Assembly: GCA_016188205.1 (NCBI GenBank)
Contig: JACPIG010000061.1
Location: 1-32,845, forward strand
DNA length: 32,845 nt
Origin: Candidatus Woesearchaeota archaeon
GTDB lineage: Archaea; Nanobdellota; Nanobdellia; Woesearchaeales; UBA10216
Reading direction: 5' to 3'
The position numbers were made by a program, and so were the translations under genes. The notes beneath the pieces were generated by a model that did not search any database, was not told where the DNA came from, and saw only the letters and a list, made by a program, of their open reading frames with translations. How positions within the stretch are numbered: position 1 is the first letter of the stretch; each line of letters starts with the position of its first letter. Shown here one piece after another: positions 1-32,845 of the stretch.

Positions 1-243
1 AAAGTTCAGGGGGTTTTCTACAGGGACTTTGTCAGGAAAGAGGCAGACAAGTTTGGAATAAGCGGCTTTGTAAGGAACCTACAGGACGGAACTGTTGAGA
101 TAGTCGCAGAAGGGGAAGAAGACAAGCTGAACATATTCATACGCGAATGCAAGCGCGGCTCTCTCCTTGCGTTTGTAAAGAACGCCGAAATAAAGTATGA
201 GCAGCCGACAGGCGAGTTTGAGGGGTTTGGGATAAGGTTTTAG
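1..243 (+). CDS. acyP: Acylphosphatase, 5' end cut by the window edge
   Basis: Frame 1 is open from base 1 to TAG at 241-243 (absent from the ORF track because it has no start). The translation KVQGVFYRDFVRKEADKFGISGFVRNLQDGTVEIVAEGEEDKLNIFIRECKRG... carries the acylphosphatase VQGVxFR and GxVxNxxDGxVE signatures. Confidence 0.85.
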   Translation, partial: KVQGVFYRDFVRKEADKFGISGFVRNLQDGTVEIVAEGEEDKLNIFIRECKRGSLLAFVKNAEIKYEQPTGEFEGFGIRF

Positions 244-266
244 GTTTTCTTGTACCTTATTTTTTC

Positions 267-422
267 CTATATAAAACCGGTTTTCTGCTTTATTGAACGC
301 AGCAGTTGCATTTCTTCAGTATTATCCTTGCCATCTCTTAGCTGCTGCCCAACTATTTCATTCAGCCGTTTATACTCGGAGTCGGCCTCATCAAGAAGAA
401 TTACCCTCACTGGCTTATTCAT
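267..422 (-). CDS. 51-aa ORF coupled to the upstream wHTH gene; possibly the N-terminal remnant of a RelE/ParE-like toxin
   Basis: ATG at 422-420 overlaps the TGA (421-419) of the 419..703 gene as ATGA. Translation is MNKPVRVILLDEADSEYKRLNEIVGQQLRDGKDNTEEMQLLRSIKQKTGFI, ending at TAG 269-267. From memory, the pattern resembles the first half of archaeal RelE/ParE-type toxins, but the C-terminal half is missing. Confidence 0.3.
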   Translation of the reverse strand: MNKPVRVILLDEADSEYKRLNEIVGQQLRDGKDNTEEMQLLRSIKQKTGFI

Positions 423-703
423 ATTTCAGTTCCTCTTCTTATCAGCTTGTTTAATTCGCTTCTCTCCTCAAATACCCATAGAATGCCCTTTGTGCCAATA
501 ATTATTTTCCCACTAAATTGCAGATAATCCAGTATGCGCAGAAGCGTTTGGTGCATCACTTTTTTAGGCAGGCCATTTTTCAATTCTGCCAACGTCATTA
601 AGTCGCCGCTATTTTTCAATGCATCTTCAACCATAAGAATGGTGTTCAGTGTAGGGGAATGCGCTAATTTTTCCTTACTTTTAACATGTATTGTCTGTGG
701 CAT
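419..703 (-). CDS. Small (94 aa) winged-helix-like DNA-binding protein
   Basis: ORF track. The segment TLAELKNGLPKKVMHQTLLRILDYLQFSGKIIIGTKGILWV reads as helix-turn-helix plus a beta wing. An AT-rich TATA-containing region lies upstream (704-846). Confidence 0.5.
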   Translation of the reverse strand: MPQTIHVKSKEKLAHSPTLNTILMVEDALKNSGDLMTLAELKNGLPKKVMHQTLLRILDYLQFSGKIIIGTKGILWVFEERSELNKLIRRGTEI

Positions 704-846
704 TTTTATATCTTATTCATATATACTTATATCTTGTAAGAATGTTTTTATATATAAACTTTTCTGTTTAATGCGCACACCCTGACAGCCTATGCCCGCA
801 GGTTTAGTGCATTAAATATATAAAAGGAGCATAATTACCCTTTTGT

Positions 847-1494
847 ATGGTAACTGTGGATGATACTGTTCAGGAGATTTACAGAGAGTTGATGCAGGTT
901 TCTGATACACAACAGCTTCTTACTCAACTGTCAGGCTTGGGAAGGGAAGCACAAGGCTACATGGGTTCATGGTCATCGTATAGGTATAGCGACAGCCGAA
1001 GGTTAAGGGCAGATAGCGTCAGAAGGTTTTGTGAAGCACAGCGCGACTATGCCATTGTTGCAGCAAGGGTGGCTGCACAATCAGACGATGATTCTGCAAA
1101 AGGTAAGCTGCTAGAGATTGCTGAAGAATACCAGCTTATGGCAAGGGCTGCTCCCGAACTTACACTAGAACTGTCACCTGTAATGATGGACGCCCAAGAC
1201 CTGTTAGACAGGACAACAAGCTGTTTGAAAGGTTTTGCATCAAAAATGAATGAAGCACAGAGTTCTTTAGCGACATACGCAAATCCTCCGCCCAGTCACC
1301 CGAAACAGGTTTCATTAGTTTCTTTTTGTATTGCACAAGAGGAGGTTCAAAGATGTGCCGCAGAACTTGCAGGACTAAATGGGCTTTATCATGTAAGCCA
1401 AAGTCTTTCTCAAATAAGCGGTGTGTATTCTGCATTAGGTATGAGCCTGTGTCATAGAATCAGCGCAGTTGCAATTGCAGAGATTAGCCATTAA
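847..1494 (+). CDS. Hypothetical protein (215 aa, predicted helical)
   Basis: Longest ORF in the interval, preceded by AT-rich TATA-like sequence (aaatatataaaaggag). No recognisable motif. Confidence 0.45.
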   Translation: MVTVDDTVQEIYRELMQVSDTQQLLTQLSGLGREAQGYMGSWSSYRYSDSRRLRADSVRRFCEAQRDYAIVAARVAAQSDDDSAKGKLLEIAEEYQLMARAAPELTLELSPVMMDAQDLLDRTTSCLKGFASKMNEAQSSLATYANPPPSHPKQVSLVSFCIAQEEVQRCAAELAGLNGLYHVSQSLSQISGVYSALGMSLCHRISAVAIAEISH

Positions 1495-1503
1495 GGCTAT
1501 GTT

Positions 1504-2166
1504 CTACTTTTCTACATAACGCAATCTTGCGTTTAGCAATGTCTCGAAAGCAAACGGCATTTTCCTTCTAGATTTAGCATCAGTAACTACCTCATGGAAT
1601 TTGGATGCGAAATACCATGATGCTGCACCTGCGGCTACAGCAGACAGAGCGTTTGTTCTTAAATGCTCATGTAATATGAAAGCCATAGCAGCGGAAAACA
1701 GCGTGACGGCAAGAATTTGGTATTTGATATCCGAAGCAATAAAATCAGCAACTGATCTTCCGGGTTTAGGAGTGCGCGCTTCCTTGAGATTCTCCTCCAG
1801 TCCGGCCTGCCAGGCGCTTTGAAACTCTGACACGGAAATTCCCACATCCCCTGTATGCCGCACACTATAAACATCTATGGCAGGTACTGCGACAGGCTGC
1901 CCGAAACTGTCAATAACGGGCTTTATGGCACTGTAAAATTCTCTTGGTATTATCCCCATAAGGTCTGTGACTAAATCAGCAGCGCTTCCTGCTGCCCCAT
2001 TTTCAGAAGCCGCTTGCTCTCTGCCACCTTTACCTTTAGCAGAGCCATTTATAGCCACAACTATTTCGTAGGGCGAGATGTAAGCTGCATATCTTCTGCC
2101 ATTCGCTTCCTTAACAACAGTGGCTTCCAAATCGCCCATGCTTGTGGGAACTGTTGGATTTGCCAT
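1504..2166 (-). CDS. Hypothetical protein with C-terminal hydrophobic segments
   Basis: ORF 1504..2223 trimmed to the ATG at 2166 (MANPTVPTS...), so it no longer overlaps the cdc6 stop at 2192. Putative TM stretches are ILAVTLFSAAMAFIL and ALSAVAAGAASWYF. Confidence 0.5.
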   Translation of the reverse strand: MANPTVPTSMGDLEATVVKEANGRRYAAYISPYEIVVAINGSAKGKGGREQAASENGAAGSAADLVTDLMGIIPREFYSAIKPVIDSFGQPVAVPAIDVYSVRHTGDVGISVSEFQSAWQAGLEENLKEARTPKPGRSVADFIASDIKYQILAVTLFSAAMAFILHEHLRTNALSAVAAGAASWYFASKFHEVVTDAKSRRKMPFAFETLLNARLRYVEK

Positions 2167-2191
2167 TTTTCTTTGGTTTGGGCACTTCGCA

Positions 2192-3268
2192 TCAAAACTC
2201 AGTAAGCTTCTTGTCACCGACAATGCTCACAATTGTAGTCTTGCCCTCTGCGCCTCCTGAAACCCTGTCAAGAACCACATACCTGTCCTTCTCAAACCTG
2301 TCTATGCGGCGCTGGAAAGTCCTGTAAACAGCCTTGCCTCCAGCTTCCTGATAAGCCCTGTAAAGGTCGCCAATCTTCTGTCCGGAGTTCTTCCTTATTA
2401 TGTCAAGCATCAGCCTGTCTTCCTCTTCAAGCCCTGAAGAGTCCTTGCCGCTTGCGCTGAAGTCGTCAAGGCTTCCCAGGGCATGAAGCACGTGTTCCTT
2501 CGCGACTTTTCTTGATGCCCTTTCCTCTGCATGCAGGGCTGCCTGCCTCATGAGGAACAAGCCGCGCCTTATGTCCTGCATCTCAAACGCCTTTTCAGCA
2601 ACGACAGCAAACGCATCATCATCCCAGGAGCCGGGAACAAACGCATACTCCATTCGCTGCTTCAGGATGCCTTTTGTCTCCTCAGAATTGTAAGGCTTAA
2701 ACTCGCAGCTTTCAGGCATGAGCCTGCTCCGTATGCGCGAGTCAAGGGAAGCAAGCCAGTTCCTGTCATTGGTAATTGTGATAATGGCTTTTTTGTATAC
2801 TTCCTCAAGGACCATGTACAGGAAATCGTAGTCCTGAAGCTTGTCAATCTCGTCAAAGACAAAAACAGCAGCTTTCTTGTTAAGCATCTGCTTTATGACC
2901 ATGAAAAGCTCGTCAGAGCGCTTGTTCTGCGTGAACTTATACCCGATAACATTGCACATCTCCAGAAAAACCTTGAAGCTTGAGTTGTGCTGCCAGCAGT
3001 TAACATAAACAGGAATTATGTCGTCTGTCTGCTCCTCAATCTCGTTAAGCACGTGCCTGCACGCAACAGTCTTGCCAATGCCTGGGCTGCCGCAAATGAA
3101 AAGGTTCCTGCCGCTGCGCTGCTGGAAAAGCGGCTTTATGCAGGCAGCTACCTGCCTCTGCTCACTCTCCCTGTAAGGAACAAGCTTAGGGATGAATGAA
3201 TAGTCCAAAGCAATCTCGTTCCTGAAAAGAGACTCTCCAGAGCCAAGCATATCCCTGAACAGCGCCAT
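2192..3268 (-). CDS. cdc6: Orc1/Cdc6 replication initiator (AAA+ ATPase with C-terminal winged helix)
   Basis: Walker A is ICGSPGIGKTV and Walker B is VFVFDEIDKL. The N-terminal RESEQRQV leads into the ATPase core and the C-terminal wH-like tail is DRYVVLDRVSGGAEGKTTIV. Confidence 0.93.
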   Translation of the reverse strand: MALFRDMLGSGESLFRNEIALDYSFIPKLVPYRESEQRQVAACIKPLFQQRSGRNLFICGSPGIGKTVACRHVLNEIEEQTDDIIPVYVNCWQHNSSFKVFLEMCNVIGYKFTQNKRSDELFMVIKQMLNKKAAVFVFDEIDKLQDYDFLYMVLEEVYKKAIITITNDRNWLASLDSRIRSRLMPESCEFKPYNSEETKGILKQRMEYAFVPGSWDDDAFAVVAEKAFEMQDIRRGLFLMRQAALHAEERASRKVAKEHVLHALGSLDDFSASGKDSSGLEEEDRLMLDIIRKNSGQKIGDLYRAYQEAGGKAVYRTFQRRIDRFEKDRYVVLDRVSGGAEGKTTIVSIVGDKKLTEF

Positions 3269-3338
3269 AAAAGGAAGAGTGGCTGGACATTATATATAGT
3301 TTTCTGCAAAGAAGCGTGAATTATTGCCCCATTATTGC

Positions 3339-3647
3339 CTATTGCCTCTTATAGCGCTGCCACTGCTGCTGCTGAACAGGTTGCTGCTGGCTCTGCCTGT
3401 ATTGCTGTTGCTGCGGACTGTATTGCTGCTTATCATATTGCTGTTGCTGTTGCGCTGAATAACCTGCCAGCCTGCCTTCTCCTTTTCCTTTCTGCATTAT
3501 TATCTTTATCACTCCCCACGCAACAAGAATTGTGCCTGCAATTATGAACAACGTCATTGCGGCGCTGCCCTGGCTGACGTTGATGTAGACCGAAAGGCCA
3601 GCTACAAGCACGCCGATTATTACAAATACGAACCCGGGAATATCCAT
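3339..3647 (-). CDS. Small two-TM membrane protein with a glutamine-rich C-terminal tail
   Basis: Two hydrophobic helices (FVFVIIGVLVAGLSVYI and LFIIAGTILVAWGVIKII) are followed by QQQQQYDKQQYSPQQQQYRQSQQQPVQQQQWQRYKRQ. Confidence 0.6.
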   Translation of the reverse strand: MDIPGFVFVIIGVLVAGLSVYINVSQGSAAMTLFIIAGTILVAWGVIKIIMQKGKGEGRLAGYSAQQQQQYDKQQYSPQQQQYRQSQQQPVQQQQWQRYKRQ

Positions 3648-3691
3648 CTGCTGTAATTAGAAAGCTGTATATATAAATTTTTGGCGAGATG

Positions 3692-4885
3692 CTAAGGCAG
3701 GGAAGGAATTGGCACAGAATCAGCAACTTTTATTTCCTTCTTCTCCCTAATTTTTATTTCCGTCTTTTTTTCGGCTTGTGTTTTGTTTTCAGCTTCCTCC
3801 TTAACCTTTTCCCTTATTTTTATCTCAGCTTTGGCAGTCCTGTTTGTAGTCTTAGTAACAGAATCACTTATTCTGATTTTCTTCTCAGCATCTATTCCTG
3901 TTTCCTCATCCTCTTCTTTCTCTTCCTCCCTTTCCTCTTTCTCTTCCTTTTTCTCCTCCCCTCTCTCAAGCCCGCGCTCAAGCCTTCTCTCAGCATTTTT
4001 TACCAGCTGCCTGGCTGCGTTCGCCTGCCCGTAAGCCTCGCCGAACTTTGAATTGTTAAGGGCGGTTCTGGCACTGGCTATCTTTTCCTCAGCAAGGAAA
4101 AGCAGCTTTTCAATCTCCGCGCCTGTAGTGGCATTTGTAGCATTTGTGGCGTTTGCAGCAAGCTTCGCTCTCAATTCTGCAAGCGATTCGTCAGCATCTC
4201 TTATGGCTTCTTCTGCCTTTTCCCGCCTTTCCGAAAGCCCGCTCCTTATCTCCTTCAGCTTTTTCTGCTCATCCCTGACCCTTTCCTTTATCAGCAGCCT
4301 TGATTTCTCTCTGTCATCTCTCGCGTCTTCCTTTATTTCAATCCTTACCTTCGTCTCAATAGAGCGGTTAAGCGCTTTTTCAATTGCAGGCTTGGCTTCC
4401 TCAGGGAGCCTATCCAGAAGAAGCTGCAGCATAATGCCGCTTTTTCCAAGCATCTCCTGGCGTTCCCTTACAGAGCCATTCCCCTCATCTGAAAGCTCCA
4501 CTTCACTTTCAAACCGCATTACTGACTCTTTCGCCTTCCCAGTCATGTTCCTGTCTGCCAGCGCCCTCGCCTCGGCAAGCCGCTTCCCAGCCATCCTCAA
4601 ATGGAGACTTGCCTTCTTTTCCCTGTCAAACTCCACCAAAAGCTGCACTTTCTCTTTTGCCGCTTTCAGGAAATACAAAGGGTGCCCGGGCAGAAGCCCT
4701 GGGTCTGAAAAAGCTGTCTCAGCAGAATCAATCTCAGCGTCTGTAAGGGTTGAGTCTGTGAAGTTGAGCTTAGCGAATGACTGCTCACCGAGCTGCGCAC
4801 TCGCAAATGACGCAAGAACAGCAATCATAACTGCCATAACTGCCGCAATCAAAACCCGTGCGCGTTTTTTGCCTGTTTTCATCAT
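3692..4885 (-). CDS. Secreted or membrane-anchored coiled-coil protein with an E/K-rich tail (DUF5667-like N-terminal region, from memory)
   Basis: Signal/anchor sequence KRARVLIAAVMAVMIAVLASFASA. The PGHPLYFLKAAKEKVQLLVEFDREKKASLHLRMAGKRLAEA motif is followed by long charged heptad-like sequence and an EEKKEEKEEREEEKEEDEE low-complexity region. Confidence 0.7.
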   Translation of the reverse strand: MMKTGKKRARVLIAAVMAVMIAVLASFASAQLGEQSFAKLNFTDSTLTDAEIDSAETAFSDPGLLPGHPLYFLKAAKEKVQLLVEFDREKKASLHLRMAGKRLAEARALADRNMTGKAKESVMRFESEVELSDEGNGSVRERQEMLGKSGIMLQLLLDRLPEEAKPAIEKALNRSIETKVRIEIKEDARDDREKSRLLIKERVRDEQKKLKEIRSGLSERREKAEEAIRDADESLAELRAKLAANATNATNATTGAEIEKLLFLAEEKIASARTALNNSKFGEAYGQANAARQLVKNAERRLERGLERGEEKKEEKEEREEEKEEDEETGIDAEKKIRISDSVTKTTNRTAKAEIKIREKVKEEAENKTQAEKKTEIKIREKKEIKVADSVPIPSLP

Positions 4886-4940
4886 GCTGCCCTCAACACT
4901 TGCATCCGTGTTTTTATATTTTGCTTTTTTGCCTTATAAT

Positions 4941-5030
4941 AGCAAAACACATTAATTTATGAACATTTTGTGTGTTTTGCTAAATATCAAATTGCAACTT
5001 CAATGTTCAATTATTATTGCAATTTGATAT
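4941..5030. repeat. Two consecutive perfect inverted repeats in an AT-rich spacer
   Basis: agcaaaacaca (4941-4951) pairs with tgtgttttgct (4971-4981). atatcaaattgcaa (4984-4997) pairs with ttgcaatttgatat (5017-5030). Confidence 0.8.
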
Positions 5031-5100
5031 AATATAAAAAATGCCAGGCTGCCTTTGGGAAAGGGGTGCGAAGAACCTGGCAGCCAGGCAAAAATCGGGC

Positions 5101-6120
5101 TTATCCAAGCCCAACTCCAACTCCTCCTGAAGCGGCTGCTCCAACTCCTCCCGAAGCTCCTGCTCCAGCCTCTCCGGAAGCTCTCACTCTAACTCCTCCG
5201 GAAGAATCTGCGTTCCCGGAACCGGCTGATGCAACTGTACTTGCGCCTGCCCCATTTTCCCCGGGTCTGGCAACAATTCTTGTTCCCATTTCCACAGACG
5301 TTACGACGCCTGTTTCTGCCTCTACCCGGACCTCGTAGCTTTTCTCAAGCTCGTAAGCACCTGCGCTCTCAGTCCTGCTTCCTGTCACGACATAATAAGT
5401 CGTGTTGCCCCTGGCCTCGGTGCTGACATTTGATGCTTTGAAGCGCATATCCTTCTCAACCATCTCTTTCGCTTCTTCCTCAGTCAGCCCGCCATTGCCT
5501 TCTCCTTTTGCCTCCAGCCTTATCAGAGAGCCCAGCTCGCCTTCCAGGTTAAGCCCGTGCGCAACTTCAGACCTCTCTATCGCTTCTGCGCTTTCATCTG
5601 CCTCGCGTTCAAGCTCCGCATCACCCTCTGCCTTTGCCTTCAGCTGCAGCTTTCTCAGCTGAGCGGTTGCCTTCAGGTGCTCCCTTATTATTGCCCTGTG
5701 CTCTTCCTGGAATGCCTTTATCGCTTCCTTCTTCTCCCCAGAGCTCATGCTGCTGTTGCTGAAGTTTCCGAGCAACCCTGCTTTCAGCTCAAGCCATGCC
5801 TTCTGCCTTTCCCTGAGCTTCTCATTCCTTTCCTTCAAAAGCTCCAGCTTTGCCTTCTTATCAAACGCCAGAACTGACCTGACATTGAAGACAAAGTCGC
5901 CAAATGCCTCGCCTACCATTCTCAGCCTCAGGCCTTTCCCAGCCTTTGCAGTCTCACTTGCACTTGCACCCGCACTTGCCTGCACACCTGCCTGCGAGCC
6001 TGCATGCGCTGATGGCACTGCCTGCCCTTCTGCCTGTACTGACTGCTCTGCTGCAATGGCAGGCACTGCAAAAACCATCACAGCCACAAGCAGCGCAACC
6101 AGCTGCTTTACATTCGCCAT
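5101..6120 (-). CDS. Secreted coiled-coil protein with a PepSY-like C-terminal module and a G/A/S-rich tail; paralog-like to 3692..4885
   Basis: Start trimmed to the ATG at 6120, which is preceded by GGAGGTGG. Signal peptide is MANVKQLVALLVAVMVFAVPAIAAEQ. A helical K/E-rich middle is followed by LTEEEAKEMVEKDMRFK...TYYVVTG...YEVRVEAETGVVTSVE (PepSY-like by eye). Confidence 0.65.
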   Translation of the reverse strand: MANVKQLVALLVAVMVFAVPAIAAEQSVQAEGQAVPSAHAGSQAGVQASAGASASETAKAGKGLRLRMVGEAFGDFVFNVRSVLAFDKKAKLELLKERNEKLRERQKAWLELKAGLLGNFSNSSMSSGEKKEAIKAFQEEHRAIIREHLKATAQLRKLQLKAKAEGDAELEREADESAEAIERSEVAHGLNLEGELGSLIRLEAKGEGNGGLTEEEAKEMVEKDMRFKASNVSTEARGNTTYYVVTGSRTESAGAYELEKSYEVRVEAETGVVTSVEMGTRIVARPGENGAGASTVASAGSGNADSSGGVRVRASGEAGAGASGGVGAAASGGVGVGLG

Positions 6121-6317
6121 ACAAACCACCTCCGTCTTGTTTTGCATTTCGTTTTGCATTTCGCTTTTTGTTTTCAAATCAAACCGCTGCAATTTCTTTG
6201 CAACACCCCATAGTATGTTGTTTCAACTATTACTTTTGTACGTGAAACAATTGTGAAACAATATAGAAACAGCAGAAAAAGCGCTTATGGTTGTTTAGAT
6301 ACTGCCTGTTCAACGTG

Positions 6318-6412
6318 AGCTGACCGTGGTCTTACCAGACTGATTTTCTCTCCCCCACGGTAAGCGAGGGGGAGAGAAAATCACCTGAGCGTTAGCTCAG
6401 GCACGGTCAGCT
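6318..6412. ncRNA. 95-nt perfectly paired four-way-junction (cloverleaf-topology) element; candidate structured RNA or MITE-like DNA palindrome
   Basis: Closing stem 6318-6328 / 6402-6412 (11 bp). Hairpin gtct-tacc-agac at 6329-6340. A 15-bp hairpin 6342-6356 / 6368-6382 with an 11-nt loop. A 7-bp hairpin cctgagc-gtta-gctcagg at 6384-6401. Linkers are 0-1 nt and every pair is Watson-Crick. Confidence 0.35.
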
Positions 6413-6455
6413 TGTCCCACACGAAAACCAAACAGTATCAATTTATCATTGTTGC

Positions 6456-7325
6456 CTATTTCAGCCAGAATAGCTTATTTGTTCTGCCCTGTGCATCCTT
6501 CCTGATAAGCCCCTTATTCTCCAAAACCCTGACAATCCTTGTTGCCTTAGCCCTTGAGAACTGAAGCTCCTTCTGCATATCTCTCTGCACACAGACCTTT
6601 CTCTTCTGGAGATAAAGCACAGCCCTCTTCTCGTCCTCCCTGAAACCAGTAAGGAAGGAATCTTTTGCCTTATTCCTGAAGTTTGCGAACATCATAAAAA
6701 TAATTCCCGTAGCCACGGCTGCAAAAACAGCTGCAGCAAAAAGCCAGAGCCCGCTTTCCACCCCCCCTCCGGCGAACTTGACAGAAAAAAGCGCCTGGTC
6801 AATATCCAGAAGTTCCCAGCCGAGAATAATCCTCCTGCCGTCAGAAAAGATGCCTGCGCCGTAAGGCCTGTAAGAGTCCTGATAAATAGCGTATCCCTCC
6901 GGAAGCTTCACTTTTGCATCAAGCTGCGCCACAGGGCTGCCAAACCTCAGCTCTGTGAAGAAGTGGCTTACAGAGCCACTCTGGAAAACCATGCGGTCAG
7001 AAACATAGGAAATTGTAAGGTTTCTCGTCCCTTCCGGCACTGAAACGTGAAGCACGTATTTGCCATCGCTGCCTGAAATCCCATGCACAAGCTGCTGCTC
7101 ACCAGCCACTGCATTTACGTCCCTGACTTCTTCACCAAGCGTATAATTAAGAACCCCAGAAACAGGGCTGCTGAAATAATAGCTTGTTTCCTGCCTGACA
7201 GAGTAATCGGGCTGGATGTCAAACTCAACGCTTACTGACTCAATTCTTTCCTCTGCTCTTAAAGGCGCGGCAAGCAGAAGCGCGCAGACTGTGAGCATCA
7301 GCACAATTATCAGCACTTTCCCCAT
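6456..7325 (-). CDS. Membrane-anchored transcriptional regulator (extracellular domain, one TM, cytoplasmic MarR-like wHTH)
   Basis: Start trimmed to the ATG at 7325, about 26 nt downstream of the TATA at 7348-7355. Signal sequence is MGKVLIIVLMLTVCALLLAAPLRA and the TM is LWLFAAAVFAAVATGIIFMMF. The C-terminal wHTH-like region is EDEKRAVLYLQKRKVCVQRDMQKELQFSRAKATRIVRVLENKGLIRKDAQGRTNKLFWLK. Confidence 0.7.
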   Translation of the reverse strand: MGKVLIIVLMLTVCALLLAAPLRAEERIESVSVEFDIQPDYSVRQETSYYFSSPVSGVLNYTLGEEVRDVNAVAGEQQLVHGISGSDGKYVLHVSVPEGTRNLTISYVSDRMVFQSGSVSHFFTELRFGSPVAQLDAKVKLPEGYAIYQDSYRPYGAGIFSDGRRIILGWELLDIDQALFSVKFAGGGVESGLWLFAAAVFAAVATGIIFMMFANFRNKAKDSFLTGFREDEKRAVLYLQKRKVCVQRDMQKELQFSRAKATRIVRVLENKGLIRKDAQGRTNKLFWLK

Positions 7326-7347
7326 ACAGCCGCGATTGGTTTTCATG

Positions 7348-7397
7348 TATATAAATATTGCCAGATAAAACCACAAGTTTTGCAAAGGCTTTATAAT
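7348..7397. promoter_or_regulatory. Divergent promoter pair (two TATA boxes) for 7325(-) and 7420(+), both apparently leaderless
   Basis: tatataaa at 7348-7355 reads TTTATATA on the minus strand and lies about 26 nt from the ATG at 7325. tttataat at 7390-7397 lies about 26 nt from the ATG at 7420. Confidence 0.55.
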
Positions 7398-7419
7398 TGT
7401 GCCTCAACCCCCTGCCATT

Positions 7420-8565
7420 ATGAGCCTTGACACCATAGCAATACTGGGCGCAGGGCAGCTCGGGTATGCAAACGCAGTTTCGCTTTCAGCAAAGGCTGAA
7501 AGGGTAATCCTTTATGACAGGAATGCTTTTGTTACAGAGCCGATAGAATCAGGAAGAAACCACCCGAGGCATTTCAGAGGTTTGATGCTGCCTGGAAATG
7601 CGCATGCCACAACAAACTTAGAAGAAGTTGCGGCTGCTCACATACTCTTTATTGACCTTCACTCAGAAGGCATAAGGCCTGTTTTTAATCAGCTGGTTCA
7701 CTATCTTAAGGATGGCGTTGTAGTTGTAAATGATGCAAAAGGGCTTGAACAAGGGACGCACAAGCTGCCCCTGCAGGTTGTTCAGGAAGCATTGGCTGCA
7801 AACGGAAGAAACGCAACACTTGTTGCGAGAAGCGGATGGATGCTTGCAGCGAACATGGTCAACGGCAATGCGTCATACGTTGATGTAGCATGCGAGGATG
7901 CCTATGCTGCTGAAGAAGTATCAAGGCTTTTTTCAGGCAGCCGCTTCAAAGCCCGCATAACAACTGACGTCACGGGCGTTCAGCTTGCAGGCATAATGAA
8001 GAACGTATACGCCATTTGCGCAGGGCTTTTCGACGGGCTTGCAAAAGCAGACCCTTCGCGAAGCAAATTGTATGGTGCCGCGAAGGCCATATACATGGTT
8101 GAAGCTACAGCTGAGGCGAGGCAAATTGGCATTTTACTCGGAGCCAGACCTGAAACATTTCATATTAACAGCTATGCGTGGGGAATGGACTACTATAGCT
8201 CATGCAGGTATGATACACTAAACAGGCTTCTTGGCGAGCAGATAGGGCTTGGCATGAAGCCTGACTCGGCATATAAATTCGTCAGTCAGGTCAGAAACAG
8301 AACGCCTGAAGGATACCATACAACCCGCGAGCTTTACGGCATAATCTCTTTTCTAGAAGTTAAAATGCCGCCTATTCTAAAGCACACATACGAACCATTG
8401 TTTACGGGAAAAGACGCTAATCAGTCTCTTATGGAAGGGGCTGTTGAAATTTCAGCAGGCGTAAGAAGCCATCGTGGAAGAGCCTTAGTCAAAAGAATCG
8501 GAAGATTTGCCGCAAGAGCTTTGGGAAGGATAAACAGGGCAAGAGCCAGACGCCTTTCCCAATAA
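7420..8565 (+). CDS. gpsA: NAD(P)H-dependent glycerol-3-phosphate dehydrogenase-like protein (GpsA family) with an Arg-rich C-terminal tail
   Basis: Start moved to the ATG at 7420. Rossmann motif is IAILGAGQLGYANA. The GpsA-like core DVTGVQLAGIMKNVYAICAGLFDGL compares with DVxGVExxGALKNVxAIAAG. The tail is RIGRFAARALGRINRARARRLSQ. Confidence 0.72.
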   Translation: MSLDTIAILGAGQLGYANAVSLSAKAERVILYDRNAFVTEPIESGRNHPRHFRGLMLPGNAHATTNLEEVAAAHILFIDLHSEGIRPVFNQLVHYLKDGVVVVNDAKGLEQGTHKLPLQVVQEALAANGRNATLVARSGWMLAANMVNGNASYVDVACEDAYAAEEVSRLFSGSRFKARITTDVTGVQLAGIMKNVYAICAGLFDGLAKADPSRSKLYGAAKAIYMVEATAEARQIGILLGARPETFHINSYAWGMDYYSSCRYDTLNRLLGEQIGLGMKPDSAYKFVSQVRNRTPEGYHTTRELYGIISFLEVKMPPILKHTYEPLFTGKDANQSLMEGAVEISAGVRSHRGRALVKRIGRFAARALGRINRARARRLSQ

Positions 8566-8594
8566 TCCTGACGCCATTCATGTAAGGCATAAGA
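8553..8594 (-). pseudogene. Duplicated fragment of the serS 3' end (last 14 codons)
   Basis: The minus strand reads ctt atg cct tac atg aat ggc gtc agg att att ggg aaa ggc (LMPYMNGVRIIGKG). The true serS end at 8826-8867 reads ctt gtg cct tac atg aaa ggc gtt aag gtg att ggt aaa agg (LVPYMKGVKVIGKR). I count 33 of 42 nt identical with no indel, and a stop codon lies just upstream in that frame. Confidence 0.5.
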
Positions 8595-8822
8595 AGCAAA
8601 AACATTTATAGAACAAAACGCTTATATACTTCAAGGAATACGAGAGAATTACTATACTAATGAAGAAATAAAAAAGTGGCTGATGAAAGGTGAAATCCGC
8701 GAATTCAAGAGGACATAGCAAGAAAAATATCAGGCAAAAGGGCACAACAGAGTTCATGGACACTGTTGACTTAATAATAAACAAGTACAGGAATTTTCTC
8801 AGAAGAGTTGGCGGCTTATAGG

Positions 8823-10133
8823 CTACCTTTTACCAATCACCTTAACGCCTTTCATGTAAGGCACAAGGGCTGTTGGGACTGTTATTGAGCCGTCCTTATT
8901 CTGGTAGTTCTCAACAATGGCGCGCAGAGCCCTTGACGTTGCGACAGCAGTGCTGTTGAGCGTGTGCACGTATTCCTTTTCATTCTTCTCCTCGCCAGCC
9001 TTACCACCATTCCCACTCTTCTTCTTATACCTTATATTCAGGCCGACAGCCTGATAAGAAGTGCAGTTGCTGCAGCTAACCACTTCCTTATACGACTCCT
9101 CCCTCGGGAACCACGCCTCAATATCATACTTCTTCGCAGCAACGCTTCCGATGTCGCCGGTGCAGATGCTCACAACCCTGTAAGGGATTCGCAGCTTCCT
9201 GAAGATTTCCTCTGCATTGCCAAGAAGCTCCTCAAAAATCTTCCATGAATCCTTTGGCTTGCAGAAGACGAACTGCTCAACCTTGCTGAACTGGTGCATC
9301 CTGAACAAGCCCCTTGTGTCAACCCCGTGGCTTCCAATCTCGCGCCTGAAGCAGATGCTTATGCCTGCAAGCTTTATTGGAAGCCCGGCTTCATCAAGGA
9401 CTTCATCCTCAAGCATCGCAGCAATCGGATGCTCTGAAGTCGCTATAAGGTAAGAGTCCCCGCCATCAACCTTGTACATTACATTCTCAAAGTCATTAAG
9501 GGAAGTAACGCTTTCGTAATGCTTCCTGCCCATCATAAGAGGGGGAGAAACAAGCGTGAAGCCCTTCTTCGCAAGCAGGTCTGCTGCGAACTGAATAAGC
9601 GCGAGCTCAAGCTGCACGAGTTTCCCTTTCAGAAAAACAAAGCCAGAGCCGCTAATCTTCGCAGCCCTTCTGAAGTCAGCCAGGCCGTTTTCTTCCAGAA
9701 GCTCGCCATGGACACGCAGCTCAAAAGCAGGCTTTTTCGGCTTGCCCCACTTTCTAATCTCCTTATTGCCCCTTTCGTCAATGCCAACAGGAACTGACTC
9801 ATGCAGGACATTTGGAAGCCGAGCCAGGATATACTTCACCCTTTCGTCCAGCTGCTGAAGCCTCTCATCAGCCTGCCTGATGCTGTCAGGCAAATCCTTT
9901 GCTTCCTTAACCTTTTTTGTAATATCCCTGCCCTGTTTCTGAAGCTCATTAATCTCGCGGGTTAAGATGTTCCTCTGGTTCCTGAGCTTGTCCGATTCAG
10001 CCTTTAGATTCCAATACTCATCATTCTTGGCTATAATCTCATCAACCCACGCAGCCTTGTCCTCCTCATTGCGCCGCTTCAAATCCTTCTTCACAATTTC
10101 AGAGTTTTCCCTGATGAACCTGATGTCAAGCAT
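8823..10133 (-). CDS. serS: Seryl-tRNA synthetase
   Basis: The N-terminal coiled-coil arm is MLDIRFIRENSEIVKKDLKRR...LRNQRNILTREINEL. Class II motifs are FRREIGSHGVDTRGLFRMHQFSKVEQF and TLNSTAVATSRALRAIVENYQ. Start set at the ATG at 10133, about 28 nt downstream of tttttatac. Confidence 0.95.
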   Translation of the reverse strand: MLDIRFIRENSEIVKKDLKRRNEEDKAAWVDEIIAKNDEYWNLKAESDKLRNQRNILTREINELQKQGRDITKKVKEAKDLPDSIRQADERLQQLDERVKYILARLPNVLHESVPVGIDERGNKEIRKWGKPKKPAFELRVHGELLEENGLADFRRAAKISGSGFVFLKGKLVQLELALIQFAADLLAKKGFTLVSPPLMMGRKHYESVTSLNDFENVMYKVDGGDSYLIATSEHPIAAMLEDEVLDEAGLPIKLAGISICFRREIGSHGVDTRGLFRMHQFSKVEQFVFCKPKDSWKIFEELLGNAEEIFRKLRIPYRVVSICTGDIGSVAAKKYDIEAWFPREESYKEVVSCSNCTSYQAVGLNIRYKKKSGNGGKAGEEKNEKEYVHTLNSTAVATSRALRAIVENYQNKDGSITVPTALVPYMKGVKVIGKR

Positions 10134-10182
10134 TCTCATACGCATCAAGAATACGTATAAAAAGGTTTTTATATCCTCATAT

Positions 10183-11667
10183 TCACACCATCATCAAAAA
10201 CAAAGATAATGGTACTTTGACATAATTCCGGTACATGCCGAGCTCATCCTTTGAAATCAAGACCCCTCTATTGAATGACTTGAAGCCTATAAAGTCAGAG
10301 TTTGATATTGTTGCCTGATATTTGACTTCAAAAGGATAATACTTGTCGTCATGCATCACTACAAAATCAACTTCTTTTTTGCTTTTAGCTTCATAATAGC
10401 ATATCGTGCTTTTTGGATCAAACAAATCACGAGGATTTAAGCTATAAGCCAATCTACATAAATGATTGTAGACAACTCCCTCAACAATCTTGCTTTTTAT
10501 TTCTAAATTCATCAGGTTCTCTTTTGCATTCACAAAATAGCTGGTTTTACTATTTGACCAGCCATGCAGGGCATGAAAGAAGAAAGGGTCAAGAATATAG
10601 ATTTTTTTCATAAAATTGTGAATTCTTTTGTCATGAATTGAGCACCTATAAGAAATATTGGCGATATACAATTCTTCAAGAGCAGTGATATACTCCTGGA
10701 CTGTGTTGTGGGATTTTATTTCAGTCGTTTTGGTGAAGCTATTCCAGCTTATTGGGCAGGATAATGTAACAAAGATTTCCCTCAGTATTTGTTTAAAATA
10801 CAGCTCTTTGTAATTATACTTATTCAAATCGCCAATAACTGCATTAAGATATATGTTGAATAGTTTCACAGATATTGCGCCTGTGGATTTGTATTCATTT
10901 ATAACTGATGGAACTCCGCCAGTAAGCAGATACATCTCCAATAAAGCATCCAACTCTTTTTTTAGGAGCATTAAATCTTCAATTGTCTTGTCAATTTTTC
11001 CTTCAAATAATTCGAGGATTTTTCTATGCTTATCCTCTTTTTTTATTAATCCCGCATCAAATAATTTATCAGTAAATTCTGGCTTGATTAGTTTTACAAA
11101 TTCTGAAAATTTCATGGGCAAAAGTATTTTGTCCAGCGGATCATCTCCAGAACCCCCTCTCCTTCCAGGCATAAGCTCTGTTGAATGTTTCAAATCCATT
11201 GAATGCGAGCCAGTGACTATTATTGAACAATTTACAAAATCGCCTTTATTAGCAAAGTAAATCAGCTCTCTTGACCAATCTTTAACAGCACAGATTTCGT
11301 CAAAAAATAAATACTTTCTCTCTGACTTTTCTTCAATTCTCCAGTTAAGATATGTTTGAATTATCTTGTTTAGCTCTTCTGCGGTGTTTCTTTCAAATGA
11401 CCAAAAGAAGATATTTTCTGGCTTGACATGCTTGTTATGCAGCAAGTCCCTGATGATTAGCTTGATTAGTGTTGTTTTGCCTACTTGCCTTGGCCCGCGT
11501 ATAGTATAAATCACATCCTGGTCAAGTTTAACATAACGCCTTATATTAGGATCCCATTTATACTCTAATTCCTCAATCTGCGTGAGTTTAAAATCCGAAT
11601 CAATGTTCTTTTTATCGACCCACCATTTGTTTTGGTCAGATAATTGGCTTATATCAAATACGCTCAT
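10183..11667 (-). CDS. AAA+ ATPase of the AAA_14/DUF4143 type, in a low-GC patch
   Basis: Walker A is IRGPRQVGKTTL and Walker B-like is YLFFDEICAV. The long C-terminal region is typical of DUF4143-family ATPases (from memory). The codons are visibly A/T-rich relative to neighbouring genes. TATA tttatata lies about 27 nt upstream of the ATG at 11667. Confidence 0.8.
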   Translation of the reverse strand: MSVFDISQLSDQNKWWVDKKNIDSDFKLTQIEELEYKWDPNIRRYVKLDQDVIYTIRGPRQVGKTTLIKLIIRDLLHNKHVKPENIFFWSFERNTAEELNKIIQTYLNWRIEEKSERKYLFFDEICAVKDWSRELIYFANKGDFVNCSIIVTGSHSMDLKHSTELMPGRRGGSGDDPLDKILLPMKFSEFVKLIKPEFTDKLFDAGLIKKEDKHRKILELFEGKIDKTIEDLMLLKKELDALLEMYLLTGGVPSVINEYKSTGAISVKLFNIYLNAVIGDLNKYNYKELYFKQILREIFVTLSCPISWNSFTKTTEIKSHNTVQEYITALEELYIANISYRCSIHDKRIHNFMKKIYILDPFFFHALHGWSNSKTSYFVNAKENLMNLEIKSKIVEGVVYNHLCRLAYSLNPRDLFDPKSTICYYEAKSKKEVDFVVMHDDKYYPFEVKYQATISNSDFIGFKSFNRGVLISKDELGMYRNYVKVPLSLFLMMV

Positions 11668-11708
11668 AAGTCTCTGTAATTCATTTACCTATATAAATGT
11701 TGTTATTT

Positions 11709-11806
11709 TTGACAAGTTATTTATAAATAATGAAATTTATTTTGACAACATATATCGCTTAAAAGCAAATAGAATTGACAAGTTATTTATAACTGAAGTT
11801 TATTTC
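11709..11806. repeat. Two direct copies of a ~32-35 bp AT-rich unit, 66 bp apart
   Basis: Copy 1 is ttgacaagttatttataaataatgaaatttatttt (11709-11743). Copy 2 is ttgacaagttatttataactgaagtttatttc (11775-11806). The first 18 nt are identical, and a partial third copy ttttgacaac occurs near 11748. Confidence 0.8.
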
Positions 11807-11886
11807 TGTTAGCAATTTCAGAAAAGGCATTCTTGCTACTGCTTAGTAACGAAACATTTATAAACGGGAGATGCAAGCATGCCCAT

Positions 11887-13551
11887 ATGTTCCTCTTAAT
11901 CCCGGGAAGGCACATAGTGAACACAAGGTTTCAGGAGGAGTACCTAAAGCGAGTTTTAGGAATGCCTGTTGGCTCACTTGAATTTCTTGACGGCAAGCCT
12001 TCTTTGCCACCCGGTGCCACCCTTGACACGATTATTTTCGCCATAACCTCAAGCAACCTTGACAATTCGCGCTTCAACCCTGTTTCATTTGTACACCGAG
12101 CTATCTCTGTTGACCGCTTTGGCAGCCAGTTTAACGGGCTTGGAGTAAGCCACAGGATTTTTGGGATTCCGGACTACGTCACCACAAACAGGTTTTCTGC
12201 GCTGACACTTAAAGAAATCCTTGAGCAGTCAGAAGGTGAGCTTGCGTTGAGCCCGGAAAATACCGTTGTAATGTGCTCAACACCTCCAGTCATAAGCATG
12301 TACAGGCAGCTTGGCTATAGCATTCTGCCCGGAGAGCTTGCATCGCTGGAACCTGAAAGATATGCGGCTATGAGGCCTATTGATGTTGTCAGGAAAATAG
12401 CAGGCGCAGGAGAAGCGTGGAGCACCAGCCCAGATGTCCTCGGCGACCTTTCTTTTTCCACTCTAAGCTTTTTCCGTGCGCATCCTGAAGTTCCAAGAAA
12501 AATGATACTCCTGTTTAACGACCCGATGCTCACTGAAGAAGGCAGCCTTACCGACACACGCGACTACGGCTCCTACGTTGTTGGAATGGGAAACATCGCA
12601 ATCGTAAGGGTGAAATATGACGACATACGGCGCGCAATAATGCCTGGCAAGATTGTTGACCACGGCTGCGCTGATGGCGCGCTCATAGAGCTTATGGCAA
12701 AGGAATTTCCAGACTCTGATTTTTACGGCGTAGATGCCTCTGCAAATATGATTGAGCGCGCAAAGCAGCGACAAACACTAAAAGCATATGGCAATGACAC
12801 GTTTGTATTTTTCAGGCAGGGAAACATCATCAGCCCGCTTTTCAAAAGCCCTGCTGCTGACACAATTACGTGCCTGTCGCTGCTGCACGAGGTATGGTCA
12901 TATGGCGCCCAGAAAAAGTCCATTGATGACTACCTTGCTTCAGTGCGAAATCAGCTTGTGACTGGAGGCAGGTTTGTCGTAAGAGACGTAGTTGGACCTG
13001 AACACGGGGAGCAAGAGGTTTACCTCTGGTGCAATCCTGCTGACGGCTCCAACGAAAATCCTTATGCGGCATTTTCAGACCAAGAGCAGCTGAAGGCGCA
13101 CCTTGACGGGCTGTCAACATATTCCCGCTTTATGAGGTTTGCTTCTGACTTTCTGGCTGAAATGAGGCAAAAAGGAAAGCGCGGGCCTGAAACAGAAATA
13201 AATTACAGAGTGGAAAGGATTGATGGCAAGGATTATTTTGTGCTCAGGCTCAAGGAAGCTGTTGAGTTCATGCTCACCAAAGACTACACAGACAACTGGA
13301 GAAGCGAGATGAACGAGGAGTTCACTTACCGCAGTTTTGGCGGGCACAAAAGAGCTCTTGAGCAGGCAGGCTTCAGGGTGATAGAAAACCCGAACGACCC
13401 GATGAGCGGCTCAAGGGCTTACACAAGCCCCTGGATTGCTGAGCACAGCTTCATGGGAAAAGCAGAGCTTTACGAAATGGGAATTGACAGAAATCTGCAC
13501 AAAATGGCTTACCCAATGACAAACATGGTACTGGTGGGTGAGAAGGCATGA
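11887..13551 (+). CDS. Fusion protein: divergent NMNAT-like nucleotidyltransferase-fold domain plus class I SAM-dependent methyltransferase
   Basis: Start at ATG 11887, about 27 nt downstream of tttataaa (11857-11864). The N-terminal LIPGRHIVNTRFQEEYL...DTIIFAITSSNLDNSRFNPVSF parallels archaeal NMNAT GRFQPFHKGH...IIIGIGSAQxSHTxxNPFTAGER, but the HxGH motif is degenerate. The MTase motif I is IVDHGCADGALIELMAKEFPDSDFYGVDASANMIERAK. Confidence 0.65.
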   Translation: MFLLIPGRHIVNTRFQEEYLKRVLGMPVGSLEFLDGKPSLPPGATLDTIIFAITSSNLDNSRFNPVSFVHRAISVDRFGSQFNGLGVSHRIFGIPDYVTTNRFSALTLKEILEQSEGELALSPENTVVMCSTPPVISMYRQLGYSILPGELASLEPERYAAMRPIDVVRKIAGAGEAWSTSPDVLGDLSFSTLSFFRAHPEVPRKMILLFNDPMLTEEGSLTDTRDYGSYVVGMGNIAIVRVKYDDIRRAIMPGKIVDHGCADGALIELMAKEFPDSDFYGVDASANMIERAKQRQTLKAYGNDTFVFFRQGNIISPLFKSPAADTITCLSLLHEVWSYGAQKKSIDDYLASVRNQLVTGGRFVVRDVVGPEHGEQEVYLWCNPADGSNENPYAAFSDQEQLKAHLDGLSTYSRFMRFASDFLAEMRQKGKRGPETEINYRVERIDGKDYFVLRLKEAVEFMLTKDYTDNWRSEMNEEFTYRSFGGHKRALEQAGFRVIENPNDPMSGSRAYTSPWIAEHSFMGKAELYEMGIDRNLHKMAYPMTNMVLVGEKA

Positions 13552-14825
13552 ATCAAGGAAAAGGCATGAAGCCAAGAACCCTGGCAGAAGCGCTCGGAAT
13601 TAAAGGGACACCTGTGATGAGCAACGAACAGATGCAGGCGTATGCCTGGGAAAGAAAGCTGGCAGACCCCGGGACACAGGGAGTGCTCCTTGAGGAACAA
13701 GTCAGTGGGCTGAGGGGAATAGTTATCCACAACGCGAAAACAACAGAGGAAGTAAGACGCGTCCTCCGGGACGAGGCGAAACTTTCCGTTGTTGAATATG
13801 CCCCGCCAAAATCATCCGAACCGCATTTCTGGGTTCCGGCGACAGGATACATACACGTGGTTAATACAAGAGGAATAACAAGACTGCTGAGAGATGAAGC
13901 ATTAGCCAGAATACTTAGTTATCTTCTCCCCAATGAGGTTGAAATTGCCATAAGCAACTATCATGGCAGCAGGCGCGAAGCCAACGACAGGTTTGAGCAT
14001 TTTGCCTATGCGCTTGTTGATGATATCTTCATGCACCTTGACAAAGCAGCAGTAACCAAAAATGGCAGGATTAACCTTCTCCTTGGCCCTTATGTGTCAA
14101 TAGATGACGCGCTTAGCACAGATGGATGCGAGATTGCTCACAGTACAGACAGTGACTACCTTAACTACAGAATTGTTCTTGCGGGCACATCAGAAGGGAA
14201 GGAAGTAGTGGTTAATTTTGACTATATCTTCGCTGACCAGGCAAAGGACGTTCTGCACAAGCTGTACAAGGGGGTTGCTGCGGAATTCAGCAGGCAGGGC
14301 ATCAGCATAAACGTGCTGCATTACGGCAAGGTAGGCGTACTGGATCCGGCAACAAATGTCGGAGACATAATAATCCCCACAGGCGCTTTTGACGAGGAAA
14401 AGCTTCAATATGCGGTCAGGAGAGGAGAGCCCATACCGCAGCAATACGCTCTAAACAACCAAATCGCATCCAATCCGGATGTGAGAGCACTATTTTATCG
14501 CGCTGTCAGCGGCAGAATAAATTCAGGGGTTACGGTCAACACAAACTCCGTCCTTGAGCAGACAGCAGAAAGGCTCCGGATTGATTTAGGCGCAGGCGGA
14601 AACTGGCTTGAAATGGAATGGGCAGTAATAGCCAGCCTGTCAACAGGCTCACACAGCACATACCCCGGGACAGGGTCAATAAACCACTTCCTGGCAGGAG
14701 TCGGCTCAGACAACCCGCTAAGAGGGCAAACACTCGGAGAAACACATTACCCCCGCGAAAGGGAAGCAGAAGTTGCGAAAGCAATGATAAGGATAATACA
14801 GCATATGCCTGAGCTGGGGCTTTGA
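13548..14825 (+). CDS. PNP/UDP-fold nucleosidase or phosphorylase-like protein (AMP-nucleosidase-like C-terminal half) with an unknown N-terminal domain
   Basis: ATGA overlap with the upstream stop (13548-13551). The C-terminal half reads HYGKVGVLDPATNVGDIIIPTGAFDEE ... GVTVNTNSVLEQ ... NWLEMEWAVIASL ... FLAGVGSDNPLRGQ. This mirrors the GHCGGL..IGDYVL, TVVTTDDRNWE, IDMESATIAA and LLCVSDKPLHGE blocks of AMP nucleosidase, recalled from memory. Confidence 0.55.
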   Translation: MNQGKGMKPRTLAEALGIKGTPVMSNEQMQAYAWERKLADPGTQGVLLEEQVSGLRGIVIHNAKTTEEVRRVLRDEAKLSVVEYAPPKSSEPHFWVPATGYIHVVNTRGITRLLRDEALARILSYLLPNEVEIAISNYHGSRREANDRFEHFAYALVDDIFMHLDKAAVTKNGRINLLLGPYVSIDDALSTDGCEIAHSTDSDYLNYRIVLAGTSEGKEVVVNFDYIFADQAKDVLHKLYKGVAAEFSRQGISINVLHYGKVGVLDPATNVGDIIIPTGAFDEEKLQYAVRRGEPIPQQYALNNQIASNPDVRALFYRAVSGRINSGVTVNTNSVLEQTAERLRIDLGAGGNWLEMEWAVIASLSTGSHSTYPGTGSINHFLAGVGSDNPLRGQTLGETHYPREREAEVAKAMIRIIQHMPELGL

Positions 14826-14831
14826 GGAAAA

Positions 14832-15812
14832 ATGGCAAAAGTCACAGTAATCTTCAAGGAAAGCACGCACAAGATTTACAGCGCTTCAGACAGCGCAGGA
14901 TTACTGGCTTATATGCAAAAAGGAAGCGCACATGTGAAAGGGATGGAAGAAGCGCGTGACGAGCACGAAAGAACGCTTGAAGAAGTTATAAGGGTTATAG
15001 ACAGGCATGGAGTCGGCTGCAATGCGATATACAGGGGTGAACTCTCCGGAATGGATGAGGAAAGAAGGAGAGAGCTCATCCAAAATGCACAGCTTCTTAT
15101 TACTGTTGGAGGCGACGGCACATTCATGGAGGCATCCCACTATATCCCTGAAGGGTCAGCAACGCCCCTTCTTGGAGTTAATTCAGACCCTGCGAGGAGC
15201 ACGGCTTTCTACTCAATCGCAAACATGCAGACATTTGAAGGCATATTAGGGCAGGCACTTGAAGGGAAACTGACAAAACTTCTTCTTCCGAGGCTGAGCA
15301 TAGAGGTCAACGGAAAAAGGATTGCTGAGCTTGTAATAAACGACGTCAGGCTGAAAAACTCAGGAGATGACCTTTTCAGATACGACCTTTCCGTTGACGG
15401 CGCCGTAAAATCAGGGCTGCGCTCAGACGGAATACTGGCATGCACTCCTTCAGGATACACTGGATGGATGGTTGACTTTCCCGGAAGCATATACCTTCCT
15501 CTCGGCTCAAAAGACATGCAGTACTACTTAATGGGAAAGCCAGTGCCGCCAGAACTCGCAAAACAATCCATTGAAATCTCCTCACTGACAAGAGAGGGAA
15601 TAATGCATGTTGATGGTGTTCACGTGCAGTACGAATTCAGCATAGGTGACGTTATAAGGATAACCCCCGGAGAGCCGCTTACATTCCTCGGGGAACTTGA
15701 AGGCAAGAGGGCAGCATATGCTGCGAGAAAATTTGAAGAGCTGCTCACAGCGATACCCGTGTTTGAGCAAAGGGCGAGAGCAAACCTGGAACTGGTCAGA
15801 GGGAGGGCTTAG
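14832..15812 (+). CDS. nadK: NAD kinase
   Basis: The GGDG motif is LLITVGGDGTFM, the NDV motif is LVINDVRL, and SDGILACTPSGYTGW corresponds to DGxxxSTPTGSTAY. A GAGG site lies upstream of the ATG. Confidence 0.88.
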   Translation: MAKVTVIFKESTHKIYSASDSAGLLAYMQKGSAHVKGMEEARDEHERTLEEVIRVIDRHGVGCNAIYRGELSGMDEERRRELIQNAQLLITVGGDGTFMEASHYIPEGSATPLLGVNSDPARSTAFYSIANMQTFEGILGQALEGKLTKLLLPRLSIEVNGKRIAELVINDVRLKNSGDDLFRYDLSVDGAVKSGLRSDGILACTPSGYTGWMVDFPGSIYLPLGSKDMQYYLMGKPVPPELAKQSIEISSLTREGIMHVDGVHVQYEFSIGDVIRITPGEPLTFLGELEGKRAAYAARKFEELLTAIPVFEQRARANLELVRGRA

Positions 15813-15818
15813 CAGACT

Positions 15819-16661
15819 TTATGATAGCCTACTGTCCGTAATTGTGCGCAGCAAAATTTCCTTAAAGCCGGGGTTTACATCAGTTATTATTGACACATTT
15901 CCATACACTGCTTTTTCAGTTATTGCGCTGTCTGCGAAGTGATGCACAACAAGCGGGTCATAAAGGTATGCGCAGTCCTGCTCAGCTTTTCCCATCCAGG
16001 ACTGAGCAGCAGCATGAATGTAAGCAGAAGCTGAGGCTGGAACTCCTCCTGATTTTATCAGCCCAAAATCCTCTCTTGTCAGGGAGCTTTTCTTGCATAC
16101 TTCTGTCGTGACAATGGTTATGGGCGCTGGCGATGCAAAGACAATGTCAACAGCCTCAGGGTCAACCTTGAAGTTGTGCGCCCTGTAGTTGATGTAAAAC
16201 GCGCCAGGCGTTATAATAGCGTTGCCCATGGCGTATATGTGGCTGACAAGGGCAGGGAGGTCAGGGTACTTTTGGAAAGCCCTTGCAATGTTAGTCATCG
16301 GGCCTATTGACGCGATGCCTACATTATTCCTGCTCGCGTATATTGCTTCAGCGATTGCCTCAACACCATCCAGCCTTATGTCAAGGCTTTCAGCAGCATC
16401 CACAAAATCCGCGCCTTCATCCCCTTCCCAGTAAAGGTGCTTCTGCTTCAACGGCTTTGACTCGCCTGCAGCAACAGGAATATCTGCGCCCAGAAGCATA
16501 ACCAGCTTTTTCGCTATGCGCGCCCTGACGTAAGCGTCTCCGTGAACTGTTGTCACCAGCTTAATGTTCATCCCCAGTTTTACCGCGTACATTAATGCTA
16601 TCGCGTCATCAACATCAGTCCCTATGTCCGTATCTATGATTATGGCTTCGTCAATGCTCAT
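15819..16661 (-). CDS. Inosine/uridine-preferring-type nucleoside hydrolase (IUNH family)
   Basis: The N-terminal fingerprint is IIIDTDIGTDVDDAIALMYA (DxDxxxDD). The gene overlaps the upstream gene by 4 nt (16658-16661). Confidence 0.88.
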   Translation of the reverse strand: MSIDEAIIIDTDIGTDVDDAIALMYAVKLGMNIKLVTTVHGDAYVRARIAKKLVMLLGADIPVAAGESKPLKQKHLYWEGDEGADFVDAAESLDIRLDGVEAIAEAIYASRNNVGIASIGPMTNIARAFQKYPDLPALVSHIYAMGNAIITPGAFYINYRAHNFKVDPEAVDIVFASPAPITIVTTEVCKKSSLTREDFGLIKSGGVPASASAYIHAAAQSWMGKAEQDCAYLYDPLVVHHFADSAITEKAVYGNVSIITDVNPGFKEILLRTITDSRLS

Positions 16662-17578
16662 TTTCCATACCTCTCAGCCACAGCAGCAAAAAGGTTAAGC
16701 GCGCTGATAACTGAATCGCGCATCATGCATATGTCGTCGCCAAGCATAAAAGCCCTGTAGCCCATCCTGAGAAGATTATCAACATCGCCTATGTCCTGGC
16801 ATGACGGCTCAAGGCTTTCCGCGAGCGAAGGGAAAATCCTTGACGCAACAATGGCATTTTGCTCCTTTGCAACTATGAGCTCGCAGGCAGCAATAACATG
16901 ATGAGGCATCTTCAGCTCAGTGTAAAGGTCGCCCCTCGCAGCCATAAGCCTTGTTTTGCCTTCCGGCTTCCATAGAGTCTTGACATAATCCATTCCCTTC
17001 ACAGACTCAATCTTCTCAACAACATTGGCAGCAGAGTCAAGAGCCCTCAAGTCAGAAATGTCCTCTGGCTTCTCAACAAATGAAAGCATGTAATTATGCG
17101 CGCCAACCTTTACAGCAGCTTCAACATACCTTTTGTCAGTGTCAGTCATGTATCCCTCTATTGACAATGAAGGGTGCGGGATGTTTATTGACTCTCCCTC
17201 ACCGACAACCCTTTTCGGCCCGTCCTGCATTATGAGCCTGCTGCCGTCTGCAGCAAGAATCACAGCACTTTCCTGCCCGTCGTGGAAGTAAGCCCTCACA
17301 TTCGGCTCAACAGTTATCCTGTGGCTTATCCCGATTTCCGTAAATGGGGGGACAGCATACCCGACAACCCTTATCTGCCTGCATTTGAGGTCTATCCACA
17401 ACTCCTTTCCAAAAGTTCCAGCCTCGTGAAAAAGCCTTTTAAGCACGTCCTCAAGCGAGTCAGAGCCCTTAACAGGCATGACTGTGTTAAGCCTTATGCC
17501 TGAAACAACCTGATGGCTTAGCACGTCCCTCAGGTAAGGCGCGTACGGAGGCATTGTGACTATTGCGGTTGCTTCCAT
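16658..17578 (-). CDS. Pyruvate-kinase-like barrel protein (A and B domains only, no C-terminal regulatory domain)
   Basis: SGIRLNTVMP compares with ARLNFSHG, and WIDLKCRQIRV with DTKGPEIR. GESINIP compares with KGVNLP, MLSFVEKPEDI with ALSFVRxAxDV, and VVEKIES with IISKIEN. LMAARGDLYTEL compares with IMVARGDLGVEI. At 306 aa it is shorter than a canonical PK by about the size of the C-terminal domain (estimate from memory). Confidence 0.6.
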   Translation of the reverse strand: MEATAIVTMPPYAPYLRDVLSHQVVSGIRLNTVMPVKGSDSLEDVLKRLFHEAGTFGKELWIDLKCRQIRVVGYAVPPFTEIGISHRITVEPNVRAYFHDGQESAVILAADGSRLIMQDGPKRVVGEGESINIPHPSLSIEGYMTDTDKRYVEAAVKVGAHNYMLSFVEKPEDISDLRALDSAANVVEKIESVKGMDYVKTLWKPEGKTRLMAARGDLYTELKMPHHVIAACELIVAKEQNAIVASRIFPSLAESLEPSCQDIGDVDNLLRMGYRAFMLGDDICMMRDSVISALNLFAAVAERYGK

Positions 17579-17581
17579 TGC

Positions 17582-18652
17582 TCACCTTCCTGCCTTCAGC
17601 TCATAAATCCTGTCAGCTGCAGACACAAGCCTTTCCAAGCCGCTTACCTGCCTTATCCATGATTCAGGAAAGACCATTCCGTTTTTCGCCCCAGCCAGAG
17701 CGCCGTAAATCGCGCCAGTGGTATCTGTGTCGCCGCCGAAATTAACAACCTCAACCAGCCCCTCTACTGGATTGTCCCAGTACTTCTGCAGCATGAACAA
17801 AGCAAAAGGGTAAGAGCTGAATACGAGGCTGCTGCTGCCCAAATTCCTGTGCGCATCAGCAGCTTCTGCATCCATGCTGGCGGCAACCCATTCAACCCTT
17901 TCCGAGAGGCTGCCCGAGCCTGAACGAGCGTTGCTTCTGCCAAGCGGCATTTCGTAACGCCTGCACACACTAGTGAGAGAACTTACAAAATCATTTCTTG
18001 GAATATCCTGAAGCAGCCCGTATATGGCATGAGCCTGAACAACTCCGCTGGCAACAGAGCGCGGATCAAGGTGCGTGATTCTCCCTGTCAATCCCGCATA
18101 CTGCAGCCCCTTTTCGCACTCACCTGTTGCATCCATATACATCCCGACAGGCGACATCTTCATTGCAGGAGCATTTCCAGGAGCGCCTACAACACCTGAT
18201 TTTTCAGGCGGAAATCCTTCCATCAATCTCCTGAAGCCCCTGATTGTCGTATAGCCAAAGCCTCCTGTTGACCTTCCATCCGGAAGAAGCCTCTGCACAT
18301 ACTCTGCCAGCTGCTTTCCAGCAATATGCCCAAGGTCAAGACCTTTACATTCAGCAATTGCCTCAGCCAAAGCCAGAGTCAGAATCGTGTCGTCTGTGTA
18401 ATCTCCAGCTTTCATTCCTGCGTCTGCGGCAAAATACTTCAGCTTTCCGAACTCGTCATGCCTGACAACTTTGCCATTGCCATCCCTCAAAACAAACGGC
18501 TCAACCGGCTCAGTTATCCTTCCCACATGCTTTTCTATCTGCTCCTTCTTCCAGCCCTCAACAGGCTTTCCAAGGATGTCACCTATGGCACAGCCTACAA
18601 GCACAGCCCTGTACCTTTCTCTCATGTCCGGCATATTCGGCATATTCGGCAT
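17582..18652 (-). CDS. ADP-ribosylglycohydrolase (ARH/DraG family)
   Basis: The N-terminal motif is RYRAVLVGCAIGDILGKPVEG, followed by YTDDTILT and the C-terminal metal motif GGDTDTTGAIYGALAGA. First ATG is at 18652, with three more in-frame ATGs in a 9-nt tandem repeat (18625-18652). Confidence 0.9.
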   Translation of the reverse strand: MPNMPNMPDMRERYRAVLVGCAIGDILGKPVEGWKKEQIEKHVGRITEPVEPFVLRDGNGKVVRHDEFGKLKYFAADAGMKAGDYTDDTILTLALAEAIAECKGLDLGHIAGKQLAEYVQRLLPDGRSTGGFGYTTIRGFRRLMEGFPPEKSGVVGAPGNAPAMKMSPVGMYMDATGECEKGLQYAGLTGRITHLDPRSVASGVVQAHAIYGLLQDIPRNDFVSSLTSVCRRYEMPLGRSNARSGSGSLSERVEWVAASMDAEAADAHRNLGSSSLVFSSYPFALFMLQKYWDNPVEGLVEVVNFGGDTDTTGAIYGALAGAKNGMVFPESWIRQVSGLERLVSAADRIYELKAGR

Positions 18653-18843
18653 ATTCAATACCTCTGCATTCCATATGCAAATTTACAGCAGGCTAAACTA
18701 CAGAGGGCTAAGCCAGGATTTCCTCAAGGGGGCTTTCACCTGCCAAGCCCTCCTTGGGTTCCTGAGGCATAAGCTCCTCGTAGCTGCAAATTATTTTCCG
18801 GCTCATCCCACACCTCATTCCTTTCCCTGCACGCTTTCATCCC

Positions 18844-19839
18844 CTATGGCTTGTCCACCATCTCGTCAAGAGGCACAGACACGCCGCCTGAATCAGGCCT
18901 GTCAATAACAGACCTGTTTGAAGCTGCTGACAGGTCAGGGATGAACCTCAGCGAGTCGTAAACCGCTGAGCGCACAGCAGGGTCTGTCTGCCTTGAACCC
19001 ATGCTGTCCTTGAAGTCTCCGTATTGTCCCCAGTGCTTTGCTATTATTCCCATCGCTATGTCAACAACCCTGTCGCTGCCCGGAAGCTCAATTATGCGCT
19101 GCCTTCCAATGGCTGCTGCCCAATAGTCAACAACCTCCCTGTCTATTCCCGGATCATTTCCACTTTCATATGGCTTGTGCAGGAAGAAAACATTGAACCT
19201 CTGCATCAGCCCTTCCCATACAGCCTTTCCTTCAAGCGGCGACTGAAGCCTGTCGCCAATGTAGTGCTCCACCTGCCTTGGTTCAACTTTGCTGTAGAAC
19301 TTTTCATCCCCGCAAACCAGCAGGAAAGGCGACTTGGCGTTTGGCATCTCAACTTTTTTCAAGGCAAAATAGCCGAACAGCTCATAGCTCTCGGAGTACT
19401 GCCCGCCTCCTTTACCTTCAGGGCACAGCGCCTTTATGTGGTCCTCAAGCTCAACGCCCTTGCCAAAATTGTTGACCTGCAGCGGATAATTGTCGCAGTT
19501 TGCATCCCCAATTGCTGCAAACGATATCTCCACGTCAGGCCTGTACTGAGACAGGGTCTGGTAAAGCAATGGCAGCCTGTCAAAAATCTCAGACGGCCAG
19601 TCCTGCATAGAGCCTGTAACGTCTATTGCGAAAACTATCGGGTTTTCACTCGCTGTCGTTATAACCTTTCCGTTTGTGCCAACCAGCTTTGAGTCAGGGC
19701 TTGACCTTTTTGCGTAAGCCCTTCCTCCACGCGCACTCGCGGCAGACGCAAGCTTATCAAGGTAAGGCGCCCTCGCAGAGTCGTACTTGTATGCGTCCGG
19801 CTTTTTCCAGTTTGCAGTTCCTCCTCCCCAGCTGTACAT
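18844..19839 (-). CDS. von Willebrand factor A (vWA) domain protein
   Basis: Start trimmed to the ATG at 19839, which is preceded by GGAGGTAAACAAA. The MIDAS-like motif is IVFAIDVTGSM, followed by alternating beta-alpha pattern (SFAAIGD, FLLVCGDEKF, NVFFLHKP). Confidence 0.72.
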   Translation of the reverse strand: MYSWGGGTANWKKPDAYKYDSARAPYLDKLASAASARGGRAYAKRSSPDSKLVGTNGKVITTASENPIVFAIDVTGSMQDWPSEIFDRLPLLYQTLSQYRPDVEISFAAIGDANCDNYPLQVNNFGKGVELEDHIKALCPEGKGGGQYSESYELFGYFALKKVEMPNAKSPFLLVCGDEKFYSKVEPRQVEHYIGDRLQSPLEGKAVWEGLMQRFNVFFLHKPYESGNDPGIDREVVDYWAAAIGRQRIIELPGSDRVVDIAMGIIAKHWGQYGDFKDSMGSRQTDPAVRSAVYDSLRFIPDLSAASNRSVIDRPDSGGVSVPLDEMVDKP

Positions 19840-19906
19840 TTTGTTTACCTCCAGAGCTATCGCTAGCTCTAAGCATGTTCCTTCATTTTTGTCTCTCATT
19901 GCACGC

Positions 19907-20683
19907 TCAAACAGCGTGCCTTCTTTCAAAGACCTTCTCCCTTATGTCTGAAAGCCTTTGCAAAGGGTTGTCCTTATCCCAGTTAGGCCTATCCACAGGA
20001 TTGTAACGAAGCAGGCTGCTGCAAAACTCCGCAAGCTCATCAGGCACATCTGAAGGAAGCGACTTCTTTGCCACGTCACCGCCAAGAGCTGTAAGCATGA
20101 CCAGCCCTGCGCCGTAAAGGTCAGTTTCCGGAATAGGCGGCTTTCCGTCAAGCACCTCAGGAGCAACATATGCAGGTGTATATCCAACAACTTTTGAGCG
20201 GCTCGTCGGGTTAAGGACTGCAAGCCCCCAGTCAATCAGCTTTATGTCCCTTTTTTTCGGCTCAACAAGCACGTTCTGCGGCTTTATGTCTGAATGTATT
20301 ACACCGTTTGAATGCGCATAATACAATGCGCCAAGCAGGCGCTCAGTAATCCACGAAGCATCCTCAGGATGAATCCTTCCCCTTCCTGACTTAACAATCT
20401 CGTCAAGAGTCCTGCCTTCTATGTAACTTAGCACAATCATCGCGTTCCTGTCGTCAAGCCTTATGTAGTCCCTCACTGCCGGTATGGAGTGGTACTCGTA
20501 AAGCTCCCACATCACCTTCGCCTCTCTCCTTAGAAGCTCAACATCATCAGGTGTTGTGCGGATGTTCTGCTTCAGGCAAGCCAGCTCGTCAAGCATCACA
20601 TGCCTTGCAACATAAATCCTTGCAAAGCCGCCCTCGGCAAGCCTGCTTTCAATCCGATAATTCCCGATTGTTGGCATTTTCAT
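19907..20683 (-). CDS. Hanks-type Ser/Thr protein kinase (stand-alone catalytic domain)
   Basis: The Gly loop is LAEGGFARIY and the catalytic-loop region is ACLKQ ... VIHSDIKPQNVLV (HSD, so non-RD). DWG replaces DFG in KLIDWGLA, followed by YVAPEV and DLYGAGLVM. Confidence 0.9.
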   Translation of the reverse strand: MKMPTIGNYRIESRLAEGGFARIYVARHVMLDELACLKQNIRTTPDDVELLRREAKVMWELYEYHSIPAVRDYIRLDDRNAMIVLSYIEGRTLDEIVKSGRGRIHPEDASWITERLLGALYYAHSNGVIHSDIKPQNVLVEPKKRDIKLIDWGLAVLNPTSRSKVVGYTPAYVAPEVLDGKPPIPETDLYGAGLVMLTALGGDVAKKSLPSDVPDELAEFCSSLLRYNPVDRPNWDKDNPLQRLSDIREKVFERRHAV

Positions 20684-20694
20684 CACTCTTTTCC

Positions 20695-21651
20695 CTACTT
20701 TCCTGCTGTCGCTGCAGTGTAAAGCGCCAGCTCAATATGCGCAGGCTCCAAAAGGGCATACCCATTGGATTCTATTGCTGCAGCCACCCTTTTAGCCCAG
20801 CCCGGCCACTCTGTCTTTTCCATTCCACAAATAACCTGCCCAACAAGTTCCTGTGTATAGCCCCTTGACAAAAAGAAGAGCTCGTCCATCACCATTGATG
20901 CCTTGCCCAGCTCACCCCTTGGGAAGCCGTTGTCATGATTTGAGTCCAGCATCTGCACCAGCCTGCCTGTGGCGTGTTCAAAAGCGCCTGCAGGAATTAA
21001 GCCGGCATATCCAGCATCTCCTGATTCAGGAGGAAGCTGGCACAGACCCCTGTAACCCTCATAAAGCCCGCCTTCAAGAGGCTCCCTGTAAAACGAGCCT
21101 TCAGACCTTTCACCAGCCTCATTGAGCATGTCCTCCCACGTGGGCTGAAGCCGCCTGTCAGTCTGAACTGCTGAAAGCGAGCGCGCCAAATGCGCGGAAA
21201 TACTTGTCCCTGCAATATCCGCCTTCATCTTAGGGCTGTTAATCAAGCCGTATAAAGATTCAAAAAGAGCAGCGTCCTTTCCCAGATAGCCGCAAAACTG
21301 GACAAGGTTCTGCACATAAAGCCTTCTCAGGTAAAGCCCCTCATTGCCTTCACCAAGCACATTCAAGTTGATTTCATGCCCTGTGTCTGGCTCTGTGTCA
21401 GGCAGCGTTTCCAGAAGCCTTATCGCCATCTCCCTGCACTTAACAGTGTACGCTCCTTTATTGTCGTCTGCGCTTTCAATCAGCCTGAGCATCCTTACAA
21501 CCTGCATATATTCGCCCCCACTCGCATACCCGCCTTGGTCATAGCCCTGCCCTATTGCGCGCGCCAGTTCGCCAATGTCGCCTTCGTCCAGTGCCTTGAG
21601 CAGCCTTTCGCTCCCCTCAAATTCGTGCATTGCAATTCTGCCGATGTCCAT
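20695..21651 (-). CDS. Hypothetical protein (about 318 aa) with no recognisable motif; first gene of the vWA/kinase module
   Basis: ATG at 21651 is preceded by GGAGGTG and lies 2 nt after the TGA of the Nudix-NMNAT gene. The stop is 11 nt before the kinase ATG. I see no PP2C, FHA or P-loop signatures. Confidence 0.6.
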   Translation of the reverse strand: MDIGRIAMHEFEGSERLLKALDEGDIGELARAIGQGYDQGGYASGGEYMQVVRMLRLIESADDNKGAYTVKCREMAIRLLETLPDTEPDTGHEINLNVLGEGNEGLYLRRLYVQNLVQFCGYLGKDAALFESLYGLINSPKMKADIAGTSISAHLARSLSAVQTDRRLQPTWEDMLNEAGERSEGSFYREPLEGGLYEGYRGLCQLPPESGDAGYAGLIPAGAFEHATGRLVQMLDSNHDNGFPRGELGKASMVMDELFFLSRGYTQELVGQVICGMEKTEWPGWAKRVAAAIESNGYALLEPAHIELALYTAATAGK

Positions 21652-21653
21652 TT

Positions 21654-22811
21654 TCACACCTCCGCAGGATGAAGCCTCTCGCTTTCAACACATTCAGGGC
21701 TCCTGTAATCCTTTCCTGAAAGCTGCGCGATTGTCTCCAGCCCGAACTCGCGCCTGAACCTGTCAGCAAGCCCATGGCTTTCCATGTAATCAGCAACAGC
21801 AGCAGGCACAAGCGCTTTCCAGTTGCCAGCCTTAGCCATCTCCATCCTCACAGTTGTCGCGTTCAGTTTTATCCATTTCTCAGGCGGGATAAGCTCGTCA
21901 GCAGGATTAATTATCACATATGTGCCCTCAAGCAATTCCTTCACATAGCCGTTCGCAGTCACAAAAGCGTCAAGGGAGCCGTACTGCAAAGCAACCTCCC
22001 CAGCCCACTTCCTTCCATCCCTGAATTCAGGAATGTGCCCGTAATCAGGAATCTCAACAAAGCTGTAGTTTGAGAACCTCGGGGAAAGGTATGCGCCAAT
22101 CATCTCCCTTGTTTCTTCTGCAGTAAAAGGGTTCCTTGCATTGTACTTGTTGCAGCTGCCTATTCCTATAGTGACGTGCTCTGCCTGTTCACACACAGCC
22201 TCAAGCATACCTGCTGCGCCATTATGCAAAGGTTTGAACCTGCCTATGACTCCAACCCTTCCCAGCTTTTTCACATGAGAATCTTCGGCTGAATCTTTGG
22301 CAGCGCCCATTACTCCGGATGCGGAATATCCCTTTTCCAGCAGATACTTTTCCAGAGTTTTTGCATGGTCAAACGCAAGCCCGCCTTTTGCAATGAGCGC
22401 CTGTATTTCTGGAATCGTATAAAGCCTTGCAGAAGCCGCATCATCACCAGCCCATATTTTGCCTGCGCCTTTTGCAATGTATGTCACGCTGATTATGTGC
22501 GCCCTCGGGTCGCGTGCAGGGTCTGAATGGACGCAGAAAGGCATTTCAGGCTCATTTACAATAATCTCAAGCCCGGTTTCCTCTTTCGCCTCCTTCGCAG
22601 CGTTCTCCTCCAATGTAAGCCCTGACTCGGCAAACCCTCCGGGCAGAGCAATCCCATAAGGATAGTTTTTCCTTGTAATAAGGACAATCCCATCATCAGA
22701 GCCGTCTGTGTACTCTATAATGATGTCAGTTGTCAGCAGGGGATTAGTGTCTCTCCTGTGGATGGTGTTCTGTGCCTTTTGTGCCTGTTGTGCCGTCTGT
22801 GTTGTGCTCAT
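21654..22811 (-). CDS. nadM: Bifunctional-type fusion: N-terminal Nudix hydrolase plus C-terminal archaeal-type NMN/NaMN adenylyltransferase
   Basis: The Nudix box is GGFAESGLTLEENAAKEAKEETGLEI. The NMNAT part reads VIGRFKPLHNGAAGMLE...VTIGIGSCNKYNARNPFTAEETREMI...NATTVRMEMAKAGNWKALVP, closely paralleling the M. jannaschii-type NMNAT as I recall it. ATGA overlap with the nadE stop (22808-22811). Confidence 0.85.
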   Translation of the reverse strand: MSTTQTAQQAQKAQNTIHRRDTNPLLTTDIIIEYTDGSDDGIVLITRKNYPYGIALPGGFAESGLTLEENAAKEAKEETGLEIIVNEPEMPFCVHSDPARDPRAHIISVTYIAKGAGKIWAGDDAASARLYTIPEIQALIAKGGLAFDHAKTLEKYLLEKGYSASGVMGAAKDSAEDSHVKKLGRVGVIGRFKPLHNGAAGMLEAVCEQAEHVTIGIGSCNKYNARNPFTAEETREMIGAYLSPRFSNYSFVEIPDYGHIPEFRDGRKWAGEVALQYGSLDAFVTANGYVKELLEGTYVIINPADELIPPEKWIKLNATTVRMEMAKAGNWKALVPAAVADYMESHGLADRFRREFGLETIAQLSGKDYRSPECVESERLHPAEV

Positions 22812-24865
22812 GCTGCCATCACCCCTGCAACAGCCACAGCATGAGCACCTGCAACTGCACCAGTTCCATCTTTTTGCGCACCATCCGCCCAGTCTTTCGG
22901 CACATACCTGACCATAGCAAGCACTTCTGCCTTCAGCCTTTCATAAGCAGGCATTCTTCCATTAGGCAGAATGCTTTCCCTTATGTCGTAGCCATAAGCA
23001 GACTTGCTGACGACGATTATCGGCGGGCTTTGAACGCGCTTGAACACGTTTCCTTCTGCCTTTGCAATAAACCACTCAAGGTCGCTGACAAACTCTTTTG
23101 GGTCATCCATGCCCCAGCGCCTTATGAGCTCAGTTGATATTCCGAGATTCTCCTCAAGAGCGCCCTCAATGTACCAGCGCATTATCTGCTCAGGCGATTT
23201 CCTCATGTAGTCAGTCATGGCATTGACAAACGCGCAGTGGTAGCCGAACTTTATAGGACTCACCTGACCTTCCTTCAGCTCAGGACCAGACTTTATCTGG
23301 TCATCCCTGAACCTGTACAGCCTGTCAGGAATAAGCTCTTCCGGAAGCACTTCCCTTCCGAAAATCTCTCTGTTAAGGTAACGCGCAAGCTCAAAAACCT
23401 CTGCCTTTGTCAAATCGCCAATTGGCGATAATGCCCCGCCAACATCCCCATAGAGCGTTGCGTAGCCAAGCATTATCTCATCCTTGTTGCCGTTGTTCGT
23501 GAACAAGGCGCCATACATGCCTGCAAGGTTTGAAAGAATTGCAGTTCCCCGGATTTTTGCAGCAACGTTCTCAACGTAGCTGCTCTCGGCAAGCTTCTTC
23601 CCGCTGCCGTCAAGGTCAAAGCGGTCAATAAGAGCGATGTTTGCATTTGTGAGCTCTTCTATCGGGATTTCCACGTAGCCGATACCAAGGCTTTCAGCAA
23701 TTCCTGCAGCAGCCTGCATTGTCCTTGCAGAATTAACATGTGTAGGCATATTGATGGCAAGCACCTTCTCAGGGCCAACAGCCACTGTCAGAAGAGCTGC
23801 AACAACTGCGCTGTCTATGCCTCCGCTCAGGCCTATCACGTATCTTGGCTGCTCCTGCAAGCCCATGAAATCCTTCATGTGCCTTATGCCTTCTACGATT
23901 GCCTCGTACTTCTGCGCAATCATCGGCTTCTCAAGCCTCACAACAGGGCTCCTAAAAAATTCTTCCTCATCAACAATCATGAGCTCCTGCTCATAAGCGG
24001 CTTTGCTGAGCCTGACAGGCAAGCCATCACTGTTGTAAACGGTTGAGCCGCCATCAAACGTTATGAAGTTCTTGCCAGTATTCTGAACCCCTGTGCAGTT
24101 GACATAAAGGAACGGAACAAAGCTGTTTCCTGACTCTCCCTTCAGAAACCTTATCCTCCTGTCCCTTGCAGCGTTCTTGCCGTAAGTCCAGGGAGAAGCG
24201 GAAATGTTGACAACGAGCTGCGCGCCGTTTCCTATCAGAATCCTTGTGGCGTTCTGCGCCTCGCCGTTCCTCCTGTAATCAGCACACCACAAATCCTCGC
24301 ACACCTCAAAGCCAACAGGAACCTTTTTTCCTTTTACGTCTATTACGAAAGGCTGCACGAGGTCTTCAAGCGCTGCGCCAAAATCCTTTGCAACGTCCTC
24401 TGTGGAAAAGAAATACCTCTCATCGTCAAAGAACCTGTAGTTCGGAAGCAAGGTCTTTGGCTGCACGCCTTCAGGCAGCAGATTTGTTTCCTTCAGGCGC
24501 TGTGCAGGCATGCCATTCTGGAAAACGTAAACAGCATTGTACTTCCTGCTCCTCCCATCCTTGTTCGGATGAGGCTTTTCGTCGCCAACCCTTTCATTGA
24601 TTTCCCGGTCAACAAAGATATTGCCATAAGCAACGGCAATACCATCGCTTGCCTTTCTCAGAGCCTCATTGAACTCCATCAGGCCTTCGCAGTAGTCGTC
24701 GCTGAGCCACTTGTCACCCAGAAGGTAGCCGCCAACACTCATCTCAGGGAAAGCAATAAGGTCAACGCCCTCAAGCTTTGCCCTTTCAATCATGCCAAGC
24801 ATTGCCTCAAGGTTTTTCCCTGGAGCTCCGGGCTTCACTTCCATCTGTGCAAGCGCAACCTTCAT
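22808..24865 (-). CDS. nadE: Glutamine-dependent NAD+ synthetase (CN-hydrolase glutaminase domain plus PP-loop synthetase domain)
   Basis: The nitrilase-type N-terminus is MKVALAQMEVKPG...LIAFPEMSVGGY...FEVCEDLW. The PP-loop is VIGLSGGIDSAVVAAL. ATG at 24865 is preceded by AAGGTGG. Confidence 0.93.
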   Translation of the reverse strand: MKVALAQMEVKPGAPGKNLEAMLGMIERAKLEGVDLIAFPEMSVGGYLLGDKWLSDDYCEGLMEFNEALRKASDGIAVAYGNIFVDREINERVGDEKPHPNKDGRSRKYNAVYVFQNGMPAQRLKETNLLPEGVQPKTLLPNYRFFDDERYFFSTEDVAKDFGAALEDLVQPFVIDVKGKKVPVGFEVCEDLWCADYRRNGEAQNATRILIGNGAQLVVNISASPWTYGKNAARDRRIRFLKGESGNSFVPFLYVNCTGVQNTGKNFITFDGGSTVYNSDGLPVRLSKAAYEQELMIVDEEEFFRSPVVRLEKPMIAQKYEAIVEGIRHMKDFMGLQEQPRYVIGLSGGIDSAVVAALLTVAVGPEKVLAINMPTHVNSARTMQAAAGIAESLGIGYVEIPIEELTNANIALIDRFDLDGSGKKLAESSYVENVAAKIRGTAILSNLAGMYGALFTNNGNKDEIMLGYATLYGDVGGALSPIGDLTKAEVFELARYLNREIFGREVLPEELIPDRLYRFRDDQIKSGPELKEGQVSPIKFGYHCAFVNAMTDYMRKSPEQIMRWYIEGALEENLGISTELIRRWGMDDPKEFVSDLEWFIAKAEGNVFKRVQSPPIIVVSKSAYGYDIRESILPNGRMPAYERLKAEVLAMVRYVPKDWADGAQKDGTGAVAGAHAVAVAGVMAA

Positions 24866-24893
24866 TTTGTCCACCTTCAGCCTTTAGCAGGCT

Positions 24894-25559
24894 TTAGCGC
24901 AGGTACTGCTCCAGCGCTGTTGAATCAATCATCCTGACGCCTCTTGCCACCCACGCATCTGTCGGGTCAGGGATTCCGGGCAGCCCCTTGATGGCATCCC
25001 TGACAACATAAACCTCAATCGGCCTGCCACCAATTTTCCTGTCAAGCAGCCCACCGACTGCGAAGTCAACGCAAACATTAGTTGCGACACCGTAAACAAA
25101 CACCCTCTCAGGCTTCAGAATCTCAAGCACCCTTTCAACGTGAGGCGAGCCGTGCTCCCTGTTGAAAACATCAACGTGGTCCTTGGTCAGCACAATATTG
25201 CGGTGCGACAGCACCATTTTTTCATCCAGCGTTCTGTCACGCCAGTCAAGAACATAAGCATCCCTTGGCTTTGTTGCAGGCACAAACTCTGCTCCAGATG
25301 TTCCGTACATGCAGTGATCAGGAAATGTTTTTACAAAATCAGGATTATCAGAAAGTTCCCCTGAGCCTTTCTGGTGAGAATCTGCCTGGTTTATTACAGG
25401 GACATCATAATCCTCTGCTGTTTTTGTAACCCTTTCAAGCGCAGGTTCAATCTCCTCTGCTCCAGGCACGTACAGCCTGCCGTCCTTCCGCATAAAGTCG
25501 CCAGCTGTATCCACGTTCCAAAACAATGTCCCTGCCAGCTTTTCTTCCAGTCCAGCCAT
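24894..25559 (-). CDS. pncA: Nicotinamidase / pyrazinamidase (isochorismatase family)
   Basis: LFWNVDTAGDFM is the Asp motif and VFVYGVATNVCVDFAVGGL carries the catalytic Cys. ATG at 25559 is preceded by GGTGAGGTGG. Confidence 0.87.
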   Translation of the reverse strand: MAGLEEKLAGTLFWNVDTAGDFMRKDGRLYVPGAEEIEPALERVTKTAEDYDVPVINQADSHQKGSGELSDNPDFVKTFPDHCMYGTSGAEFVPATKPRDAYVLDWRDRTLDEKMVLSHRNIVLTKDHVDVFNREHGSPHVERVLEILKPERVFVYGVATNVCVDFAVGGLLDRKIGGRPIEVYVVRDAIKGLPGIPDPTDAWVARGVRMIDSTALEQYLR

Positions 25560-25577
25560 TTTTACCACCTCACCAGT

Positions 25578-25721
25578 TCAATCCATAAGCTCAAACTCGT
25601 ATGCCTCATGTTCTCCGCGCATTGAGCCAATGCCTGTGCCAAATGCAATGAGCACCGCATACTTGCCGCTCTTTCCACGCACAGTTCCAAGCTGCTCCAT
25701 TCCCTGCGTTACCTTCACCAT
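25578..25721 (-). CDS. Unannotated 47-aa ORF between pncB and pncA
   Basis: ATG at 25721 is preceded by GGAGGGATGCAGG, and TGA is at 25580-25578, 18 nt before the pncA ATG. Translation is MVKVTQGMEQLGTVRGKSGKYAVLIAFGTGIGSMRGEHEAYEFELMD. It is below the ORF-track length cutoff and sits directly behind one copy of the repeated promoter/operator box. Confidence 0.4.
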   Translation of the reverse strand: MVKVTQGMEQLGTVRGKSGKYAVLIAFGTGIGSMRGEHEAYEFELMD

Positions 25722-25760
25722 CCTGCATCCCTCCGCAACACTTCCACTAATTTTGTTGCT

Positions 25761-25790
25761 GTAATTTTTACACTTACTAAGCCATTAAAA
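25761..25790 (-). promoter_or_regulatory. Promoter/operator box copy A (internal promoter overlapping the last pncB codons)
   Basis: The minus strand reads TTTTAAtggcttAGTAAGTGTAAAAATTAC. The same TATA-like element and spacing to the AGTGTAAAAA..AC motif are seen in copies B and C. Confidence 0.5.
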
Positions 25791-27216
25791 CAGGCTCTGC
25801 ACATGCGTGCATTGCATACTTTTCCTTAAGCACTTGAACAAGCCCCTGAAGCCCTTCTGACAGCTCAACCCTGTAGCCGTCTGCAGGAGCCCTCACAGCC
25901 CTGATATCATCAGGAAGCATTCCAACGCAGGCAAGCGCGTAGCTTCTTGTTTCTTTGAGAGTCTTTCTTTCAGCAACCCTTCTTCCATCCCTCACAACCT
26001 GCTCAAGAAGCGGAACTCCTTCAACATGCTCGCCTTCAAGCGCTATTACGTCATGCAGGCATCTTCCTTCACCATCCACAACCCTGTAAACCTGCTTTTT
26101 CCCAGGCAAAGTCTGCTTGCCCTCTGAAAGCTTTATTTTAGCCCCGTCTTCGTCCTCAACAAGCTTGTAAACCCCTGATATTGCCGCAACAGGCTTTGCA
26201 GTAATCATCTCTGTGCCAACACCATAAGCATCAATCCTCGCCCCCCTCCTTCGGAGCTCCTCTATCTTGTACTCATTGAGATCGTTGCTCGCAACAATCC
26301 TTACATATCCCATGCCTTCATCGTCAAACATCTGCCTGACTTCTATAGACAGGCCTGCAAGGTCGCCTGAGTCAAGCCTTACAGCATACAGCCTTTTTCC
26401 CTCTGCCTCAAGCTCTTTTGCAACCGTGACTGCGTTCCTTGCGCCCTGAATAGTGTCGTAAGTGTCAATCAGCAGCGTTGACTTGTCAGGGAAAGTCCTC
26501 GCATAAGCCCTGAAAGCGTCAATCTCTTCCTGGAAGCTCATCACAAAGCTGTGCGCATGAGTTCCTGCAACCGGTATTCCGTATTCCATCCCTGCCTTCA
26601 CGTTGCTTGTTGCTACAGCCCCTCCAATGTATGCCGCCCTTGCACCTTCCATTGCAGCATCCTCGCCCTGCGCCCTGCGCAAGCCGAAATCCACAATAGC
26701 GGCGCCATTCGCGGCATTAACAACCCTGCTTGCCTTTGTTGCAATCATGGTCTGGAAGTTTATTATGTTCAGCAACGCTGTTTCAAGGAACTGAACCTCA
26801 GCCCTTTTCCCGGTAACCCTCAATACAGGCTCGTCTGGAAAGAAAGGCGCTCCTTCCCTTAGTGCATATATGTCACCTGTGAACCTCATATCTTTCAGAA
26901 ACTCAAGGAACGCTTCGCTGAAAGTCCCCTGCTGCCTCAGGTAGCTTATGTCTTCTGGCGTGAATTCTATACCTGTGGCATAGTCAATTGCATCCTCTAT
27001 TCCGTTCGCTATGTAGTATCCCCAATTATCAGGCAGATTCCTTATGAACAGCTCAAATGTTGCAGTGTCGTTCTTTCCATTCTCAAAGTATGCGGCAGCC
27101 ATGGTAAGCTGGTAGAGGTCTGTCAGCATGGTCTTGCCTTGCATGCTTTGAATGCCATGCATGCCCTGCTCATCCTGCGCCAGTCTTTCCAAATCAGCCA
27201 CCATACCAATCACCAT
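25777..27216 (-). CDS. pncB: Nicotinate phosphoribosyltransferase
   Basis: MLTDLYQLTMAAAYF, IVDFGLRRAQG and PVAGTHAHSFVMSF are NAPRTase-family hallmarks. Start trimmed from 27324 to the ATG at 27216, because 27217-27345 is a promoter block duplicated upstream of 29148. Confidence 0.9.
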   Translation of the reverse strand: MVIGMVADLERLAQDEQGMHGIQSMQGKTMLTDLYQLTMAAAYFENGKNDTATFELFIRNLPDNWGYYIANGIEDAIDYATGIEFTPEDISYLRQQGTFSEAFLEFLKDMRFTGDIYALREGAPFFPDEPVLRVTGKRAEVQFLETALLNIINFQTMIATKASRVVNAANGAAIVDFGLRRAQGEDAAMEGARAAYIGGAVATSNVKAGMEYGIPVAGTHAHSFVMSFQEEIDAFRAYARTFPDKSTLLIDTYDTIQGARNAVTVAKELEAEGKRLYAVRLDSGDLAGLSIEVRQMFDDEGMGYVRIVASNDLNEYKIEELRRRGARIDAYGVGTEMITAKPVAAISGVYKLVEDEDGAKIKLSEGKQTLPGKKQVYRVVDGEGRCLHDVIALEGEHVEGVPLLEQVVRDGRRVAERKTLKETRSYALACVGMLPDDIRAVRAPADGYRVELSEGLQGLVQVLKEKYAMHACAEPVLMA

Positions 27217-27222
27217 ATAGTT

Positions 27223-27345
27223 ATTGTGTTTTTTACACTTACTTTGAGCCTTAAAAACGCTCAACGCCACAATTAGTGTATAGTATACACTAACTACTAT
27301 ATAAATGTTTTGGAAATGTGGCATATATGGTATATACTGAAAGAA
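27223..27345 (-). promoter_or_regulatory. Conserved intergenic module 1: tandem TATA boxes each followed by a TAGTGTA-type operator
   Basis: attgtgttttttacact (27223-27239) is 17/17 identical to 29177-29193. ttaaaaa at 27251-27257 is TATA-like on the minus strand. A perfect 19-bp palindrome tagtgtata-g-tatacacta lies at 27274-27292. A second TATA tatataaa is at 27298-27305 and ggtatatact at 27329-27338. Confidence 0.6.
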
Positions 27346-28275
27346 CTATCGCGCCTGCCACCTTACAAGGTGCGCTTTCTGGTATGCGGGCATGATTGTT
27401 GCCGTTTTGCCTGCTGTGAACTCCAGATAATCAGACTCTATTCCGTCGCTGAAAATCACTCCGCTCTCAGGCATTTGAGACACAACCTTCAATGGATTAT
27501 TTCCTGCTGCCCTGCCCCTTATTATGCCTGTCCCTGTGATTCTTGAAGGAAAGGGATTCATCACTGTAAAGACAAGGTAATCCGAATCCCTTGGAAACGC
27601 CACCTGCTCCAACGGGCAGCTCTGATTGCCGGCAAGCGCATACGCTCCGACCATTATGGATGTCAGCCAGCCTGTTGAGCCTGCCCCTGTTGATACCAGT
27701 ATTCCGTCTGACGACTGCATTTCAGACTTTTTCCCATGCTCAATCCTGTACTTTGCCGAAACATGAGAACTCCTTCCAATATACAAGTCGTTCAATGCCA
27801 GCATTGACTGACCGTCCTCCATTACAGCCTCAGCCATTGTAATCTCCTCAAGCCCTGTTTTCCCTCCCAGAGTGTCCTCAAGACACTTCCTGAAAGTTTC
27901 CGGCCTGCATGTAGTGAAGGTGTCATCAAACCTTTCGGCGTCGGGATTGACAACGATTATAGGCTGCCCCTGCGCGTATTTTGCCACGTTCACAAACAAG
28001 CCAGGGTCTCCAACTACAACAATCAGGTCTTTTTCGGCGAACATATGTGTTGGCAGAAAGCCCTTTTCTATTACTTGCGACCGCATTGAAGAAGGAATTG
28101 CAGAAGCTGTCATTGCAACGCCCCTATGGTAAGCATCATGCGCTTCCCGGTAGCCGCTGTAGGACTCACCCCTGCTTTCAAGATAGAATTTTACCTGAGA
28201 AGCTGTTGCATGGCGGCGCAGCAGCTCCTCAAGCGGTGTATTCCTTCTTACCACGACAATCCTGTCCAGCCCCAT
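27346..28275 (-). CDS. Divergent NAD-kinase-family protein
   Basis: LIVVVGDPGLF stands in place of GGDGT. ALNDLYIG is NE/NDxxI-like. SDGILVSTGAGSTGW corresponds to DGxxxSTPTGSTAY. The gene starts 3 nt after the stop of the SPFH gene. Confidence 0.68.
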   Translation of the reverse strand: MGLDRIVVVRRNTPLEELLRRHATASQVKFYLESRGESYSGYREAHDAYHRGVAMTASAIPSSMRSQVIEKGFLPTHMFAEKDLIVVVGDPGLFVNVAKYAQGQPIIVVNPDAERFDDTFTTCRPETFRKCLEDTLGGKTGLEEITMAEAVMEDGQSMLALNDLYIGRSSHVSAKYRIEHGKKSEMQSSDGILVSTGAGSTGWLTSIMVGAYALAGNQSCPLEQVAFPRDSDYLVFTVMNPFPSRITGTGIIRGRAAGNNPLKVVSQMPESGVIFSDGIESDYLEFTAGKTATIMPAYQKAHLVRWQAR

Positions 28276-28278
28276 TTT

Positions 28279-29148
28279 TTATCCCGCATCCCTCAGCGCA
28301 GCCAGCAGCTCTGTTGTTATTGTCAGGTTTCCCACATTGCCTCTCCTGCCCAGCTCGTAAAGTGCCAGAGCAGCAAGCTTGGCAGGAGTGTGTGCGTCAA
28401 ACGGAGCTAATCCGAGCCTGGCTGCTGCAGCTTCATATTCAGCTTTCTTTGTCGCATTCCCGCCCTGAAGCTCAATGAGTTGCTTCCTTCCTCTTTCCAG
28501 ATCATGCTCTGTTTTGAGCTCTGCCCTCTTTATTATCCTGTCCTGTTCAACAGCCGCAGCCCTTCTGCCGTAAGTTGCGGCATCTGCAAGCTTCAATAGC
28601 CCTTCCCTGTATTCTGCCCCAAGCGCTTTGGCAATATCAGGCTGTGCCTGCGGAGCGCTGAAATAAACAGCCATCACACTTATGCCCAATCCTTTCACCA
28701 CAGGGGAAGCATTCAGCGCGCCCATGACGTGCTCTGAGAGCTCTTCACTCATCCCCAGCAATTCCTCCAGCGTCTTTTCCTGGATGCACCTGCGTGCATT
28801 CGCCCTGGCTATCTCAAGCACGTGGTCCGGTAGTTTTTCAGGGTCCTCTGACAGGTAATCCCTTGTTCCTGGGTCTATGGCAAAATTATACTCTCCGAGC
28901 ACCTTCCGTGGCTCCGCAATCCGGTACAGAAATCCGCCCTGTAAGATAACTTCCTGTTTGTTCGCACTCATTTCCCTGAAATCAAAGGGCTTTTCTGCAA
29001 CATTTACAGGCACAAGCTCTATGCTGGTGTTAAACCTTAGATAGTGCCTGCCGATACCTGTCCCCTCGCCTATTGTCTTTCCCCCTGAACTGAACCTTAC
29101 ATATTCAGTCGGCTCTGCCCTGAAATAGCTTACAATGCCCATGTTCAT
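28279..29148 (-). CDS. SPFH/Band-7 (stomatin/prohibitin/flotillin-like) domain protein without an obvious TM segment
   Basis: VILQGGFLYRIAEPRKVL...LEIARANARRCIQEKTLEELLGMSEELSEHVMGALNASPVVKGLGISVMAVYFSAPQAQPDIAKAL is followed by an Ala/Glu/Arg-rich coiled-coil tail. A GGAGGGG site is upstream. The second ATG at 29142 is spaced better from it. Confidence 0.65.
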   Translation of the reverse strand: MNMGIVSYFRAEPTEYVRFSSGGKTIGEGTGIGRHYLRFNTSIELVPVNVAEKPFDFREMSANKQEVILQGGFLYRIAEPRKVLGEYNFAIDPGTRDYLSEDPEKLPDHVLEIARANARRCIQEKTLEELLGMSEELSEHVMGALNASPVVKGLGISVMAVYFSAPQAQPDIAKALGAEYREGLLKLADAATYGRRAAAVEQDRIIKRAELKTEHDLERGRKQLIELQGGNATKKAEYEAAAARLGLAPFDAHTPAKLAALALYELGRRGNVGNLTITTELLAALRDAG

Positions 29149-29176
29149 CCCCTCCGTTTTCCTGCTTTTTATTAAT

Positions 29177-29345
29177 ATTGTGTTTTTTACACTAAGTTTT
29201 TGATTTAAAAATTACTTTTCTTTCAAATAAAACGAAGTGCCTTTTTGTCATTTTTTAACCGCTGTTGCCATAGTTATTGTATGATATACACTATTACTAT
29301 AAAAATATTTCGCCAATTCACTATATAGGATATATACTCTGAGAA
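29177..29345 (-). promoter_or_regulatory. Conserved intergenic module 2 (paralog of 27223-27345, with an insertion of about 40 bp)
   Basis: attgtgttttttacact is at 29177-29193 and the TATA-like ttaaaaa at 29205-29211. A partial palindrome tattgtatgatatacacta lies at 29275-29293. tataaaaa is at 29298-29305 and ggatatatact at 29328-29338. Order and spacing match module 1. Confidence 0.6.
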
Positions 29346-29366
29346 TTTCAAGAAATCCGGCAAAAC

Positions 29367-30041
29367 TTAAACAAACACGTGAATTCTGTCCTTAAGAGCC
29401 CTGTAAGACCTGCTCCTGAACCTGTAAAGAAGCGCGGGCCTGTGAGCACCCTCCATCTTTGTCTCCCTTGCGCTGGCGAGGATGTCAAGCGCCTTAATCC
29501 TCTTCCTGAAATTCCTCTTGTCAAGCTTCTCGCCCATAACCCTCTCATAAAGCTCCTGCAGCTCAGTTAGAGTGAACTTCTCAGGCAGAATCTGCGCAGC
29601 TATGTTTGTGGTCTGGATTTCAAACCTCAGCTCTGAAAGGGCATCATTAAGAATCTTCATGTGGTCAAAGGCAAGGTTCCTGACGCTGCTTACGCCCACC
29701 CACTGCGCTTCCATCGCATCAGCCTTTGCTTCAAGCCTGAACTTCTCCGAGTCAATGAGCGCCATGAAGGCAATGCTTACAATCCTTCCCCTCGGGTCCC
29801 TGCTGACATCGCCGTAAGCTGTAAGCTTTTTGATAAAGATTCCCCTGACGCCAGTTTCCTCCTCCAGCTCCCTCAAAGCCGCCTTCTCAAGGCTTTCATC
29901 AATCTCAACAAAGCCGCCAGGCAATGCGAACTGCCCTTTGAACGGAGGGTTCTTTCTCCTGATGAGCAGAACCTGCAAAACGCCTTTGCTGACTGTGAAC
30001 ACAACAATGTCTGCTGCAACGTGGATGTTTTTCCATTCCAT
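29367..30041 (-). CDS. nrtR: NrtR-type regulator (Nudix domain fused to a C-terminal winged helix)
   Basis: The Nudix box GGFVEIDESLEKAALRELEEETGV is intact. It is followed by LAFDHMKILNDALSELR and FTLTELQELYERVMGEKLDKRNFRKRIKALDIL...HRPALLYRF, which matches the NrtR C-terminal wHTH pattern as I remember it. Confidence 0.87.
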   Translation of the reverse strand: MEWKNIHVAADIVVFTVSKGVLQVLLIRRKNPPFKGQFALPGGFVEIDESLEKAALRELEEETGVRGIFIKKLTAYGDVSRDPRGRIVSIAFMALIDSEKFRLEAKADAMEAQWVGVSSVRNLAFDHMKILNDALSELRFEIQTTNIAAQILPEKFTLTELQELYERVMGEKLDKRNFRKRIKALDILASARETKMEGAHRPALLYRFRSRSYRALKDRIHVFV

Positions 30042-30042
30042 G

Positions 30043-30070
30043 GTGTAAAACTCACATGAAGGATTTAAAT
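30043..30070 (-). promoter_or_regulatory. nrtR promoter: TATA box plus an operator-like GTG-N7-CAC site abutting the start codon (possible autoregulation)
   Basis: On the minus strand ATTTAAAT (30063-30070) lies about 25 nt upstream of the ATG at 30041. GTGAGTTTTACAC (30043-30055) resembles GTGTTTTTTACAC of boxes B and C, in the opposite orientation. Confidence 0.45.
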
Positions 30071-30100
30071 ATTTTTCTGTTCAATAATCCATATAGTTAG

Positions 30101-30123
30101 AATACTAATTGGCAATTAGTATT
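30101..30123. promoter_or_regulatory. Perfect 23-bp palindrome AATACTAATTG-G-CAATTAGTATT
   Basis: Arms 30101-30111 and 30113-30123 are exact reverse complements. A third ATTAGTAT half-site occurs at about 30146-30153. Confidence 0.6.
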
Positions 30124-30165
30124 GATATGTGAATTTTGTTATTCCTGATTAGTATGATGTTCCAG

Positions 30166-30390
30166 TCAGTCCTTCATCGCCATGAAGATGAGGCTGGTGA
30201 TGCCTATCCATATTGGCGTTGAAGTGGGCAAAATAACTGTCAACGGTATCGTCATCACGCCAAGGAATGTTGCAAAGACCATTGTAATCAGTGTTGACAC
30301 CGTAAGCCCTGTGAACAGCGCCCTGTAGTTGCTGAACTGGTGCGGCTTCATTCCGTGCCTCTCATGCTTCAGATGTTCCATTTTACTCAT
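30166..30390 (-). CDS. Small membrane protein (74 aa) with a His-rich N-terminus
   Basis: MSKMEHLKHERHGMKPHQF is followed by two hydrophobic helices. Its ATG overlaps the TGA of the upstream 58-aa ORF (ATGA at 30387-30390). Confidence 0.55.
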   Translation of the reverse strand: MSKMEHLKHERHGMKPHQFSNYRALFTGLTVSTLITMVFATFLGVMTIPLTVILPTSTPIWIGITSLIFMAMKD

Positions 30391-30563
30391 CCCCTCCTCA
30401 TTATTTCTTCCTCTATTTTCCTAACCTTTTCTTCTGTGTGTTGAACCTTCCCGTAGATGGCTTTAAGCAATTCCATTATTTCCTCATGCGGCTTCATCCA
30501 TTCGTGTTTCCTGTGCGGTGGCCCATCATGCGATGGCATTTCATGACTTTCATGCGGCAGCAT
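30387..30563 (-). CDS. Unannotated 58-aa His-rich protein
   Basis: ATG at 30563 is preceded by AGGAGGTGCAAA. Translation is MLPHESHEMPSHDGPPHRKHEWMKPHEEIMELLKAIYGKVQHTEEKVRKIEEEIMRRG. It is below the ORF-track cutoff and shares an MKPH motif with the downstream membrane protein. Confidence 0.5.
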   Translation of the reverse strand: MLPHESHEMPSHDGPPHRKHEWMKPHEEIMELLKAIYGKVQHTEEKVRKIEEEIMRRG

Positions 30564-30882
30564 TTTGCACCTCCTCTGTGCCTTTTTGTTGTTCTGCTTT
30601 TACTTTTCCAATCAATTCCTTTACTAAAGTCTCCAGAGGATCCCCTTCTAATCCGGTTTCTATAATATCCTTCCCCCATGAATATACTGCCAATTGGTCC
30701 TCTGGCTTCTTCAGCCTGCCTGCATATTCAATCAGGGCACCCAATACGCCCCTTAATTCTTCGCGTGATGCTGCCAGCCCTGCCGCTGTCCTGTAATTCA
30801 TGACCGCCGCAACATGCGCTCCTCCTTGTCCTACCTGTTCAGCCATTCTTACATATTCCTGCAAGTCTTGTGCATTTCCCAT
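30550..30882 (-). CDS. Hypothetical protein (110 aa), first gene of the three-gene operon divergent from the ArsR-type regulator
   Basis: ORF track. GGAGGCAAAA precedes the ATG at 30882. It overlaps the next ORF by 14 nt. Confidence 0.5.
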   Translation of the reverse strand: MGNAQDLQEYVRMAEQVGQGGAHVAAVMNYRTAAGLAASREELRGVLGALIEYAGRLKKPEDQLAVYSWGKDIIETGLEGDPLETLVKELIGKVKAEQQKGTEEVQNAAA

Positions 30883-30926
30883 TTTTGCCTCCGTTTTGTT
30901 TGAATCATGCTTTATTTCTACTTTCC

Positions 30927-31017
30927 TATGAAACTGGAAAGCATGGGAAGTATATAAATCTTTCTGTTTTCATATGAAACCCGAATAACAATGCTTATAT
31001 ATGAAACCCGAAACATG
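30927..31017. promoter_or_regulatory. Three direct repeats TATGAAAC-NN-GAA(A/T)..(C/A)ATG in the divergent promoter region (candidate ArsR operator array)
   Basis: The copies are tatgaaactggaaagcatg (30927-30945), tatgaaacccgaataacaatg (30973-30993) and tatgaaacccgaaacatg (31000-31017). TATA-like tatataaa (30951-30958) and ttatatat (about 30995-31002) lie between them. Confidence 0.55.
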
Positions 31018-31398
31018 CAAGGCATGCCTCCGCTCCTCTTTGATGAAATCGTGCACAAGGCGCTTTCAAATGATGCAAGAAGAGAGATACTGCTTGCCCT
31101 GTCAAAAAAGGAGAAATACCTCACCGAGCTTGCAGATGAGCTCGGAAAGAAGCCGCAGACAATAGACTTCCACCTTTCCCTGCTTTCAGAGATAGGGCTG
31201 GTTGACTCGGAATGGAAGGAAGGAAAAAAATACTATTCCCTGAAAGACAAAAGAATCCTTGACTTCCTCAGGGACAGGAAACCCGTTCCCCCGGGAATGA
31301 GGCCCAAGCCACCGCATGAGCTGATACTTGAGGCAATATCCAAGCTTAACAAAAGGCTGGACGGGATTGAGAGGAAGATAGACGGGATTAGGAAGTAG
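30991..31398 (+). CDS. ArsR/SmtB-family winged-helix regulator with a C-terminal coiled-coil tail
   Basis: ALSNDARREILLALSKKEKYLTELADELGKKPQTIDFHLSLLSEIGLVDSEWKEGKKYYSL is an ArsR-type HTH. Repeat 3 lies inside the first codons, so the real start may be the ATG at 31015 or 31024. The latter is about 26 nt from ttatatat. Confidence 0.78.
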   Translation: MLIYETRNMQGMPPLLFDEIVHKALSNDARREILLALSKKEKYLTELADELGKKPQTIDFHLSLLSEIGLVDSEWKEGKKYYSLKDKRILDFLRDRKPVPPGMRPKPPHELILEAISKLNKRLDGIERKIDGIRK

Positions 31399-31460
31399 GA
31401 ACTCTTTATAACATTATTTTTAAATAGTAACTGCAAAAGCCAAGGAATTGGCGGGGTAGA

Positions 31461-31970
31461 ATGGCGACAACTTATGAAGAAGACCTGAATCTAAAGGCGG
31501 CTAAAATTGAGCGTATAGAATTCGTGCTTCGTGTGGCAGACTCGTTTATTCAAGAATTAGAGTCAAAAATCGCACTTATGCGAACAAACGAAGAAGAGGC
31601 AAAGAAAGATGGCTCAAAATATTTCGAATCTGCTTTTTTTGACATAAGCAGAATCCTATACGGAATACTCAAGGATCTTACTGACATCGTGAGTTCATTA
31701 ACTCCGTTTTATAAGTCGGTCAGTGAAAGGCTGGGGCACCCCGGCTCATTGGAAGCAAGAAGTCCGGGGTTCGTTATAAGCGCATTGCGTTCAGTAAGAC
31801 ATATAATGAACCTGATTAATGAGTTAGAGCCGTATGTTACCCGTATTCTATCTGGTAGTCCAATGATGAGGTCTTTACATGATTCACTTAAGGGTTTTCA
31901 GTATAATATGTTTTCTTCTCTCGATACATACCTAAAGTCAATTGGCATTGACCCAAGAAGTGTGACTTGA
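31461..31970 (+). CDS. Hypothetical protein (169 aa, helical)
   Basis: ORF track; no recognisable motif. G+C is somewhat lower than in neighbouring genes, by eye. Confidence 0.45.
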   Translation: MATTYEEDLNLKAAKIERIEFVLRVADSFIQELESKIALMRTNEEEAKKDGSKYFESAFFDISRILYGILKDLTDIVSSLTPFYKSVSERLGHPGSLEARSPGFVISALRSVRHIMNLINELEPYVTRILSGSPMMRSLHDSLKGFQYNMFSSLDTYLKSIGIDPRSVT

Positions 31971-31983
31971 CGTTTCATGCTTT

Positions 31984-32845
31984 TCAGGCAAGCACAACCC
32001 TCAGCTTCTCGTGCATGTTCACAGCTTCTGCAACCATCTTGCCTATCTTGTTCTTCATGCTTATCTTCACAATTCCTTCCTTGCCAACGTTGGCAGTCAA
32101 CAGGTAGTCTTCGTCTATGAATATGTTGACGTTCTTGCCGGCAAAGAGCTTGTCAATAATGAGCATGACGTGCTTCTTGCTGAACTGTGCCTCAAACGCT
32201 ATCTGCTTCTCCTCGCTCACCTGCTTTCCCAGGGGCTGGATGTCTATTGAAAGCCCAAGCCTCCTTTCAATCTGCTCAATGGTCTTGCCCTGCTTGCCTA
32301 TAACCCTCGCTATTTCATTCTCTGGAACATAAACTATTACCTTGTGGTCAGAAAGCATGTCCGCCTTTGCGCTGCTCACATAGTTCCTGAACTCATTAAG
32401 GACTGACTTTTCCGCAAGCACCCTTCCCGGAGCTTTCTCTCCTGTGCGAACAGGAATCACAACAGTTTCCTCGCCGTAGCTGTAAAGCTCATACTCAAGC
32501 TTTCTGGTCTCAAAGTCATTCACAACAACAACAGGCCTTGCCAAATCCGCCTCAGTCATGCCCTCAGGAACCTTGACAGTCATTGACAAGCTAAGCACCT
32601 TTTCAACAAAGCCGTCCTTTATGAAAATGACTGTGTCAATCACCTGCGGAATCACGCCCAGCTCTATTCTTCCAACAAAGCGCTGTATGGCGTCAATTGG
32701 GTTTGTCGCGTGCACAACACCGGCAAGCCCTATTCCTGCAAGCCTTAAGTCTGCGAAAAGTTTAAAATCCGCTGTGTTGCGCATCTCGTCAAAAACAGTG
32801 TAGTCCGGCCTTGAAAGCAAAAGTATGTCGTGGATTTCCTGCGCG
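31984..32845 (-). CDS. PilT-family ATPase with a C-terminal KH domain (PINA-like), N-terminal part outside the window
   Basis: The frame stays open to the window edge (..AQEIHDILLLSRPDYTVFDEMRNTADF). The Asp box is RPDYTVFDEMRN and the His box is GLAGVVHATNPIDAIQR. The C-terminal KH motif is IARVIGKQGKTIEQIERRLGLSIDI. Confidence 0.8.
   Translation of the reverse strand, partial: AQEIHDILLLSRPDYTVFDEMRNTADFKLFADLRLAGIGLAGVVHATNPIDAIQRFVGRIELGVIPQVIDTVIFIKDGFVEKVLSLSMTVKVPEGMTEADLARPVVVVNDFETRKLEYELYSYGEETVVIPVRTGEKAPGRVLAEKSVLNEFRNYVSSAKADMLSDHKVIVYVPENEIARVIGKQGKTIEQIERRLGLSIDIQPLGKQVSEEKQIAFEAQFSKKHVMLIIDKLFAGKNVNIFIDEDYLLTANVGKEGIVKISMKNKIGKMVAEAVNMHEKLRVVLA

Follow-up and report, generated by a model that had tools for sequence, protein, structure and literature searches.

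Which kind of element is the perfectly paired 95-nt cloverleaf that lies in a spacer between two genes of a Candidatus Woesearchaeota archaeon (assembly GCA_016188205.1)? The window analysed here is the whole 32,845-nt stretch of contig JACPIG010000061.1 that contains it. The original prediction, made from the letters of this stretch, held that the complete absence of G-U pairs pointed either to a DNA-level palindrome (a MITE-like element, a recombination site or a protein-binding site) or to a very young RNA element. On the evidence set out below, the stretch from about 6289 to 6439 is very probably the insertion of a non-autonomous, gene-less MITE, which is aimed at promoters, has a four-helix junction as its core and is presumably mobilised by an IS5-family transposase.

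Structure and surroundings of the element in the window

Positions 6318-6412 fold into a closed four-helix junction with 37 Watson-Crick pairs and no mismatches (Table 1). When the flanks were included (6296-6450), the folding energy was -78.7 kcal/mol on the plus strand (shuffled sequences, -36.8 +/- 3.8; z = -11.2) and -84.7 kcal/mol on the minus strand (shuffled sequences, -42.6; z = -11.6), and none of 200 shuffled sequences reached the native value on either strand. The fold was therefore reproduced with the number of pairs that had been predicted and with a z of about -11 on both strands. The helices and their lengths also agreed with the prediction, but its linkers of 0-1 nt did not, as the two single-nucleotide linkers, T6341 and A6383, in fact pair with each other and, as a consequence, the junction has no unpaired nucleotide. 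In addition, two further C-G pairs form inside the 11-nt apical loop.

The flanks had been described as an imperfect inverted repeat with CGTG in each arm, and this was borne out. The arms GATACTGCCTGTTCAACGTG (6298-6317) and CACACGAAAACCAAACAGTATC (up to 6439) are imperfectly complementary, match at about 15 of 20 positions and contain one CGTG each, and a weaker complementarity extends outwards to about 6287 and 6449. The start of the left arm near 6289 (GGTTG...) is an uncertain boundary obtained by alignment with the closest copies of a genome from another family (G112), whose arms start with GGGTTAAG. The right end at 6439 was placed by alignment with the termini ...TTGCC/...TAACC of the copies C32, G112:C74 and G112:C20. 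With these limits the element is about 150 bp long (6289-6439), and its core (6318-6412) is crossed by no open frame. A 50-aa open frame on the plus strand (6412-6564) begins in the right arm and is mostly antisense to the neighbouring wHTH gene.

Table 1. Parts of the element in the window and copies of its core in the same genome (C, contig or copy; own genome, that of the window)
Feature	Position	Sequence or pairing	Basis or remark
Left arm (diverged terminal inverted repeat and spacer)	6289..6317	GATACTG 6298-6304, CGTG 6314-6317	complementary to right arm
Closing stem, 5' half	6318..6328	AGCTGACCGTG; pairs with 6402-6412, 11 bp	fold
Side arm, 'GT...AC' type	6329..6340	GTCT-TACC-AGAC, 4 bp	fold
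Central hairpin	6341..6383	T+GATTTTCTCTCCCCC / GGGGGAGAGAAAATC+A, loop ACGGTAAGCGA; 15 bp (6342-6356/6368-6382) plus T6341-A6383	
Side arm, 'CC...GG' type	6384..6401	CCTGAGC-GTTA-GCTCAGG, 7 bp	fold
Closing stem, 3' half	6402..6412	CACGGTCAGCT	fold
Right arm (diverged terminal inverted repeat)	6413..6439	ends ...CAGTATC	complementary to left arm
Copy C105	C105:6318-6412		window's copy
Copies C26a and C26b	C26:31680-31778 and C26:25636-25736		own genome
Copy C50	C50:5533-5633		own genome
Copy C114	C114:360-458		own genome
Copy C91	C91:1413-1511		own genome
Copy C99	C99:10362-10462		own genome
Copy C32	C32:1007-1100		own genome
Copy C35	C35:6320-6413		own genome
Degenerate copy C13	C13:4052-4154		own genome

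The coordinates of the genes agreed with the context given in the original prediction, between the stop of a wHTH gene and a start at 6120. The element is located downstream of a wHTH membrane-protein gene on the minus strand (stop codon at 6456-6458), 17 nt separating this stop codon from the right arm, and upstream of the next minus-strand gene, which encodes a secreted coiled-coil protein. The start codon of the latter is either TTG at 6192 or ATG at 6120, the second of which, giving a signal-peptide start, is more likely. Comparison of orthologous spacers had been proposed, and it was informative. The same gene pair is syntenic in two related genera, where the spacer measures 131 nt (G013) and 91 nt (G004) versus about 335 nt here. 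Both shorter spacers lack the element and keep a promoter/operator motif, GTTTCAC-N4-GTTTCAC, that in the window comes after it. Since the orthologous spacers are empty, the element of the window is an insertion that took place in its lineage.

A contrary reading, in which the locus is one copy of a multi-copy gene for a structured small RNA, either tRNA-like or of another non-coding kind, is very improbable. ARAGORN found no tRNA gene in the window and, in the covariance-model search that had been suggested, neither strand matched any Rfam 15 family at the gathering score; both results speak against such a gene.

Dispersed copies and a fold maintained at the DNA level

Multiple copies had been named beforehand as the sign of a MITE. 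The genome of the window (G000; 1.06 Mb in 128 contigs, 84% complete) was found to contain ten dispersed copies on nine contigs (Table 1), and more were present in its relatives. A covariance model built from the alignment of the nine full own-genome copies detected between 1 and 15 copies in each of 20 of the 25 other genomes of the same family, belonging to eight further genera, and had no match in 35 other families of the order, each represented by one genome. In a larger sample, 150 genomes drawn from the order, only 3 of the 149 genomes of other families were positive, and they came from three families. About 20 copies very close in sequence to those of the own genome were found in G112. 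The core of the window's copy was nearest to C32 and C35 (83-86% identical) and to the G112 copies with which it shares the closing stem.

Extraction of the copies from 21 genomes, including the own one, gave 70 of them, of which 65 were distinct in sequence, and 60 of these 65 were parsed into the same four-helix architecture. Its closing stem measures 8-11 bp and mostly reads AGCC.../...GGCT, and the other helices are a side arm of the GT...AC type, a central hairpin of 13-17 bp with a pyrimidine-rich 5' arm and a second side arm of the CC...GG type. One GT...AC arm was recognised in 49 of the 60 parsed copies. Conservation in the family is highest in the central hairpin, whose 3' arm is purine-rich in the window. 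Among the own-genome copies, sequence was conserved only there, and the closing stem and the side arms varied yet stayed paired. For instance, the closing stem of the window's copy is also present in C32, G112:C173 and G112:C20, and the other copies have a different and still paired sequence; the CC...GG side arm of C32 shows the compensatory changes CCCAAGC/GCTTGGG. In a plain MAFFT alignment of the nine full copies, standard pairs occupied 97% of the cells versus 76% after column shuffling (0 of 500 shuffles reached the observed value), and changes on both sides were seen in 26 of the 39 pairs. When the partner columns were slid by 1-3 positions, pairing fell to 35-51%.

The strand on which the fold is kept was studied with 49 copies that could be oriented by their two distinguishable side arms, independently of pairing quality. 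Among about 2080 pairs, 60 G·T wobbles were counted on the oriented strand and 52 on the opposite one. This symmetry argues against an RNA reading, because an RNA folded from one strand would tolerate G·U on that strand only, and it upheld across the 49 copies the claim that the absence of G-U pairs in the window pointed to DNA. Furthermore, the loop of the central hairpin is in one orientation in C105, C26a, C26b, C50, C91 and C99 and reverse-complemented in C32, C35 and C114, that is, flipped relative to the side arms in three of the nine full own-genome copies. In G008, an inner CG-GTAAG-CG mini-hairpin alone is flipped. Loops enclosed by perfect inverted repeats are known to invert at the DNA level, through hairpin-mediated template switching or recombination. 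Because the stems co-vary, the wobbles are strand-symmetric and some copies have the central loop inverted, it is at the DNA level, and not as a one-strand RNA, that the fold is maintained.

The very strong covariation for a defined fold and an architecture conserved across genera would also be expected of the small RNA gene considered above. However, G·U pairs are no commoner on either strand, and the only conserved loop is found in both orientations. With respect to the genes and promoters beside it, the element is randomly oriented (6 versus 7), the copies bear transposon ends and target duplications (see below), and clean copies have no inward-facing promoter, as the TATA box next to them serves the gene that reads outwards. 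Nor is there support for a very young RNA element, as the family spans at least eight genera and compensatory changes have extensively renewed the sequence of its stems.

Transposon ends, position at promoters and candidate transposase

Members of the family in related genomes are about 142-175 bp long and have terminal inverted repeats of 20-26 bp (16-26 bp for the clear ones), of the types GGCGTTATTGAAAAGTTC, GGTAAAGTCAAGT and GGCTCTGTAGAAAGTC. In G016, four copies ending GGYGTTATTGAAAAGTTCAT.../...ATGAACTTTTCAATGTGACC are flanked by the direct repeats ATGCAAT[T/C], CAGAAAAA, TTCAGGCA and CATTGCTT, and target duplications were also recognised in G003, G008 and G012 (CATAAATC, GGTGGCTT, CAGGCTCA and GCAGTGCT). 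Under a strict test, in which a gap-free terminal-repeat identity of at least 9/16 and an 8-bp duplication with at most one mismatch were demanded, 16 of 66 copies (24%) passed, versus 20 of 1304 (1.5%) when the flanks of different copies were paired. The duplication length in the unambiguous cases was 8 bp, not 9. In G003, identical copies were found at four contig ends, as expected because recently active repeats break the assembly. The dispersed copies, the terminal repeats, the 8-bp duplications and the empty orthologous spacers support the DNA palindrome of the MITE type put forward in the original prediction. Several features by which MITEs are recognised were present: the element is short, non-coding and dispersed, has terminal repeats and, at the level of the family, duplications of fixed length, and is present or absent at orthologous sites.

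Sixteen clean copies were aligned at the outer edge of the duplication, and strong TATA boxes (at least 7 of 8 matches to TTTAWATA) were searched for. In 10 of the 16 the TATA box begins exactly 6 nt past the duplication, and in 12 of the 16 it does so within 4-7 nt; no other offset among 0-59 nt exceeds two matches. The 6-nt spacer between duplication and TATA box is purine/A-rich and BRE-like. The ATG of the outward-reading gene follows about 23 nt past the TATA box and, in five cases, 45 nt from the edge of the element. From this spacing of TATA box and ATG it follows that the insertions are at the upstream edge of the core promoter of a leaderless gene. At the other side of the clean copies, the stop codon of the incoming gene is usually -3 to +26 nt away. 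The fixed spacing persists where about 50-220 nt of spacer are free (loci L045, L053, L059, L078 and L062) and, therefore, it does not only reflect survivorship in a compact genome. The orientation of the element relative to the adjacent promoter is the random one given above. Within the own genome, the TATA rule is obeyed by C114, C99 and C32 and approximately by C35, C26a and C26b.

Like the family in general, the window's copy is placed after a stop codon and ahead of the next promoter, although its boundaries are blurred. From its left end to the TATA-like box of the downstream gene (6262-6269 on the minus strand, after which comes the GTTTCAC repeat) the distance is about 20 nt, not 14, and no target duplication was recognisable under several choices of boundary. 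The arms of this copy (GATACTGCCTG.../GATACTGTTTG...) are more alike to each other than to the ends of any other copy, and no second copy with GATACTG-type arms was found in the own genome. It is probably an older or divergent copy that no longer moves, the immobility being deduced from the lack of an IS5-type transposase in the 84%-complete genome.

The position of the copies raised the possibility that the host has adopted the element, in addition to its MITE origin, as a module acting in the manner of the REP/BIME elements of enterobacteria, either as RNA 3'-end protector or terminator or as an insulator that would keep read-through from the downstream promoter. We consider this improbable, though several observations fit it. 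Clean copies have an incoming stop codon at one end (-3 to +26 nt) and an outward promoter at the other, the stop codon in the window is 17 nt from the right arm, and a fold equally good on both strands would make orientation irrelevant. Moreover, three copies have presumed duplications that are decayed, with differences at 9 of 25 positions, and in these copies only about 5% of the stem pairs are non-Watson-Crick, versus about one third expected under neutrality, which hints at maintenance of the fold after insertion, the boundaries of these copies being uncertain. However, the placement is explained by targeted integration alone, and the wobbles show no strand bias though each site would be transcribed on one strand only. 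In addition, termination in archaea is not based on hairpins, as it depends on oligo-T and aCPSF1.

The partner of the promoter-aimed MITE was searched for among the transposases of the family. DDE_Tnp_1 transposases were found in 13 of 26 genomes, and one group of them forms an insertion sequence of about 890-905 bp that encodes a protein of 278-284 aa, scoring 150.6 bits on the IS5-family model NF033579 (cut-off 140). Its ends are GGCTCTGTTGAAAATCT / GGCATAGTTGAAAATCT, GGCTCTGTAGAAAGTC / GGCTTAGTAGAAAAAGTC and GGCTGAGGTGAAAGTC, and they have GGC-N3-(A/G)T(T/A)GAAAA in common with the commonest MITE end. In G086 and G112, four-way-junction cores are flanked by GGCTGTGTAGAAAAAGTC and GGCTCTGTAGAAAGTCTC, which are the insertion sequence's own ends. 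The TATA rule was followed by five of five copies of this IS5-family element and by five of five copies of a second MITE family of the own genome, whose ends are GGYGAAGTCAAGTT, whose duplications are of 9 bp and whose nested-palindrome core is a different one. That the same targeting is common to the MITE, the second MITE family and the insertion sequence is further evidence of the same kind of transposase. Mobilisation in trans by an IS5-family (IS903-like) transposase of the same lineage appears to be the most likely route.

Some differences between both elements were also observed. The duplications of the IS5-family element are of 9 bp (GTTTTGGGC, AAACCGATA, GATAGGGGG and CTTATAAGC) versus 8 bp for the MITEs, and no similarity to the interior of the insertion sequence was detected in the MITE core, either by the covariance model with filters off or by blastn-short. 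No IS5-type transposase was found in the own genome (84% complete) nor in 9 of the 20 other MITE-carrying genomes of the family, all of which are incomplete metagenome assemblies whose contigs are broken by repeats. Other candidates were rejected. The ends of the ISL3 fragments of G008 and G017 (GGCTCTTCTCC...) are unrelated, as are those of the other DDE_Tnp_1 elements (transposases of 327-399 aa); IS1595 was not present and IS256 gave one weak match. The search for transposases beside the 'solo' terminal repeats of G012, G016 and G008 gave nothing but housekeeping genes and MITEs that were truncated or variant.

Movement by another machinery, either of a REP/REPIN hairpin by a RAYT (Y1 tyrosine transposase) or of an attC-like site by single-strand recombination, is the least probable of the readings considered and seems hardly credible. 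The element is indeed a hairpin-rich intergenic repeat that conserves its structure, and Y1 transposase genes do occur in the family. However, REPIN and attC sites create no 8-bp duplications and carry no 20-bp terminal repeats, both of which the MITE family has, and the low pass rate of the re-paired flanks (1.5% versus 24%) argues against the duplications being due to chance. Y1_Tnp was detected in 7 of the 26 genomes, among them the element-free G001, G010 and G013, and was absent from the copy-rich G003, G011, G016, G019 and G000. Finally, the extrahelical bases that attC sites need are missing from the window's fold.

The MITE insertion in the window would, then, consist of a 95-bp nested palindrome, able to fold on either DNA strand, with a diverged terminal inverted arm on each side. 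Its integration would be aimed at promoters, with the duplicated target 6 nt upstream of the TATA box, at the position of the BRE. Insertion would take place after the stop codon of one gene and before the promoter of the next, and the window's copy lies in a spacer of this kind. The fold may be kept for a need of the element's own DNA, for example if its extrusion brought the ends of the 150-bp element close to each other or if a protein recognised the folded DNA. Alternatively, or as well, hairpin template switching could copy one arm onto the other, giving 'compensatory' changes and loop flips without selection; or the host could retain an orientation-independent structure after its genes. 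These ideas do not exclude each other.

Comparison with known systems and significance

The family resembles Correia/NEMIS of Neisseria, ERIC/IRU, RUP, bcr1 and the MITEs of Sulfolobus and haloarchaea, which are likewise small (about 150 bp), non-coding, multi-copy and intergenic. With these structured prokaryotic MITEs it also shares terminal repeats, target duplications, a stable secondary structure and, presumably, the dependence on a transposase supplied in trans. Nevertheless, its interior consists neither of folded-back ends nor of a deletion derivative of an insertion sequence, but is a separate four-helix junction. The helices, their lengths and the pairs that flank the junction are conserved across sub-families with different ends by strand-symmetric compensation. 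Moreover, the distance between its integration sites and archaeal TATA boxes is fixed.

The insertion sequences of the IS903 group, within the IS5 family, have 18-bp ends GGCTTTGTTGAATAAATC and 9-bp duplications. The element of about 900 bp found in the relatives is alike in its match to NF033579, its 9-bp duplications and its ends GGCTCTGTTGAAAATCT, whereas the four-way-junction MITEs duplicate 8 bp instead of 9. To our knowledge, targeting of promoter edges is not a property of IS903. Comparable targeting is that of eukaryotic retrotransposons, namely of Ty3, which inserts at the start sites of RNA polymerase III through TFIIIB (TBP plus the TFB homologue Brf1), and that of Tf1, which inserts at polymerase II promoters. 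In these cases, as here, insertion is at a short and fixed distance from the core-promoter element to which TBP and a TFB-like factor bind, and it leaves promoter and genes intact. The difference is that Ty3 and Tf1 are retroelements with integrases and the elements described here are a DDE insertion sequence and MITEs. REP/BIME and REPIN are similar in being palindromic intergenic repeats located after genes, with compensatory changes in their stems and possible roles at mRNA 3' ends. However, REPs have no terminal repeats or duplications and depend on RAYT, and the element studied here is not associated with Y1 transposases.

A high density of MITEs in a Woesearchaeota genome was reported in a bulk census (PMC11602168). 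The full texts consulted, including that work and a survey of archaeal insertion sequences (PMC13343696), describe neither the present MITE family nor TATA-proximal targeting. The strand-symmetric test of the fold, the 8-bp duplication, the link to the IS5 family and the TATA-spacing rule are new here.

Taken alone, the element of the window is an ordinary remnant of mobile DNA. What gives it a wider significance is the family, in which a perfect junction is kept while ends and stem sequences turn over. This points to a requirement for a DNA structure or to a self-correcting mutational process, and we know of neither having been described for prokaryotic MITEs. As a tentative suggestion, somewhat on the doubtful side, the junction might be a DNA structure that a promoter-targeting transposon system requires in cis. 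In such a system an IS5-family transposase, perhaps guided by a promoter bent by TBP/TFB, would insert both its insertion sequence and its MITEs precisely at the upstream edge of BRE/TATA, and the palindrome would either extrude so that the two ends of the 150-bp element meet for synapsis or be kept by the host as an insulator, independent of orientation, that separates the end of a gene from the promoter after it. If this were true, it would be the first described family of DNA transposons in Archaea that targets promoter edges and has a structure-dependent core.

The spacing of TATA box, 6 nt and duplication suggests that integration is directed to the upstream edge of core promoters in archaea, and it would allow the targeting of a transposase, whether by TBP/TFB or by the TATA sequence itself, to be put to the test. 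The same spacing rule would give a simple bioinformatic means of marking promoters in uncultivated DPANN archaea. Finally, the targeting of promoter edges would explain how transposons persist in genomes of about 1 Mb with spacers of 50 nt.

Promoter and probable leader of the coiled-coil secreted-protein gene

The promoter of the gene encoding the coiled-coil secreted protein carries a TATA-like box, TTTCTATA, and immediately after it the direct repeat GTTTCAC-AATT-GTTTCAC. This repeat is kept in the orthologous, MITE-free spacers of two related genomes, where it reads GTTTCATAATGTTTCAC in G013 and GTTTCACAATAGTTTCAC in G004 (loci L116:1350-1500 and L117:1396-1506). The GTTTCAC direct repeat is probably an operator, and its regulator could perhaps be the adjacent membrane-anchored wHTH protein. 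A 12-nt tandem repeat similar to TTTGCATTTCGT (repeat family D11) was also observed at 6136-6171 of the window, in the interval bounded by the two candidate start codons of the gene, TTG (6192) and ATG (6120). Its translation would be MQNEMQNK, and a repetitive 5' leader is a likelier reading of this stretch than coding sequence.

MITE copies elsewhere in the genome

Two contigs of the same genome, C26 (25580-25774) and C50 (5501-5695), have in common a 195-bp unit with 99.5% identity, consisting of the four-way-junction MITE and about 40 nt past its right end, TTTATAA box included. The two loci diverge from each other within the left terminal repeat. The unit looks like a MITE duplicated together with the neighbouring promoter through recombination and not by clean transposition. 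On contig C13, the degenerate copy and the first codons of a minus-strand open frame of 957 aa (C13:1336-4209) overlap; the true start of this gene may lie further downstream.

A second family of MITEs, about 185 bp in length and with GGYGAAGTCAAGTTAAGTG ends and target duplications of 9 bp, is also present in this genome. Its core is a different nested palindrome, in which GC-rich hairpins are enclosed by a long GTGCAAGCAACAACAATG stem. Insertion was at 5 nt plus the duplication from TATA boxes, a spacing from the TATA box again like that of the first family.

Location of the promoter element and of the mobile elements in the window, in contigs of the same genome (C) and in extracted loci (L)
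Feature	Location	Strand	Remarks
TATA-like box and direct repeat	window 6240-6269	minus	promoter of coiled-coil secreted-protein gene
Degenerate MITE family copy	C13:4052-4154		central hairpin and right half retained, left half missing
Second MITE family copy	C95:5644-5826		
Second MITE family copy	C98:3662-3846		
Second MITE family copy	C107:2699-2882		
Second MITE family copy	C56, about 1630-1816	minus	
Second MITE family copy	C62:3883-4141		
IS5-family insertion sequence, about 900 bp	L098:69-963, L113, L109, L107, L106, L097		relatives G020, G019, G003, G016, G012

Putative leader of the IS5-family element and possible horizontal spread of the MITE

In the IS5-family insertion sequence, two hairpins separate the left end from the transposase ATG, the second abutting this start codon. 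Both co-vary among sub-types and look like a conserved leader structure, which would possibly control translation of the transposase.

Copies of the four-way-junction MITE in G112, a genome from a different taxonomic family of the same order (e.g., L132, L137, and L138), have a closing stem, AGCTGACCGTG, identical to that of the copy in the window, and a near-identical central stem. These sequence likenesses suggest that the MITE has passed horizontally between co-occurring lineages.

Follow-up and report, generated by a model that had tools for sequence, protein, structure and literature searches.

The question raised by this locus is whether its dense set of NAD- and ADP-ribose-related genes works as one system, and which of the genes form its heart. 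The window, which is the whole stretch of DNA analysed here (32,845 bp), is an entire contig of a Candidatus Woesearchaeota (DPANN) MAG, with an Orc1/Cdc6 gene in the flanking DNA. The island is best explained as a single supra-operon that serves NAD(P) homeostasis under the control of a repressor; with a probability of about 0.72, we consider it to be an ADP-ribose-sensing, NrtR-repressed regulon for Preiss-Handler salvage and ADP-ribose recycling, which includes an undescribed PEP-phosphotransferase cassette and belongs to a host-dependent archaeon.

The island was borne out as a real NAD/ADP-ribose gene set, as nearly all domain calls of the sequence-only reading were upheld by profile and structure searches, and the assignments of the non-canonical members did not collapse. 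The tight junctions were also confirmed, with −4 nt overlaps at 13548/13551, 16658/16661, 21654/21657 and 22808/22811 and 3-nt gaps at 17578/17582 and 28275/28279, and the genes are in operons rather than chance neighbours, as their linkage recurs in related genomes. NadE, NMNAT, PncA, both NADK-like proteins and NrtR scored below the NCBIfam equivalog cutoffs. The PncA motifs VDTAGDF, DSH, PDHCMYGTSGA and GVATNVC were found in the sequence, and the NMNAT half of the Nudix-NMNAT fusion shares 40–50% identity with the NMNAT of the bacterial module described below. The pncB start was placed near 27216 and not at the longest-ORF start (27324), M37/M41 being favoured by homologue lengths and by the operators. 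The 47-aa ORF between pncB and pncA has a motif, GT(V/I)RGK.G.Y.V, that recurs at the equivalent position in four related loci, and a 48-aa gene is called at this position in the closest relative, L001. Two further relatives carry nadA and a nadB-like gene, respectively, inside their own version of the cluster.

Table 1 Features of the island, with positions in the window and supporting matches.
Feature	Position	Strand	Evidence or remarks
Methyltransferase fusion (NMNAT-like N-domain, class I SAM methyltransferase, C-terminal extension)	11887..13551	+	Pfam Methyltransf_31 6e-13, residues 273-396
PNP/UDP-phosphorylase-superfamily protein	13548..14825	+	Pfam PNP_UDP_1 1.2e-7, 31.8 bits vs cutoff 25.1
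Divergent NAD kinase	14832..15812	+	GGDGT present; Pfam NAD_kinase 2.8e-6, 28 bits; NCBIfam NADK 3e-11, 43 bits vs cutoff 316
Inosine-uridine-type nucleoside hydrolase (IUNH)	15819..16661	-	DTDxxxDD motif; Pfam IU_nuc_hydro 2.3e-44
PK-like phosphotransferase, A (TIM barrel) + B domains, no C domain	16658..17578	-	Pfam PK 2.3e-12, 47 bits vs cutoff 30
ADP-ribosylglycohydrolase, ARH/DraG family	17582..18658	-	Pfam ADP_ribosyl_GH 2.1e-55
vWA-fold protein, unnamed family	18844..19839	-	Predicted structure; MIDAS-like DVTGS...GDE; EGGGGGQ loop
Hanks-type Ser/Thr protein kinase, kinase domain only	19907..20686	-	Pfam Pkinase 6.8e-35
320-aa ORF, lineage-specific	20695..21657	-	Also only in close relative L001
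Nudix + NadM-type NMN/NaMN adenylyltransferase fusion	21654..22811	-	Pfam NUDIX 2.7e-11, CTP_transf_like 2.7e-5; NCBIfam NMNAT subfamily 3e-21
NadE, glutamine-dependent NAD synthetase	22808..24874	-	Pfam CN_hydrolase 2e-12, NAD_synthase 9.5e-37; NCBIfam NAD+ synthase 1.9e-81
PncA-like nicotinamidase, isochorismatase family	24894..25568	-	Pfam Isochorismatase 6e-12; NCBIfam PncA only 1.6e-4
47-aa ORF between pncB and pncA	25578..25721	-	Conserved; 91% identity in L001
NrtR-type operator	25756..25776		TAAGTGTAAAAATTACAGCAA (minus strand); directly past pncB stop, upstream of small ORF and pncA
PncB, nicotinate phosphoribosyltransferase	25777..27216	-	NCBIfam NF006696, 559.7 bits vs equivalog cutoff 503
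pncB promoter	27221..27292		TATA-like TTTATATA (27297-27307 region), operators 1 and 2
pncB operator 2	27221-27241		NrtR-type palindrome
pncB operator 1	27272-27292		Perfect palindrome TTAGTGTATACTATACACTAA
NADK-fold protein, divergent	27346..28275	-	NCBIfam NADK models 4.5e-8, far under cutoffs
SPFH/Band-7 protein, no obvious N-terminal membrane anchor	28279..29148	-	Pfam Band_7 6e-12
SPFH-operon promoter	29176..29295		TATA-like box; NrtR-type operators 29275-29295, 29176-29196; layout as at pncB promoter
NrtR-family regulator	29367..30041	-	Pfam NrtR_WHD 4.1e-25, NUDIX 1.5e-20; NCBIfam NF050029 1.8e-50, 171.7 bits vs cutoff 400
Weaker NrtR-type box	30039..30059		Overlaps nrtR start codon

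The regulator has the NrtR architecture, a winged-helix DNA-binding domain joined to a Nudix effector domain whose Nudix box is intact, and six 21-bp palindromes, TTAGTGTA-N5-TACACTAA, were found at the pncB, SPFH, pncA and nrtR promoters. As described for NrtR operators, these predicted sites are 21-bp palindromes with a GT-N7-AC core. The core pattern GTGTA-N6-ACA matched 8 times against 0.34 expected, with 6 of the 7 distinct sites in promoter regions of the island, and the full palindrome with up to 3 mismatches matched 5 times against 0.40 expected, in every case at the pncB, SPFH or pncA promoter. The weaker box at the nrtR start codon suggests possible autoregulation. In 80 related loci the boxes outnumbered those in shuffled sequences (102 vs 27 in archaea, 15 vs 5.9 in bacteria), and their flanks, which were left free in the search pattern, read TTA...CTAA. 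The archaeal boxes lie upstream of pncB, nrtR, nadE, NMNAT, kinase and vWA genes; in six Chloroflexi loci they lie between the NMNAT and vWA genes, with no nrtR within 10 kb. No box was found in the window for the plus-strand operon of the methyltransferase fusion, the PNP-like protein and the NAD kinase. Taken together, the island genes appear to be one NrtR regulon, and the placement of the operators at promoters supports a dedicated, co-regulated system.

The neighbourhood search showed that the genes are not scattered but co-occur across Woesearchaeota well beyond pncA-pncB-nadE-NMNAT. Co-occurrence was counted by BLASTP with the proteins of the window as queries (1e-5), so that divergent homologues may be undercounted. 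Among 29 upstream-complete archaeal loci, NadE, Nudix/NMNAT and vWA were each present in 29, the kinase in 27, NrtR in 21, PncA in 19 and PncB in 16; NadE, Nudix, NMNAT, the Ser/Thr kinase, the vWA-like protein and the PK-like barrel form an invariant core, found together in 27–29 of the 29. Chloroflexi, Myxococcota and Planctomycetota have a kinase-free version (NMNAT, vWA, PK-like, NadE). The bacterial loci contained vWA in 22/25, NMNAT in 18/25, the kinase in 2/25 and NadE in 10 of the 12 that were downstream-complete; in one Chloroflexi locus NMNAT-vWA-PK-like-NadE are the only NAD-related genes, and in Chondromyces and a Planctomycetota MAG the genes are kept together despite a shuffled order. 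Because most bacterial modules have no kinase, the invariant pair is the vWA protein and the enzyme, not the vWA protein and the kinase. The vWA/kinase genes had been taken for a separate module embedded in the island, but together with the PK-like barrel they turned out to be its most conserved part. The conserved heart is an undescribed cassette of a C-domain-less PK-like enzyme and a vWA-fold protein, with a Hanks-type kinase added in archaea and phages.

The kinase has intact HSDIKPQN, DWG and APE motifs. The vWA-like protein, whose start was set at M31 by alignment, matched nothing in Pfam, NCBIfam or PADLOC, so that the vWA call had no sequence-profile support, but it was confirmed by the AF2 model (pLDDT 85.5), for which Foldseek returned integrin beta-I, vWF-A1 and NorD vWA domains at E about 1e-6. 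Its family comprises 1704 clusters at 50% identity. For the PK-like protein (951 homologues), the AF2 model (pLDDT 92.7) matched pyruvate kinases at E 2e-22 and TM 0.8, and the catalytic motifs RLN, DLK, KIES, ARGDL and ASR are invariant.

The other extra enzymes had been regarded as equal members, but ARH, IUNH, the PNP-like protein, the methyltransferase fusion and the SPFH + NADK-like pair proved to be accessories whose presence varies, and the 320-aa ORF, which has no assignable domain and no family match in Pfam, NCBIfam or PADLOC, is lineage-specific. We also considered NadA for the latter and rejected it; NadA fills that slot in the relative with nadA. ARH is present in 15/55 archaeal loci, where it mostly follows the PK-like gene. 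Most relatives have the vWA-like and PK-like genes adjacent; in this lineage ARH has been inserted between the two, as seen in the window and in L001. IUNH, which shares an ATGA overlap with the PK-like gene, is found in 6/55. The methyltransferase fusion (start M19, 11887, by alignment) has full-length homologues in 11 related loci, and its NMNAT-like N-domain received moderate support against the cluster's NMNAT profile (hhalign 86.6%, E 4e-6), with HxGH replaced by T..FQ. The PNP-like gene overlaps it by ATGA; its product may be a nucleosidase or a phosphorylase, and no match was found among PDB sequences, profile search included. The NAD kinase, whose gene immediately follows the PK-like gene in 25/55 archaeal loci, had been called canonical and does have GGDGT, yet it is divergent by its Pfam and NCBIfam scores. 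The second NADK-like protein, which has 2375 homologues and an identical NCBI entry under the name 'NAD(+)/NADH kinase', aligns GDPG where NAD kinases have GGDG. The SPFH gene is always paired with it; the pair is kept in four related loci, with Nudix, NAMPT-like, ARH, NadE and NrtR genes as neighbours and boxes upstream, and one of these has NrtR-type boxes upstream of SPFH equivalent to those here. The proposal of a dedicated NAD(P) reconstitution and ADP-ribose recycling system thus stands as a co-regulated system, on the operators and synteny, but not in its placing of the vWA/kinase genes or in the equal rank of the extras.

Could the kinase-vWA-PK-like trio be an independent, TerY-P-like signalling cassette that happens to lie in the NAD operon without taking part in NAD metabolism? 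Switch modules with vWA and Ser/Thr kinase pairs are known (TerY-P), and fusions to U-box domains, found in many proteins of the vWA family, suggest protein recognition. In addition, the trio occurs in a 485-kb phage and a 124-kb viral contig, with kinases that are fused to a J-domain (DnaJ) and share 42–45% identity with that of the window, and in one of the two a dual-specificity phosphatase follows; neither has NMNAT or NadE nearby, so that the function of the trio need not be NAD-specific. However, the vWA and PK-like genes remain linked to NMNAT and NadE in both archaea and bacteria, also where the order is rearranged, boxes of the NrtR type immediately precede the vWA gene in Chloroflexi and either the kinase or the vWA gene in some archaeal loci, one vWA-family member is fused to a Nudix domain, and the kinase is rare in bacterial modules; we therefore regard a resident signalling cassette as unlikely. 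It is rather improbable, too, that the PK-like gene is a minimal glycolytic pyruvate kinase drawn into the operon by genome compaction. DPANN genomes are reduced, the protein has lost none of the PK catalytic residues and still has its A and B domains, and NCBI and JGI label its homologues 'pyruvate kinase'. It nevertheless lacks the C domain, scores 58–60 bits against NCBIfam cutoffs of 306–432, and has an invariant Glu (E129) in place of the conserved B-domain Lys of the PK 'KGVNLP' motif. It is also a near-constant neighbour of the vWA-like gene (50/55 archaeal and 22/25 bacterial loci), is copied in phages, and has orthologues of about 50% identity in the same module of large-genome bacteria such as Chondromyces apiculatus, which have ordinary pyruvate kinases.

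A conflict role, in which the island rebuilds NAD after NADase-type attack or undoes foreign ADP-ribosylation, as in phage NAD reconstitution pathways and ARG-centred anti-ADP-ribosylation systems, would fit a regulator that senses ADP-ribose, the product of NADases. The combination of a vWA protein, a regulator of Nudix type and an ARH that has no cognate ART resembles the ARG-centred systems (Iyer et al. 2022), and the 485-kb phage carries the trio near an ARH; the trio in two large phages keeps such a role conceivable. On the other hand, core proteins are 60–70% identical across Woesearchaeota and about 50% between archaea and bacteria, unlike fast-evolving conflict genes, and ARH is a minority accessory. 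The window contains no NADase, TIR, SIR2, ART or nuclease effector gene and no phosphatase of the type that partners ARG systems, PADLOC gave only generic kinase and methyltransferase domain matches, and a plasmid search gave no match. These searches found no evidence for a defence system; we judge a conflict role quite improbable. Compact genomes also pack unrelated genes tightly, but chance proximity in a small genome is hardly credible here, being contradicted by a gene set kept in dozens of species-level genomes, by an operator motif common to several promoters and by overlapping reading frames.

In the NrtR-controlled salvage system that we favour, where NrtR binding, the ADP-ribose response and all enzyme activities are read from the sequence, NrtR would bind the 21-bp palindromes, which were observed in the short stretch between a TATA-like box and a start codon. 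It would thereby keep four units from being transcribed: pncB, the SPFH-NADK-like pair, the long operon from the small ORF through pncA and nadE to the kinase, and probably nrtR. In the NrtR family, ADP-ribose binds the Nudix domain and releases the repressor (PMC2330246); ADP-ribose that builds up as NAD is consumed would, by family analogy, release NrtR here. PncA, PncB, NMNAT and glutamine-dependent NadE, identified at the domain and motif level, would then turn nicotinamide or nicotinate into NAD by the Preiss-Handler route, the Nudix half of the NMNAT fusion may convert ADP-ribose to AMP and ribose-5-P, ARH may free ADP-ribose from conjugates, IUNH may release the base from pyridine ribosides, and NAD kinase would produce NADP. 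The role of the cassette is proposed more tentatively, with rather low confidence: the barrel might feed or energise NAD(P) synthesis by PEP-dependent phosphoryl transfer, either as a source of ATP that escapes the allosteric control of glycolysis or by phosphorylating an intermediate of the ribose-phosphate or pyridine-nucleotide kind. The vWA protein might bind the barrel as a partner or regulate it as a subunit, and the kinase might act as its switch. Between NADase conflict and a scavenging lifestyle, which had been left undecided, the findings point rather to housekeeping salvage by a DPANN archaeon with a reduced genome.

Profile searches confirmed nearly line by line the domain calls that the sequence-only reading had made between 11.9 and 30.1 kb, and the gene overlaps and short gaps that it had reported proved exact. 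At the level of domains and motifs the Preiss-Handler set is complete in the window (PncA, PncB, NaMN adenylyltransferase and NAD synthetase); NadE and the NMNAT are clear at domain level, and PncB lies above its equivalog cutoff. Neither tRNA genes nor Rfam matches were found in the window, and an Orc1/Cdc6 gene lies in its flank.

Features of the NAD(P) island and its edges, with the evidence for each assignment
Feature	Position	Strand	Evidence or description
ATPase-like ORF, 494 aa	10183-11667	-	GC 0.35 (island 0.50)
Direct repeat, 18 nt, exact	11709-11726 and 11775-11792		TTGACAAGTTATTTATAA; upstream of plus-strand operon
Methyltransferase fusion, 554 aa	11887-13551	+	class I SAM methyltransferase as part of the fusion; profile search
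PNP-like protein	13548-14825	+	PNP_UDP_1 superfamily; profile search
NAD-kinase-fold protein (NADK)	14832-15812	+	GGDGT; profile search
IUNH nucleoside hydrolase			2e-44
PK-like barrel, 306 aa	16658-17578	-	PK barrel, 2e-12
ADP-ribosylglycohydrolase (ARH)			2e-55
vWA-like protein	18844-19839	-	predicted structure
Ser/Thr kinase	19907-20686	-	Hanks-type kinase, 7e-35
Operator-core match	20176-20189	+	GTGTATATCCAACA; within kinase coding region
320-aa ORF	20695-21657		no domain assignment
Nudix + NadM-type NMNAT			profile search
NadE, glutamine-dependent			profile search
PncA, isochorismatase fold			profile search; nicotinamidase motifs read in sequence
47-aa ORF	25578-25721	-	between pncB and pncA
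NrtR box	25756-25776		between pncB stop and small ORF/pncA
PncB			560 bits, above NCBIfam equivalog cutoff (503)
NrtR box	27221-27241		upstream of pncB
NrtR box	27272-27292		upstream of pncB; perfect palindrome
Second NADK-fold protein	27346-28275		profile search
SPFH/Band-7 protein			profile search
NrtR box	29176-29196		upstream of SPFH + NADK-like operon
NrtR box	29275-29295		upstream of SPFH + NADK-like operon
NrtR	29367-30041	-	NrtR_WHD 4e-25; Nudix
NrtR box			over nrtR start codon
Palindrome, 21 nt, perfect	30102-30122		ATACTAATTGGCAATTAGTAT; upstream of nrtR

The vWA and kinase genes had been regarded as a module embedded in the island; the locus counts place them instead, with the PK-like barrel, in an invariant core. 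Detectable homologues of the PK-like protein number 951, with 60-70% identity among Woesearchaeota and Nanoarchaeota MAGs. When one genome was scanned for each GTDB species, 247 loci were obtained, and in the best 80 of these co-occurrence was counted with the window proteins as BLASTP queries (1e-5) against all ORFs. NadE, the Nudix/NMNAT and the vWA-like protein were present in all 29 archaeal loci with a complete upstream flank and the kinase in 27, followed by NrtR (21), PncA (19) and PncB (16). Where the downstream flank was complete (32 archaeal loci), the counts were 16 for NADK, 10 for ARH, 8 for the PNP-like protein, 6 for the methyltransferase fusion and 3 for IUNH. In the window the adjacency of the vWA-like and PK-like genes is hidden because ARH intervenes, as it also does in the closest relative, L001, whose PK-like protein is 91% identical.

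The 25 bacterial loci, from Anaerolineae/Chloroflexi, Myxococcota (including Chondromyces apiculatus DSM 436), Planctomycetota and one alphaproteobacterium, encode PK-like proteins about 50% identical to that of the window. The vWA-like gene was found in 22 of them, the NMNAT in 18 and the kinase in 2, and NadE in 10 of the 12 with a complete downstream flank; homologues of pncA, pncB, nrtR, ARH and NADK were not detectable in any of the 25 (BLASTP, 1e-5). In Chondromyces and a Planctomycetota MAG the genes stay together despite a shuffled order, and a Chloroflexi example has only the genes for the NMNAT (182 aa), the vWA-like protein (321 aa), the PK-like protein (303 aa) and NadE (541 aa), set among otherwise unrelated neighbours.

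The trio of kinase, vWA-like and PK-like genes was also found, in the same order, in two viral contigs, by tblastn of phage records and then a scan of IMG/VR; the cassette is mobile. A 485-kb phage (LR745208.1, 124753-143643; L086) encodes a DnaJ-fused kinase, a vWA-like protein that matched the family profile with an hhalign probability of 100%, and a PK-like protein, with ARH 4 kb downstream. In the 124-kb contig IMGVR_UViG_3300019487_000022 (L088), the same three genes, again with a DnaJ-fused kinase, are followed by a dual-specificity phosphatase gene (DSPc). The J domain is N-terminal in both viral kinases, which are 42-45% identical to the window kinase. No PK-like homologue was found in plasmids. 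L086 also has, within 6 kb, a Thg1-like gene, an HNH endonuclease gene and ARH.

Several relatives carry genes of de novo synthesis or riboside salvage within the cluster. Within the cluster of L003 there is a NadA gene (7063-8088), and a radical SAM protein and an inositol-monophosphatase-family gene follow its PK-like gene, while L005 contains a NadB-like flavoprotein, PnuC and a NadR-like ATPase (14282-15913, 11696-13436). The 320-aa ORF of the window was ruled out as a decayed NadA, though NadA fills that slot in L003, and the two genes after ARH in L089 (304 and 346 aa) were ruled out as divergent PK-like or vWA-like genes. The 494-aa ATPase-like ORF looks like a recent insertion at the island edge; in the syntenic L001 this ORF is missing, and serS stands immediately next to the methyltransferase-fusion gene.

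The SPFH and NADK-fold genes form a conserved two-gene unit that recurs in L048, L089, L090 and L091 beside Nudix, NAMPT-like, ARH, NadE or NrtR genes, and NrtR boxes precede the pair in the window and in L091. NAD kinases were judged by the GGDG, NE/ND and glycine-rich GSTxY motifs. The NADK-fold member of the pair conserves ALND and TGxGSTGW, but its kinase activity is uncertain because GDPG replaces GGDG. The plus-strand NADK, which scores only 28 bits with Pfam, contains GGDGT, IND and PSGYTGW and is a putative kinase. In the same operon, the NMNAT-like N-domain of the methyltransferase fusion resembles the cluster's own NMNAT profile (86.6% probability) and has lost the HxGH motif; neither this domain nor the PNP-like protein, whose gene is joined to the fusion by an ATGA overlap, has sequence relatives in the PDB by phmmer or profile search. 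The PNP-like protein had been described as having a PNP/AMP-nucleosidase fold. Its superfamily assignment stands, and because PNP_UDP_1 includes MTA/SAH nucleosidases as well as AMP nucleosidase, clearance of SAH for the methyltransferase would be no less plausible a role than AMP nucleosidase activity. The 47-aa ORF probably encodes a genuine small protein of the regulon. Its counterpart in L001 is 91% identical, and small ORFs in the corresponding position of L006, L017, L022 and L033 have the motif GT(V/I)RGK.G.Y.V in common with it.

A 21-bp palindrome recurs at the promoters of the minus-strand operons. Its core, GTGTA-N6-ACA, matches eight times in the window against 0.34 expected, and six of the seven distinct sites lie in island promoter regions. 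The full palindrome TAGTGTA-N5-TACACTA with three mismatches allowed gives five sites (0.40 expected), all at the pncB, SPFH or pncA promoters. The additional core match within the kinase gene may be a chance or an internal site. At the pncB and SPFH promoters a TATA-like box is followed directly by one operator, and a second operator lies beside the start codon, a placement that would block assembly of the archaeal pre-initiation complex or elongation. Scans for bacterial sigma-70 promoters and intrinsic terminators in the window gave chance-level results, as expected because the host is an archaeon. The plus-strand operon (methyltransferase fusion, PNP-like protein and NADK) has no NrtR box in the window. 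The direct repeat upstream of it may have arisen by duplication of promoter elements or may be bound by a different regulator, and the palindrome upstream of nrtR, which differs from the NrtR box, may bind a second regulator.

The motif extends to related loci. In the best 80 of the 247, it was found 102 times in archaeal loci against 27 in shuffles and 15 times in bacterial loci against 5.9, and the positions left free by the search pattern read TTA...CTAA. In archaeal loci it precedes the genes pncB, nrtR and nadE and those for the NMNAT, the kinase and the vWA protein. Six Chloroflexi loci (L067, L068, L069, L073, L076 and L078) have an NrtR-type palindrome, ATAGTGTA-N5-TACACTTA, between the NMNAT and vWA genes, with no nrtR within 10 kb.

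The regulator itself matches Pfam NUDIX (1.5e-20) and NrtR_WHD (4.1e-25); because it scores 171.7 bits against an NCBIfam equivalog cutoff of 400, it belongs to the family without being closely orthologous to the bacterial proteins that have been characterised. Rodionov et al. (2008; PMC2330246), who described the NrtR family in bacteria only, defined its operators as 21-bp palindromes with a GT-N7-AC core, and the predicted window motif fits this definition. As in the bacterial regulons, a Nudix plus winged-helix regulator gene stands beside NAD salvage genes, palindromes precede pncB, pncA, nadE and NMNAT-type genes, and ADP-ribose is the presumed effector. The host here, in contrast, is a DPANN archaeon, the boxes adjoin TATA-like archaeal promoter elements, and the window adds genes outside the textbook NAD pathways: the Ser/Thr kinase, vWA protein, PK-like barrel, SPFH + NADK-like pair and small ORF. 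A further difference is the perfect Nudix box (GX5EX7REUXEEXGU; GFVEIDESLEKAALRELEEETGV) retained in the window's NrtR, which may both sense and still hydrolyse ADP-ribose. The Nudix-NMNAT protein is related to the bifunctional NadM-Nudix NMN adenylyltransferase/ADP-ribose pyrophosphatase (NCBIfam 7e-19, below family cutoffs), but its order is reversed, with Nudix N-terminal and NMNAT C-terminal, and in most relatives the two halves are separate adjacent genes.

The predicted structure of the PK-like protein (pLDDT 92.7) superimposes on pyruvate kinases (EC 2.7.1.40) with a TM-score of 0.8 in Foldseek at 16-18% identity. It has the TIM-barrel A domain and the B domain and ends with the barrel, lacking the C-terminal oligomerisation/allosteric domain, and it differs further from pyruvate kinase in its obligate genomic pairing with the vWA gene and its place in an NAD regulon. 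The protein aligns clearly with E. coli PykF in the B domain and across the second half of the barrel. The residues that bind PEP, Mg2+ and K+ in pyruvate kinase are invariant (motifs RLN, DLK, KIES, ARGDL and ASR; R29/N31, D63/K65, K189/E191 and D217 throughout the family), and PK-type phosphoryl transfer from PEP is for this reason the most likely chemistry. The Lys of the B-domain KGVNLP motif, which contacts the nucleotide phosphates in muscle pyruvate kinase, is replaced by an invariant Glu (E129), and MLSGE reads MFGDD; acceptor and regulation probably differ from those of the glycolytic enzyme. Because it falls below the family threshold (58 bits against 306.4 for NCBIfam TIGR01064) and has no C domain, it should not be annotated as pyruvate kinase.

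The vWA call for the neighbouring protein was upheld at the level of fold, by its predicted structure, while sequence profiles gave nothing: no useful match was obtained in Pfam, NCBIfam, PADLOC or PDB sequences, profile search included, but the AlphaFold model (pLDDT 85.5) matches the integrin beta-I, vWF-A1 and NorD vWA domains. MIDAS-like residues (D103/T105/S107...D208) are invariant in the family alignment. The family comprises 1704 clusters at 50% identity, nearly all of whose members are stand-alone proteins of about 320-345 aa. Among ten longer representatives, six carry a C-terminal U-box, an E3 ligase domain (P0387, P0431, P0463, P0487, P0398 and P0442), and one a Nudix domain (P0464). 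The U-box fusions suggest that the vWA-like domain recognises proteins, and the Nudix fusion is an independent link of the family to ADP-ribose-type nucleotides. The two fusions that were traced, P0387 and P0464 (L092 and L093), each lie on a contig of about 1.5 kb that holds no other gene and may be a eukaryotic transcript.

The trio and the island were also compared with other known systems. The TerY-P triad consists, according to the account in PMC11090510 of the work of Anantharaman et al. (2012), of a TerY vWA protein, a Ser/Thr kinase and a PP2C phosphatase, and set against that account the trio is similarly a three-gene cassette with a MIDAS-like vWA gene beside a Hanks-type kinase gene, carried also on mobile or viral DNA. 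Its third gene, however, encodes a PK-like phosphotransferase and not a PP2C, the window kinase has neither a zinc ribbon nor an OB fold, and bacteria can do without the kinase. No VWA or TerY profile of Pfam, NCBIfam or PADLOC matches the vWA-like protein, and no PP2C was found in the window or in the related loci profiled against Pfam; because both the PP2C and TerY-like sequence are missing, the trio is not a TerY-P triad. The phage pathways of NAD reconstitution, NARP1 (Adps + Namat), NARP2 (Nampt + Nmnat) and NARP3 (PnuC + NadR), are likewise small groups of genes for restoring NAD, with nicotinamide, ADP-ribose or nicotinamide riboside as the starting material. Such components occur in relatives (PnuC and a NadR-like ATPase in L005, a NAMPT-like gene in L089), but profile searches found no Adps (PRPS-like), Namat/Nampt, PnuC or NadR in the window, whose route is the deamidated one (PncA, PncB and NadE) in a cellular, repressor-controlled setting; the island is not NARP1, NARP2 or NARP3.

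In the predicted ARG-centred anti-ADP-ribosylation systems (Iyer et al. 2022, PMC9503650), an ARG that lacks an ART occurs with a Nudix or WYL regulator, a chaperone and a coupled phosphatase, and the sequences evolve rapidly. The island resembles them in part: its ARH has no partner ART and is encoded near a Nudix-type regulator and a vWA protein. Against this, no phosphatase partner (rhodanese-type, calcineurin-like, HD or HAD) is present in the window, ARH is optional (15 of 55 archaeal loci among the best 80 of 247), the core is NAD biosynthesis and the sequences evolve slowly. PADLOC returned only generic kinase and methyltransferase domain matches for the window. Housekeeping cofactor maintenance in a host-dependent archaeon is most likely the role of the island, in preference to defence. 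It is best filed as an NrtR regulon plus the Preiss-Handler pathway, and we infer an ADP-ribose-responsive, repressor-controlled regulon for NAD(P) salvage and recycling. The earlier interpretation thus survives as to a co-regulated salvage and recycling system, but not as to a separate vWA/kinase module.

The point worth pursuing is narrower than the 18-kb island: the cross-domain, phage-borne cassette of vWA and truncated PK-like genes, with or without the kinase, in NAD synthesis operons. Pyruvate kinase makes a phosphoanhydride on a terminal phosphate, so that ADP or AMP, ribose-1,5-bisphosphate or ADP-ribose phosphate, and a pyridine nucleotide are among the candidate acceptors. With ADP or AMP, the PK-like protein would supply ATP to the ATP-hungry PncB, NMNAT, NadE and NADK steps; with ribose-1,5-bisphosphate or ADP-ribose phosphate, it would provide activated ribose for the phosphoribosyltransferase step. 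The vWA protein, its invariant neighbour, would serve as a binding or regulatory subunit, and the kinase as a switch. That the PK-like protein performs a PEP-dependent step serving NAD(P) synthesis is a tentative proposal, with the odds leaning against it. To the fuller reading we give a probability of roughly 0.3: vWA and PK-like proteins, with the kinase in archaea and phages, would form an unrecognised enzymatic step of NAD/ADP-ribose metabolism that large phages have in common with DPANN archaea and several bacterial phyla, and in which a PEP-driven phosphotransferase acts on an acceptor other than ADP in the glycolytic sense and the vWA protein is an obligate regulatory subunit replacing the C domain. 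The acceptor in this fuller reading may be a ribose-phosphate (giving activated ribose of the PRPP or ADPR-PP type), AMP or a pyridine nucleotide.

Few cofactor pathways are charted as well as NAD salvage, and here a cassette without a family name or assigned function is strongly conserved beside NMNAT and NadE in two domains of life, with NrtR-type boxes ahead of it. In the literature searched, whose coverage is incomplete and does not prove novelty, we found neither the NMNAT-vWA-PK-like-NadE module nor the SPFH + NADK-like pair described, and no account of NrtR regulation in DPANN archaea. The loci also document NrtR-type regulation in archaea, with a clear predicted operator consensus. If the cassette performs or controls a step of NAD(P) or ADP-ribose recycling, it would add a new enzyme and a layer of regulation to a textbook pathway. 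It could then help to explain the NAD supply of DPANN archaea with reduced genomes, and it would offer a lead on why large phages carry the trio, NAD depletion and reconstitution being central to phage-host conflict.

What the first reader, a model, noticed from the sequence alone, without database searches (positions are those of the whole stretch)
11887..15812. NMNAT-like-methyltransferase fusion, AMP-nucleosidase-fold protein and NAD kinase in one plus-strand operon
The 554-aa product of 11887-13551 begins with a domain that tracks the archaeal NMNAT fold block by block. Examples are GR....., IIFAITSSNLDNSRFNPVSF versus IIGIGSAQxSHTxxNPFTAGER, and VVMCSTPPVISMYRQLGYSI versus [20 protein letters not shown]. 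The (H/T)xGH motif is degenerate, TRFQ. This domain is fused to a class I SAM methyltransferase (DHGCADG). Its stop overlaps (ATGA) the start of a 425-aa protein whose C-terminal half resembles the AMP nucleosidase / PNP-UDP catalytic fold (LEMEWAVIA, GVGSDNPLRGQ) behind a novel N-terminal half. A canonical NAD kinase follows after 6 nt. I do not recognise an NMNAT-like-MTase architecture as described. It could bind a pyridine or adenine nucleotide and methylate it, or methylate nicotinate/nicotinamide.
Basis: partly seen in the sequence, partly recalled or inferred. Interest (0 to 1): 0.65.

Follow-up and report, generated by a model that had tools for sequence, protein, structure and literature searches.

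The report
NMNAT-like methyltransferase fusion in NAD island
The gene is real and belongs to a widespread, unstudied enzyme family that joins a relative of the NAD-making enzyme NMNAT to a methyltransferase; it sits among NAD-recycling genes and next to NAD kinase in several distant microbial groups, so it is probably an unrecognised step or control point in NAD(P) metabolism.

Summary
All three plus-strand genes exist as described, with the ATGA overlap and the 6-nt gap. A predicted structure of ORF1 residues 1-250 matches only archaeal NMNAT and bacterial NadM among solved structures (Foldseek E 2e-7 to 4e-4, TM 0.69-0.76). Residues ~250-554 are an intact class I SAM methyltransferase with a large cap. 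The fusion is not an artefact: over 700 full-length homologues (39-69% identity) occur in Verrucomicrobiota, Chloroflexota, Patescibacteria, Planctomycetota and DPANN-like archaea. The N-domain matches no Pfam model and is never found without the methyltransferase. HxGH is replaced by an invariant GRHxxNTxFQ.

NAD genes lie within 8 kb in 48 of 81 loci. In 17 Verrucomicrobial loci a bona fide NAD kinase sits directly upstream, often overlapping, and 9 loci carry NrtR operators (mostly tandem pairs) upstream.

ORF2 is a rare PNP/UDP-fold nucleosidase-like protein with a novel N-terminal half. It follows ORF1 in 9 of 9 contexts. AMP-nucleosidase kinship is not shown. ORF3 belongs to the NAD kinase family but is divergent, not canonical.

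The substrate is unknown. My best guess is SAM-dependent methylation of a pyridine nucleotide docked on the NMNAT-like domain. The main rival is a non-canonical NaMN adenylyltransferase. This is a new variant of known kinds and worth testing.

The parts
11887..13551 (+). ORF1, 554 aa: NMNAT-like domain fused to a class I SAM methyltransferase (whole gene)
   Evidence: ORF. 724 homologues, mostly ~550 aa. Full-length model has pLDDT 91.9 and pTM 0.81.
11887..12519 (+). N-terminal NadM/archaeal-NMNAT-like Rossmann (HUP) domain, aa 1-211. Motifs: PGRHIVNTRFQ (aa 6-16), IIFAITSSNLDNSRFNPVSFVHR (49-71), IPDY (94-97), CSTP (130-133), LPGE (147-150), RPIDVVRK...GEAW (163-178).
   Evidence: Foldseek top 17 hits are all NMNAT/NadM. 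hhalign against NadM-type domains. Invariant residues. Motif coordinates.
12517..12636 (+). Conserved linker, probably the methyltransferase N-terminal lid (aa 211-250). G219, T222, R225, Y227 and Y230 are invariant.
   Evidence: pLDDT is 72-78 in the full model and below 50 when modelled without the methyltransferase.
12637..13548 (+). Class I SAM methyltransferase core (motif I IVDHGCADG aa 256-264, GVD 281-283, GNI 312-314, LHEVWSY 333-339, RDVVGPE 366-372) with a ~160-aa cap inserted before the last strand (aa ~383-545; KDYTDNWRSEMNEEF at 465-479).
   Evidence: Pfam. Foldseek methyltransferase hits. DSSP string. Invariant residues.
13548..14825 (+). ORF2, 425 aa: novel N-terminal domain (aa 1-~175) plus NP-I (PNP_UDP_1) nucleosidase/phosphorylase-fold domain. 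Motifs: LHYGKVG 257-263, LEMEW 354-358, GVGSD 384-388. Its start overlaps the ORF1 stop (ATGA).
   Evidence: The family has only 7 proteins in 5.8 billion. It lies directly downstream of ORF1 in 9 of 9 contexts.
14832..15812 (+). ORF3, 326 aa: divergent NAD kinase family protein (GGDGT aa 93-97, TPSGYTGW aa 205-212).
   Evidence: Pfam 28.1 bits vs cut-off 25.5. NCBIfam at most 43 bits vs cut-offs above 200. PDB NAD kinases at E ~1e-6.
11709..11805 (+). Upstream direct repeats: TTGACAAGTTATTTATAA at 11709-11726 and 11775-11792, each followed by TGAA(A/G)TTTATTT. Possible promoter or regulator sites for the ORF1-3 operon.
   Evidence: No NrtR operator is present here.
15819..18658 (-). Convergent salvage genes: IU-nucleoside hydrolase (15819-16661), pyruvate-kinase-barrel-only protein (16658-17578), ADP-ribosylglycohydrolase (17582-18658).
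   Evidence: Pfam. Conserved next to ORF1-3 in related archaeal loci.
21654..27324 (-). Core NAD salvage genes: Nudix+NadM-type NMNAT (21654-22811), glutamine-dependent NadE (22808-24874), PncA-like isochorismatase (24894-25568), PncB (25777-27324).
   Evidence: Pfam.
27346..29148 (-). Second NADK-fold paralogue (27346-28275) and SPFH protein (28279-29148).
   Evidence: The pair is conserved in Verrucomicrobial NrtR islands.
29367..30041 (-). NrtR (Nudix-related NAD regulator).
   Evidence: Pfam NrtR_WHD plus NUDIX.
25756..29294 (.). Predicted NrtR operators (TAGTGT-N7-ACACTA): 27273-27293 (perfect core), 27221-27241, 29175-29195, 29274-29294, 25756-25776.
   Evidence: Motif derived from related loci. 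PWM scan of the window.

Best explanation
ORF1 is a member of a conserved, uncharacterised family of two-domain NAD(P)-pathway enzymes.

Domain 1 (aa 1-211) descends from archaeal/NadM-type NMN adenylyltransferase. It keeps the loops that hold the mononucleotide and its phosphates: G7-R8, T54-S55-x-N57, N64-P65, R71, the I-P-(D/H) turn, S131-T132 and E150. The catalytic HxGH is replaced by an invariant TxFQ, and the SxTxxR motif has lost its Ser and Thr. Domain 2 (aa ~212-554) is an intact SAM methyltransferase. Its cap is lined with invariant acidic and aromatic residues.

Proposed mechanism (inferred): domain 1 docks a pyridine nucleotide (NaMN, NMN, NaAD or NAD(P)). Domain 2 then transfers a methyl group from SAM to that nucleotide, or to the pyridine base derived from it. 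The enzyme works in step with NAD kinase, its most constant neighbour.

In the archaeal version seen here, the translationally coupled ORF2 (an NP-I nucleosidase fold with a novel N-domain) then cleaves a glycosidic bond. That bond is either in the methylated product or in the by-product S-adenosylhomocysteine. ORF3 is the lineage's divergent NAD kinase partner.

Shown: the folds, the family, the obligate fusion, the NAD gene context and the NrtR operators. Inferred: the ligand, the methyl acceptor and the order of steps.
For: Fold: the N-domain model matches only NMNAT/NadM below E 1e-3. Profile-profile P is 8.6e-5, or 2e-6 with relaxed settings.

Methyltransferase: Pfam models pass their cut-offs. 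SAM motifs are invariant across 58 sequences: D258, G260, D/E283, N313, H334-E335.

Obligate fusion: a profile of the N-domain alone against 1.84 billion representatives finds 263 clusters. All are fusion-length proteins or fragments, and every odd-length hit that matched any Pfam model still carried the methyltransferase.

Context: NAD genes lie within 8 kb in 48 of 81 loci. By lineage this is 25/25 Verrucomicrobiota-like, 10/10 DPANN-like and 10/14 Patescibacteria, with different gene orders. A bona fide NadK lies directly upstream and co-directional in 17 loci, with a 4-nt overlap in at least 6. An NADK-like gene lies within 1.5 kb downstream in 8 more. NrtR operators, mostly as tandem pairs, lie upstream of ORF1 or of nadK-ORF1 in 9 loci. 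PnuC-NadR and NAPRTase are neighbours in Patescibacteria and Verrucomicrobiota.

The cap carries invariant E460, Y467, N470, W471, E474, E477 and W516. This fits a cationic or aromatic ligand such as a pyridinium.

ORF2 follows ORF1 in 9 of 9 contexts. It keeps the EME ribose motif and the S-D acid motif of NP-I enzymes.
Against: No ligand or product is demonstrated, and no methylated NAD-type metabolite is known in prokaryotes.

The methyltransferase has no close characterised relative. The best PDB sequence hits are an uncharacterised M. mazei enzyme, Hen1 and plantazolicin methyltransferases, all over motif I only.

The family shows essentially no NAD context in 22 Chloroflexota loci (one has a Nudix-family neighbour) and none in 3 Planctomycetota loci.

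In this window there is no NrtR operator upstream of ORF1.

Strict conservation of R8, T13, Q16 and R71 at the former catalytic site would also fit retained nucleotidyl transfer.
Confidence: 0.4

Rival explanations
1. Domain 1 is still a working, non-canonical NaMN/NMN adenylyltransferase. It would supply the NadD step, which is the one step not encoded in the pncA-pncB-nadE-nadK islands. T13 would stand in for the first His, as Thr does in human NMNATs (GxFxPxTxxH). Q16 would stand in for the second, as Asn does in the TIGN variant of HIGH in TrpRS. Both analogies come from my own knowledge. The methyltransferase would be a second or regulatory activity.
For: Verrucomicrobial islands encode PncA, PncB, NadE and NadK next to ORF1 but show no NadD in the held flanks. 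In Patescibacteria, pncB/NAPRTase is directly adjacent to ORF1. R8 and R71, which I assign from memory to the ATP-phosphate arginines R11 and R47 of M. thermautotrophicus NMNAT, are invariant. A basic residue occupies the SxTxxR arginine position in 46 of 58 sequences. The window's own NadM-type NMNAT also lacks the second His (HNGA).
Against: Bona fide NMNATs (Nudix-NadM, NadR) sit in the same islands in archaea, Patescibacteria and some Verrucomicrobiota. An H16A/H19A double mutant of a NadM-type NMNAT served as that study's inactivated control and did not raise NAD+ (PMC13036487). All three ATP-contacting motifs are altered (HxGH, SGN, SxTxxR). This model does not explain why the domain never occurs without the methyltransferase. 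Presence or absence of nadD elsewhere in these genomes could not be checked.
Confidence: 0.25
2. Domain 1 is only a sensor of NAD(P) or a precursor. It allosterically gates a methyltransferase whose target is not a nucleotide. One candidate target is free nicotinate or nicotinamide, giving an overflow or detoxification valve like animal NNMT or plant nicotinate N-methyltransferase. Another is a protein such as the co-translated NAD kinase.
For: Loss of the catalytic histidines alongside retention of ligand-binding loops. The Preiss-Handler context; plants pair this pathway with nicotinate methylation as detoxification (PMC6776627). Translational coupling with NadK; human NADK is regulated by arginine methylation (bioRxiv 10.1101/2024.10.11.617635).
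Against: The replaced motif residues are invariant rather than relaxed, which is unusual for a pure sensor. There is no similarity to NNMT, plant NANMT or protein arginine methyltransferases beyond the generic fold. An excretion valve co-repressed with the salvage genes by NrtR is not an obvious design.
Confidence: 0.2
3. The ORF1 fusion is an artefact (assembly chimera or frameshift joining two genes), or the NAD context is coincidental.
For: Relative to its sister contig, the window is non-syntenic from 10134 to 13095, and the right-hand breakpoint lies inside ORF1. That part of the contig could therefore be a strain chimera.
Against: The same 550-aa architecture occurs in over 700 proteins from independent assemblies, including an isolate genome. 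The breakpoint joins two alleles of the same fusion gene, in frame. The NAD context recurs with different gene orders in three distant lineages and comes with regulator operators.
Confidence: 0.02

Closest known systems
Archaeal NMN adenylyltransferase / bacterial NadM (PDB 1F9A, 1EJ2, 1HYB, 4YP5-7, 2QJO, 2QJT, 2R5W)
   Same: The alpha/beta fold and strand order match (TM 0.69-0.76 on the target). Shared blocks are I-x-S-x-N...NP-(F/I)...R, I-P-D/H, S-(T/G)-x-P and G-E-x-W. The G-R at the start of the first loop is kept.
   Different: HxGH is replaced by an invariant TxFQ, and F-x-P by H-L-L. The SxTxxR Ser and Thr are lost. There is a ~25-residue insertion after helix A. The domain matches no Pfam CTP_transf_like model, is not retrieved by or with canonical NMNATs in a 1.84-billion-protein profile search, and is always fused to a methyltransferase.
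Small-molecule class I SAM methyltransferases (Methyltransf_11/12/25/31; e.g. PDB 3MGG, Rv2258c, RebM, CouO) and the Hen1 methyltransferase domain
   Same: Rossmann-type methyltransferase core with motif I, an acidic residue after strand 2, and LHE after strand 4. Pfam cut-offs are passed.
   Different: Motif I is G-C-A-D-G with an invariant Asp. A ~160-aa cap with its own invariant NWxSE(M/L)NEE motif has no detectable relative in the PDB. No characterised orthologue exists, so substrate class cannot be transferred.
Bifunctional NAD enzymes (NadM-Nudix, NadR, archaeal NADP phosphatase/NAD kinase)
   Same: An NMNAT-type domain is fused to a second enzyme of the same pathway. They belong to NrtR-type regulons.
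   Different: The partner here is a methyltransferase. This activity has no known role in prokaryotic NAD metabolism.
NP-I nucleosidases and phosphorylases (MTA/SAH nucleosidase MtnN, AMP nucleosidase Amn, uridine/purine nucleoside phosphorylases), compared with ORF2
   Same: PNP_UDP_1 domain with G-x-x-G after strand 5, the (L/V)-E-M-E ribose motif and the S-D acid motif. The two-domain layout is analogous to Amn.
   Different: The N-terminal 175 residues match nothing (no AMNp_N). His-Tyr replaces the phosphate-binding Arg of phosphorylases. No PDB hit reaches significance. The family is very rare and is tied to ORF1.
NAD kinase (NadK/PpnK), compared with ORF3
   Same: GGDG motif, an N-(D/E) motif and a TP(T/S)G motif. 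PDB NAD kinases match at E ~1e-6.
   Different: Scores are about 10-fold below NCBIfam equivalog cut-offs. TPSGYTGW replaces TPTGSTAY. There is an N-terminal ~50-aa extension. The Verrucomicrobial partners of ORF1 homologues are, by contrast, typical NadK.

Membership tests
NMN/NaMN adenylyltransferase, archaeal/NadM type | Nucleotidyltransferase (HUP) alpha/beta fold closest to NMNAT | tested here: met
   Foldseek top 17 PDB hits are all NMNAT/NadM, E 2e-7 to 4e-4.
NMN/NaMN adenylyltransferase, archaeal/NadM type | (H/T)xGH ATP-binding motif in the first loop | tested here: not met
   The sequence is T13-R-F15-Q16. T, F and Q are invariant in 57/57 sequences. Gly and the second His are absent.
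NMN/NaMN adenylyltransferase, archaeal/NadM type | SxTxxR (ISSTxxR-type) second ATP motif | tested here: not met
   It aligns to P-I-D-V-V-R/K. Only a basic residue is kept, in 46 of 58 sequences.
NMN/NaMN adenylyltransferase, archaeal/NadM type | Match to the Pfam CTP_transf_like or NCBIfam NMNAT models | tested here: not met
   No hit in any of 30 members, even at E up to 10.
NMN/NaMN adenylyltransferase, archaeal/NadM type | Adenylyl transfer to NMN or NaMN | not testable with these tools
   Needs an enzyme assay.
Class I SAM-dependent methyltransferase | Pfam model above its gathering score | tested here: met
   Methyltransf_31 49.2 vs 27 bits. Methyltransf_12, _25, _11 and _23 also pass.
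Class I SAM-dependent methyltransferase | SAM-binding motifs: motif I glycines, an acidic residue after strand 2, and D/N after strand 3 | tested here: met
   D258, G260 and G264 (52/58); D/E283 in 58/58; N313 in 57/58.
Class I SAM-dependent methyltransferase | Methyl transfer and identity of the acceptor | not testable with these tools
   No characterised close relative exists.
NP-I (PNP_UDP_1) phosphorylase/nucleosidase superfamily (ORF2) | Pfam PNP_UDP_1 above its gathering score, with ribose (EME) and acid (SD) motifs | tested here: met
   31.8 vs 25.1 bits; 10 of 11 family members match. LEMEW at 354-358 and GSD at 386-388; M356, E357, S387 and D388 are invariant.
AMP nucleosidase (Amn) (ORF2) | AMNp_N regulatory domain and closest similarity to Amn | tested here: not met
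   No AMNp_N hit at E up to 1 in 11 members. No Amn among PDB hits.
NAD kinase (ORF3) | Pfam NAD_kinase above its gathering score and the GGDG motif | tested here: met
   28.1 vs 25.5 bits. GGDGT at aa 93-97. PDB NAD kinases at E ~1e-6.
NAD kinase (ORF3) | Equivalog-level match (canonical NadK) including the C-terminal domain | tested here: not met
   NAD_kinase_C scores 15.7 vs 23.7 bits. The best NCBIfam score is 43 bits against a cut-off of 316.
NrtR regulon | NrtR operator upstream of the gene or operon | tested here: inconclusive
   Met for homologues: exact-core sites, mostly tandem pairs, lie upstream of ORF1 or nadK-ORF1 in 9 Verrucomicrobial loci. Not met in this window: the best score upstream of ORF1 is -1.3, against 17-26 for sites at pncB, pncA and the SPFH operon.

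The most novel reading that the evidence does not exclude
The family performs chemistry new to NAD biology, in one of two ways. It may make a previously unknown SAM-methylated pyridine nucleotide, such as a methylated NaMN, NAD or NADP derivative, whose level is set together with NAD kinase and under NrtR. Alternatively it may be a third, HxGH-less class of NaMN adenylyltransferase hard-wired to a methyltransferase. In the archaeal islands a dedicated new nucleosidase (ORF2) would process the product.
Probability: 0.35. Interest if true: 0.8.

Novelty: new variant of a known kind. Interest (0 to 1): 0.6.

Why it matters
NAD(P) biosynthesis and salvage in prokaryotes is regarded as essentially mapped. 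No methyltransferase belongs to it, and no NMNAT-fold protein lacking HxGH has an assigned role. This family is conserved at 40-50% identity between archaea and four or more bacterial phyla. It is co-translated with NAD kinase and sits behind NrtR operators. It is therefore a strong candidate for a missing enzymatic or regulatory step. It matters most in host-dependent Patescibacteria and DPANN archaea, which live on salvaged cofactors. A cultured carrier, Chthoniobacter flavus Ellin428, makes it directly testable.

Tried and rejected
Sequence-only assignment of the N-domain failed. Pfam, NCBIfam and PDB phmmer/hmmsearch gave nothing significant; only structure prediction and profile-profile comparison resolved it.

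Foldseek with the full-length model returned only methyltransferases. The domain had to be modelled alone.

Phage or defence origin is rejected. There is no full-length match in 50,697 phage records, 72,556 plasmids or 2.9 million viral contigs. BFVD has no two-domain analogue. PADLOC gives only generic domain hits. A Bacillus plasmid methyltransferase that aligns over the core and cap sits among hypothetical genes and was uninformative.

The gene downstream of the Isosphaeraceae homologue is unrelated to ORF2.

Odd-length N-domain hits were checked for alternative fusions. Five of the eight carry the methyltransferase; the other three matched no Pfam model and looked like fragments.

Rfam found no riboswitch in the window.

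Six literature searches found no description of the family. 'NMNAT-C' of cyanobacteria is an ordinary HxGH NadM-type enzyme.

Full report
**1. What is in the sequence**

The three plus-strand ORFs are exactly as described. ORF1 spans 11887-13551. The longest frame starts at a TTG at 11833, but all homologues begin at the Met of MFLLIPGRH. ORF2 spans 13548-14825 and ORF3 spans 14832-15812. I read GGC-ATG-A at 13546-13551, which gives the ATGA overlap, and a 6-nt spacer before ORF3.

The window comes from an archaeon. It carries a Cdc6/Orc1 gene at 2192-3268 and TrmB-type regulators. The organism is probably DPANN-like, because the nearest loci are labelled Nanoarchaeota, 'archaeon' or Methanosarcinales MAGs.

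The minus strand from 15.8 to 30 kb is one large NAD-salvage island. It encodes a nucleoside hydrolase, a pyruvate-kinase-barrel protein, an ADP-ribosylglycohydrolase, a Ser/Thr kinase, Nudix+NMNAT, NadE, PncA, PncB, a second NADK-like gene paired with SPFH, and NrtR.

**2. ORF1 domains**

Pfam and NCBIfam see only a class I methyltransferase at aa ~250-380. A full-length AlphaFold model built on 58 homologues is confident (pLDDT 91.9, pTM 0.81). Its PDB matches are all methyltransferases.

Modelled alone, aa 1-250 reaches pLDDT 85.7. All 17 PDB matches below E 1e-3 are M. thermautotrophicus or M. jannaschii NMNAT, or bacterial NadM, with E from 2e-7 to 4e-4 and target TM of 0.69-0.76 for the archaeal enzymes. 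The next folds (photolyase N-domain, ATP-sulfurylase-like, PPAT) start at E 4e-3.

Sequence evidence agrees:
- A family profile ranks 1F9A third of 177,635 PDB sequences, on the block ITSANQxNSRYNPIPFHVR / IGSAQKSHTLENPFTAGER. The E of 1.1 is not significant alone.
- hhalign against five NadM-type domains from this and related islands gives P 8.6e-5.
That alignment also pairs IPDY with IPDY, CSTPPV with TANGYV, and RK..GEAW with RM..GNW.

**3. What differs from NMNAT**

Across 58 diverse homologues G7, R8, H9, T13, F15, Q16 and Y19 are invariant (57 of 57 residues). So are S55, R62, R71, P95, E150 and P164. TxFQ is thus a selected signature and not decay.

- The first position (Thr) also occurs in active eukaryotic NMNATs (my knowledge).
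- The Gly and the second His are gone.
- The Ser and Thr of SxTxxR are gone, and the Arg position is basic in only 46 of 58 sequences.
- A published NadM-type NMNAT with H16A/H19A served as that study's inactivated control and did not raise NAD+ (PMC13036487).

No Pfam model touches the domain in 30 members, even at E up to 10.

**4. The methyltransferase**

The SAM motifs are intact and invariant: D258, G260, D/E283, N313 and H334-E335. From the DSSP string, a ~160-residue insertion lies before the final strand (my inference). It carries the invariant motif KDYTDNWxSE(M/L)NEEF plus W516.

A profile of core plus cap finds only 3MGG (uncharacterised), Hen1 methyltransferase domains and plantazolicin methyltransferases, all over motif I. 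The acceptor therefore cannot be inferred by homology.

**5. The family**

I found 724 hits at 90% clustering. The top 120 are 532-579 aa long with 91-100% coverage and 45-69% identity. They carry only generic names.

A genome scan returned 80 loci. They come from Chloroflexota, Verrucomicrobiota (including the isolate Chthoniobacter flavus Ellin428), Patescibacteria, Planctomycetota, Sericytochromatia, Acidobacteriota, Armatimonadota and DPANN-like archaea.

The N-domain profile alone, run against 1.84 billion representatives, finds just 263 clusters. All are fusion-length proteins or fragments, and canonical NMNATs are not retrieved. Of eight unusual-length hits, five still carry the methyltransferase and the other three matched no Pfam model. 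The fusion is obligate and is not an artefact. The family is absent from phage, plasmid and viral-contig collections.

**6. Context**

I searched six-frame ORFs of all loci with the window's proteins and with extra NAD queries. At least one NAD gene lies within 8 kb in 48 of 81 loci:

| Lineage | Loci with an NAD gene |
|---|---|
| Verrucomicrobiota-like | 25/25 |
| DPANN-like | 10/10 |
| Patescibacteria | 10/14 |
| Chloroflexota | 1/22 |
| Planctomycetota | 0/3 |

The most constant partner is NAD kinase. In 17 Verrucomicrobial loci a typical NadK (Pfam 104 and 59 bits) lies immediately upstream and co-directional, with a 4-nt overlap in at least six. In 8 further loci an NADK-like gene lies within 1.5 kb downstream. 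Other neighbours are NrtR, NadE, PncB/NAPRTase, PncA, ADP-ribosylglycohydrolase, PnuC-NadR and the SPFH+NADK-paralogue pair.

I derived the operator TAGTGT-N7-ACACTA de novo. There are 74 exact-core sites in 1.17 Mb. These sites, as tandem pairs 27 bp apart in all but one locus, lie upstream of ORF1 (L049, L050, L053, L077) or of nadK-ORF1 (L054, L056, L060, L067, L071).

In this window, strong sites precede pncB, pncA and the SPFH operon, but none precedes ORF1. Instead the ORF1 upstream region holds two perfect 18-nt direct repeats.

**7. ORF2**

PNP_UDP_1 passes its cut-off in ORF2 and matches 10 of 11 family members. The conserved LHYGKVG, LEMEW and GVGSD motifs correspond to the strand-5 glycine motif, the ribose-binding EME and the Ser-Asp acid of NP-I enzymes (the assignment rests on my knowledge of MtnN and DeoD). 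The Arg that binds phosphate in phosphorylases is His-Tyr here, which hints at a hydrolase.

The N-terminal ~175 residues match nothing. Nothing links ORF2 to AMP nucleosidase specifically. The family has only 7 members in 5.8 billion proteins. In 9 of 9 contexts it directly follows ORF1 with overlapping stop and start, down to 27% identity.

It is therefore a dedicated partner. Two roles are plausible:
- cleaving the ORF1 product, or
- removing S-adenosylhomocysteine, as MtnN does for other methyltransferases.

**8. ORF3**

ORF3 is an NAD kinase family member. It has GGDGT and TPSGYTGW, and PDB NAD kinases match at E ~1e-6. It is divergent: its Pfam score only just passes, its C-terminal domain score is below the cut-off, and its NCBIfam scores are about a tenth of the cut-offs. 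A second NADK paralogue lies at 27346-28275.

**9. Mechanism**

The evidence shows an NMNAT-derived nucleotide-binding module welded to an active-looking methyltransferase. The fusion is embedded in, and in Verrucomicrobiota co-regulated with, the Preiss-Handler, NadE and NadK genes.

My preferred reading (0.4) is methylation of a pyridine nucleotide, or of its base, presented by domain 1 and coordinated with NAD kinase. The main rival (0.25) is that domain 1 is a non-canonical NaMN adenylyltransferase filling the NadD step missing from these islands. A sensor-gated methyltransferase acting on free nicotinate or nicotinamide, or on NadK itself, is third (0.2). The tools available here cannot separate these three. 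The assays listed under next steps can.

**10. Side observation on the allele**

Compared with a sister contig (L001), neighbouring proteins are 83-93% identical but ORF1 is only 56% identical. DNA synteny at 88-89% breaks between 10134 and 13095. That segment holds an inserted low-GC AAA_14 ATPase gene and the first ~1.2 kb of ORF1.

The window's ORF1 is thus a mosaic of two alleles of the same fusion gene, or a strain-chimeric assembly. Its clade also departs from the family consensus at several methyltransferase positions (E259H, N330L, T332L and others).

**11. Verdict**

This is an undescribed family and a new variant of known kinds, with an unusually strong genomic case for a role in NAD(P) metabolism.

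Noticed in passing
window 10134-13095 (vs L001 4759-6093): Synteny with the sister contig is 88-89% nt identity on both sides but breaks here. The segment holds a 35% GC AAA_14/DUF4143 ATPase gene (10183-11667) and the first ~403 codons of ORF1, which are ~50% aa identical versus ~90% for the last ~150. This is allelic replacement by recombination or a strain-chimeric assembly.
   Followed up: partly
window 11709-11726 and 11775-11792 (plus 11741-11753): Two perfect 18-nt direct repeats, TTGACAAGTTATTTATAA, lie 66 nt apart upstream of ORF1. Each is followed by TGAA(A/G)TTTATTT, and there is a third partial copy. They could be duplicated promoter/TATA elements or a regulator site. No NrtR operator is present here.
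   Followed up: no
window 27346-28275 (-) and 28279-29148 (-): A second, very divergent NAD-kinase-fold protein (GDPG instead of GGDG; nearest PDB hit is mitochondrial NADK2 at E 2.6e-6) is paired with an SPFH/Band-7 protein behind NrtR operators. The same pair recurs in 11-16 Verrucomicrobial NrtR islands. Function unknown.
   Followed up: partly
window 21654-22271 (-), and L001, L005, L018, L075 homologues: The island's own NadM-type NMNAT domain reads GRFKPLH-N-G-A/S. It too lacks the second histidine of HxGH, in all five sequences examined.
   Followed up: no
window 16658-17578, 18844-19929, 19907-20686, 20695-21657 (all -): A pyruvate-kinase barrel-only protein, two proteins with no family match and a Ser/Thr protein kinase are conserved members of the archaeal NAD island (L001, L005, L018, L087). 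Their roles in NAD metabolism are unexplained.
   Followed up: no
window 29367-30041 (-) with sites at 27273, 27221, 29175, 29274, 25756: An archaeon carries the bacterial-type regulator NrtR, with operators matching the motif TAGTGT-N7-ACACTA shared by Verrucomicrobiota and Patescibacteria. It also carries a bacterial-type GpsA at 7399-8565. The whole island may have been acquired horizontally.
   Followed up: partly
L087 231-659: In the closest relative's contig, a small SLOG/LOG-like protein (weak Pfam LDcluster4 hit) sits directly upstream of the ORF1 homologue. It is another nucleotide-processing fold in the same operon.
   Followed up: no

What the first reader, a model, noticed from the sequence alone, without database searches (positions are those of the whole stretch)
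15819..18658. ARH - truncated pyruvate-kinase-like - nucleoside hydrolase operon: a possible ADP-ribose or riboside processing trio
Three tightly packed genes (a 3-nt gap and a 4-nt overlap) encode three proteins. The first is an ADP-ribosylglycohydrolase with intact metal motifs. The second is a 306-aa protein with clear pyruvate-kinase A/B-domain motifs (SFVE, EKIES, MAARGDL, GESINIP), DLKCRQIR in place of DTKGPEIR, and no C-terminal domain. The third is an IUNH-type nucleoside hydrolase (DTDIGTDVDD). ARH-like genes next to sugar or nucleoside kinases and nucleoside transporters are known in bacteria. A PK-fold partner is unusual. The trio could release ADP-ribose or ribosides, cleave the N-glycosidic bond and carry out a phosphoryl transfer, but the substrate of the PK-like enzyme is unknown.
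Basis: partly seen in the sequence, partly recalled or inferred. Interest (0 to 1): 0.65.

Follow-up and report, generated by a model that had tools for sequence, protein, structure and literature searches.

The report
Short pyruvate-kinase-like enzyme in NAD cluster
The three genes are real, but the unusual one, a pyruvate-kinase-like enzyme lacking the regulatory domain, belongs to a large unstudied family that always sits beside a vWA-domain partner in NAD or purine salvage operons of archaea, bacteria and giant phages.

Summary
ARH (18658..17582), a 306-aa PK-like protein (17578..16658) and an IUNH hydrolase (16661..15819) lie on the minus strand with a 3-nt gap and a 4-nt overlap, and every quoted motif is present.

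The trio is not the conserved unit. In 85 related loci, ARH occurs in 17 of 52 archaeal and 0 of 33 bacterial loci. IUNH occurs in 10 of 52 and 0 of 33.

What is conserved is a MIDAS-bearing vWA protein directly upstream of the PK-like gene (47/47 archaeal, 28/29 bacterial, 15/15 viral loci). A Ser/Thr kinase or an AAA ATPase usually precedes it, and an NTP-consuming ligase usually lies nearby: NMNAT plus NadE, or an adenylosuccinate-synthetase-like enzyme in a second clade.

In the window this cassette sits in an 18-kb NAD(P) salvage cluster that encodes an NrtR-type regulator. The PK-like family is about 300 aa long and has about 200 representatives at 50% identity. It keeps the PK catalytic Arg, Lys, Glu and Asp residues and never has the C-domain, so it is neither a pseudogene nor an ordinary glycolytic PK.

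My best guess, inferred rather than shown, is a PEP-dependent phosphotransferase regulated by vWA and the kinase. It would regenerate NTP for nucleotide-cofactor salvage. ARH and IUNH would be accessory salvage enzymes.

The parts
16658..17578 (-). PK-like protein (PKL), 306 aa. It has the PK A-domain TIM barrel and a shortened B-domain, with no C-domain. The catalytic residues are kept.
   Evidence: Pfam PF00224, 2e-12. AF2 pLDDT 94.4. Foldseek matches PK with TMq 0.75-0.81. R29, N31, D63, K65, K189, E191 and D217 are invariant in 48 diverse members. They align with PykF R32, N34, D66, K68, K220, E222 and D246.
18844..19839 (-). vWA-domain partner of PKL. It is 331 aa from the conserved Met; the ORF extends to 19929. 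The MIDAS motif D73-x-T75-x-S77 is invariant.
   Evidence: No Pfam or NCBIfam hit. 542 homologues, all named hypothetical where a source names them. AF2 pLDDT 89.8. Foldseek matches integrin beta-I and NorD vWA domains, E 1e-6. It lies directly upstream of PKL in 47/47 archaeal, 28/29 bacterial and 15/15 viral loci.
19907..20686 (-). Ser/Thr protein kinase, the third member of the kinase-vWA-PKL triad.
   Evidence: Pfam Pkinase 7e-35. Present in 42/52 archaeal and 14/15 viral PKL loci but only 2/33 bacterial loci. In some phages it carries an N-terminal DnaJ domain.
17582..18658 (-). ADP-ribosylglycohydrolase (ARH), a lineage-specific insertion between the vWA gene and PKL.
   Evidence: PF03747, 2e-55. 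The closest solved structures are MJ1187, DraG and ARH3. Found in 17/52 archaeal PKL loci and within about 8 kb of PKL in 7 of 15 viral loci.
15819..16661 (-). IUNH-type nucleoside hydrolase, a short 280-aa form whose start overlaps the end of PKL by 4 nt.
   Evidence: PF01156, 2e-44. RihC/RihA-like but below the equivalog cut-offs. Directly downstream of PKL in 9/52 archaeal loci.
21654..22811 (-). Nudix-NMNAT fusion. The NadM-type adenylyltransferase is C-terminal, and its motif is HNGA instead of HxGH.
   Evidence: Pfam NUDIX plus CTP_transf_like. NCBIfam NMNAT, 76 bits against a cut-off of 127. NMNAT homologues occur in 42/52 archaeal and 26/33 bacterial PKL loci. Motif read.
22808..24874 (-). 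Glutamine-dependent NAD synthetase (NadE).
   Evidence: PF02540 plus PF00795. Present in 33/52 archaeal and 22/33 bacterial PKL loci. In bacteria it lies directly downstream of PKL.
24894..25568 (-). Nicotinamidase-like protein (PncA, isochorismatase family).
   Evidence: PF00857. Found in 24/52 archaeal loci.
25777..27324 (-). Nicotinate phosphoribosyltransferase (PncB).
   Evidence: NAPRTase_N, NAPRTase_C and NAPRTase. Found in 22/52 archaeal loci.
27346..28275 (-). Second, divergent NAD-kinase-like paralogue.
   Evidence: No Pfam hit. Weak NCBIfam NAD kinase hits. It clusters with the NADK at 14832-15812.
29367..30041 (-). NrtR-type Nudix/winged-helix regulator. NrtR proteins are ADP-ribose-responsive repressors of NAD genes.
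   Evidence: PF21906 (4e-25) plus NUDIX. NrtR-like hits occur in 33/52 archaeal PKL loci, although this count may include stand-alone Nudix genes.
20695..21657 (-). Unknown 320-aa protein between NMNAT and the kinase. Quinolinate synthase NadA occupies this position in other loci.
   Evidence: No hit in Pfam, NCBIfam, PADLOC or PHROGs. Found only in the window and L004. NadA at this position.
14832..15812 (+). NAD kinase, last gene of the plus-strand operon that converges on the trio.
   Evidence: PF01513. Found in 28/52 archaeal PKL loci.
13548..14825 (+). Protein of 425 aa with a PNP_UDP_1 phosphorylase/nucleosidase-like C-terminal half.
   Evidence: PF01048, 1e-7. Found in 14/52 archaeal loci.
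11833..13551 (+). Protein of 572 aa: an unknown N-terminal half plus a class I SAM methyltransferase.
   Evidence: Methyltransf_31/12/25. Found in 14/52 archaeal loci.

Best explanation
The trio is the tail of an 18-kb NAD(P) salvage and homeostasis cluster (about 11.8-30 kb) in a DPANN (Woesearchaeota-like) archaeon. The cluster encodes an NrtR-type regulator.

Inside it is a conserved mobile cassette: Ser/Thr kinase, then a MIDAS-bearing vWA protein, then a PK-like enzyme. In this lineage an ARH gene has been inserted between the vWA and PK-like genes, and an IUNH gene follows.

Shown:
- The PK-like protein has the PK A and B domains with the phosphoryl-transfer residues kept. These are the Arg and Asn of RLN, the Asp, Lys and Arg of DxKxxxxR, the Lys and Glu of KIE, the Asp of RGD, and Ser in place of the proton-donor Thr.
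- It lacks the allosteric and tetramerisation C-domain.
- It is always encoded next to the vWA protein.

Inferred:
- It is an active PEP-dependent phosphotransferase that forms a phosphoanhydride, most simply NDP to NTP.
- It probably does not need K+, because the Ser76-equivalent ligand is Val and an invariant Arg sits at the position of residue 116.
- The vWA partner, controlled by the kinase (or by an AAA ATPase in other clades), replaces the missing C-domain in assembly and regulation.
- The cassette supplies or regenerates NTP for the neighbouring NTP-consuming enzymes: NMNAT, NadE, PncB and NADK here, and an adenylosuccinate-synthetase-like enzyme in the second clade.
- ARH and IUNH are accessory feeders. 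ARH releases ADP-ribose, which is the NrtR effector and the Nudix substrate. IUNH splits nicotinamide or nicotinate riboside (or other ribosides) to give a base for PncA and PncB.
For: Cluster content.

Family size and length: 951 hits; 206 representatives below 1e-10, nearly all about 300 aa.

Catalytic conservation. The PykF reference sequence was checked against the PDB.

Fold: for the PK-like protein; for vWA.

Neighbourhood census of 85 loci:
- vWA within 1.5 kb upstream on the same strand: 47/47 archaeal and 28/29 bacterial loci.
- NMNAT: 42/52 and 26/33.
- NadE: 33/52 and 22/33.
- Kinase: 42/52 and 2/33.
- The bacterial minimal operon is NMNAT-vWA-PKL-NadE. It occurs in Anaerolineae, Myxococcota (including cultured Chondromyces apiculatus), Planctomycetota, Clostridia and Thermoanaerobaculaceae.

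Phages: 15 IMG/VR contigs of 45-485 kb carry the vWA-PKL pair, and 14 of them also have the kinase.

Second clade: 6 of 7 loci read (AAA or kinase)-vWA-PKL-adenylosuccinate-synthetase-like, with overlapping or abutting gene ends. The vWA homology there has E 1e-45 to 1e-67.

Fusion: P0139 joins a PK-like domain to a PP-loop QueC-like domain.

Adenylosuccinate synthetase releases GDP (established biochemistry). GDP is a natural PK acceptor.
Against: No biochemical data exist for any family member.

NMNAT and NadE release PPi and AMP, not NDP, so a simple NDP-to-NTP step does not directly recycle their products.

Nothing explains why plain NTP regeneration would need an obligatory MIDAS-vWA partner plus a kinase or an AAA ATPase.

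Several family-specific near-invariant residues suggest a changed substrate pocket. They are R67, Q68, G128, E169, Y274 and D281, and the B-domain Lys206 equivalent is Glu in this clade.

The NMNAT here has HNGA in place of HxGH, so even its activity is uncertain.

I did not search for NrtR operator sites. The roles of ARH and IUNH rest on family membership and context only.
Confidence: 0.4

Rival explanations
1. The PK-like enzyme acts on a specific NAD- or ADP-ribose-derived metabolite and not on generic NDPs. Examples are phosphorylating ribose-1,5-bisphosphate to PRPP, or ADP-ribose or a riboside to a phosphorylated intermediate that is rebuilt into NaAD or NAD. The cassette would then be a missing step of a new NAD reconstitution route, which is.
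For: The gene is tightly embedded between NMNAT and NadE in two domains of life.

PRPP synthetase is missing from every NAD cluster whose genes were listed, although PncB needs PRPP.

ARH, Nudix, IUNH and PNP-like genes recur nearby.

Family-specific near-invariant residues lie around the active site.

PK chemistry naturally makes phosphoanhydrides.
Against: The second clade pairs the same vWA-PKL cassette with an adenylosuccinate-synthetase-like gene and has no NAD genes.

The phage versions have no NMNAT or NadE detectable by tblastn.

A substrate restricted to NAD metabolism therefore does not fit the whole family. The residues that bind nucleotide in PK (R72, N74, R119 and P52 equivalents) are conserved.
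Confidence: 0.25
2. Kinase (or AAA) plus vWA plus PK-like protein is a signalling or conflict module. It would be comparable to the TerY-type vWA/kinase/phosphatase triads. It would sense and reset nucleotide or NAD pools during phage-host or symbiont-host conflict, for example as a counter to NAD- or ATP-depleting immunity. The PK-like protein would be its effector.
For: The cassette occurs in giant phages, DPANN archaea and CPR bacteria, all of which depend on host nucleotides.

Kinase-vWA pairs also sit next to an AdSS-like gene in about 200 Bxz1-like mycobacteriophages.

The upstream regulator is swapped between kinase, DnaJ-kinase and AAA ATPase. The downstream enzyme is swapped between NadE, AdSS-like and GGDEF-like. 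This is the modular replacement typical of conflict systems.

ARH lies near the triad in 7 phage loci.
Against: The PK-like, vWA, ARH and IUNH proteins have no PADLOC match.

No toxin or nuclease effector lies nearby.

The sequences are well conserved and not fast-evolving, at 50-65% identity between archaea and bacteria.

In the window the context is plain housekeeping NAD salvage.
Confidence: 0.2
3. The PK-like protein is simply the organism's minimal, non-allosteric glycolytic pyruvate kinase, and its position in the NAD cluster is incidental.
For: The catalytic residues are intact.

DPANN genomes are reduced, and canonical PK is detected in only a minority of them (preprint 10.64898/2026.05.13.725050).

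Many database entries already name family members 'pyruvate kinase'.
Against: The family also occurs in large-genome bacteria that should have ordinary PK (Myxococcota including Chondromyces apiculatus, and Anaerolineae) and in phages.

The link to vWA and to NMNAT/NadE or an AdSS-like gene is near-universal across domains, so it is not incidental.

The protein scores 58 bits against the 306-bit PK equivalog cut-off.
Confidence: 0.1

Closest known systems
Pyruvate kinase (EC 2.7.1.40; Pfam PF00224 plus PF02887; e.g. E. coli PykF, PDB 1PKY)
   Same: It has the A-domain TIM barrel and an inserted B-domain (Foldseek TMq about 0.8). The catalytic and metal residues are conserved: the equivalents of R72, N74, D112, K114, R119, K269, E271 and D295, with Ser for T327.
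   Different: There is no C-terminal allosteric and tetramer domain in any member, and the B-domain is shorter. Identity to PKs is 15-20%. The K+ ligand Ser76 is Val. GPE is replaced by (C/G)RQ, and MLSGE by ML(G/x)DD. The score is far below the curated PK cut-offs. The gene is always paired with a vWA protein and lies in NAD or purine salvage operons, not with glycolysis genes.
NrtR-regulated NAD salvage operons (PncA, PncB, NadE, NadM-Nudix, NrtR)
   Same: The window encodes an NrtR-type regulator plus PncB, PncA, NadE, NMNAT with a Nudix domain, and NAD kinase. Sister loci also carry PnuC, NadR-like, NadA and NadB genes.
   Different: The cluster is archaeal (DPANN). The fusion order is Nudix-NMNAT, the reverse of the known NadM-Nudix enzymes (from my own knowledge). 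It adds the kinase, vWA, PK-like, ARH, IUNH, PNP-like and methyltransferase genes, which I did not find described as regulon members in the two literature searches aimed at this. I did not look for operator sites.
TerY-type vWA / Ser-Thr kinase / PP2C phosphatase triads, and MoxR-vWA chaperone pairs (NorQ/NorD, CbbQ/CbbO)
   Same: A MIDAS-bearing vWA protein is encoded next to a Ser/Thr kinase (window and phages) or an AAA ATPase (second clade), together with an enzyme it may regulate or assemble.
   Different: No PP2C phosphatase is present. The AAA protein matches Pfam PF00004, the classical AAA family, and no MoxR-type family was reported for it. The associated enzyme is a PK-like phosphotransferase. 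The vWA family has no Pfam model.
Phage NAD reconstitution pathways (NARP1: Adps plus Namat; NARP2: NAMPT plus NMNAT), recalled from my own knowledge
   Same: These are nucleotide-cofactor rebuilding genes carried by phages. An NMNAT/Nudix enzyme takes part, and the logic is to restore a depleted pool.
   Different: No Adps, Namat or NAMPT was seen. The phage PK-like loci lack NMNAT and NadE by tblastn. The link is an analogy only.

Membership tests
Pyruvate kinase (EC 2.7.1.40) | A-domain TIM barrel with the catalytic Lys and the Glu and Asp metal ligands (KIE, RGD) and the phosphate-binding Arg | tested here: met
   K189, E191, D217 and R29 are invariant in 48 diverse members and align with PykF K220, E222, D246 and R32. 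The fold match to PK has TMq about 0.8.
Pyruvate kinase (EC 2.7.1.40) | C-terminal alpha/beta domain (PF02887) that forms the tetramer and the allosteric site | tested here: not met
   The protein ends about 20 residues after the barrel. Pfam finds only PF00224. Nearly all family representatives are 285-330 aa.
Pyruvate kinase (EC 2.7.1.40) | Score above the curated family cut-off (TIGR01064, 306 bits) | tested here: not met
   58 bits.
Pyruvate kinase (EC 2.7.1.40) | Monovalent-cation site (N74, S76, D112 and the T113 backbone) | tested here: inconclusive
   The Asn and Asp are kept (N31, D63). Ser76 is Val33 and Thr113 is Leu64. An invariant Arg67 may replace K+. This last point is inference only.
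Pyruvate kinase (EC 2.7.1.40) | Catalyses PEP + ADP to pyruvate + ATP | not testable with these tools
   Needs an enzyme assay.
ADP-ribosylglycohydrolase (PF03747; DraG/ARH3-like) | Domain match plus the di-metal ligand motifs (TDD(T), GGD(T/A)D(T/S)) | tested here: met
   189 bits against a cut-off of 26. YTDDT and GGDTDTT are present in the translation and align with MJ1187 and DraG. The score is below the DraG and Tri1 equivalog cut-offs, so the substrate is unknown.
IUNH nucleoside hydrolase (PF01156) | Domain match plus the N-terminal DxDxxxDD Ca2+ motif | tested here: met
   153 bits against a cut-off of 34. DTDIGTDVDD is present and aligns with RihA.
IUNH nucleoside hydrolase (PF01156) | C-terminal catalytic acid (the His of xHDP in group I enzymes) and a full-length C-terminus | tested here: inconclusive
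   The protein is about 30 aa shorter than solved IUNHs. The two alignments printed by HMMER stop near residues 200-211, although other listed matches reach residues 237-258. The sequence reads LYDPL where group I enzymes have His-Asp-Pro. This comes from reading the sequence and was not tested further.
NrtR regulon (ADP-ribose-responsive NAD operon) | NrtR regulator (Nudix plus NrtR winged helix) encoded with NAD salvage genes | tested here: met
   PF21906 (4e-25) plus NUDIX at 29367-30041. PncB, PncA, NadE and NMNAT lie downstream on the same strand.
NrtR regulon (ADP-ribose-responsive NAD operon) | NrtR operator sites upstream of the regulated genes, including the trio | not tested
   I only made a k-mer comparison of the intergenic regions and derived no operator model.
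von Willebrand A domain (partner protein) | vWA Rossmann-like fold with the MIDAS DxSxS motif | tested here: met
   Foldseek matches integrin beta-I and NorD vWA domains. D73-V-T75-G-S77 is invariant in 40 sequences.
TerY-P triad (vWA + Ser/Thr kinase + PP2C) | A PP2C phosphatase as the third component | tested here: not met
   No PP2C appears among the window genes or in the related loci whose genes were listed.

The most novel reading that the evidence does not exclude
The vWA-PKL pair, with its kinase or AAA regulator, is the core of a previously undescribed and widely mobile system that restores nucleotide pools. It would be a PEP-driven phosphotransferase complex that partners with different ligases (NMNAT/NadE for NAD, AdSS-like for adenine nucleotides, PP-loop enzymes). 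Host-dependent archaea (DPANN), CPR bacteria and giant phages would use it to rebuild NAD and purine nucleotides, possibly against pool-depleting immunity. The enzyme may catalyse a new reaction, for example making PRPP or a phosphorylated ADP-ribose intermediate.
Probability: 0.3. Interest if true: 0.85.

Novelty: new variant of a known kind. Interest (0 to 1): 0.62.

Why it matters
First, annotation. Hundreds of species carry a roughly 300-aa protein that pipelines call 'pyruvate kinase'. In DPANN and CPR genomes such calls feed energy-budget reconstructions. A recent survey of Nanobdellota complete genomes finds PK in only a minority of genomes. In the Pacearchaeales and Maxwellarchaeales orders that encode it, upstream glycolysis cannot supply its PEP substrate. 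If part of that signal is this family, conclusions about substrate-level ATP synthesis need revisiting.

Second, enzymology. This is a natural PK stripped of its allosteric domain and apparently handed to a vWA/kinase partner. That makes it a clean case for how regulation of a classic enzyme can be outsourced.

Third, pathway discovery. The constant pairing with NMNAT/NadE or an AdSS-like ligase in archaea, bacteria and giant phages points to an unrecognised step, or an unrecognised control, in NAD and purine salvage. A cultured carrier (Chondromyces apiculatus DSM 436) and simple recombinant assays make this directly testable.

Tried and rejected
- Truncated pseudogene or assembly artefact: rejected. 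The family has 951 hits and 206 representatives below 1e-10, nearly all about 300 aa, with invariant catalytic residues.
- The trio as a conserved operon: rejected by the census of 85 loci.
- PDB 8iw2_A, a 321-aa chain named 'pyruvate kinase', as a characterised short relative. It matches the family profile no better than ordinary PKs. I found no paper on it, and an N-terminal query did not retrieve it. Unresolved.
- Apparent vWA-PKL fusion P0261: it looks like a frameshifted high-GC miscall, so I did not use it.
- Long 'fusion' ORFs in the high-GC bacterial loci: these were artefacts of my simple ORF caller. I replaced them with tblastn mapping.
- Known defence systems: PADLOC gave no hit except generic kinase and methyltransferase models.
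- ARG-centred anti-ADP-ribosylation systems of Iyer et al. 2022 (PMC9503650): these share NrtR-like, ARG and vWA elements but are built around phosphatases and nucleases that are absent here.
- Literature searches for the PKL/vWA/kinase or AdSS association found nothing.
- NrtR operator search: only a k-mer comparison of intergenic regions, which was inconclusive.

Full report
**1. Observation**

The minus strand carries three tightly packed ORFs:
- ARH, 18658..17582, 358 aa.
- A PK-like protein, 17578..16658, 306 aa.
- An IUNH hydrolase, 16661..15819, 280 aa.

The gap between the first two is 3 nt, and the last two overlap by 4 nt.

Pfam gives ADP_ribosyl_GH at 2e-55, the PK barrel domain at 2e-12 (residues 91-280, with no PK_C domain), and IU_nuc_hydro at 2e-44.

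**2. Setting**

The window is archaeal and most likely from a DPANN lineage. It carries an Orc1/Cdc6 gene and archaeal-type helix-turn-helix proteins. The closest relatives of the PK-like protein come from Woesearchaeota and Nanoarchaeota MAGs.

The trio lies at the end of a long minus-strand NAD(P) cluster. In order, the cluster contains:
- NrtR (29367-30041).
- An SPFH protein.
- An NAD-kinase-like paralogue (27346-28275).
- PncB (25777-27324).
- PncA (24894-25568).
- NadE (22808-24874).
- A Nudix-NMNAT fusion (21654-22811).
- An unknown 320-aa protein.
- A Ser/Thr kinase (19907-20686).
- An unannotated 331-aa protein (18844-19839).
- ARH, the PK-like gene and IUNH.

A plus-strand operon converges on the trio. 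It encodes a 572-aa methyltransferase fusion, a 425-aa PNP_UDP-like protein and NAD kinase (11833-15812).

**3. The PK-like protein is a real, distinct family**
- A search of 5.8 billion proteins found 951 relatives.
- An exhaustive HMMER search of 1.84 billion cluster representatives found 206 below 1e-10. Almost all are 285-330 aa.
- The AF2 model is confident, with pLDDT 94.4. It superposes on the A and B domains of solved PKs with TMq 0.75-0.81 at 15-20% identity.
- In an alignment of 48 members reaching down to 28% identity, R29, N31, D63, K65, S166, K189, E191, G195 and D217 are invariant.
- Seven of these align with PykF R32, N34, D66, K68, K220, E222 and D246. Ser246 aligns with the proton-donor Thr278 (the reference sequence was verified).
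- Differences specific to the family are (C/G)RQ for GPE, Val for the K+ ligand Ser, Glu for the B-domain Lys in this clade, and GDD for SGE.
- The protein scores 58 bits against the 306-bit PK equivalog threshold.

It is therefore not a pseudogene and not an ordinary PK. It does look like an active phosphotransferase.

**4. What is conserved around it**

I fetched 80 loci from GTDB species representatives, out of 363 species with a hit, plus 5 metagenomic loci. I mapped the window's proteins onto them by clustering and tblastn.

| Gene near the PK-like gene | Archaeal loci | Bacterial loci |
|---|---|---|
| 331-aa protein within 1.5 kb upstream, same strand | 47/47 | 28/29 |
| NMNAT | 42/52 | 26/33 |
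| NadE | 33/52 | 22/33 |
| Ser/Thr kinase | 42/52 | 2/33 |
| ARH | 17/52 | 0/33 |
| IUNH | 10/52 | 0/33 |

The denominators in the first row count only loci with enough upstream sequence to judge.

ARH lies directly upstream of the PK-like gene only in L004, which is 91% identical to the window. IUNH is directly downstream in 9 archaeal loci.

Bacteria carry a minimal NMNAT-partner-PKL-NadE operon. The carriers are Anaerolineae, Myxococcota (including Chondromyces apiculatus DSM 436), Planctomycetota, Clostridia and Thermoanaerobaculaceae.

**5. The partner is a vWA protein**

It has no Pfam or NCBIfam hit, and all 542 homologues are named 'hypothetical' where a source names them. The AF2 model (pLDDT 89.8) matches integrin beta-I and NorD vWA domains. 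A MIDAS motif, D73-x-T75-x-S77, is invariant.

**6. The cassette is wider than NAD**
- Fifteen IMG/VR viral contigs of 45-485 kb carry the PK-like gene at 30-36% identity. All 15 have the vWA gene directly upstream, and 14 have the kinase before that. The kinase is sometimes fused to a DnaJ domain. ARH lies within about 8 kb in 7 of them.
- A second cellular clade occurs in Patescibacteria, Myxococcota, Spirochaetota and Eremiobacterota. In 6 of 7 loci it reads (AAA ATPase or kinase)-vWA-PKL-adenylosuccinate-synthetase-like. The seventh has a GGDEF-like gene in the last position. The vWA homology there has E 1e-45 to 1e-67.
- About 200 Bxz1-like mycobacteriophages carry kinase-vWA-(small ORF)-AdSS-like without a PK-like gene.
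- One PK-like protein, P0139, is fused to a QueC-like PP-loop ATPase.

**7. Interpretation**

Established: the PK fold, the conserved catalytic residues, the absent C-domain, the obligatory vWA neighbour, and the recurrent kinase or AAA regulator and NTP-consuming ligase.

Inferred: the enzyme transfers phosphate from PEP to a phosphate acceptor, most simply NDP to NTP. The vWA protein, with the kinase or AAA ATPase, takes over the assembly and regulatory role of the lost C-domain. The cassette supports NTP-hungry salvage enzymes. AdSS releases GDP, which fits directly. NMNAT and NadE release PPi and AMP, which fits less well. That mismatch keeps alive a substrate-specific alternative, such as R15P to PRPP or an ADP-ribose derivative.

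ARH and IUNH are best read as lineage-specific accessory genes of the NAD cluster. ARH would produce ADP-ribose, which is the NrtR effector and the Nudix substrate. IUNH would hydrolyse ribosides to feed PncA and PncB.

**8. Known or new**

I found no paper describing this family, the vWA partner or the cassette. PADLOC has no model for them. PHROGs lists the phage vWA family as unknown.

The closest described analogues share parts of the cassette but not the PK-like enzyme. These are the TerY-type triads, the MoxR-vWA pairs, the NrtR regulons and the ARG-centred systems of PMC9503650.

**9. Verdict**

The trio as framed is ordinary accessory content of an NAD salvage island. The PK-like gene leads to an uncharacterised, widespread vWA-PKL cassette that deserves experimental follow-up. 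I rate interest at 0.62 and novelty as a new variant of a known kind.

Noticed in passing
L102, L104-L108 (PKL at 8001-8909 or 7001-7930 and its flanks): A second PKL clade occurs in Patescibacteria, Myxococcota and Spirochaetota. Its conserved cassette is (225-aa unknown plus about 630-aa AAA ATPase, or Ser/Thr kinase)-vWA-PKL-adenylosuccinate-synthetase-like. The gene ends overlap or abut, and no NAD genes are present.
   Followed up: partly
L101 (Mycobacterium phage LinStu NC_023714, locus 3670-7386): Bxz1-like mycobacteriophages (about 200 records) encode kinase gp257, a vWA homologue gp258, a small ORF and an adenylosuccinate-synthetase-like gp260. This is the same kinase-vWA pair, but without a PK-like gene.
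   Followed up: partly
L086-L100 (IMG/VR viral contigs, PKL at about 10001-10900): Large phages (45-485 kb) carry the kinase-vWA-PKL triad. In some the kinase has an N-terminal DnaJ domain. Recurrent neighbours are ARH, a CYTH-domain protein, an EF-G-like GTPase, a Thg1-like nucleotidyltransferase and RNase HII.
   Followed up: partly
window 21654-22811 (residues about 190-200 of the product): The NMNAT domain has GRFKPLHNGA. The second His of the nucleotidyltransferase HxGH motif is replaced by Ala (Gly in relatives). The Nudix domain is N-terminal, the reverse of the known NadM-Nudix enzymes. Its activity may differ from that of a standard NMNAT.
   Followed up: no
window 10183-11667 (low-GC block about 10000-12000): A gene for an AAA_14/DUF4143 ATPase lies in a block of 35% GC, against about 50% elsewhere. 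It sits between seryl-tRNA synthetase and the methyltransferase gene. In the close relative L004 those two genes are adjacent, so this looks like a recent insertion.
   Followed up: partly
window 11709-11726 and 11775-11792: An exact 18-bp direct repeat, TTGACAAGTTATTTATAA, occurs twice upstream of the plus-strand methyltransferase-PNP-like-NADK operon. A third partial copy (TTGACAA) lies at 11742. It is a possible promoter or operator element.
   Followed up: no
window 18629-18656: A perfect 9-bp x3 tandem repeat at the 5' end of the ARH ORF encodes MPNMPNMP after a TTG start. The true start codon is uncertain. A 185-bp GC-rich spacer (18659-18843) separates ARH from the vWA gene.
   Followed up: no
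window 20695-21657: A 320-aa protein has no match in Pfam, NCBIfam, PADLOC or PHROGs and occurs only in this lineage. It occupies the position between NMNAT and the kinase that quinolinate synthase NadA holds in other loci (L001).
   Followed up: no
window 27346-28275 and 14832-15812: One cluster holds two divergent NAD-kinase-like paralogues, both far below the NCBIfam cut-offs. The cluster also contains an SPFH/Band 7 protein (28279-29148) next to NrtR.
   Followed up: no
archaeal loci L011, L013, L020-L022, L025, L027, L033-L035, L038, L039, L042, L043, L046, L051: In 16 archaeal loci an unannotated protein of about 290-370 aa (cluster c12, no Pfam hit) lies next to the vWA gene. In 15 of them it sits between the vWA and PK-like genes, the slot ARH occupies in the window. 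In L051 it lies just upstream of the vWA gene. A 125-aa protein (c24) fills the slot in 5 others.
   Followed up: partly
PDB 8iw2_A: A solved 321-aa chain deposited as 'pyruvate kinase' aligns over almost its whole length with the PKL family profile (E 4e-18). It may be another C-domain-less PK. I found no publication on it.
   Followed up: partly
window 2192-3268: An Orc1/Cdc6-type AAA+ gene is present, so the window may lie near a replication origin. Several short tandem repeats occur at 3381-3992 and 5107-5204, inside neighbouring low-complexity ORFs.
   Followed up: no

Follow-up and report, generated by a model that had tools for sequence, protein, structure and literature searches.

A conserved cassette of kinase, MIDAS-vWA and truncated pyruvate kinase genes in the NAD salvage operons of DPANN archaea

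Here we present a conserved three-gene cassette, comprising a Hanks-type kinase, a vWA protein with a MIDAS site and a truncated homologue of pyruvate kinase (PK-like), which is built into the NAD salvage operon of DPANN archaea. Beside NAD and ADP-ribose genes, the trio recurs in many tiny archaea, in several bacterial phyla (there without the kinase) and in giant phages, and it is undescribed: no published account of it was found in the literature. The invariant core consists of the NMNAT-like, vWA and PK-like genes, and since this core exists in bacteria free of the kinase, the kinase is an add-on regulator and not the heart of the system.

Results

Operon organization in the window

The window, i.e. 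the whole stretch of 32,845 nucleotides that was analysed, derives from a DPANN (Woesearchaeota) archaeon, and all of the ORFs studied are on the minus strand. The salvage genes are those for a nicotinate phosphoribosyltransferase (NAPRT, 25777..27216; Pfam NAPRTase_N 1.2e-36, from ORF residue 66), the nicotinamidase PncA, of isochorismatase fold and conserved across DPANN clusters (24894..25568; Pfam Isochorismatase 6.1e-12), the glutamine-dependent NAD synthetase NadE (22808..24874; Pfam NAD_synthase 9.5e-37 plus CN_hydrolase; NCBIfam PRK13981 1.9e-81) and a fusion of a Nudix domain with a NadM-like adenylyltransferase (Nudix-NMNAT, 21654..22811; Pfam NUDIX 2.7e-11 and CTP_transf_like; NCBIfam NMNAT subfamily 3.3e-21, under the cut-off). 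In the NMNAT-like proteins of DPANN the second His of HxGH has been lost, which places their activity in question. An ADP-ribosylglycohydrolase gene (ARH, 17582..18658; Pfam ADP_ribosyl_GH 2.1e-55) lies between the vWA and PK-like genes, and there is a 4-nt overlap between the PK-like stop and the start of an inosine-uridine-type nucleoside hydrolase gene (15819..16661; Pfam IU_nuc_hydro 2.3e-44); a nucleoside hydrolase is found in DPANN clusters along with a PNP-like gene.

The called genes, their coordinates and their tight junctions, as reported in a first-pass annotation of this DNA, all agreed with our re-reading. NadE and Nudix-NMNAT overlap by ATGA, an ORF of 318 codons begins 2 nt past the Nudix-NMNAT TGA with GGAGGTG immediately upstream of its ATG, and the kinase ATG follows the TAG of this ORF by 11 nt. 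The junctions from PncA to vWA span -4 to +67 nt and are thus compatible with a single transcript.

The three cassette proteins

The kinase gene (19907..20683, or to 20686 in a longer call) encodes a catalytic domain only, of 258 aa from the ATG (259 aa in the longer call), matched by Pfam Pkinase at 6.8e-35. As originally proposed, it is a Hanks-type Ser/Thr kinase of the non-RD class, with HSDIKPQN at 20273-20296 and DWG at 20225-20233. The G-loop, K38, E54, HxDxKPxN, D[FYW]G, APE, D188 and R232 are kept in at least 46 of 51 aligned orthologues, and by these residues the kinase is predicted to be catalytically intact. The kinases of the large-phage cassettes are fused to a J-domain.

For the 331-aa product of the next gene (18844..19839), sequence searches of Pfam, NCBIfam, PADLOC and the PDB gave no match, and its assignment as a vWA protein was confirmed through structure prediction: the AF2 model (pLDDT 88.4, pTM 0.87) had as its top Foldseek matches in the PDB exclusively vWA, integrin beta-I and NorD-VWA domains, at probability 1.0. 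Judged by the model, the protein is genuinely of the vWA/MIDAS type, and its family has no library model; a match to phrog_2971 was obtained at 1.9e-24. Its features include the MIDAS motif DVTGS (19609-19623), a Gly-rich EGxGGG loop adjoining the MIDAS site and GDE following beta-4. At the C-terminus are a bundle of helices and a disordered tail ending in S321-V-P-L324 (18868-18879). For this family 545 homologues and 1717 clusters at 50% identity were retrieved; its conservation is high, with a mean column identity of 60% and a dN/dS of 0.13. Eukaryotic members are fused to Nudix, U-box or RanBP zinc finger domains; the Nudix fusion backs a link between the family and nucleoside-diphosphate compounds, and the U-box fusions suggest protein recognition rather than a metabolite-linked role.

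The third conserved member of the cassette is the 306-aa PK-like protein (16658..17578; Pfam PK barrel 2.3e-12), whose ORF lay outside the region considered in the first-pass annotation, with ARH standing between it and the vWA gene here. It has the A-domain barrel and a short B-like insert, without the C domain, and retains RLN (R29), DLKxRQxR (63-70), KIE (189-191), ARGDL (214-218) and ASR (245-247). A profile of 19 members matched only genuine pyruvate kinases in the PDB, the best at 9e-18, and PADLOC gave no match. Lacking the full B-domain lid and the C domain, the protein may have substrates other than PEP and ADP.

It is this protein, and not the 318-aa one, that completes the module; of the kinase, vWA and unknown protein grouped together originally, the first two stand. 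The 318-aa ORF (20695..21651, or to 21657 and 320 aa in a longer call), predicted to be all-helical, had two matches in 5.8 billion proteins, namely itself and an 83-89% identical sequence in a sister genome. Family-library and PDB searches gave no match, and its AF2 model reached a pLDDT of 35. The dN/dS of 0.28 against the sister genome indicates a real gene. It was not seen in the same slot at any other locus compared; between NMNAT and kinase there stands NadA at three loci (L005, L007 and L026) and a nucleoside-deoxyribosyltransferase-like gene at a fourth (L027). The ORF is therefore a lineage-specific passenger in a variable slot, outside the conserved cassette.

Distribution in archaea, bacteria and phages

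Synteny was examined in a sample of 80 species-level genomes. At all 65 assessable cellular loci (43/43 archaeal, 22/22 bacterial) the vWA gene has an NMNAT-like gene upstream of it, and at 63 of 69 (43/43 archaeal, 20/26 bacterial) it has the PK-like gene downstream; the kinase is present at 41 of 43 DPANN loci, on 14 of 14 large-phage contigs and at none of 22 bacterial loci. In DPANN the vWA gene sits within NrtR, NAPRT, PncA, NadE and Nudix clusters, the operon order being NAPRT, PncA, NadE, Nudix, NMNAT-like, kinase, vWA and PK-like, with three optional members, namely ARH (close to the cassette at several DPANN loci), a nucleoside hydrolase and an NAD-kinase-like gene; loci with the same order are only 45-69% identical. 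The suggestion of a hard-wired link between NAD genes and the kinase/vWA pair is thus borne out, and the possibility that the pair is never NAD-linked elsewhere is decisively contradicted by this survey.

NMNAT-vWA-PK-like(-NadE) stands alone in Planctomycetota, Myxococcota, Blastocatellia, Anaerolineae and Clostridia; in some Myxococcota the PK-like gene gives way to a flavin aromatic hydroxylase. NadA can be inserted within the cassette. Among viral contigs encoding the PK-like protein, all 14 carry kinase, vWA and PK-like genes in this order, mostly adjacent, with an insert between kinase and vWA in two (L114 and L116); the 485-kb phage LR745208.1 also carries all three. Phage cassettes are not adjacent to NMNAT, so that their NAD link is only indirect; they are found near ARH (within about 6-8 kb in 9 of the 14 contigs), Nudix (in 2), EF-G, PyrF or other genes.

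A candidate NrtR operator

A gene for an NrtR-family regulator, with a Nudix effector domain and a winged helix (29367..30041; Pfam NrtR_WHD 4.1e-25, NUDIX 1.5e-20), adjoins the operon in the window, and NrtR genes were found at 34 of 50 DPANN loci. NrtR sites have been described as 21-bp palindromes with a GT-N7-AC core (PMC2330246). A perfect 21-bp palindrome with this core, TTAGTGTATAGTATACACTAA (27273..27293), precedes the run of genes from NAPRT to vWA and is a candidate operator; NAPRT probably begins downstream of it, with the ATG at 27216, though the listed ORF reaches 27324. The motif TAGTGTA-N5-TACACTA occurs once in the window and at 13 other DPANN loci, always intergenic and upstream of NAPRT, PncA, NadE or, at two loci, the NAD-kinase-like gene. 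On this pattern, the operon appears to sit behind a conserved NrtR-type operator.

The vWA tail and the kinase

The motif [ST]xxL occurs within the last 14 residues of 49 of 53 kinase-linked vWA proteins vs 6 of 27 kinase-less ones, and a stricter form in 35/53 vs 0/27; these counts ignore phylogeny, the kinase-linked set being archaea and phages and the kinase-less set bacteria. A zinc ribbon is present on none of the 53 kinase-linked proteins and on 16 of the 27 others, and in the kinase-less bacteria the vWA protein ends in this ribbon or without a tail. The DPANN locus L030, which is without the kinase, is also without the motif. The sole substrate-related signal for the kinase points to the vWA C-terminal tail, and not to NadE or NMNAT.

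Discussion

We infer the biochemical function of the cassette as follows, at a probability of roughly 0.5: the PK-like protein would be the catalytic output, the vWA protein its obligatory partner or regulator, and the kinase a switch on the vWA tail, all under NrtR control. With the phosphoryl-transfer residues of pyruvate kinase retained, the PK-like protein would most likely perform PEP- or NTP-linked phosphoryl transfer in service of the ATP-consuming adenylyltransferase and synthetase steps, either regenerating NTP or phosphorylating an intermediate of the pyridine or ribosyl type. The MIDAS metal site and Gly-rich loop of the vWA protein may bind an acidic residue of a partner enzyme or, alternatively, a ligand that bears phosphate, for instance ADP-ribose or NAD. 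Where present, the kinase would switch the vWA protein by phosphorylating the conserved [ST]xxL tail, and ADP-ribose, the product of NAD consumption, would release NrtR and de-repress the whole set. A precedent for a kinase acting on a vWA protein is provided by ArnB/ArnC (PMC6509490), where the C-terminal region of ArnB, an archaeal vWA protein, is the target of ArnC/ArnD, similar to the tail phosphorylation proposed here; this archaeal system is the closest working analogue.

The first-pass annotation had instead drawn an analogy to TerY-P, in which vWA, kinase and unknown protein would form a stress or conflict triad that phosphorylates NadE or NMNAT or senses failed NAD reconstitution. We consider this decidedly unlikely. 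Kinase and vWA genes are indeed real, adjacent and within NAD operons at 41 of 43 DPANN loci, with tight junctions and intact kinase catalytic residues, but the supposed third partner is confined to two genomes, its slot being occupied elsewhere by NadA or others; the kinase cannot be core, because bacteria do without it; and what substrate signal there is lies in the vWA tail. Moreover, the TerY-P triad has a PP2C, and neither the scanned proteins of the window nor the conserved neighbours include one, so the cassette is not such a triad; nor was a phosphatase or phospho-reader (FHA) found. That the genes are neighbours by chance, or that unrelated signalling genes entered the operon in a recent one-off event, would suit the 318-aa orphan, which is a lineage-specific insertion, but has a negligible probability for the rest: the order kinase, vWA, PK-like recurs in 41-43 of the 43 DPANN loci and in phages, and this recurring synteny refutes a one-off insertion of the three genes.

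A role in conflict or counter-defence, where the vWA protein reads ADP-ribose or ADP-ribosylated targets via its MIDAS site and the trio answers NAD depletion or ADP-ribosylation, is rather unlikely; in large phages the trio would serve to counter NADase or ART defences of the host, and in DPANN and some bacteria it would be kept for NAD homeostasis. It draws on the presence of the trio in all 14 large-phage contigs, with ARH nearby in 9 and Nudix in 2, the J-domain of the phage kinases, the Gly-rich loop beside the MIDAS site, the ARH, Nudix and ADP-ribose-responsive NrtR around the DPANN cassette, and the eukaryotic Nudix, U-box and RanBP zinc finger fusions, which resemble reader-plus-effector proteins. 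Against this, PADLOC was empty for the vWA and PK-like proteins, the vWA family is conserved, unlike fast-evolving conflict proteins, and the gene is single-copy per genome within a housekeeping-like salvage operon; also, we know of no vWA domain that serves as an ADP-ribose reader. We give little credence to a purely metabolic cassette, whose vWA and PK-like products would together make up an unrecognised two-subunit salvage enzyme feeding the NMNAT step, for instance a kinase of nicotinamide or nicotinate riboside that depends on PEP or ATP, with the Hanks kinase only a lineage-specific modulator. The stand-alone core in five bacterial groups, the retained PK catalytic residues, the insertable NadA and the DPANN clusters with nucleoside hydrolase and PNP-like genes, with no riboside kinase recognised in the window cluster, would all fit. 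However, no vWA-fold protein is, to our knowledge, a catalytic subunit, the phage cassettes have no adjacent NMNAT gene, U-box and Zn-ribbon appendages are atypical of an enzyme subunit, and in some Myxococcota the PK-like protein is replaced by the hydroxylase.

More distant phage relatives of the vWA protein adjoin adenylosuccinate-synthetase-like genes, and the role of the family may therefore extend beyond NAD.

The kinase, vWA and PK-like genes form a conserved cassette

The Hanks-type kinase gene (19907-20683) and the gene for a vWA protein (18844-19839), both on the minus strand, belong to a conserved cassette that also includes a truncated pyruvate-kinase homologue, designated here as PK-like (16658-17578, minus strand). 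The first-pass annotation had placed the kinase and the vWA protein in a signalling module coupled to NAD genes, and a survey of the vWA family substantiated the linkage: among 80 loci examined, and counting only those that were assessable for each neighbour, an NMNAT-like gene lies directly upstream of the vWA gene in 43/43 archaeal and 22/22 bacterial cases. PK-like genes are found downstream of vWA in 43/43 archaeal and 20/26 bacterial loci, and a kinase gene is placed between the NMNAT-like and vWA genes in 41/43 archaeal loci and in none of the 22 bacterial ones. From these counts, the universal core consists of the NMNAT-like, vWA and PK-like genes. The bacterial carriers are Planctomycetota, Myxococcota, Blastocatellia, Anaerolineae and Clostridia, in which a NadE-like gene often follows the core (11/30 loci). 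The culturable Chondromyces apiculatus DSM 436 (L068) is one carrier, with NMNAT, vWA, PK-like and NadE genes. In cellular genomes the cassette is linked to an NMNAT-like gene, and in DPANN archaea it is part of NrtR-flanked NAD salvage operons. Because the gene order recurs across cellular loci and phage contigs, chance adjacency was rejected as an explanation.

In a Myxococcota subclade (L071, L076 and L078), a gene for an FAD-dependent aromatic-ring hydroxylase (PF01494) occupies the place of PK-like after vWA and is followed by genes for large proteins without a Pfam match. Also, subsets of the DPANN cassettes contain inserts from two or three further Pfam-less families, which may be extra accessory proteins: one of ~290-300 aa in nine loci and one or two of 115-135 aa in five to six loci. 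The loci concerned are L032, L034, L036, L038, L042, L043, L047, L060 and L065, where the insert stands between vWA and PK-like (between kinase and vWA in L034), as well as L009, L010, L013, L018, L020 and L023.

Organization and putative control of the NAD salvage operon

The window is a piece of the chromosome of a DPANN archaeon, and the coordinates in the first-pass annotation all proved correct. On the minus strand, a run of NAD- and ADP-ribose-related genes spans 30041 to 15819, beginning with the regulator NrtR (29367-30041; Pfam NrtR_WHD, 4.1e-25, and NUDIX, 1.5e-20), an SPFH protein (28279-29148) and an NAD-kinase-like protein (27346-28275). These are followed by the Preiss-Handler genes identified in the Pfam scan, encoding NAPRT (25777 to ~27216), the nicotinamidase PncA (24894-25568), a glutamine-dependent NadE (22808-24874) and a Nudix-NMNAT fusion (21654-22811), and then by an ORF of 318 aa (20695-21651), the kinase (Pfam Pkinase, 6.8e-35) and the vWA protein. 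An inserted ADP-ribosylglycohydrolase (ARH) gene (17582-18658) separates the vWA gene from PK-like, and the run closes with a nucleoside hydrolase (15819-16661), beyond which the plus strand encodes a PNP-like and another NAD-kinase-like protein (13548-15812). From PncA through vWA the genes are spaced by 19, -4, 2, 11 and 67 nt. Three of these junctions are exactly as first read, namely the ATGA overlap of NadE and Nudix-NMNAT, the 2-nt gap with a GGAGGTG site before the 318-aa ORF, and the 11-nt gap between that ORF and the kinase ATG; the last spacing, from the kinase stop to the vWA start, is 67 nt.

A perfect 21-bp palindrome, TTAGTGTATAGTATACACTAA, is located at 27273-27293, just upstream of the likely NAPRT start. 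As listed, the NAPRT ORF (25777-27324, 515 aa) starts too far upstream and takes in the AT-rich promoter region that holds this palindrome; the true start is likely the ATG at 27216. A weaker copy is present at 29275-29293. Outside the window, TAGTGTA-N5-TACACTA was found in 13 DPANN loci and at no other place in the 1.29 Mb of sequence scanned; it is always intergenic, upstream of NAPRT, PncA, NadE or, in two loci, an NAD-kinase-like gene. The published signature of NrtR operators is a 21-bp palindrome with a GT-N7-AC core (PMC2330246), which TTAGTGTATAGTATACACTAA fits as a candidate operator. Together with the short spacings, this operator would be consistent with transcription of the kinase and vWA genes as part of a single ADP-ribose-responsive unit. 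The resemblance to the NrtR operons described in bacteria (Rodionov et al. 2008, PMC2330246) encompasses NrtR itself, the 21-bp palindrome and its core, the pncA, pncB, nadE and nadM-Nudix genes and, as a candidate feature here, the logic of ADP-ribose as effector; unlike the window operon, which is archaeal, the described bacterial regulons have no kinase, vWA or PK-like gene.

A separate perfect 23-bp palindrome, AATACTAATTGGCAATTAGTATT (30101-30123), lies ~60 nt upstream of the nrtR start. The window has no second copy of it, also when as many as 3 mismatches are allowed, and it may serve as an operator, autoregulatory or of another kind. The 67-nt spacer between kinase and vWA holds an 18-nt inverted repeat, AGAGCTATCGCTAGCTCT (19853-19870), with 9-nt arms and 1 mismatch, which may form an RNA hairpin or serve as a protein-binding site. 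In the spacer between vWA and ARH there is an ORF of 32 aa, MSRKIICSYEELMPQEPKEGLAGESPLEEILA (18708-18806, minus strand), preceded by a GAGGTG site; the sister genome (L127, 6749-7003) retains both halves of it at the peptide level, split by a MITE-like insert of ~95 nt that contains two inverted repeats able to form hairpins. At its 5' end, the ARH gene has three tandem copies of ATGCCGAAT (18625-18658), providing several possible in-frame ATG starts (MPNMPNMPDM...).

The 318-aa ORF is a lineage-specific occupant of a variable slot

The 318-aa ORF had been proposed as the third member of the module, and this was not borne out: it is found in two genomes only and its slot differs in all other loci. 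A search of 5.8 billion proteins returned two matches, the ORF product itself (HYV82_03615, Candidatus Woesearchaeota) and an 83-89% identical counterpart from the sister genome L127, in which the gene order is identical. Its dN/dS against this counterpart is 0.28, and the neighbouring genes have values of 0.13-0.29, so the ORF is a real gene. Searches of Pfam, NCBIfam, PADLOC, PDB sequences and PHROGs gave no match, and the AF2 model, built on a two-sequence alignment, is all-helical (pLDDT 35, pTM 0.22). Between the NMNAT and kinase genes, L005, L007 and L026 have NadA and L027 has a nucleoside-deoxyribosyltransferase-like gene; in all remaining loci except L127 the slot is empty or holds a gene other than this one. 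From the two-genome range and the differing slot content, the ORF is a lineage-specific occupant. In the closest relatives the slot belongs to NadA, and the possibility that the ORF is a diverged version of that gene was rejected on the basis of a BLASTP E value of 0.25 and its predicted all-helical structure.

The vWA protein represents a separate family with a predicted metal site

The identity of the vWA protein was confirmed by predicted structure and not by sequence search. An AF2 model built on 29 homologues (pLDDT 88.4, pTM 0.87) has a Rossmann-like alpha/beta fold as in vWA / integrin I-domains, and the top 50 PDB matches in Foldseek are integrin beta-I, NorD VWA, vWF A1/A3, SpaC and RGLG1 VWA domains, with a probability of 1.0. 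The invariant D73-V-T75-G-S77 of the family matches the MIDAS motif DxSxS after beta-1, E150 and E153, within an ESYEL motif, fit its distal acidic position, and G177-D178-E179, also invariant, follows the strand 172-177 and supplies the Asp expected after beta-4; a metal site of the MIDAS type is therewith predicted. Searches of Pfam, NCBIfam, PADLOC (E<=0.01) and PDB sequences gave no match for the vWA protein, and its sole family match is phrog_2971 of PHROGs, which is unnamed and of unknown function. It is a separate family, so far without a library model. Given the Pkinase match, the AF2/Foldseek fold and the invariant MIDAS residues, both the kinase and the vWA assignments hold.

In a homologue search, the relatives were almost exclusively from Woesearchaeota and Nanoarchaeota MAGs. 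The family is present in 305 species-level genomes, and a profile run against 1.84 billion cluster representatives retrieved 1717 clusters at E<=1e-3 and 408 at E<=1e-30, mostly stand-alone proteins of 300-350 aa. Longer members, extending to eukaryotes, carry a C-terminal U-box (at least six: P0155, P0199, P0226, P0245, P0162 and P0213), a Nudix domain (P0223, from a transcript of a marine eukaryote) or a zinc finger of the RanBP type (P0181); one of the U-box members is encoded on a eukaryotic contig, and L111 belongs with the eukaryotic members. The Nudix fusion links the family independently to nucleoside-diphosphate chemistry. Eukaryotic members begin with MGGGYY or MGGSDY.

The kinase is optional and its presence co-varies with the vWA tail

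The kinase is a member of the Pkinase family, with the HSD and DWG motifs already reported for it, the former making it non-RD. Residues K38, E54, H130, D132, K134, N137, D151 and APE174-176 are each kept in 48-51 of 51 orthologues (A174 in 43/51), and the DPANN and large-phage kinases all retain the G-loop, K38, E54, HxDxKPxN, D[FYW]G, APE and R232, nearly all of them in at least 48/51. Judged from sequence, it has the catalytic residues of a Hanks-type kinase.

The vWA proteins linked to a kinase, which come from DPANN archaea and large phages, have a basic, Ser/Thr-rich tail that is of low confidence in the model and ends in [ST]-x-x-L, such as KTKSL or RTVPL; in the window protein, the motif is S321-V-P-L324, and a C-terminal helical bundle spans H255-297. 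The Planctomycetota proteins have no tail, and in those of Myxococcota, Blastocatellia, Anaerolineae and Clostridia a CxxC...CxxC zinc ribbon replaces it. An [ST]xxL motif within the last 14 residues was found in 49/53 kinase-linked vs 6/27 kinase-less proteins and a stricter form of it in 35/53 vs 0/27 (Fisher p 2e-10 and 1e-9, respectively, statistics that ignore phylogeny), while the zinc ribbon was present in 0/53 and 16/27. One DPANN locus (L030) has neither the kinase nor the tail motif. The kinase is an optional component, and its presence co-varies with the vWA tail. The varied tails and fused domains indicate that the C terminus is a swappable appendage on a conserved core.

The PK-like protein is a paralogue of pyruvate kinase

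PK-like (306 aa; Pfam PK, 2.3e-12) keeps the pyruvate-kinase motifs RLN, DxKxxxxR, KIE, ARGDL and A(S)R, and R29, K189, E191, D217 and S246 are invariant among 19 members. A profile of the family searched against the PDB retrieved genuine pyruvate kinases only, the best at 9e-18. Compared with pyruvate kinases such as E. coli PykF (PDB 1pky, 4yng), it aligns to the A-domain barrel (PF00224) and, by sequence, has counterparts of the phosphate-binding Arg, the catalytic Lys (KIE) and the Glu/Asp metal ligands (KIE, ARGDL), with the proton-donor position kept as Ser instead of Thr. It differs from pyruvate kinase in its length (~300 vs ~470 aa), in the reduction of the B domain to a short insert, in the absence of the allosteric C domain and in being always paired with a vWA protein. 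PK-like scores far under all NCBIfam pyruvate-kinase cut-offs (e.g. 59.6 vs 432 bits), and it is a paralogue, not an orthologue. Since the cassettes of large-genome Myxococcota and Planctomycetota, and those of phages, encode this same short form, it is unlikely to be the ordinary pyruvate kinase of the organism.

The cassette in large phages

The kinase, vWA and PK-like genes are consecutive in a 485-kb uncultured phage (LR745208.1), the kinase of which is 42% identical to that of the window. Scanning IMG/VR with the PK-like profile yielded 14 contigs (46-485 kb), with the order kinase, vWA, PK-like in 14/14. Both phage kinases scanned with Pfam (L086 and L087) have an N-terminal DnaJ domain, and those of the other contigs with the trio are of similar length, about 325-350 aa. 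ARH is encoded within about 6-8 kb of the trio in 9/14 phage contigs and a Nudix gene in 2/14. No NMNAT-like or NAPRT-like gene adjacent to the phage trios was detected with the window proteins as queries, and no NAD-synthesis domain was found in the subset of neighbours scanned with Pfam. In L113 (8924-13531), EF-G (693 aa) directly follows the trio, with two R2K-clade ATP-grasp genes nearby, and L121 (8926-11010) has an equal-sized ORF (694 aa) in the EF-G position; the trio of L087 comes after PyrF and has a class-II-aldolase-like gene between kinase and vWA.

Distant relatives of the vWA protein (25-34% identity) are encoded by about 200 Bixzunavirus mycobacteriophages, in which gp258, the vWA relative, follows the "kinase" gp257 with an overlapping junction, and by other viral contigs; these loci include L085 (Mycobacterium phage LinStu, NC_023714.1, 149023-152739) and L089-L110. 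An adenylosuccinate-synthetase-like gene (PurZ-like) comes closely after vWA in 17/26 viral and phage loci examined. The distant relatives constitute a second conserved neighbourhood, linked to purine metabolism. In the kinase-like genes directly before them, the catalytic Asp, Lys and DFG are degenerate, so that the product looks like a pseudokinase.

Comparison with known systems and proposed function

The closest experimentally studied parallel is found in Sulfolobus acidocaldarius, where the vWA protein ArnB works with the kinases ArnC/ArnD and the FHA protein ArnA, and where phosphorylation of the C-terminal part of ArnB by Hanks-type kinases acts as a switch for partner binding (PMC6509490). 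Like the window protein, ArnB stands alone as an archaeal vWA protein, its MIDAS is intact and its C-terminal region is helical, and the helical bundle and the kinase-tracking Ser/Thr tail of the window protein would, by analogy, match the ArnB/ArnC pattern. The differences are that ArnB alone has an extra beta-sandwich and a role in the control of archaellum expression, that the window family has no detectable sequence relation to it (no Pfam VWA match) and is tied to NMNAT-like and PK-like enzymes, not motility, and that the phosphorylation of its vWA protein is a prediction. Also unlike the Arn system, no FHA reader was found among the cassette neighbours and no phosphatase nearby, among the window proteins scanned with Pfam.

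Based on these features, we propose that PK-like would provide the catalytic output, a PEP- or NTP-linked phosphoryl transfer supporting the ATP-dependent NMNAT and NadE steps, that the vWA protein would be its MIDAS-dependent partner or sensor, and that the kinase would gate the vWA protein by phosphorylation of the tail. In a more far-reaching reading, the vWA protein would be a hitherto unrecognised MIDAS reader of ADP-ribose, or of ADP-ribosylated or NAD-derived ligands, and would constitute, together with a minimal pyruvate kinase and, where archaea and phages are concerned, a tail-gating Hanks kinase, an ancient module that senses and responds to NAD consumption in DPANN archaea, in several bacterial phyla and, for counter-defence, in jumbo phages, and that eukaryotes rewired to U-box ubiquitin ligase and Nudix outputs. 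For all of this jointly we estimate a probability of about 0.15.

NAD depletion and reconstitution are a central theme in phage-host conflict, and a competing reading is that the cassette serves conflict or counter-defence, with the vWA domain as ADP-ribose reader. The known NAD reconstitution pathways of phages are likewise phage-borne gene sets centred on NAD and ADP-ribose metabolism, and large phages carry the trio near ARH and Nudix genes. Those pathways are NARP1 (Adps and Namat) and NARP2 (Nampt and NMNAT; bioRxiv 2024.02.11.579819) and NARP3 (PnuC and NadR; PMC13464706). The cassette has no NARP enzyme and no PRPS-like Adps, Nampt/Namat, PnuC or NadR adjacent to it, and NARP3, being PnuC and NadR, was dismissed as a match. 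A purely metabolic reading competes as well, in which vWA and PK-like would be a new salvage enzyme; it is in keeping with the catalytic residues retained by PK-like and with the kinase-less NMNAT-like, vWA and PK-like cassettes of bacteria, and sits less easily with the phage trios, where such a neighbour was not detected.

The first-pass annotation had favoured a TerY-P-like triad acting on NadE or NMNAT. As reportedly described by Anantharaman, Iyer and Aravind in 2012, the TerY-P triad unites the TerY vWA protein, a PP2C phosphatase and a Ser/Thr kinase, and is said to be a predicted phosphorylation switch around a metal-binding vWA protein. The likeness lies in the adjacency of a vWA and a Hanks kinase gene in a prokaryotic operon, a pair kept in 41/43 DPANN loci. 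However, PP2C, a defining member, is missing from the 20 window proteins scanned with Pfam, and no further conserved neighbour family was found in the 80 loci; the third gene of the supposed triad is the two-genome ORF, the conserved third gene being the pyruvate-kinase homologue; and bacterial cassettes, like many vWA members, have no kinase. These points weaken the triad reading. Furthermore, the context here is NAD salvage vs Ter/tellurite stress genes, and the lack of a Pfam VWA match argues against a close kinship with TerY.

Kinase-vWA phospho-switches and NrtR-controlled NAD operons are each known. In literature searches, which reached few papers in subscription journals, we found no description of the cassette combination, nor of the vWA family with its obligate pairing to a truncated pyruvate kinase and an NMNAT-like gene in archaea, bacteria and jumbo phages alike, and a 2022 survey of viral NAD/ADP-ribose systems contains no pyruvate-kinase, NMNAT or vWA cassette under those words.

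The three-gene cassette stands at the NMNAT step of NAD salvage in hundreds of archaeal and bacterial genomes and recurs in large phages, and apart from the kinase its components are not covered by any curated family model. For genome-reduced DPANN symbionts, NAD salvage is a lifeline. If vWA and PK-like are a new enzyme or an NAD/ADP-ribose sensor, they would be a missing component of archaeal and bacterial NAD homeostasis and a candidate for a fourth kind of phage NAD- or ADP-ribose-related countermeasure; the vWA fold would gain a metabolic role, and Ser/Thr-kinase control of cofactor metabolism in Archaea would have a testable case. Even as an ATP-regenerating helper with a scaffold, the cassette would be a widespread neighbourhood that pipelines annotate as "hypothetical".

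Additional sequence features

The NMNAT motif of the Nudix-NMNAT fusion, GRFKPLHNGA (window ~22210-22245), has HNGA in place of the NMNAT signature HxGH. Most of the DPANN NMNAT-like orthologues examined have HxG[G/A/S] and kinase-less bacterial ones mostly HxGH, in an alignment whose reference we take to be the M. jannaschii NMNAT sequence. Elsewhere in the window, a low-GC island (10000-12000; 0.35 vs about 0.50) carries a gene for an AAA_14/DUF4143 ATPase (10183-11667) beside the seryl-tRNA synthetase gene and is probably a foreign insertion.

Follow-up and report, generated by a model that had tools for sequence, protein, structure and literature searches.

Two groups of described systems resemble the locus reported here. 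The bacterial NrtR proteins, such as Synechocystis Slr1690 and Shewanella oneidensis SO1979, combine a Nudix domain with a winged helix, are autoregulated, cluster with pncB, nadE, nadM and nadA and, in most NrtR groups, have a 21-bp palindromic operator with a GT-N7-AC core (Rodionov 2008, PMC2330246). They come off the DNA with ADP-ribose in vitro, while another family member, NdnR, responds to NAD, not ADP-ribose. Bacteroides thetaiotaomicron AraR (BtAraR, PDB 5BS6/5DD4) has two operators per promoter, a degenerate Nudix box, senses L-arabinose and controls ara genes; in the crystal on GTGT-N7-ACAC DNA, K179/R180/N181/K184 and the wing residues K204/R205 "define the GTGT motif" (PMC4666351). 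NuhA of Synechococcus sp. PCC 7002, an NrtR-family protein with an intact GX5EX7REUXEEXGU signature, has high ADP-ribose pyrophosphatase activity, and a bifunctional enzyme and regulator is therefore precedented. NadR (TGTTTA-N6-TAAACA) and NiaR likewise act on palindromic operators to repress bacterial genes of NAD synthesis and salvage, much as is proposed here, but their folds, operators and effectors differ and neither homolog is involved in the present system.

The second group comprises the archaeal repressors MDR1, Phr, LrpA, TrmB/TrmBL1 and NrpR, which bind between the TATA element and the start site. Repressors of the MDR1/Phr/LrpA/TrmB/NrpR type act as bacterial-type HTH dimers on a palindrome just downstream of BRE/TATA, where they are expected to block RNA polymerase recruitment until a small-molecule ligand lifts the block. 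Their protein families and signals are unrelated to NrtR, and we know of none that controls NAD metabolism.

The window, a contig of 32.8 kb analysed over its whole length, was deposited as Candidatus Woesearchaeota archaeon (DPANN) and carries an Orc1/Cdc6 gene. The comparisons below support the view that its NAD-salvage gene cluster is a genuine NrtR regulon, and the repeated boxes are likely the operators through which the NrtR encoded at 29367-30041 organises it. The preliminary description had proposed such a regulon, with operators just downstream of TATA; the proposal is upheld by the Pfam domains of the regulator, the published motif core and about 25 related archaeal loci, and all of the sequence features it described were found. 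A search of the literature yielded no paper describing an archaeal NrtR regulon, so this is apparently the first description in Archaea of the bacterial-type NrtR circuit for NAD control, itself well known from bacteria. The archaeal host, the BRE/TATA promoters and an operator abutting the TATA element distinguish it from the bacterial systems.

The genes, promoter elements and boxes of the cluster all lie on the minus strand. The SPFH/Band-7 gene (28279..29148, Pfam Band_7 6e-12) is the first past the duplicated promoter module described below; an SPFH homolog is also found within an NrtR-box-controlled operon in L004. It is followed by a distant NAD-kinase-like gene (27346..28275), whose 309-aa product matched PDB NADK2 (2.6e-6), Thermotoga NADK (6.7e-5) and, by tblastn, the PF01513 gene of L085 (1.4e-11), with zero matches in a Pfam search. 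Next are pncB, encoding nicotinate phosphoribosyltransferase (25777..27216, first ATG at 27216, Pfam NAPRTase_N 1e-36), and, in the pncB-pncA interval, a conserved 47-aa ORF (25578..25721; tblastn gave 91% identity in L081 and 50% over 22 aa in L001). The downstream genes (21654..25568) are pncA (Isochorismatase), a glutamine-dependent nadE (NAD_synthase and CN_hydrolase) and a Nudix-NMNAT fusion (NUDIX and CTP_transf_like), a synteny shared with L001, L003, L081, L083, L085 and L088-L090. An ADP-ribosylglycohydrolase is also present in the gene context. Other HTH proteins encoded in the window are of the ArsR type (30991-31398) and TrmB/MarR-like (6456-7385).

The nrtR gene (29367..30041) encodes a 224-aa Nudix and winged-helix regulator, deposited as 'NUDIX hydrolase' MBI2574956.1. 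The protein belongs to the NrtR family (Pfam NrtR_WHD 4.1e-25, 88 bits against a cutoff of 27; NUDIX 1.5e-20), and it matched BtAraR (5e-43), its best structural relative, and SoNrtR (1e-31) over the full length. The recognition helix D174KRNFRK180 and the wing GAHRPA were unchanged across 31 archaeal homologs, and the helix DKRNFRK is that with which BtAraR reads GTGT-N7-ACAC in the crystal. From this identity we infer that the window protein binds DNA, the dimer reading two GTGT half-sites 7 bp apart by means of the helix and the beta-hairpin wing. The Nudix box GFVEIDESLEKAALRELEEETGV is intact, while the signature is perturbed in the characterised Slr1690 and SO1979. This had been put forward as a notable trait, but it was already known in bacterial NrtRs, NuhA being an example; NuhA is bacterial and the window NrtR archaeal, and catalysis by the latter is putative. 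The intact catalytic signature and the further HTH proteins encoded nearby could mean that the protein is mainly an ADP-ribose pyrophosphatase and that another factor, such as the ArsR-type or the TrmB/MarR-like protein, binds the boxes. This is very improbable, as the DNA-contact residues are invariant, BtAraR has been shown to read GTGT with an identical recognition helix, nrtR is accompanied by the box in archaea and in many bacterial phyla, and the ArsR neighbour is not kept beside the cluster in other loci.

All of the repeats fit a single 21-bp box, TTAGTGTA-N5-TACACTAA, in which a TGT-N7-ACA core is invariant. The GT-N7-AC core of bacterial NrtR sites, which the preliminary description had named, was confirmed in the literature (Rodionov 2008, PMC2330246). 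An independent matrix was trained on 29 sites taken from other archaeal loci, with the window and L081 sites excluded. It placed five sites at 17.9-32.5 bits in the one 32.8-kb contig of the genome that was scanned, all within the NAD cluster, while block shuffles led to an expectation of 0.035 sites scoring at least 15 bits. In 268 kb from 18 archaeal loci, 38 sites of at least 17 bits were found against 0.2 expected, and 30 of the 38 came immediately before nrtR or a recognised NAD gene. The box also precedes bacterial nrtR genes, including homologs at 45-51% identity, and GTGT-N7-ACAC was enriched about 80-fold in segments of 220 nt around the starts of bacterial nrtR genes (41 matches in 15.4 kb versus 30 in 909 kb).

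Some 25 related loci in archaea have the box 0-4 nt after BRE/TATA, ahead of nrtR, pncB, pncA, nadA, nadB, nadE or NAMPT genes, just downstream of TATA as claimed at the outset. A metagenome scan with a composite of TATA, 4 nt and the box returned seven loci, six of them with pncB, pncA, nadE, nadA or NMNAT downstream. At least 14 promoters place the ATG at -2 to +6 nt relative to the end of the box, a distance compatible with leaderless transcripts. The repeats might instead stem merely from duplication of promoter DNA, or be promoter elements general to Woesearchaeota; AT-rich palindromes arise easily, and the two long spacers of the window have three colinear blocks in common at 71-83% identity, indicative of a module duplication of about 130 nt. 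Such an origin for the boxes is nevertheless extremely improbable. The 21-bp core is kept in loci whose NrtRs are 47-70% identical while the flanks have diverged beyond alignment, the BRE/TATA elements of unrelated genes in the window are without the box, the bacterial nrtR promoters that carry it are of the sigma-70 type, and the shuffles give an expectation of 0.035 sites.

Two class I promoter-operators, in which the palindrome follows BRE/TATA, were found in the window. Upstream of pncB, the BRE/TATA element AAAACATTTATATA (27298..27311), identified by pattern search, is accompanied by a block, CCAAAACATTTATATA, that is unchanged in the window, L081 and L001. The box TTAGTGTATAcTATACACTAA (27273..27293) begins 4 nt past this TATA and scores 27.7 bits with the seed matrix and 32.5 bits with the independent matrix (0.00 expected by chance). 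It is a perfect palindrome with the published GT-N7-AC core, in the GTGT-N7-ACAC register of the BtAraR crystal DNA; the palindrome had been correctly recognised, but as 19 bp (27274-27292) when its extent is 21 bp. Before the SPFH/NADK-like pair, a BRE/TATA pattern match, GAAATATTTTTATA (29298..29311), kept in L081, is followed after 3 nt by the box ATAGTGTATATCATACAATAA (29274..29294; 22.7 bits seed, 25.1 bits independent), identical in L081, with a two-mismatch copy of the palindrome at 29275-29293 (0.00 expected). The palindrome had been treated as a secondary element, but class I is the canonical conserved promoter-operator unit. The class I box would occupy the entire interval from TATA to start, roughly -21 to -1, and bound NrtR should therefore keep RNA polymerase from being recruited or the promoter from opening, and so act as a repressor.

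Weaker class II boxes, with a perfect upstream and a degenerate downstream half, are found 49-125 bp further down, beside the start codon; in bacteria, tandem sites follow each other at 23-39 nt, measured between their starts. Copy B, TAAGTGTAAAAAACACAATAA (27221..27241; 19.7 bits seed, 23.5 bits independent), is 4 nt ahead of the pncB ATG and is kept in L081, L001, L083, L003 and L090. Copy C, TTAGTGTAAAAAACACAATAT (29175..29195; 20.1 and 23.0 bits, respectively), is 26 nt ahead of the SPFH start region, which bears GGAGG, and is identical in L081. A similar internal box, copy A, TAAGTGTAAAAATTACAGCAA (25756..25776; 14.8 and 17.9 bits), directly follows the pncB stop, 34 nt ahead of the 47-aa ORF; boxes at the pncB-to-pncA position are also present in L081, L001 (21.6), L085 (17.8), L088 (21.5) and L003 (14.8). 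Copy A had been assigned to the last pncB codons, which holds for its T-rich tract (25782-25790), while the box is in the spacer after the stop codon (25777-25779). The common pattern reported for the three copies was recovered as 36-nt segments at 25757-25792, 27222-27257 and 29176-29211, as was the identical 17-mer attgtgttttttacact of copies B and C (27223-27239 and 29177-29193). GTGTWWWWWACAC occurs in the window only at 27226 and 29180 (0.22 expected). With three colinear blocks in both spacers, the identity of B and C is therefore partly due to duplication of the whole promoter module. The A-rich "AGTGTAAAAAACAC" box was also considered as a GTGT-N5-ACAC palindrome and rejected, since ...AAAAAATACAATAA in relatives drops the N5 ACAC and keeps the N7 ACA. 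It is a GTGT-N7-ACAA site, one half of it degenerate, and in this N7 register a weaker second operator.

The three boxes are each preceded, 8-12 nt upstream, by a T-rich tract (27249-27257 for copy B, 29203-29212 for copy C, with TTTTTAAAT, and 25782-25790), and so are some 10 of 16 class II sites from related loci, at a spacing that would put the start within the box. Each long spacer could thus, as the preliminary description proposed, hold two independent TATA promoters with their own start-site operators, the A-rich box being the main gene-proximal one. That arrangement is conceivable but somewhat doubtful. The tracts match the class I BRE+TTTAWATA form poorly and could equally be oligo-T termination or pause signals; a recognisable TATA is often absent from class II and internal boxes. 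The proximal TATA of the preliminary description is not conserved: L087, L090 and L001-5147 lack it, and there the tract is also missing, as it is in L091 and L092, and for copy C it falls within a 24-nt indel (~29200-29223) missing from the closest relative, L081. Tandem promoters are therefore unproven and one possible reading. The class II and post-pncB boxes, the latter ahead of pncA-nadE-nadM, may overlie the start site of a weak secondary promoter or serve as auxiliary or roadblock operators.

The likely signal freeing NrtR from the DNA is ADP-ribose, a breakdown product of NAD, and release would de-repress the SPFH/NADK-like pair as well as pncB, pncA, nadE and the Nudix-NMNAT gene. Given its intact Nudix box, NrtR may in addition break ADP-ribose down by hydrolysis, thereby resetting the signal. 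Effectors are diverse in the family (arabinose for AraR, NAD for NdnR) and in the PDB it is the arabinose-responsive AraR that matches best, not an ADP-ribose-responsive NrtR, so NAD, NaAD, a sugar or some other ligand might act instead. Activation or dual action, rather than simple repression, is suggested by L090 and L004, whose nrtR-associated box is upstream of TATA, a position some archaeal activators use; the geometry thus varies among loci. Such departures in signal or sign are unlikely. N31 and R84 of the window protein correspond to Asn43 and Arg98, with which SoNrtR contacts ADP-ribose and which are Phe and Gly in AraR. In BtAraR the nucleotide pocket is filled by Phe36/Leu67/Gly89; at these positions the window protein carries Asn, Glu and Arg, without the substitutions specific to AraR. 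The genes surrounding this NrtR are those of NAD metabolism, with the ADP-ribosylglycohydrolase, unlike the ara genes of BtAraR. Nearly all boxes are downstream of TATA, the typical archaeal repressor position.

The promoter of nrtR itself has a TATA element, aaaaATATTTAAATcc (30063..30072), 2 nt upstream of a weak box, TTCATGTGAGTTTTACACCAT (30040..30060), a putative autoregulatory operator. The palindrome-related GTGAGTTTTACAC said to abut the nrtR start is indeed present at 30043-30055, and its 21-mer overlaps the ATG by 2 nt, although it is weak (9.6 bits seed, <8 bits independent) with the TGT-N7-ACA core retained. A degenerate box between the TATA and what we infer to be the start of a leaderless transcript, with which the geometry is compatible, would imply negative autoregulation. 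Relatives have stronger boxes at this position (18.1 bits in L085, 18.0 in L003 and 20.2 in L011), and over 10 nrtR promoters of related loci show the same arrangement of TATA, box and ATG.

The proposal of an archaeal NrtR regulon, put forward in the preliminary description of this DNA, is essentially right and the finding is real, as sequence tests revealed the domains of the family, its 21-bp motif and the linkage to NAD genes. The NrtR operator is a 21-bp palindrome located upstream of target genes, and its conserved core is GT-N7-AC (Rodionov et al., PMC2330246), which confirms the core given in the preliminary description. The elements reported earlier, three 36-nt copies, an identical 17-mer, a perfect palindrome and a site at the nrtR start, were all present in the window. 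The palindrome is perfect, as claimed, but spans 21 bp (27273-27293) rather than 19 bp. It reads TTAGT-GT-ATAcTAT-AC-ACTAA, by sequence a textbook instance of the published motif, and has a partner with two mismatches at 29275-29293, where none is expected by chance. The three A-rich boxes, copy A behind pncB, copy B before pncB and copy C before the SPFH/NADK-like gene pair, fit the same 21-mer (TAAGT-GT-AAAAAAC-AC-AATAA) with a perfect upstream half and a degenerate downstream half (ACAA, not ACAC). The box of copy A (25756-25776) had been placed inside the last pncB codons; it is situated just after the stop codon, outside the coding sequence. The A-rich box of the window can also be read as GTGT-N5-ACAC, the symmetry originally stressed, but in the relatives the box reads GTGTAAAAAATACAATAA, which loses the N5 ACAC and keeps the N7 ACA. 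For this reason, and since the DNA crystallized with AraR, the arabinose regulator of Bacteroides thetaiotaomicron, is also N7, the N7 register was preferred and the N5 symmetry is considered coincidental. The long spacers at 27217-27345 and 29149-29366 have three colinear blocks in common, indicating that the whole promoter module was duplicated. An RNA element was rejected, as Rfam gave no match at gathering thresholds in the whole window and there were no tRNAs, and a 4-bp GUGU/ACAC hairpin was not conserved among the relatives.

An independent matrix was constructed from 29 sites of other archaeal loci, leaving out those of the window and of L081, a closely related locus. Its consensus was TTAGTGTATAATATACACTAA, with T5, G6, T7 and A15, C16, A17 invariant, so that TGT-N7-ACA was found in 29/29 sites. 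Five sites in the window scored 17.9-32.5 bits (starts 27273, 29274, 27221, 29175 and 25756), while shuffles preserving local composition gave 0.035 sites at ≥15 bits. All five were located within the NAD cluster. The nrtR-proximal site scored less than 10 bits and kept the invariant core. The only other matches were two weak ones, probably due to chance: 804-824 (11.0 bits), which coincides in part with a TATA-like stretch 23 nt ahead of an ORF without Pfam match (847-1494), has a broken invariant T7 and lacks the ACA, and 11220-11240 (10.1 bits) is inside an AAA_14 gene.

The nrtR-like gene (29367-30041, minus strand), deposited only as 'NUDIX hydrolase' (MBI2574956.1), encodes an N-terminal Nudix-fold domain (Pfam NUDIX, 1.5e-20, residues 7-126; Nudix and ADPRase matches in the PDB) and a C-terminal winged helix (PF21906 NrtR_WHD, residues 149-208, 88.2 bits with a cutoff of 27). 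The closest solved structures, both aligned over the full length, were Bacteroides AraR (5e-43) and Shewanella NrtR (1e-31). In the AraR complex, crystallized on GTGT-N7-ACAC, helix residues Lys179, Arg180, Asn181 and Lys184 together with wing residues Lys204 and Arg205 "define the GTGT DNA sequence motif" (PMC4666351). The corresponding helix of the window protein, D174-K-R-N-F-R-K180, is identical to that of AraR and the wing, GAHRPA, is conserved; both DKRNFRK and GAHRPA are invariant in 31 archaeal homologs. This identity would tie the protein to the window boxes at the residue level, making them the predicted binding sites of its dimer.

The Nudix signature GX5EX7REUXEEXGU is intact (G43-x5-E49-x7-R57 E58 L59 x E61 E62 x G64 V65), and in some homologs Asn occupies the Gly position. 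By its signature, the protein is predicted to be an active Nudix hydrolase. The preservation of the Nudix box is not novel in itself, since bacterial NrtRs such as NuhA, an active ADP-ribose pyrophosphatase, already have an intact one. N31 and R84 are the counterparts of Asn43 and Arg98, which contact ADP-ribose in Shewanella oneidensis NrtR, whereas AraR has Phe and Gly there; this match favors a ligand of the ADP-ribose type, which in this family would be expected to weaken DNA binding. AraR has a degenerate Nudix signature, a pocket filled by Phe36, Leu67 and Gly89 and an ara gene context, while the window protein has an intact Nudix box, Asn31, Glu62 and Arg84 at those positions and an NAD context. 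An arabinose-responsive function of the AraR type was ruled out on these three grounds. As far as sequence can tell, the protein has every defining feature of the NrtR family.

Every gene between 30041 and 15819 is on the minus strand. The nrtR-like gene is followed by an SPFH/Band-7 gene (28279-29148), a gene for a 309-aa protein (27346-28275), pncB (25777-27216), a 47-aa ORF (25578-25721) between pncB and pncA, and pncA, a glutamine-dependent nadE and a Nudix-NMNAT fusion (21654-25568). The 309-aa protein had no Pfam match and only weak matches to NAD kinases, but the label 'NADK-like' given to it earlier is acceptable as a distant relationship, considering the PDB matches (7r4j, 2.6e-6; 1yt5, 6.7e-5) and a tblastn match of 1.4e-11 to the PF01513 gene of the related locus L085. 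The 47-aa ORF had no Pfam match and is conserved as a protein in L081 (91%), L001 (50% over 22 aa) and possibly L003 (tblastn); it is a conserved small member of the NAD cluster and has an NrtR box of its own. The window is an entire contig, deposited as Candidatus Woesearchaeota archaeon, and its Orc1/Cdc6 gene (2192-3268) is consistent with archaeal DNA. Only the window (27346-29366) and L081 (12735-13603) have the SPFH/NADK-like pair and the duplicated promoter module as an insertion separating nrtR from pncB; L081 has three additional TM2/DUF2752 genes on the opposite strand between the NADK-like gene and pncB. In L004 an SPFH gene is part of a box-controlled operon, and NADK-like genes occur beside nrtR in L008, L011 and L019. 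Past the NMNAT gene, the minus strand continues in the same direction (15819-21657) with a 320-aa gene, a Ser/Thr-protein-kinase-like gene (Pkinase, 7e-35), a 361-aa gene, an ADP-ribosylglycohydrolase (2e-55), a pyruvate-kinase-barrel-like gene and an IU-nucleoside hydrolase. In L001, L003, L083, L087 and L089, too, NMNAT is followed by the kinase-like gene. A perfect 23-bp palindrome, AATACTAATTGgCAATTAGTATT, occurs at 30101-30123, some 30 nt ahead of the nrtR TATA and 43 nt beyond the stop of a 74-aa gene. It has no relation to the NrtR box and is missing from the corresponding L081 spacer; it could be a hairpin or a site for another regulator, for example the product of the ArsR-type gene at 30991-31398.

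A homology search returned thousands of NrtR-type proteins, the best-scoring named matches being mostly from Woesearchaeota and Nanoarchaeota, and it was mostly MAGs of these two groups that carried the homologs with 55-96% identity. The window and more than 12 other loci share a synteny of nrtR-pncB-pncA-nadE-Nudix/NMNAT, sometimes including an IU-nucleoside hydrolase and an NAD kinase, or of nadB-nadA-nadC, as in L087, where these genes follow nrtR. In 18 archaeal loci (268 kb), 38 sites scored ≥17 bits where 0.2 were expected. Thirty of the 38 were directly upstream of nrtR, pncB, pncA, nadA, nadB, NAMPT-like or NAPRT-like genes, and the remaining eight preceded the SPFH operon, two genes without recognizable function and a DAO/Mqo-like flavoprotein beside nadA. 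Between loci the boxes are fixed, while the spacer flanks diverge or gain indels. When a metagenome collection was scanned for the composite pattern 'TTTAWATA + 4 nt + box', seven loci were found, six of which had pncB, pncA, nadE, nadA or NMNAT downstream.

The boxes fall into two classes. The reference pattern was an archaeal promoter in which BRE and TATA precede the start by about 24-30 nt and a repressor operator occupies the stretch between TATA and start. The class I layout is a BRE-like RAAA, 2-3 nt, TTTAWATA, 0-4 nt and the palindromic box, as at pncB (ccAAAAcaTTTATATAgtag|TTAGTGTATAC...), and the same arrangement was found in L001, L083, L085, L087-L090, L008, L011, L019 and L091-L097. 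The BRE+TATA pattern (RAAA-N2-3-TTTAWATA) and the spacing of the box are conserved in about 30 promoters, with the ATG at the end of the box. Where class I is the sole module, the ATG is -2 to +6 nt from the box end, a spacing that fits leaderless transcripts. Box-less BRE/TATA elements were seen at unrelated genes of the window, and one of these is followed by an ATG after 22 nt. Together, the layout, the ATG spacing and the box-less elements suggest that the box fills the interval between TATA and start. Archaeal repressors that bind in this interval block recruitment of RNA polymerase, and NrtR on the class I box would act in the same way. At nrtR itself the order TATA-box-ATG in nearly all loci implies autoregulation. 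The nrtR-associated box is immediately upstream of the TATA in two exceptions, L090 (7784-7804) and L004 (4138-4158), where it would hinder binding of TBP/TFB rather than polymerase recruitment, or could have a different regulatory sign.

The class II box, 'ag|TAAGTGTAAAAAAYACAATAA', follows class I at a distance of 49-125 bp and precedes a start codon or its Shine-Dalgarno sequence by 2-30 nt; a class II-like box is found behind pncB in six lineages. The tandem-promoter model suggested initially, in which class II marks a weak second promoter, draws on the T-rich tract that frequently occurs 8-12 nt upstream of it, but the tract is not universal and that of copy C belongs to a 24-nt indel that L081 lacks, so we regard this model as rather doubtful. 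Alternatively, class II may be an auxiliary or roadblock operator. Helical phasing between the two classes was not significant, with about 9/13 pairs deviating by no more than a quarter turn from a whole number of turns (hand calculation, centre-to-centre distances of 49-125 bp). The indel, AAAGAAAAGTAATTTTTAAATCAA on the minus strand, is located between the two SPFH operators (window 29200-29223; missing at L081 10830-10838) and places these 99 nt apart, against 75 nt without it, the L081 NrtR being 96% identical.

The 21-bp NrtR box was also found directly upstream of bacterial nrtR homologs with 45-51% identity, in cyanobacteria, Planctomycetota, Chloroflexota, Gammaproteobacteria and Omnitrophota, and GTGT-N7-ACAC was enriched about 80-fold at bacterial nrtR (41 matches/15.4 kb vs 30/909 kb). 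The bacterial relatives have tandem boxes 23-39 nt apart and the AraR sites are separated by 3 bp, whereas the second archaeal box is 49-125 bp from class I, so operator placement differs between the domains. In a crude neighbor-joining tree (L001-L090, no support values), archaeal NrtRs were split into at least three groups with bacterial ones in between, a pattern compatible with interdomain transfer. L043, a CPR (Peribacteria) sequence, falls among those of Woesearchaeota in this tree. By synteny or identity, L001, L002 and the NrtR homolog P0017 resemble Woesearchaeota, yet the first two are labelled 'Methanosarcinales' and the third 'KSB1 bacterium', which could reflect mis-binning or mislabelling.

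Literature searches found no paper that connects NrtR with an archaeon, whether of DPANN or of another group. In a 2023 Sulfolobus study, NrtR is called bacterial and no Nudix protein with an HTH was detected in that organism. The searchable literature regards NrtR as a bacterial protein, and apparently no regulator of NAD metabolism has been described in Archaea. If its Nudix site is still active, the regulator would both sense and destroy its putative inducer, ADP-ribose, and so constitute a self-resetting switch. It is a serious, if still tentative, possibility that this is the first recognized archaeal circuit for NAD homeostasis, in which 1) a bacterial NrtR was transferred to DPANN, possibly repeatedly, with helix and operator unchanged, 2) the operator was re-positioned from tandem sites 23-39 nt apart to 0-4 nt behind BRE/TATA, with added sites downstream or within operons as possible roadblocks, and 3) an active Nudix site makes the circuit self-resetting in organisms dependent on niacin salvage. 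Judged from the DNA, a well-understood bacterial regulator family, its motif included, extends to Archaea, with an apparent adaptation to TATA promoters. The importance is limited to that extension, as no new mechanism is revealed. Nevertheless, the results provide an annotation rule for many Woesearchaeota and Nanoarchaeota homologs, a clear case in nature of a bacterial repressor-operator pair re-fitted to the archaeal basal transcription machinery, short DNA and protein reagents, well defined and suited to in vitro work on an unculturable lineage, and a defined regulon that comprises pncB, pncA, nadE, nadM, nadA, nadB, NAMPT, the SPFH/NADK-like pair and several genes annotated without function.

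Strong boxes of class I geometry also precede a DAO/Mqo-like FAD oxidoreductase in L008 (5523-5543, 23.6 bits) and L019 (1994-2014, 21.7 bits). In L008 this gene adjoins nadA, which has its own box, and the oxidoreductase may replace L-aspartate oxidase (NadB) as a non-orthologous enzyme. Good boxes were likewise found before genes without recognizable function in L087 (2412-2432; a 229-aa protein), L008 (990-1010; a 319-aa protein) and L096 (1253-1282; a small membrane protein), the first two without a Pfam match, and these genes are candidate new members of an NAD or ADP-ribose regulon.
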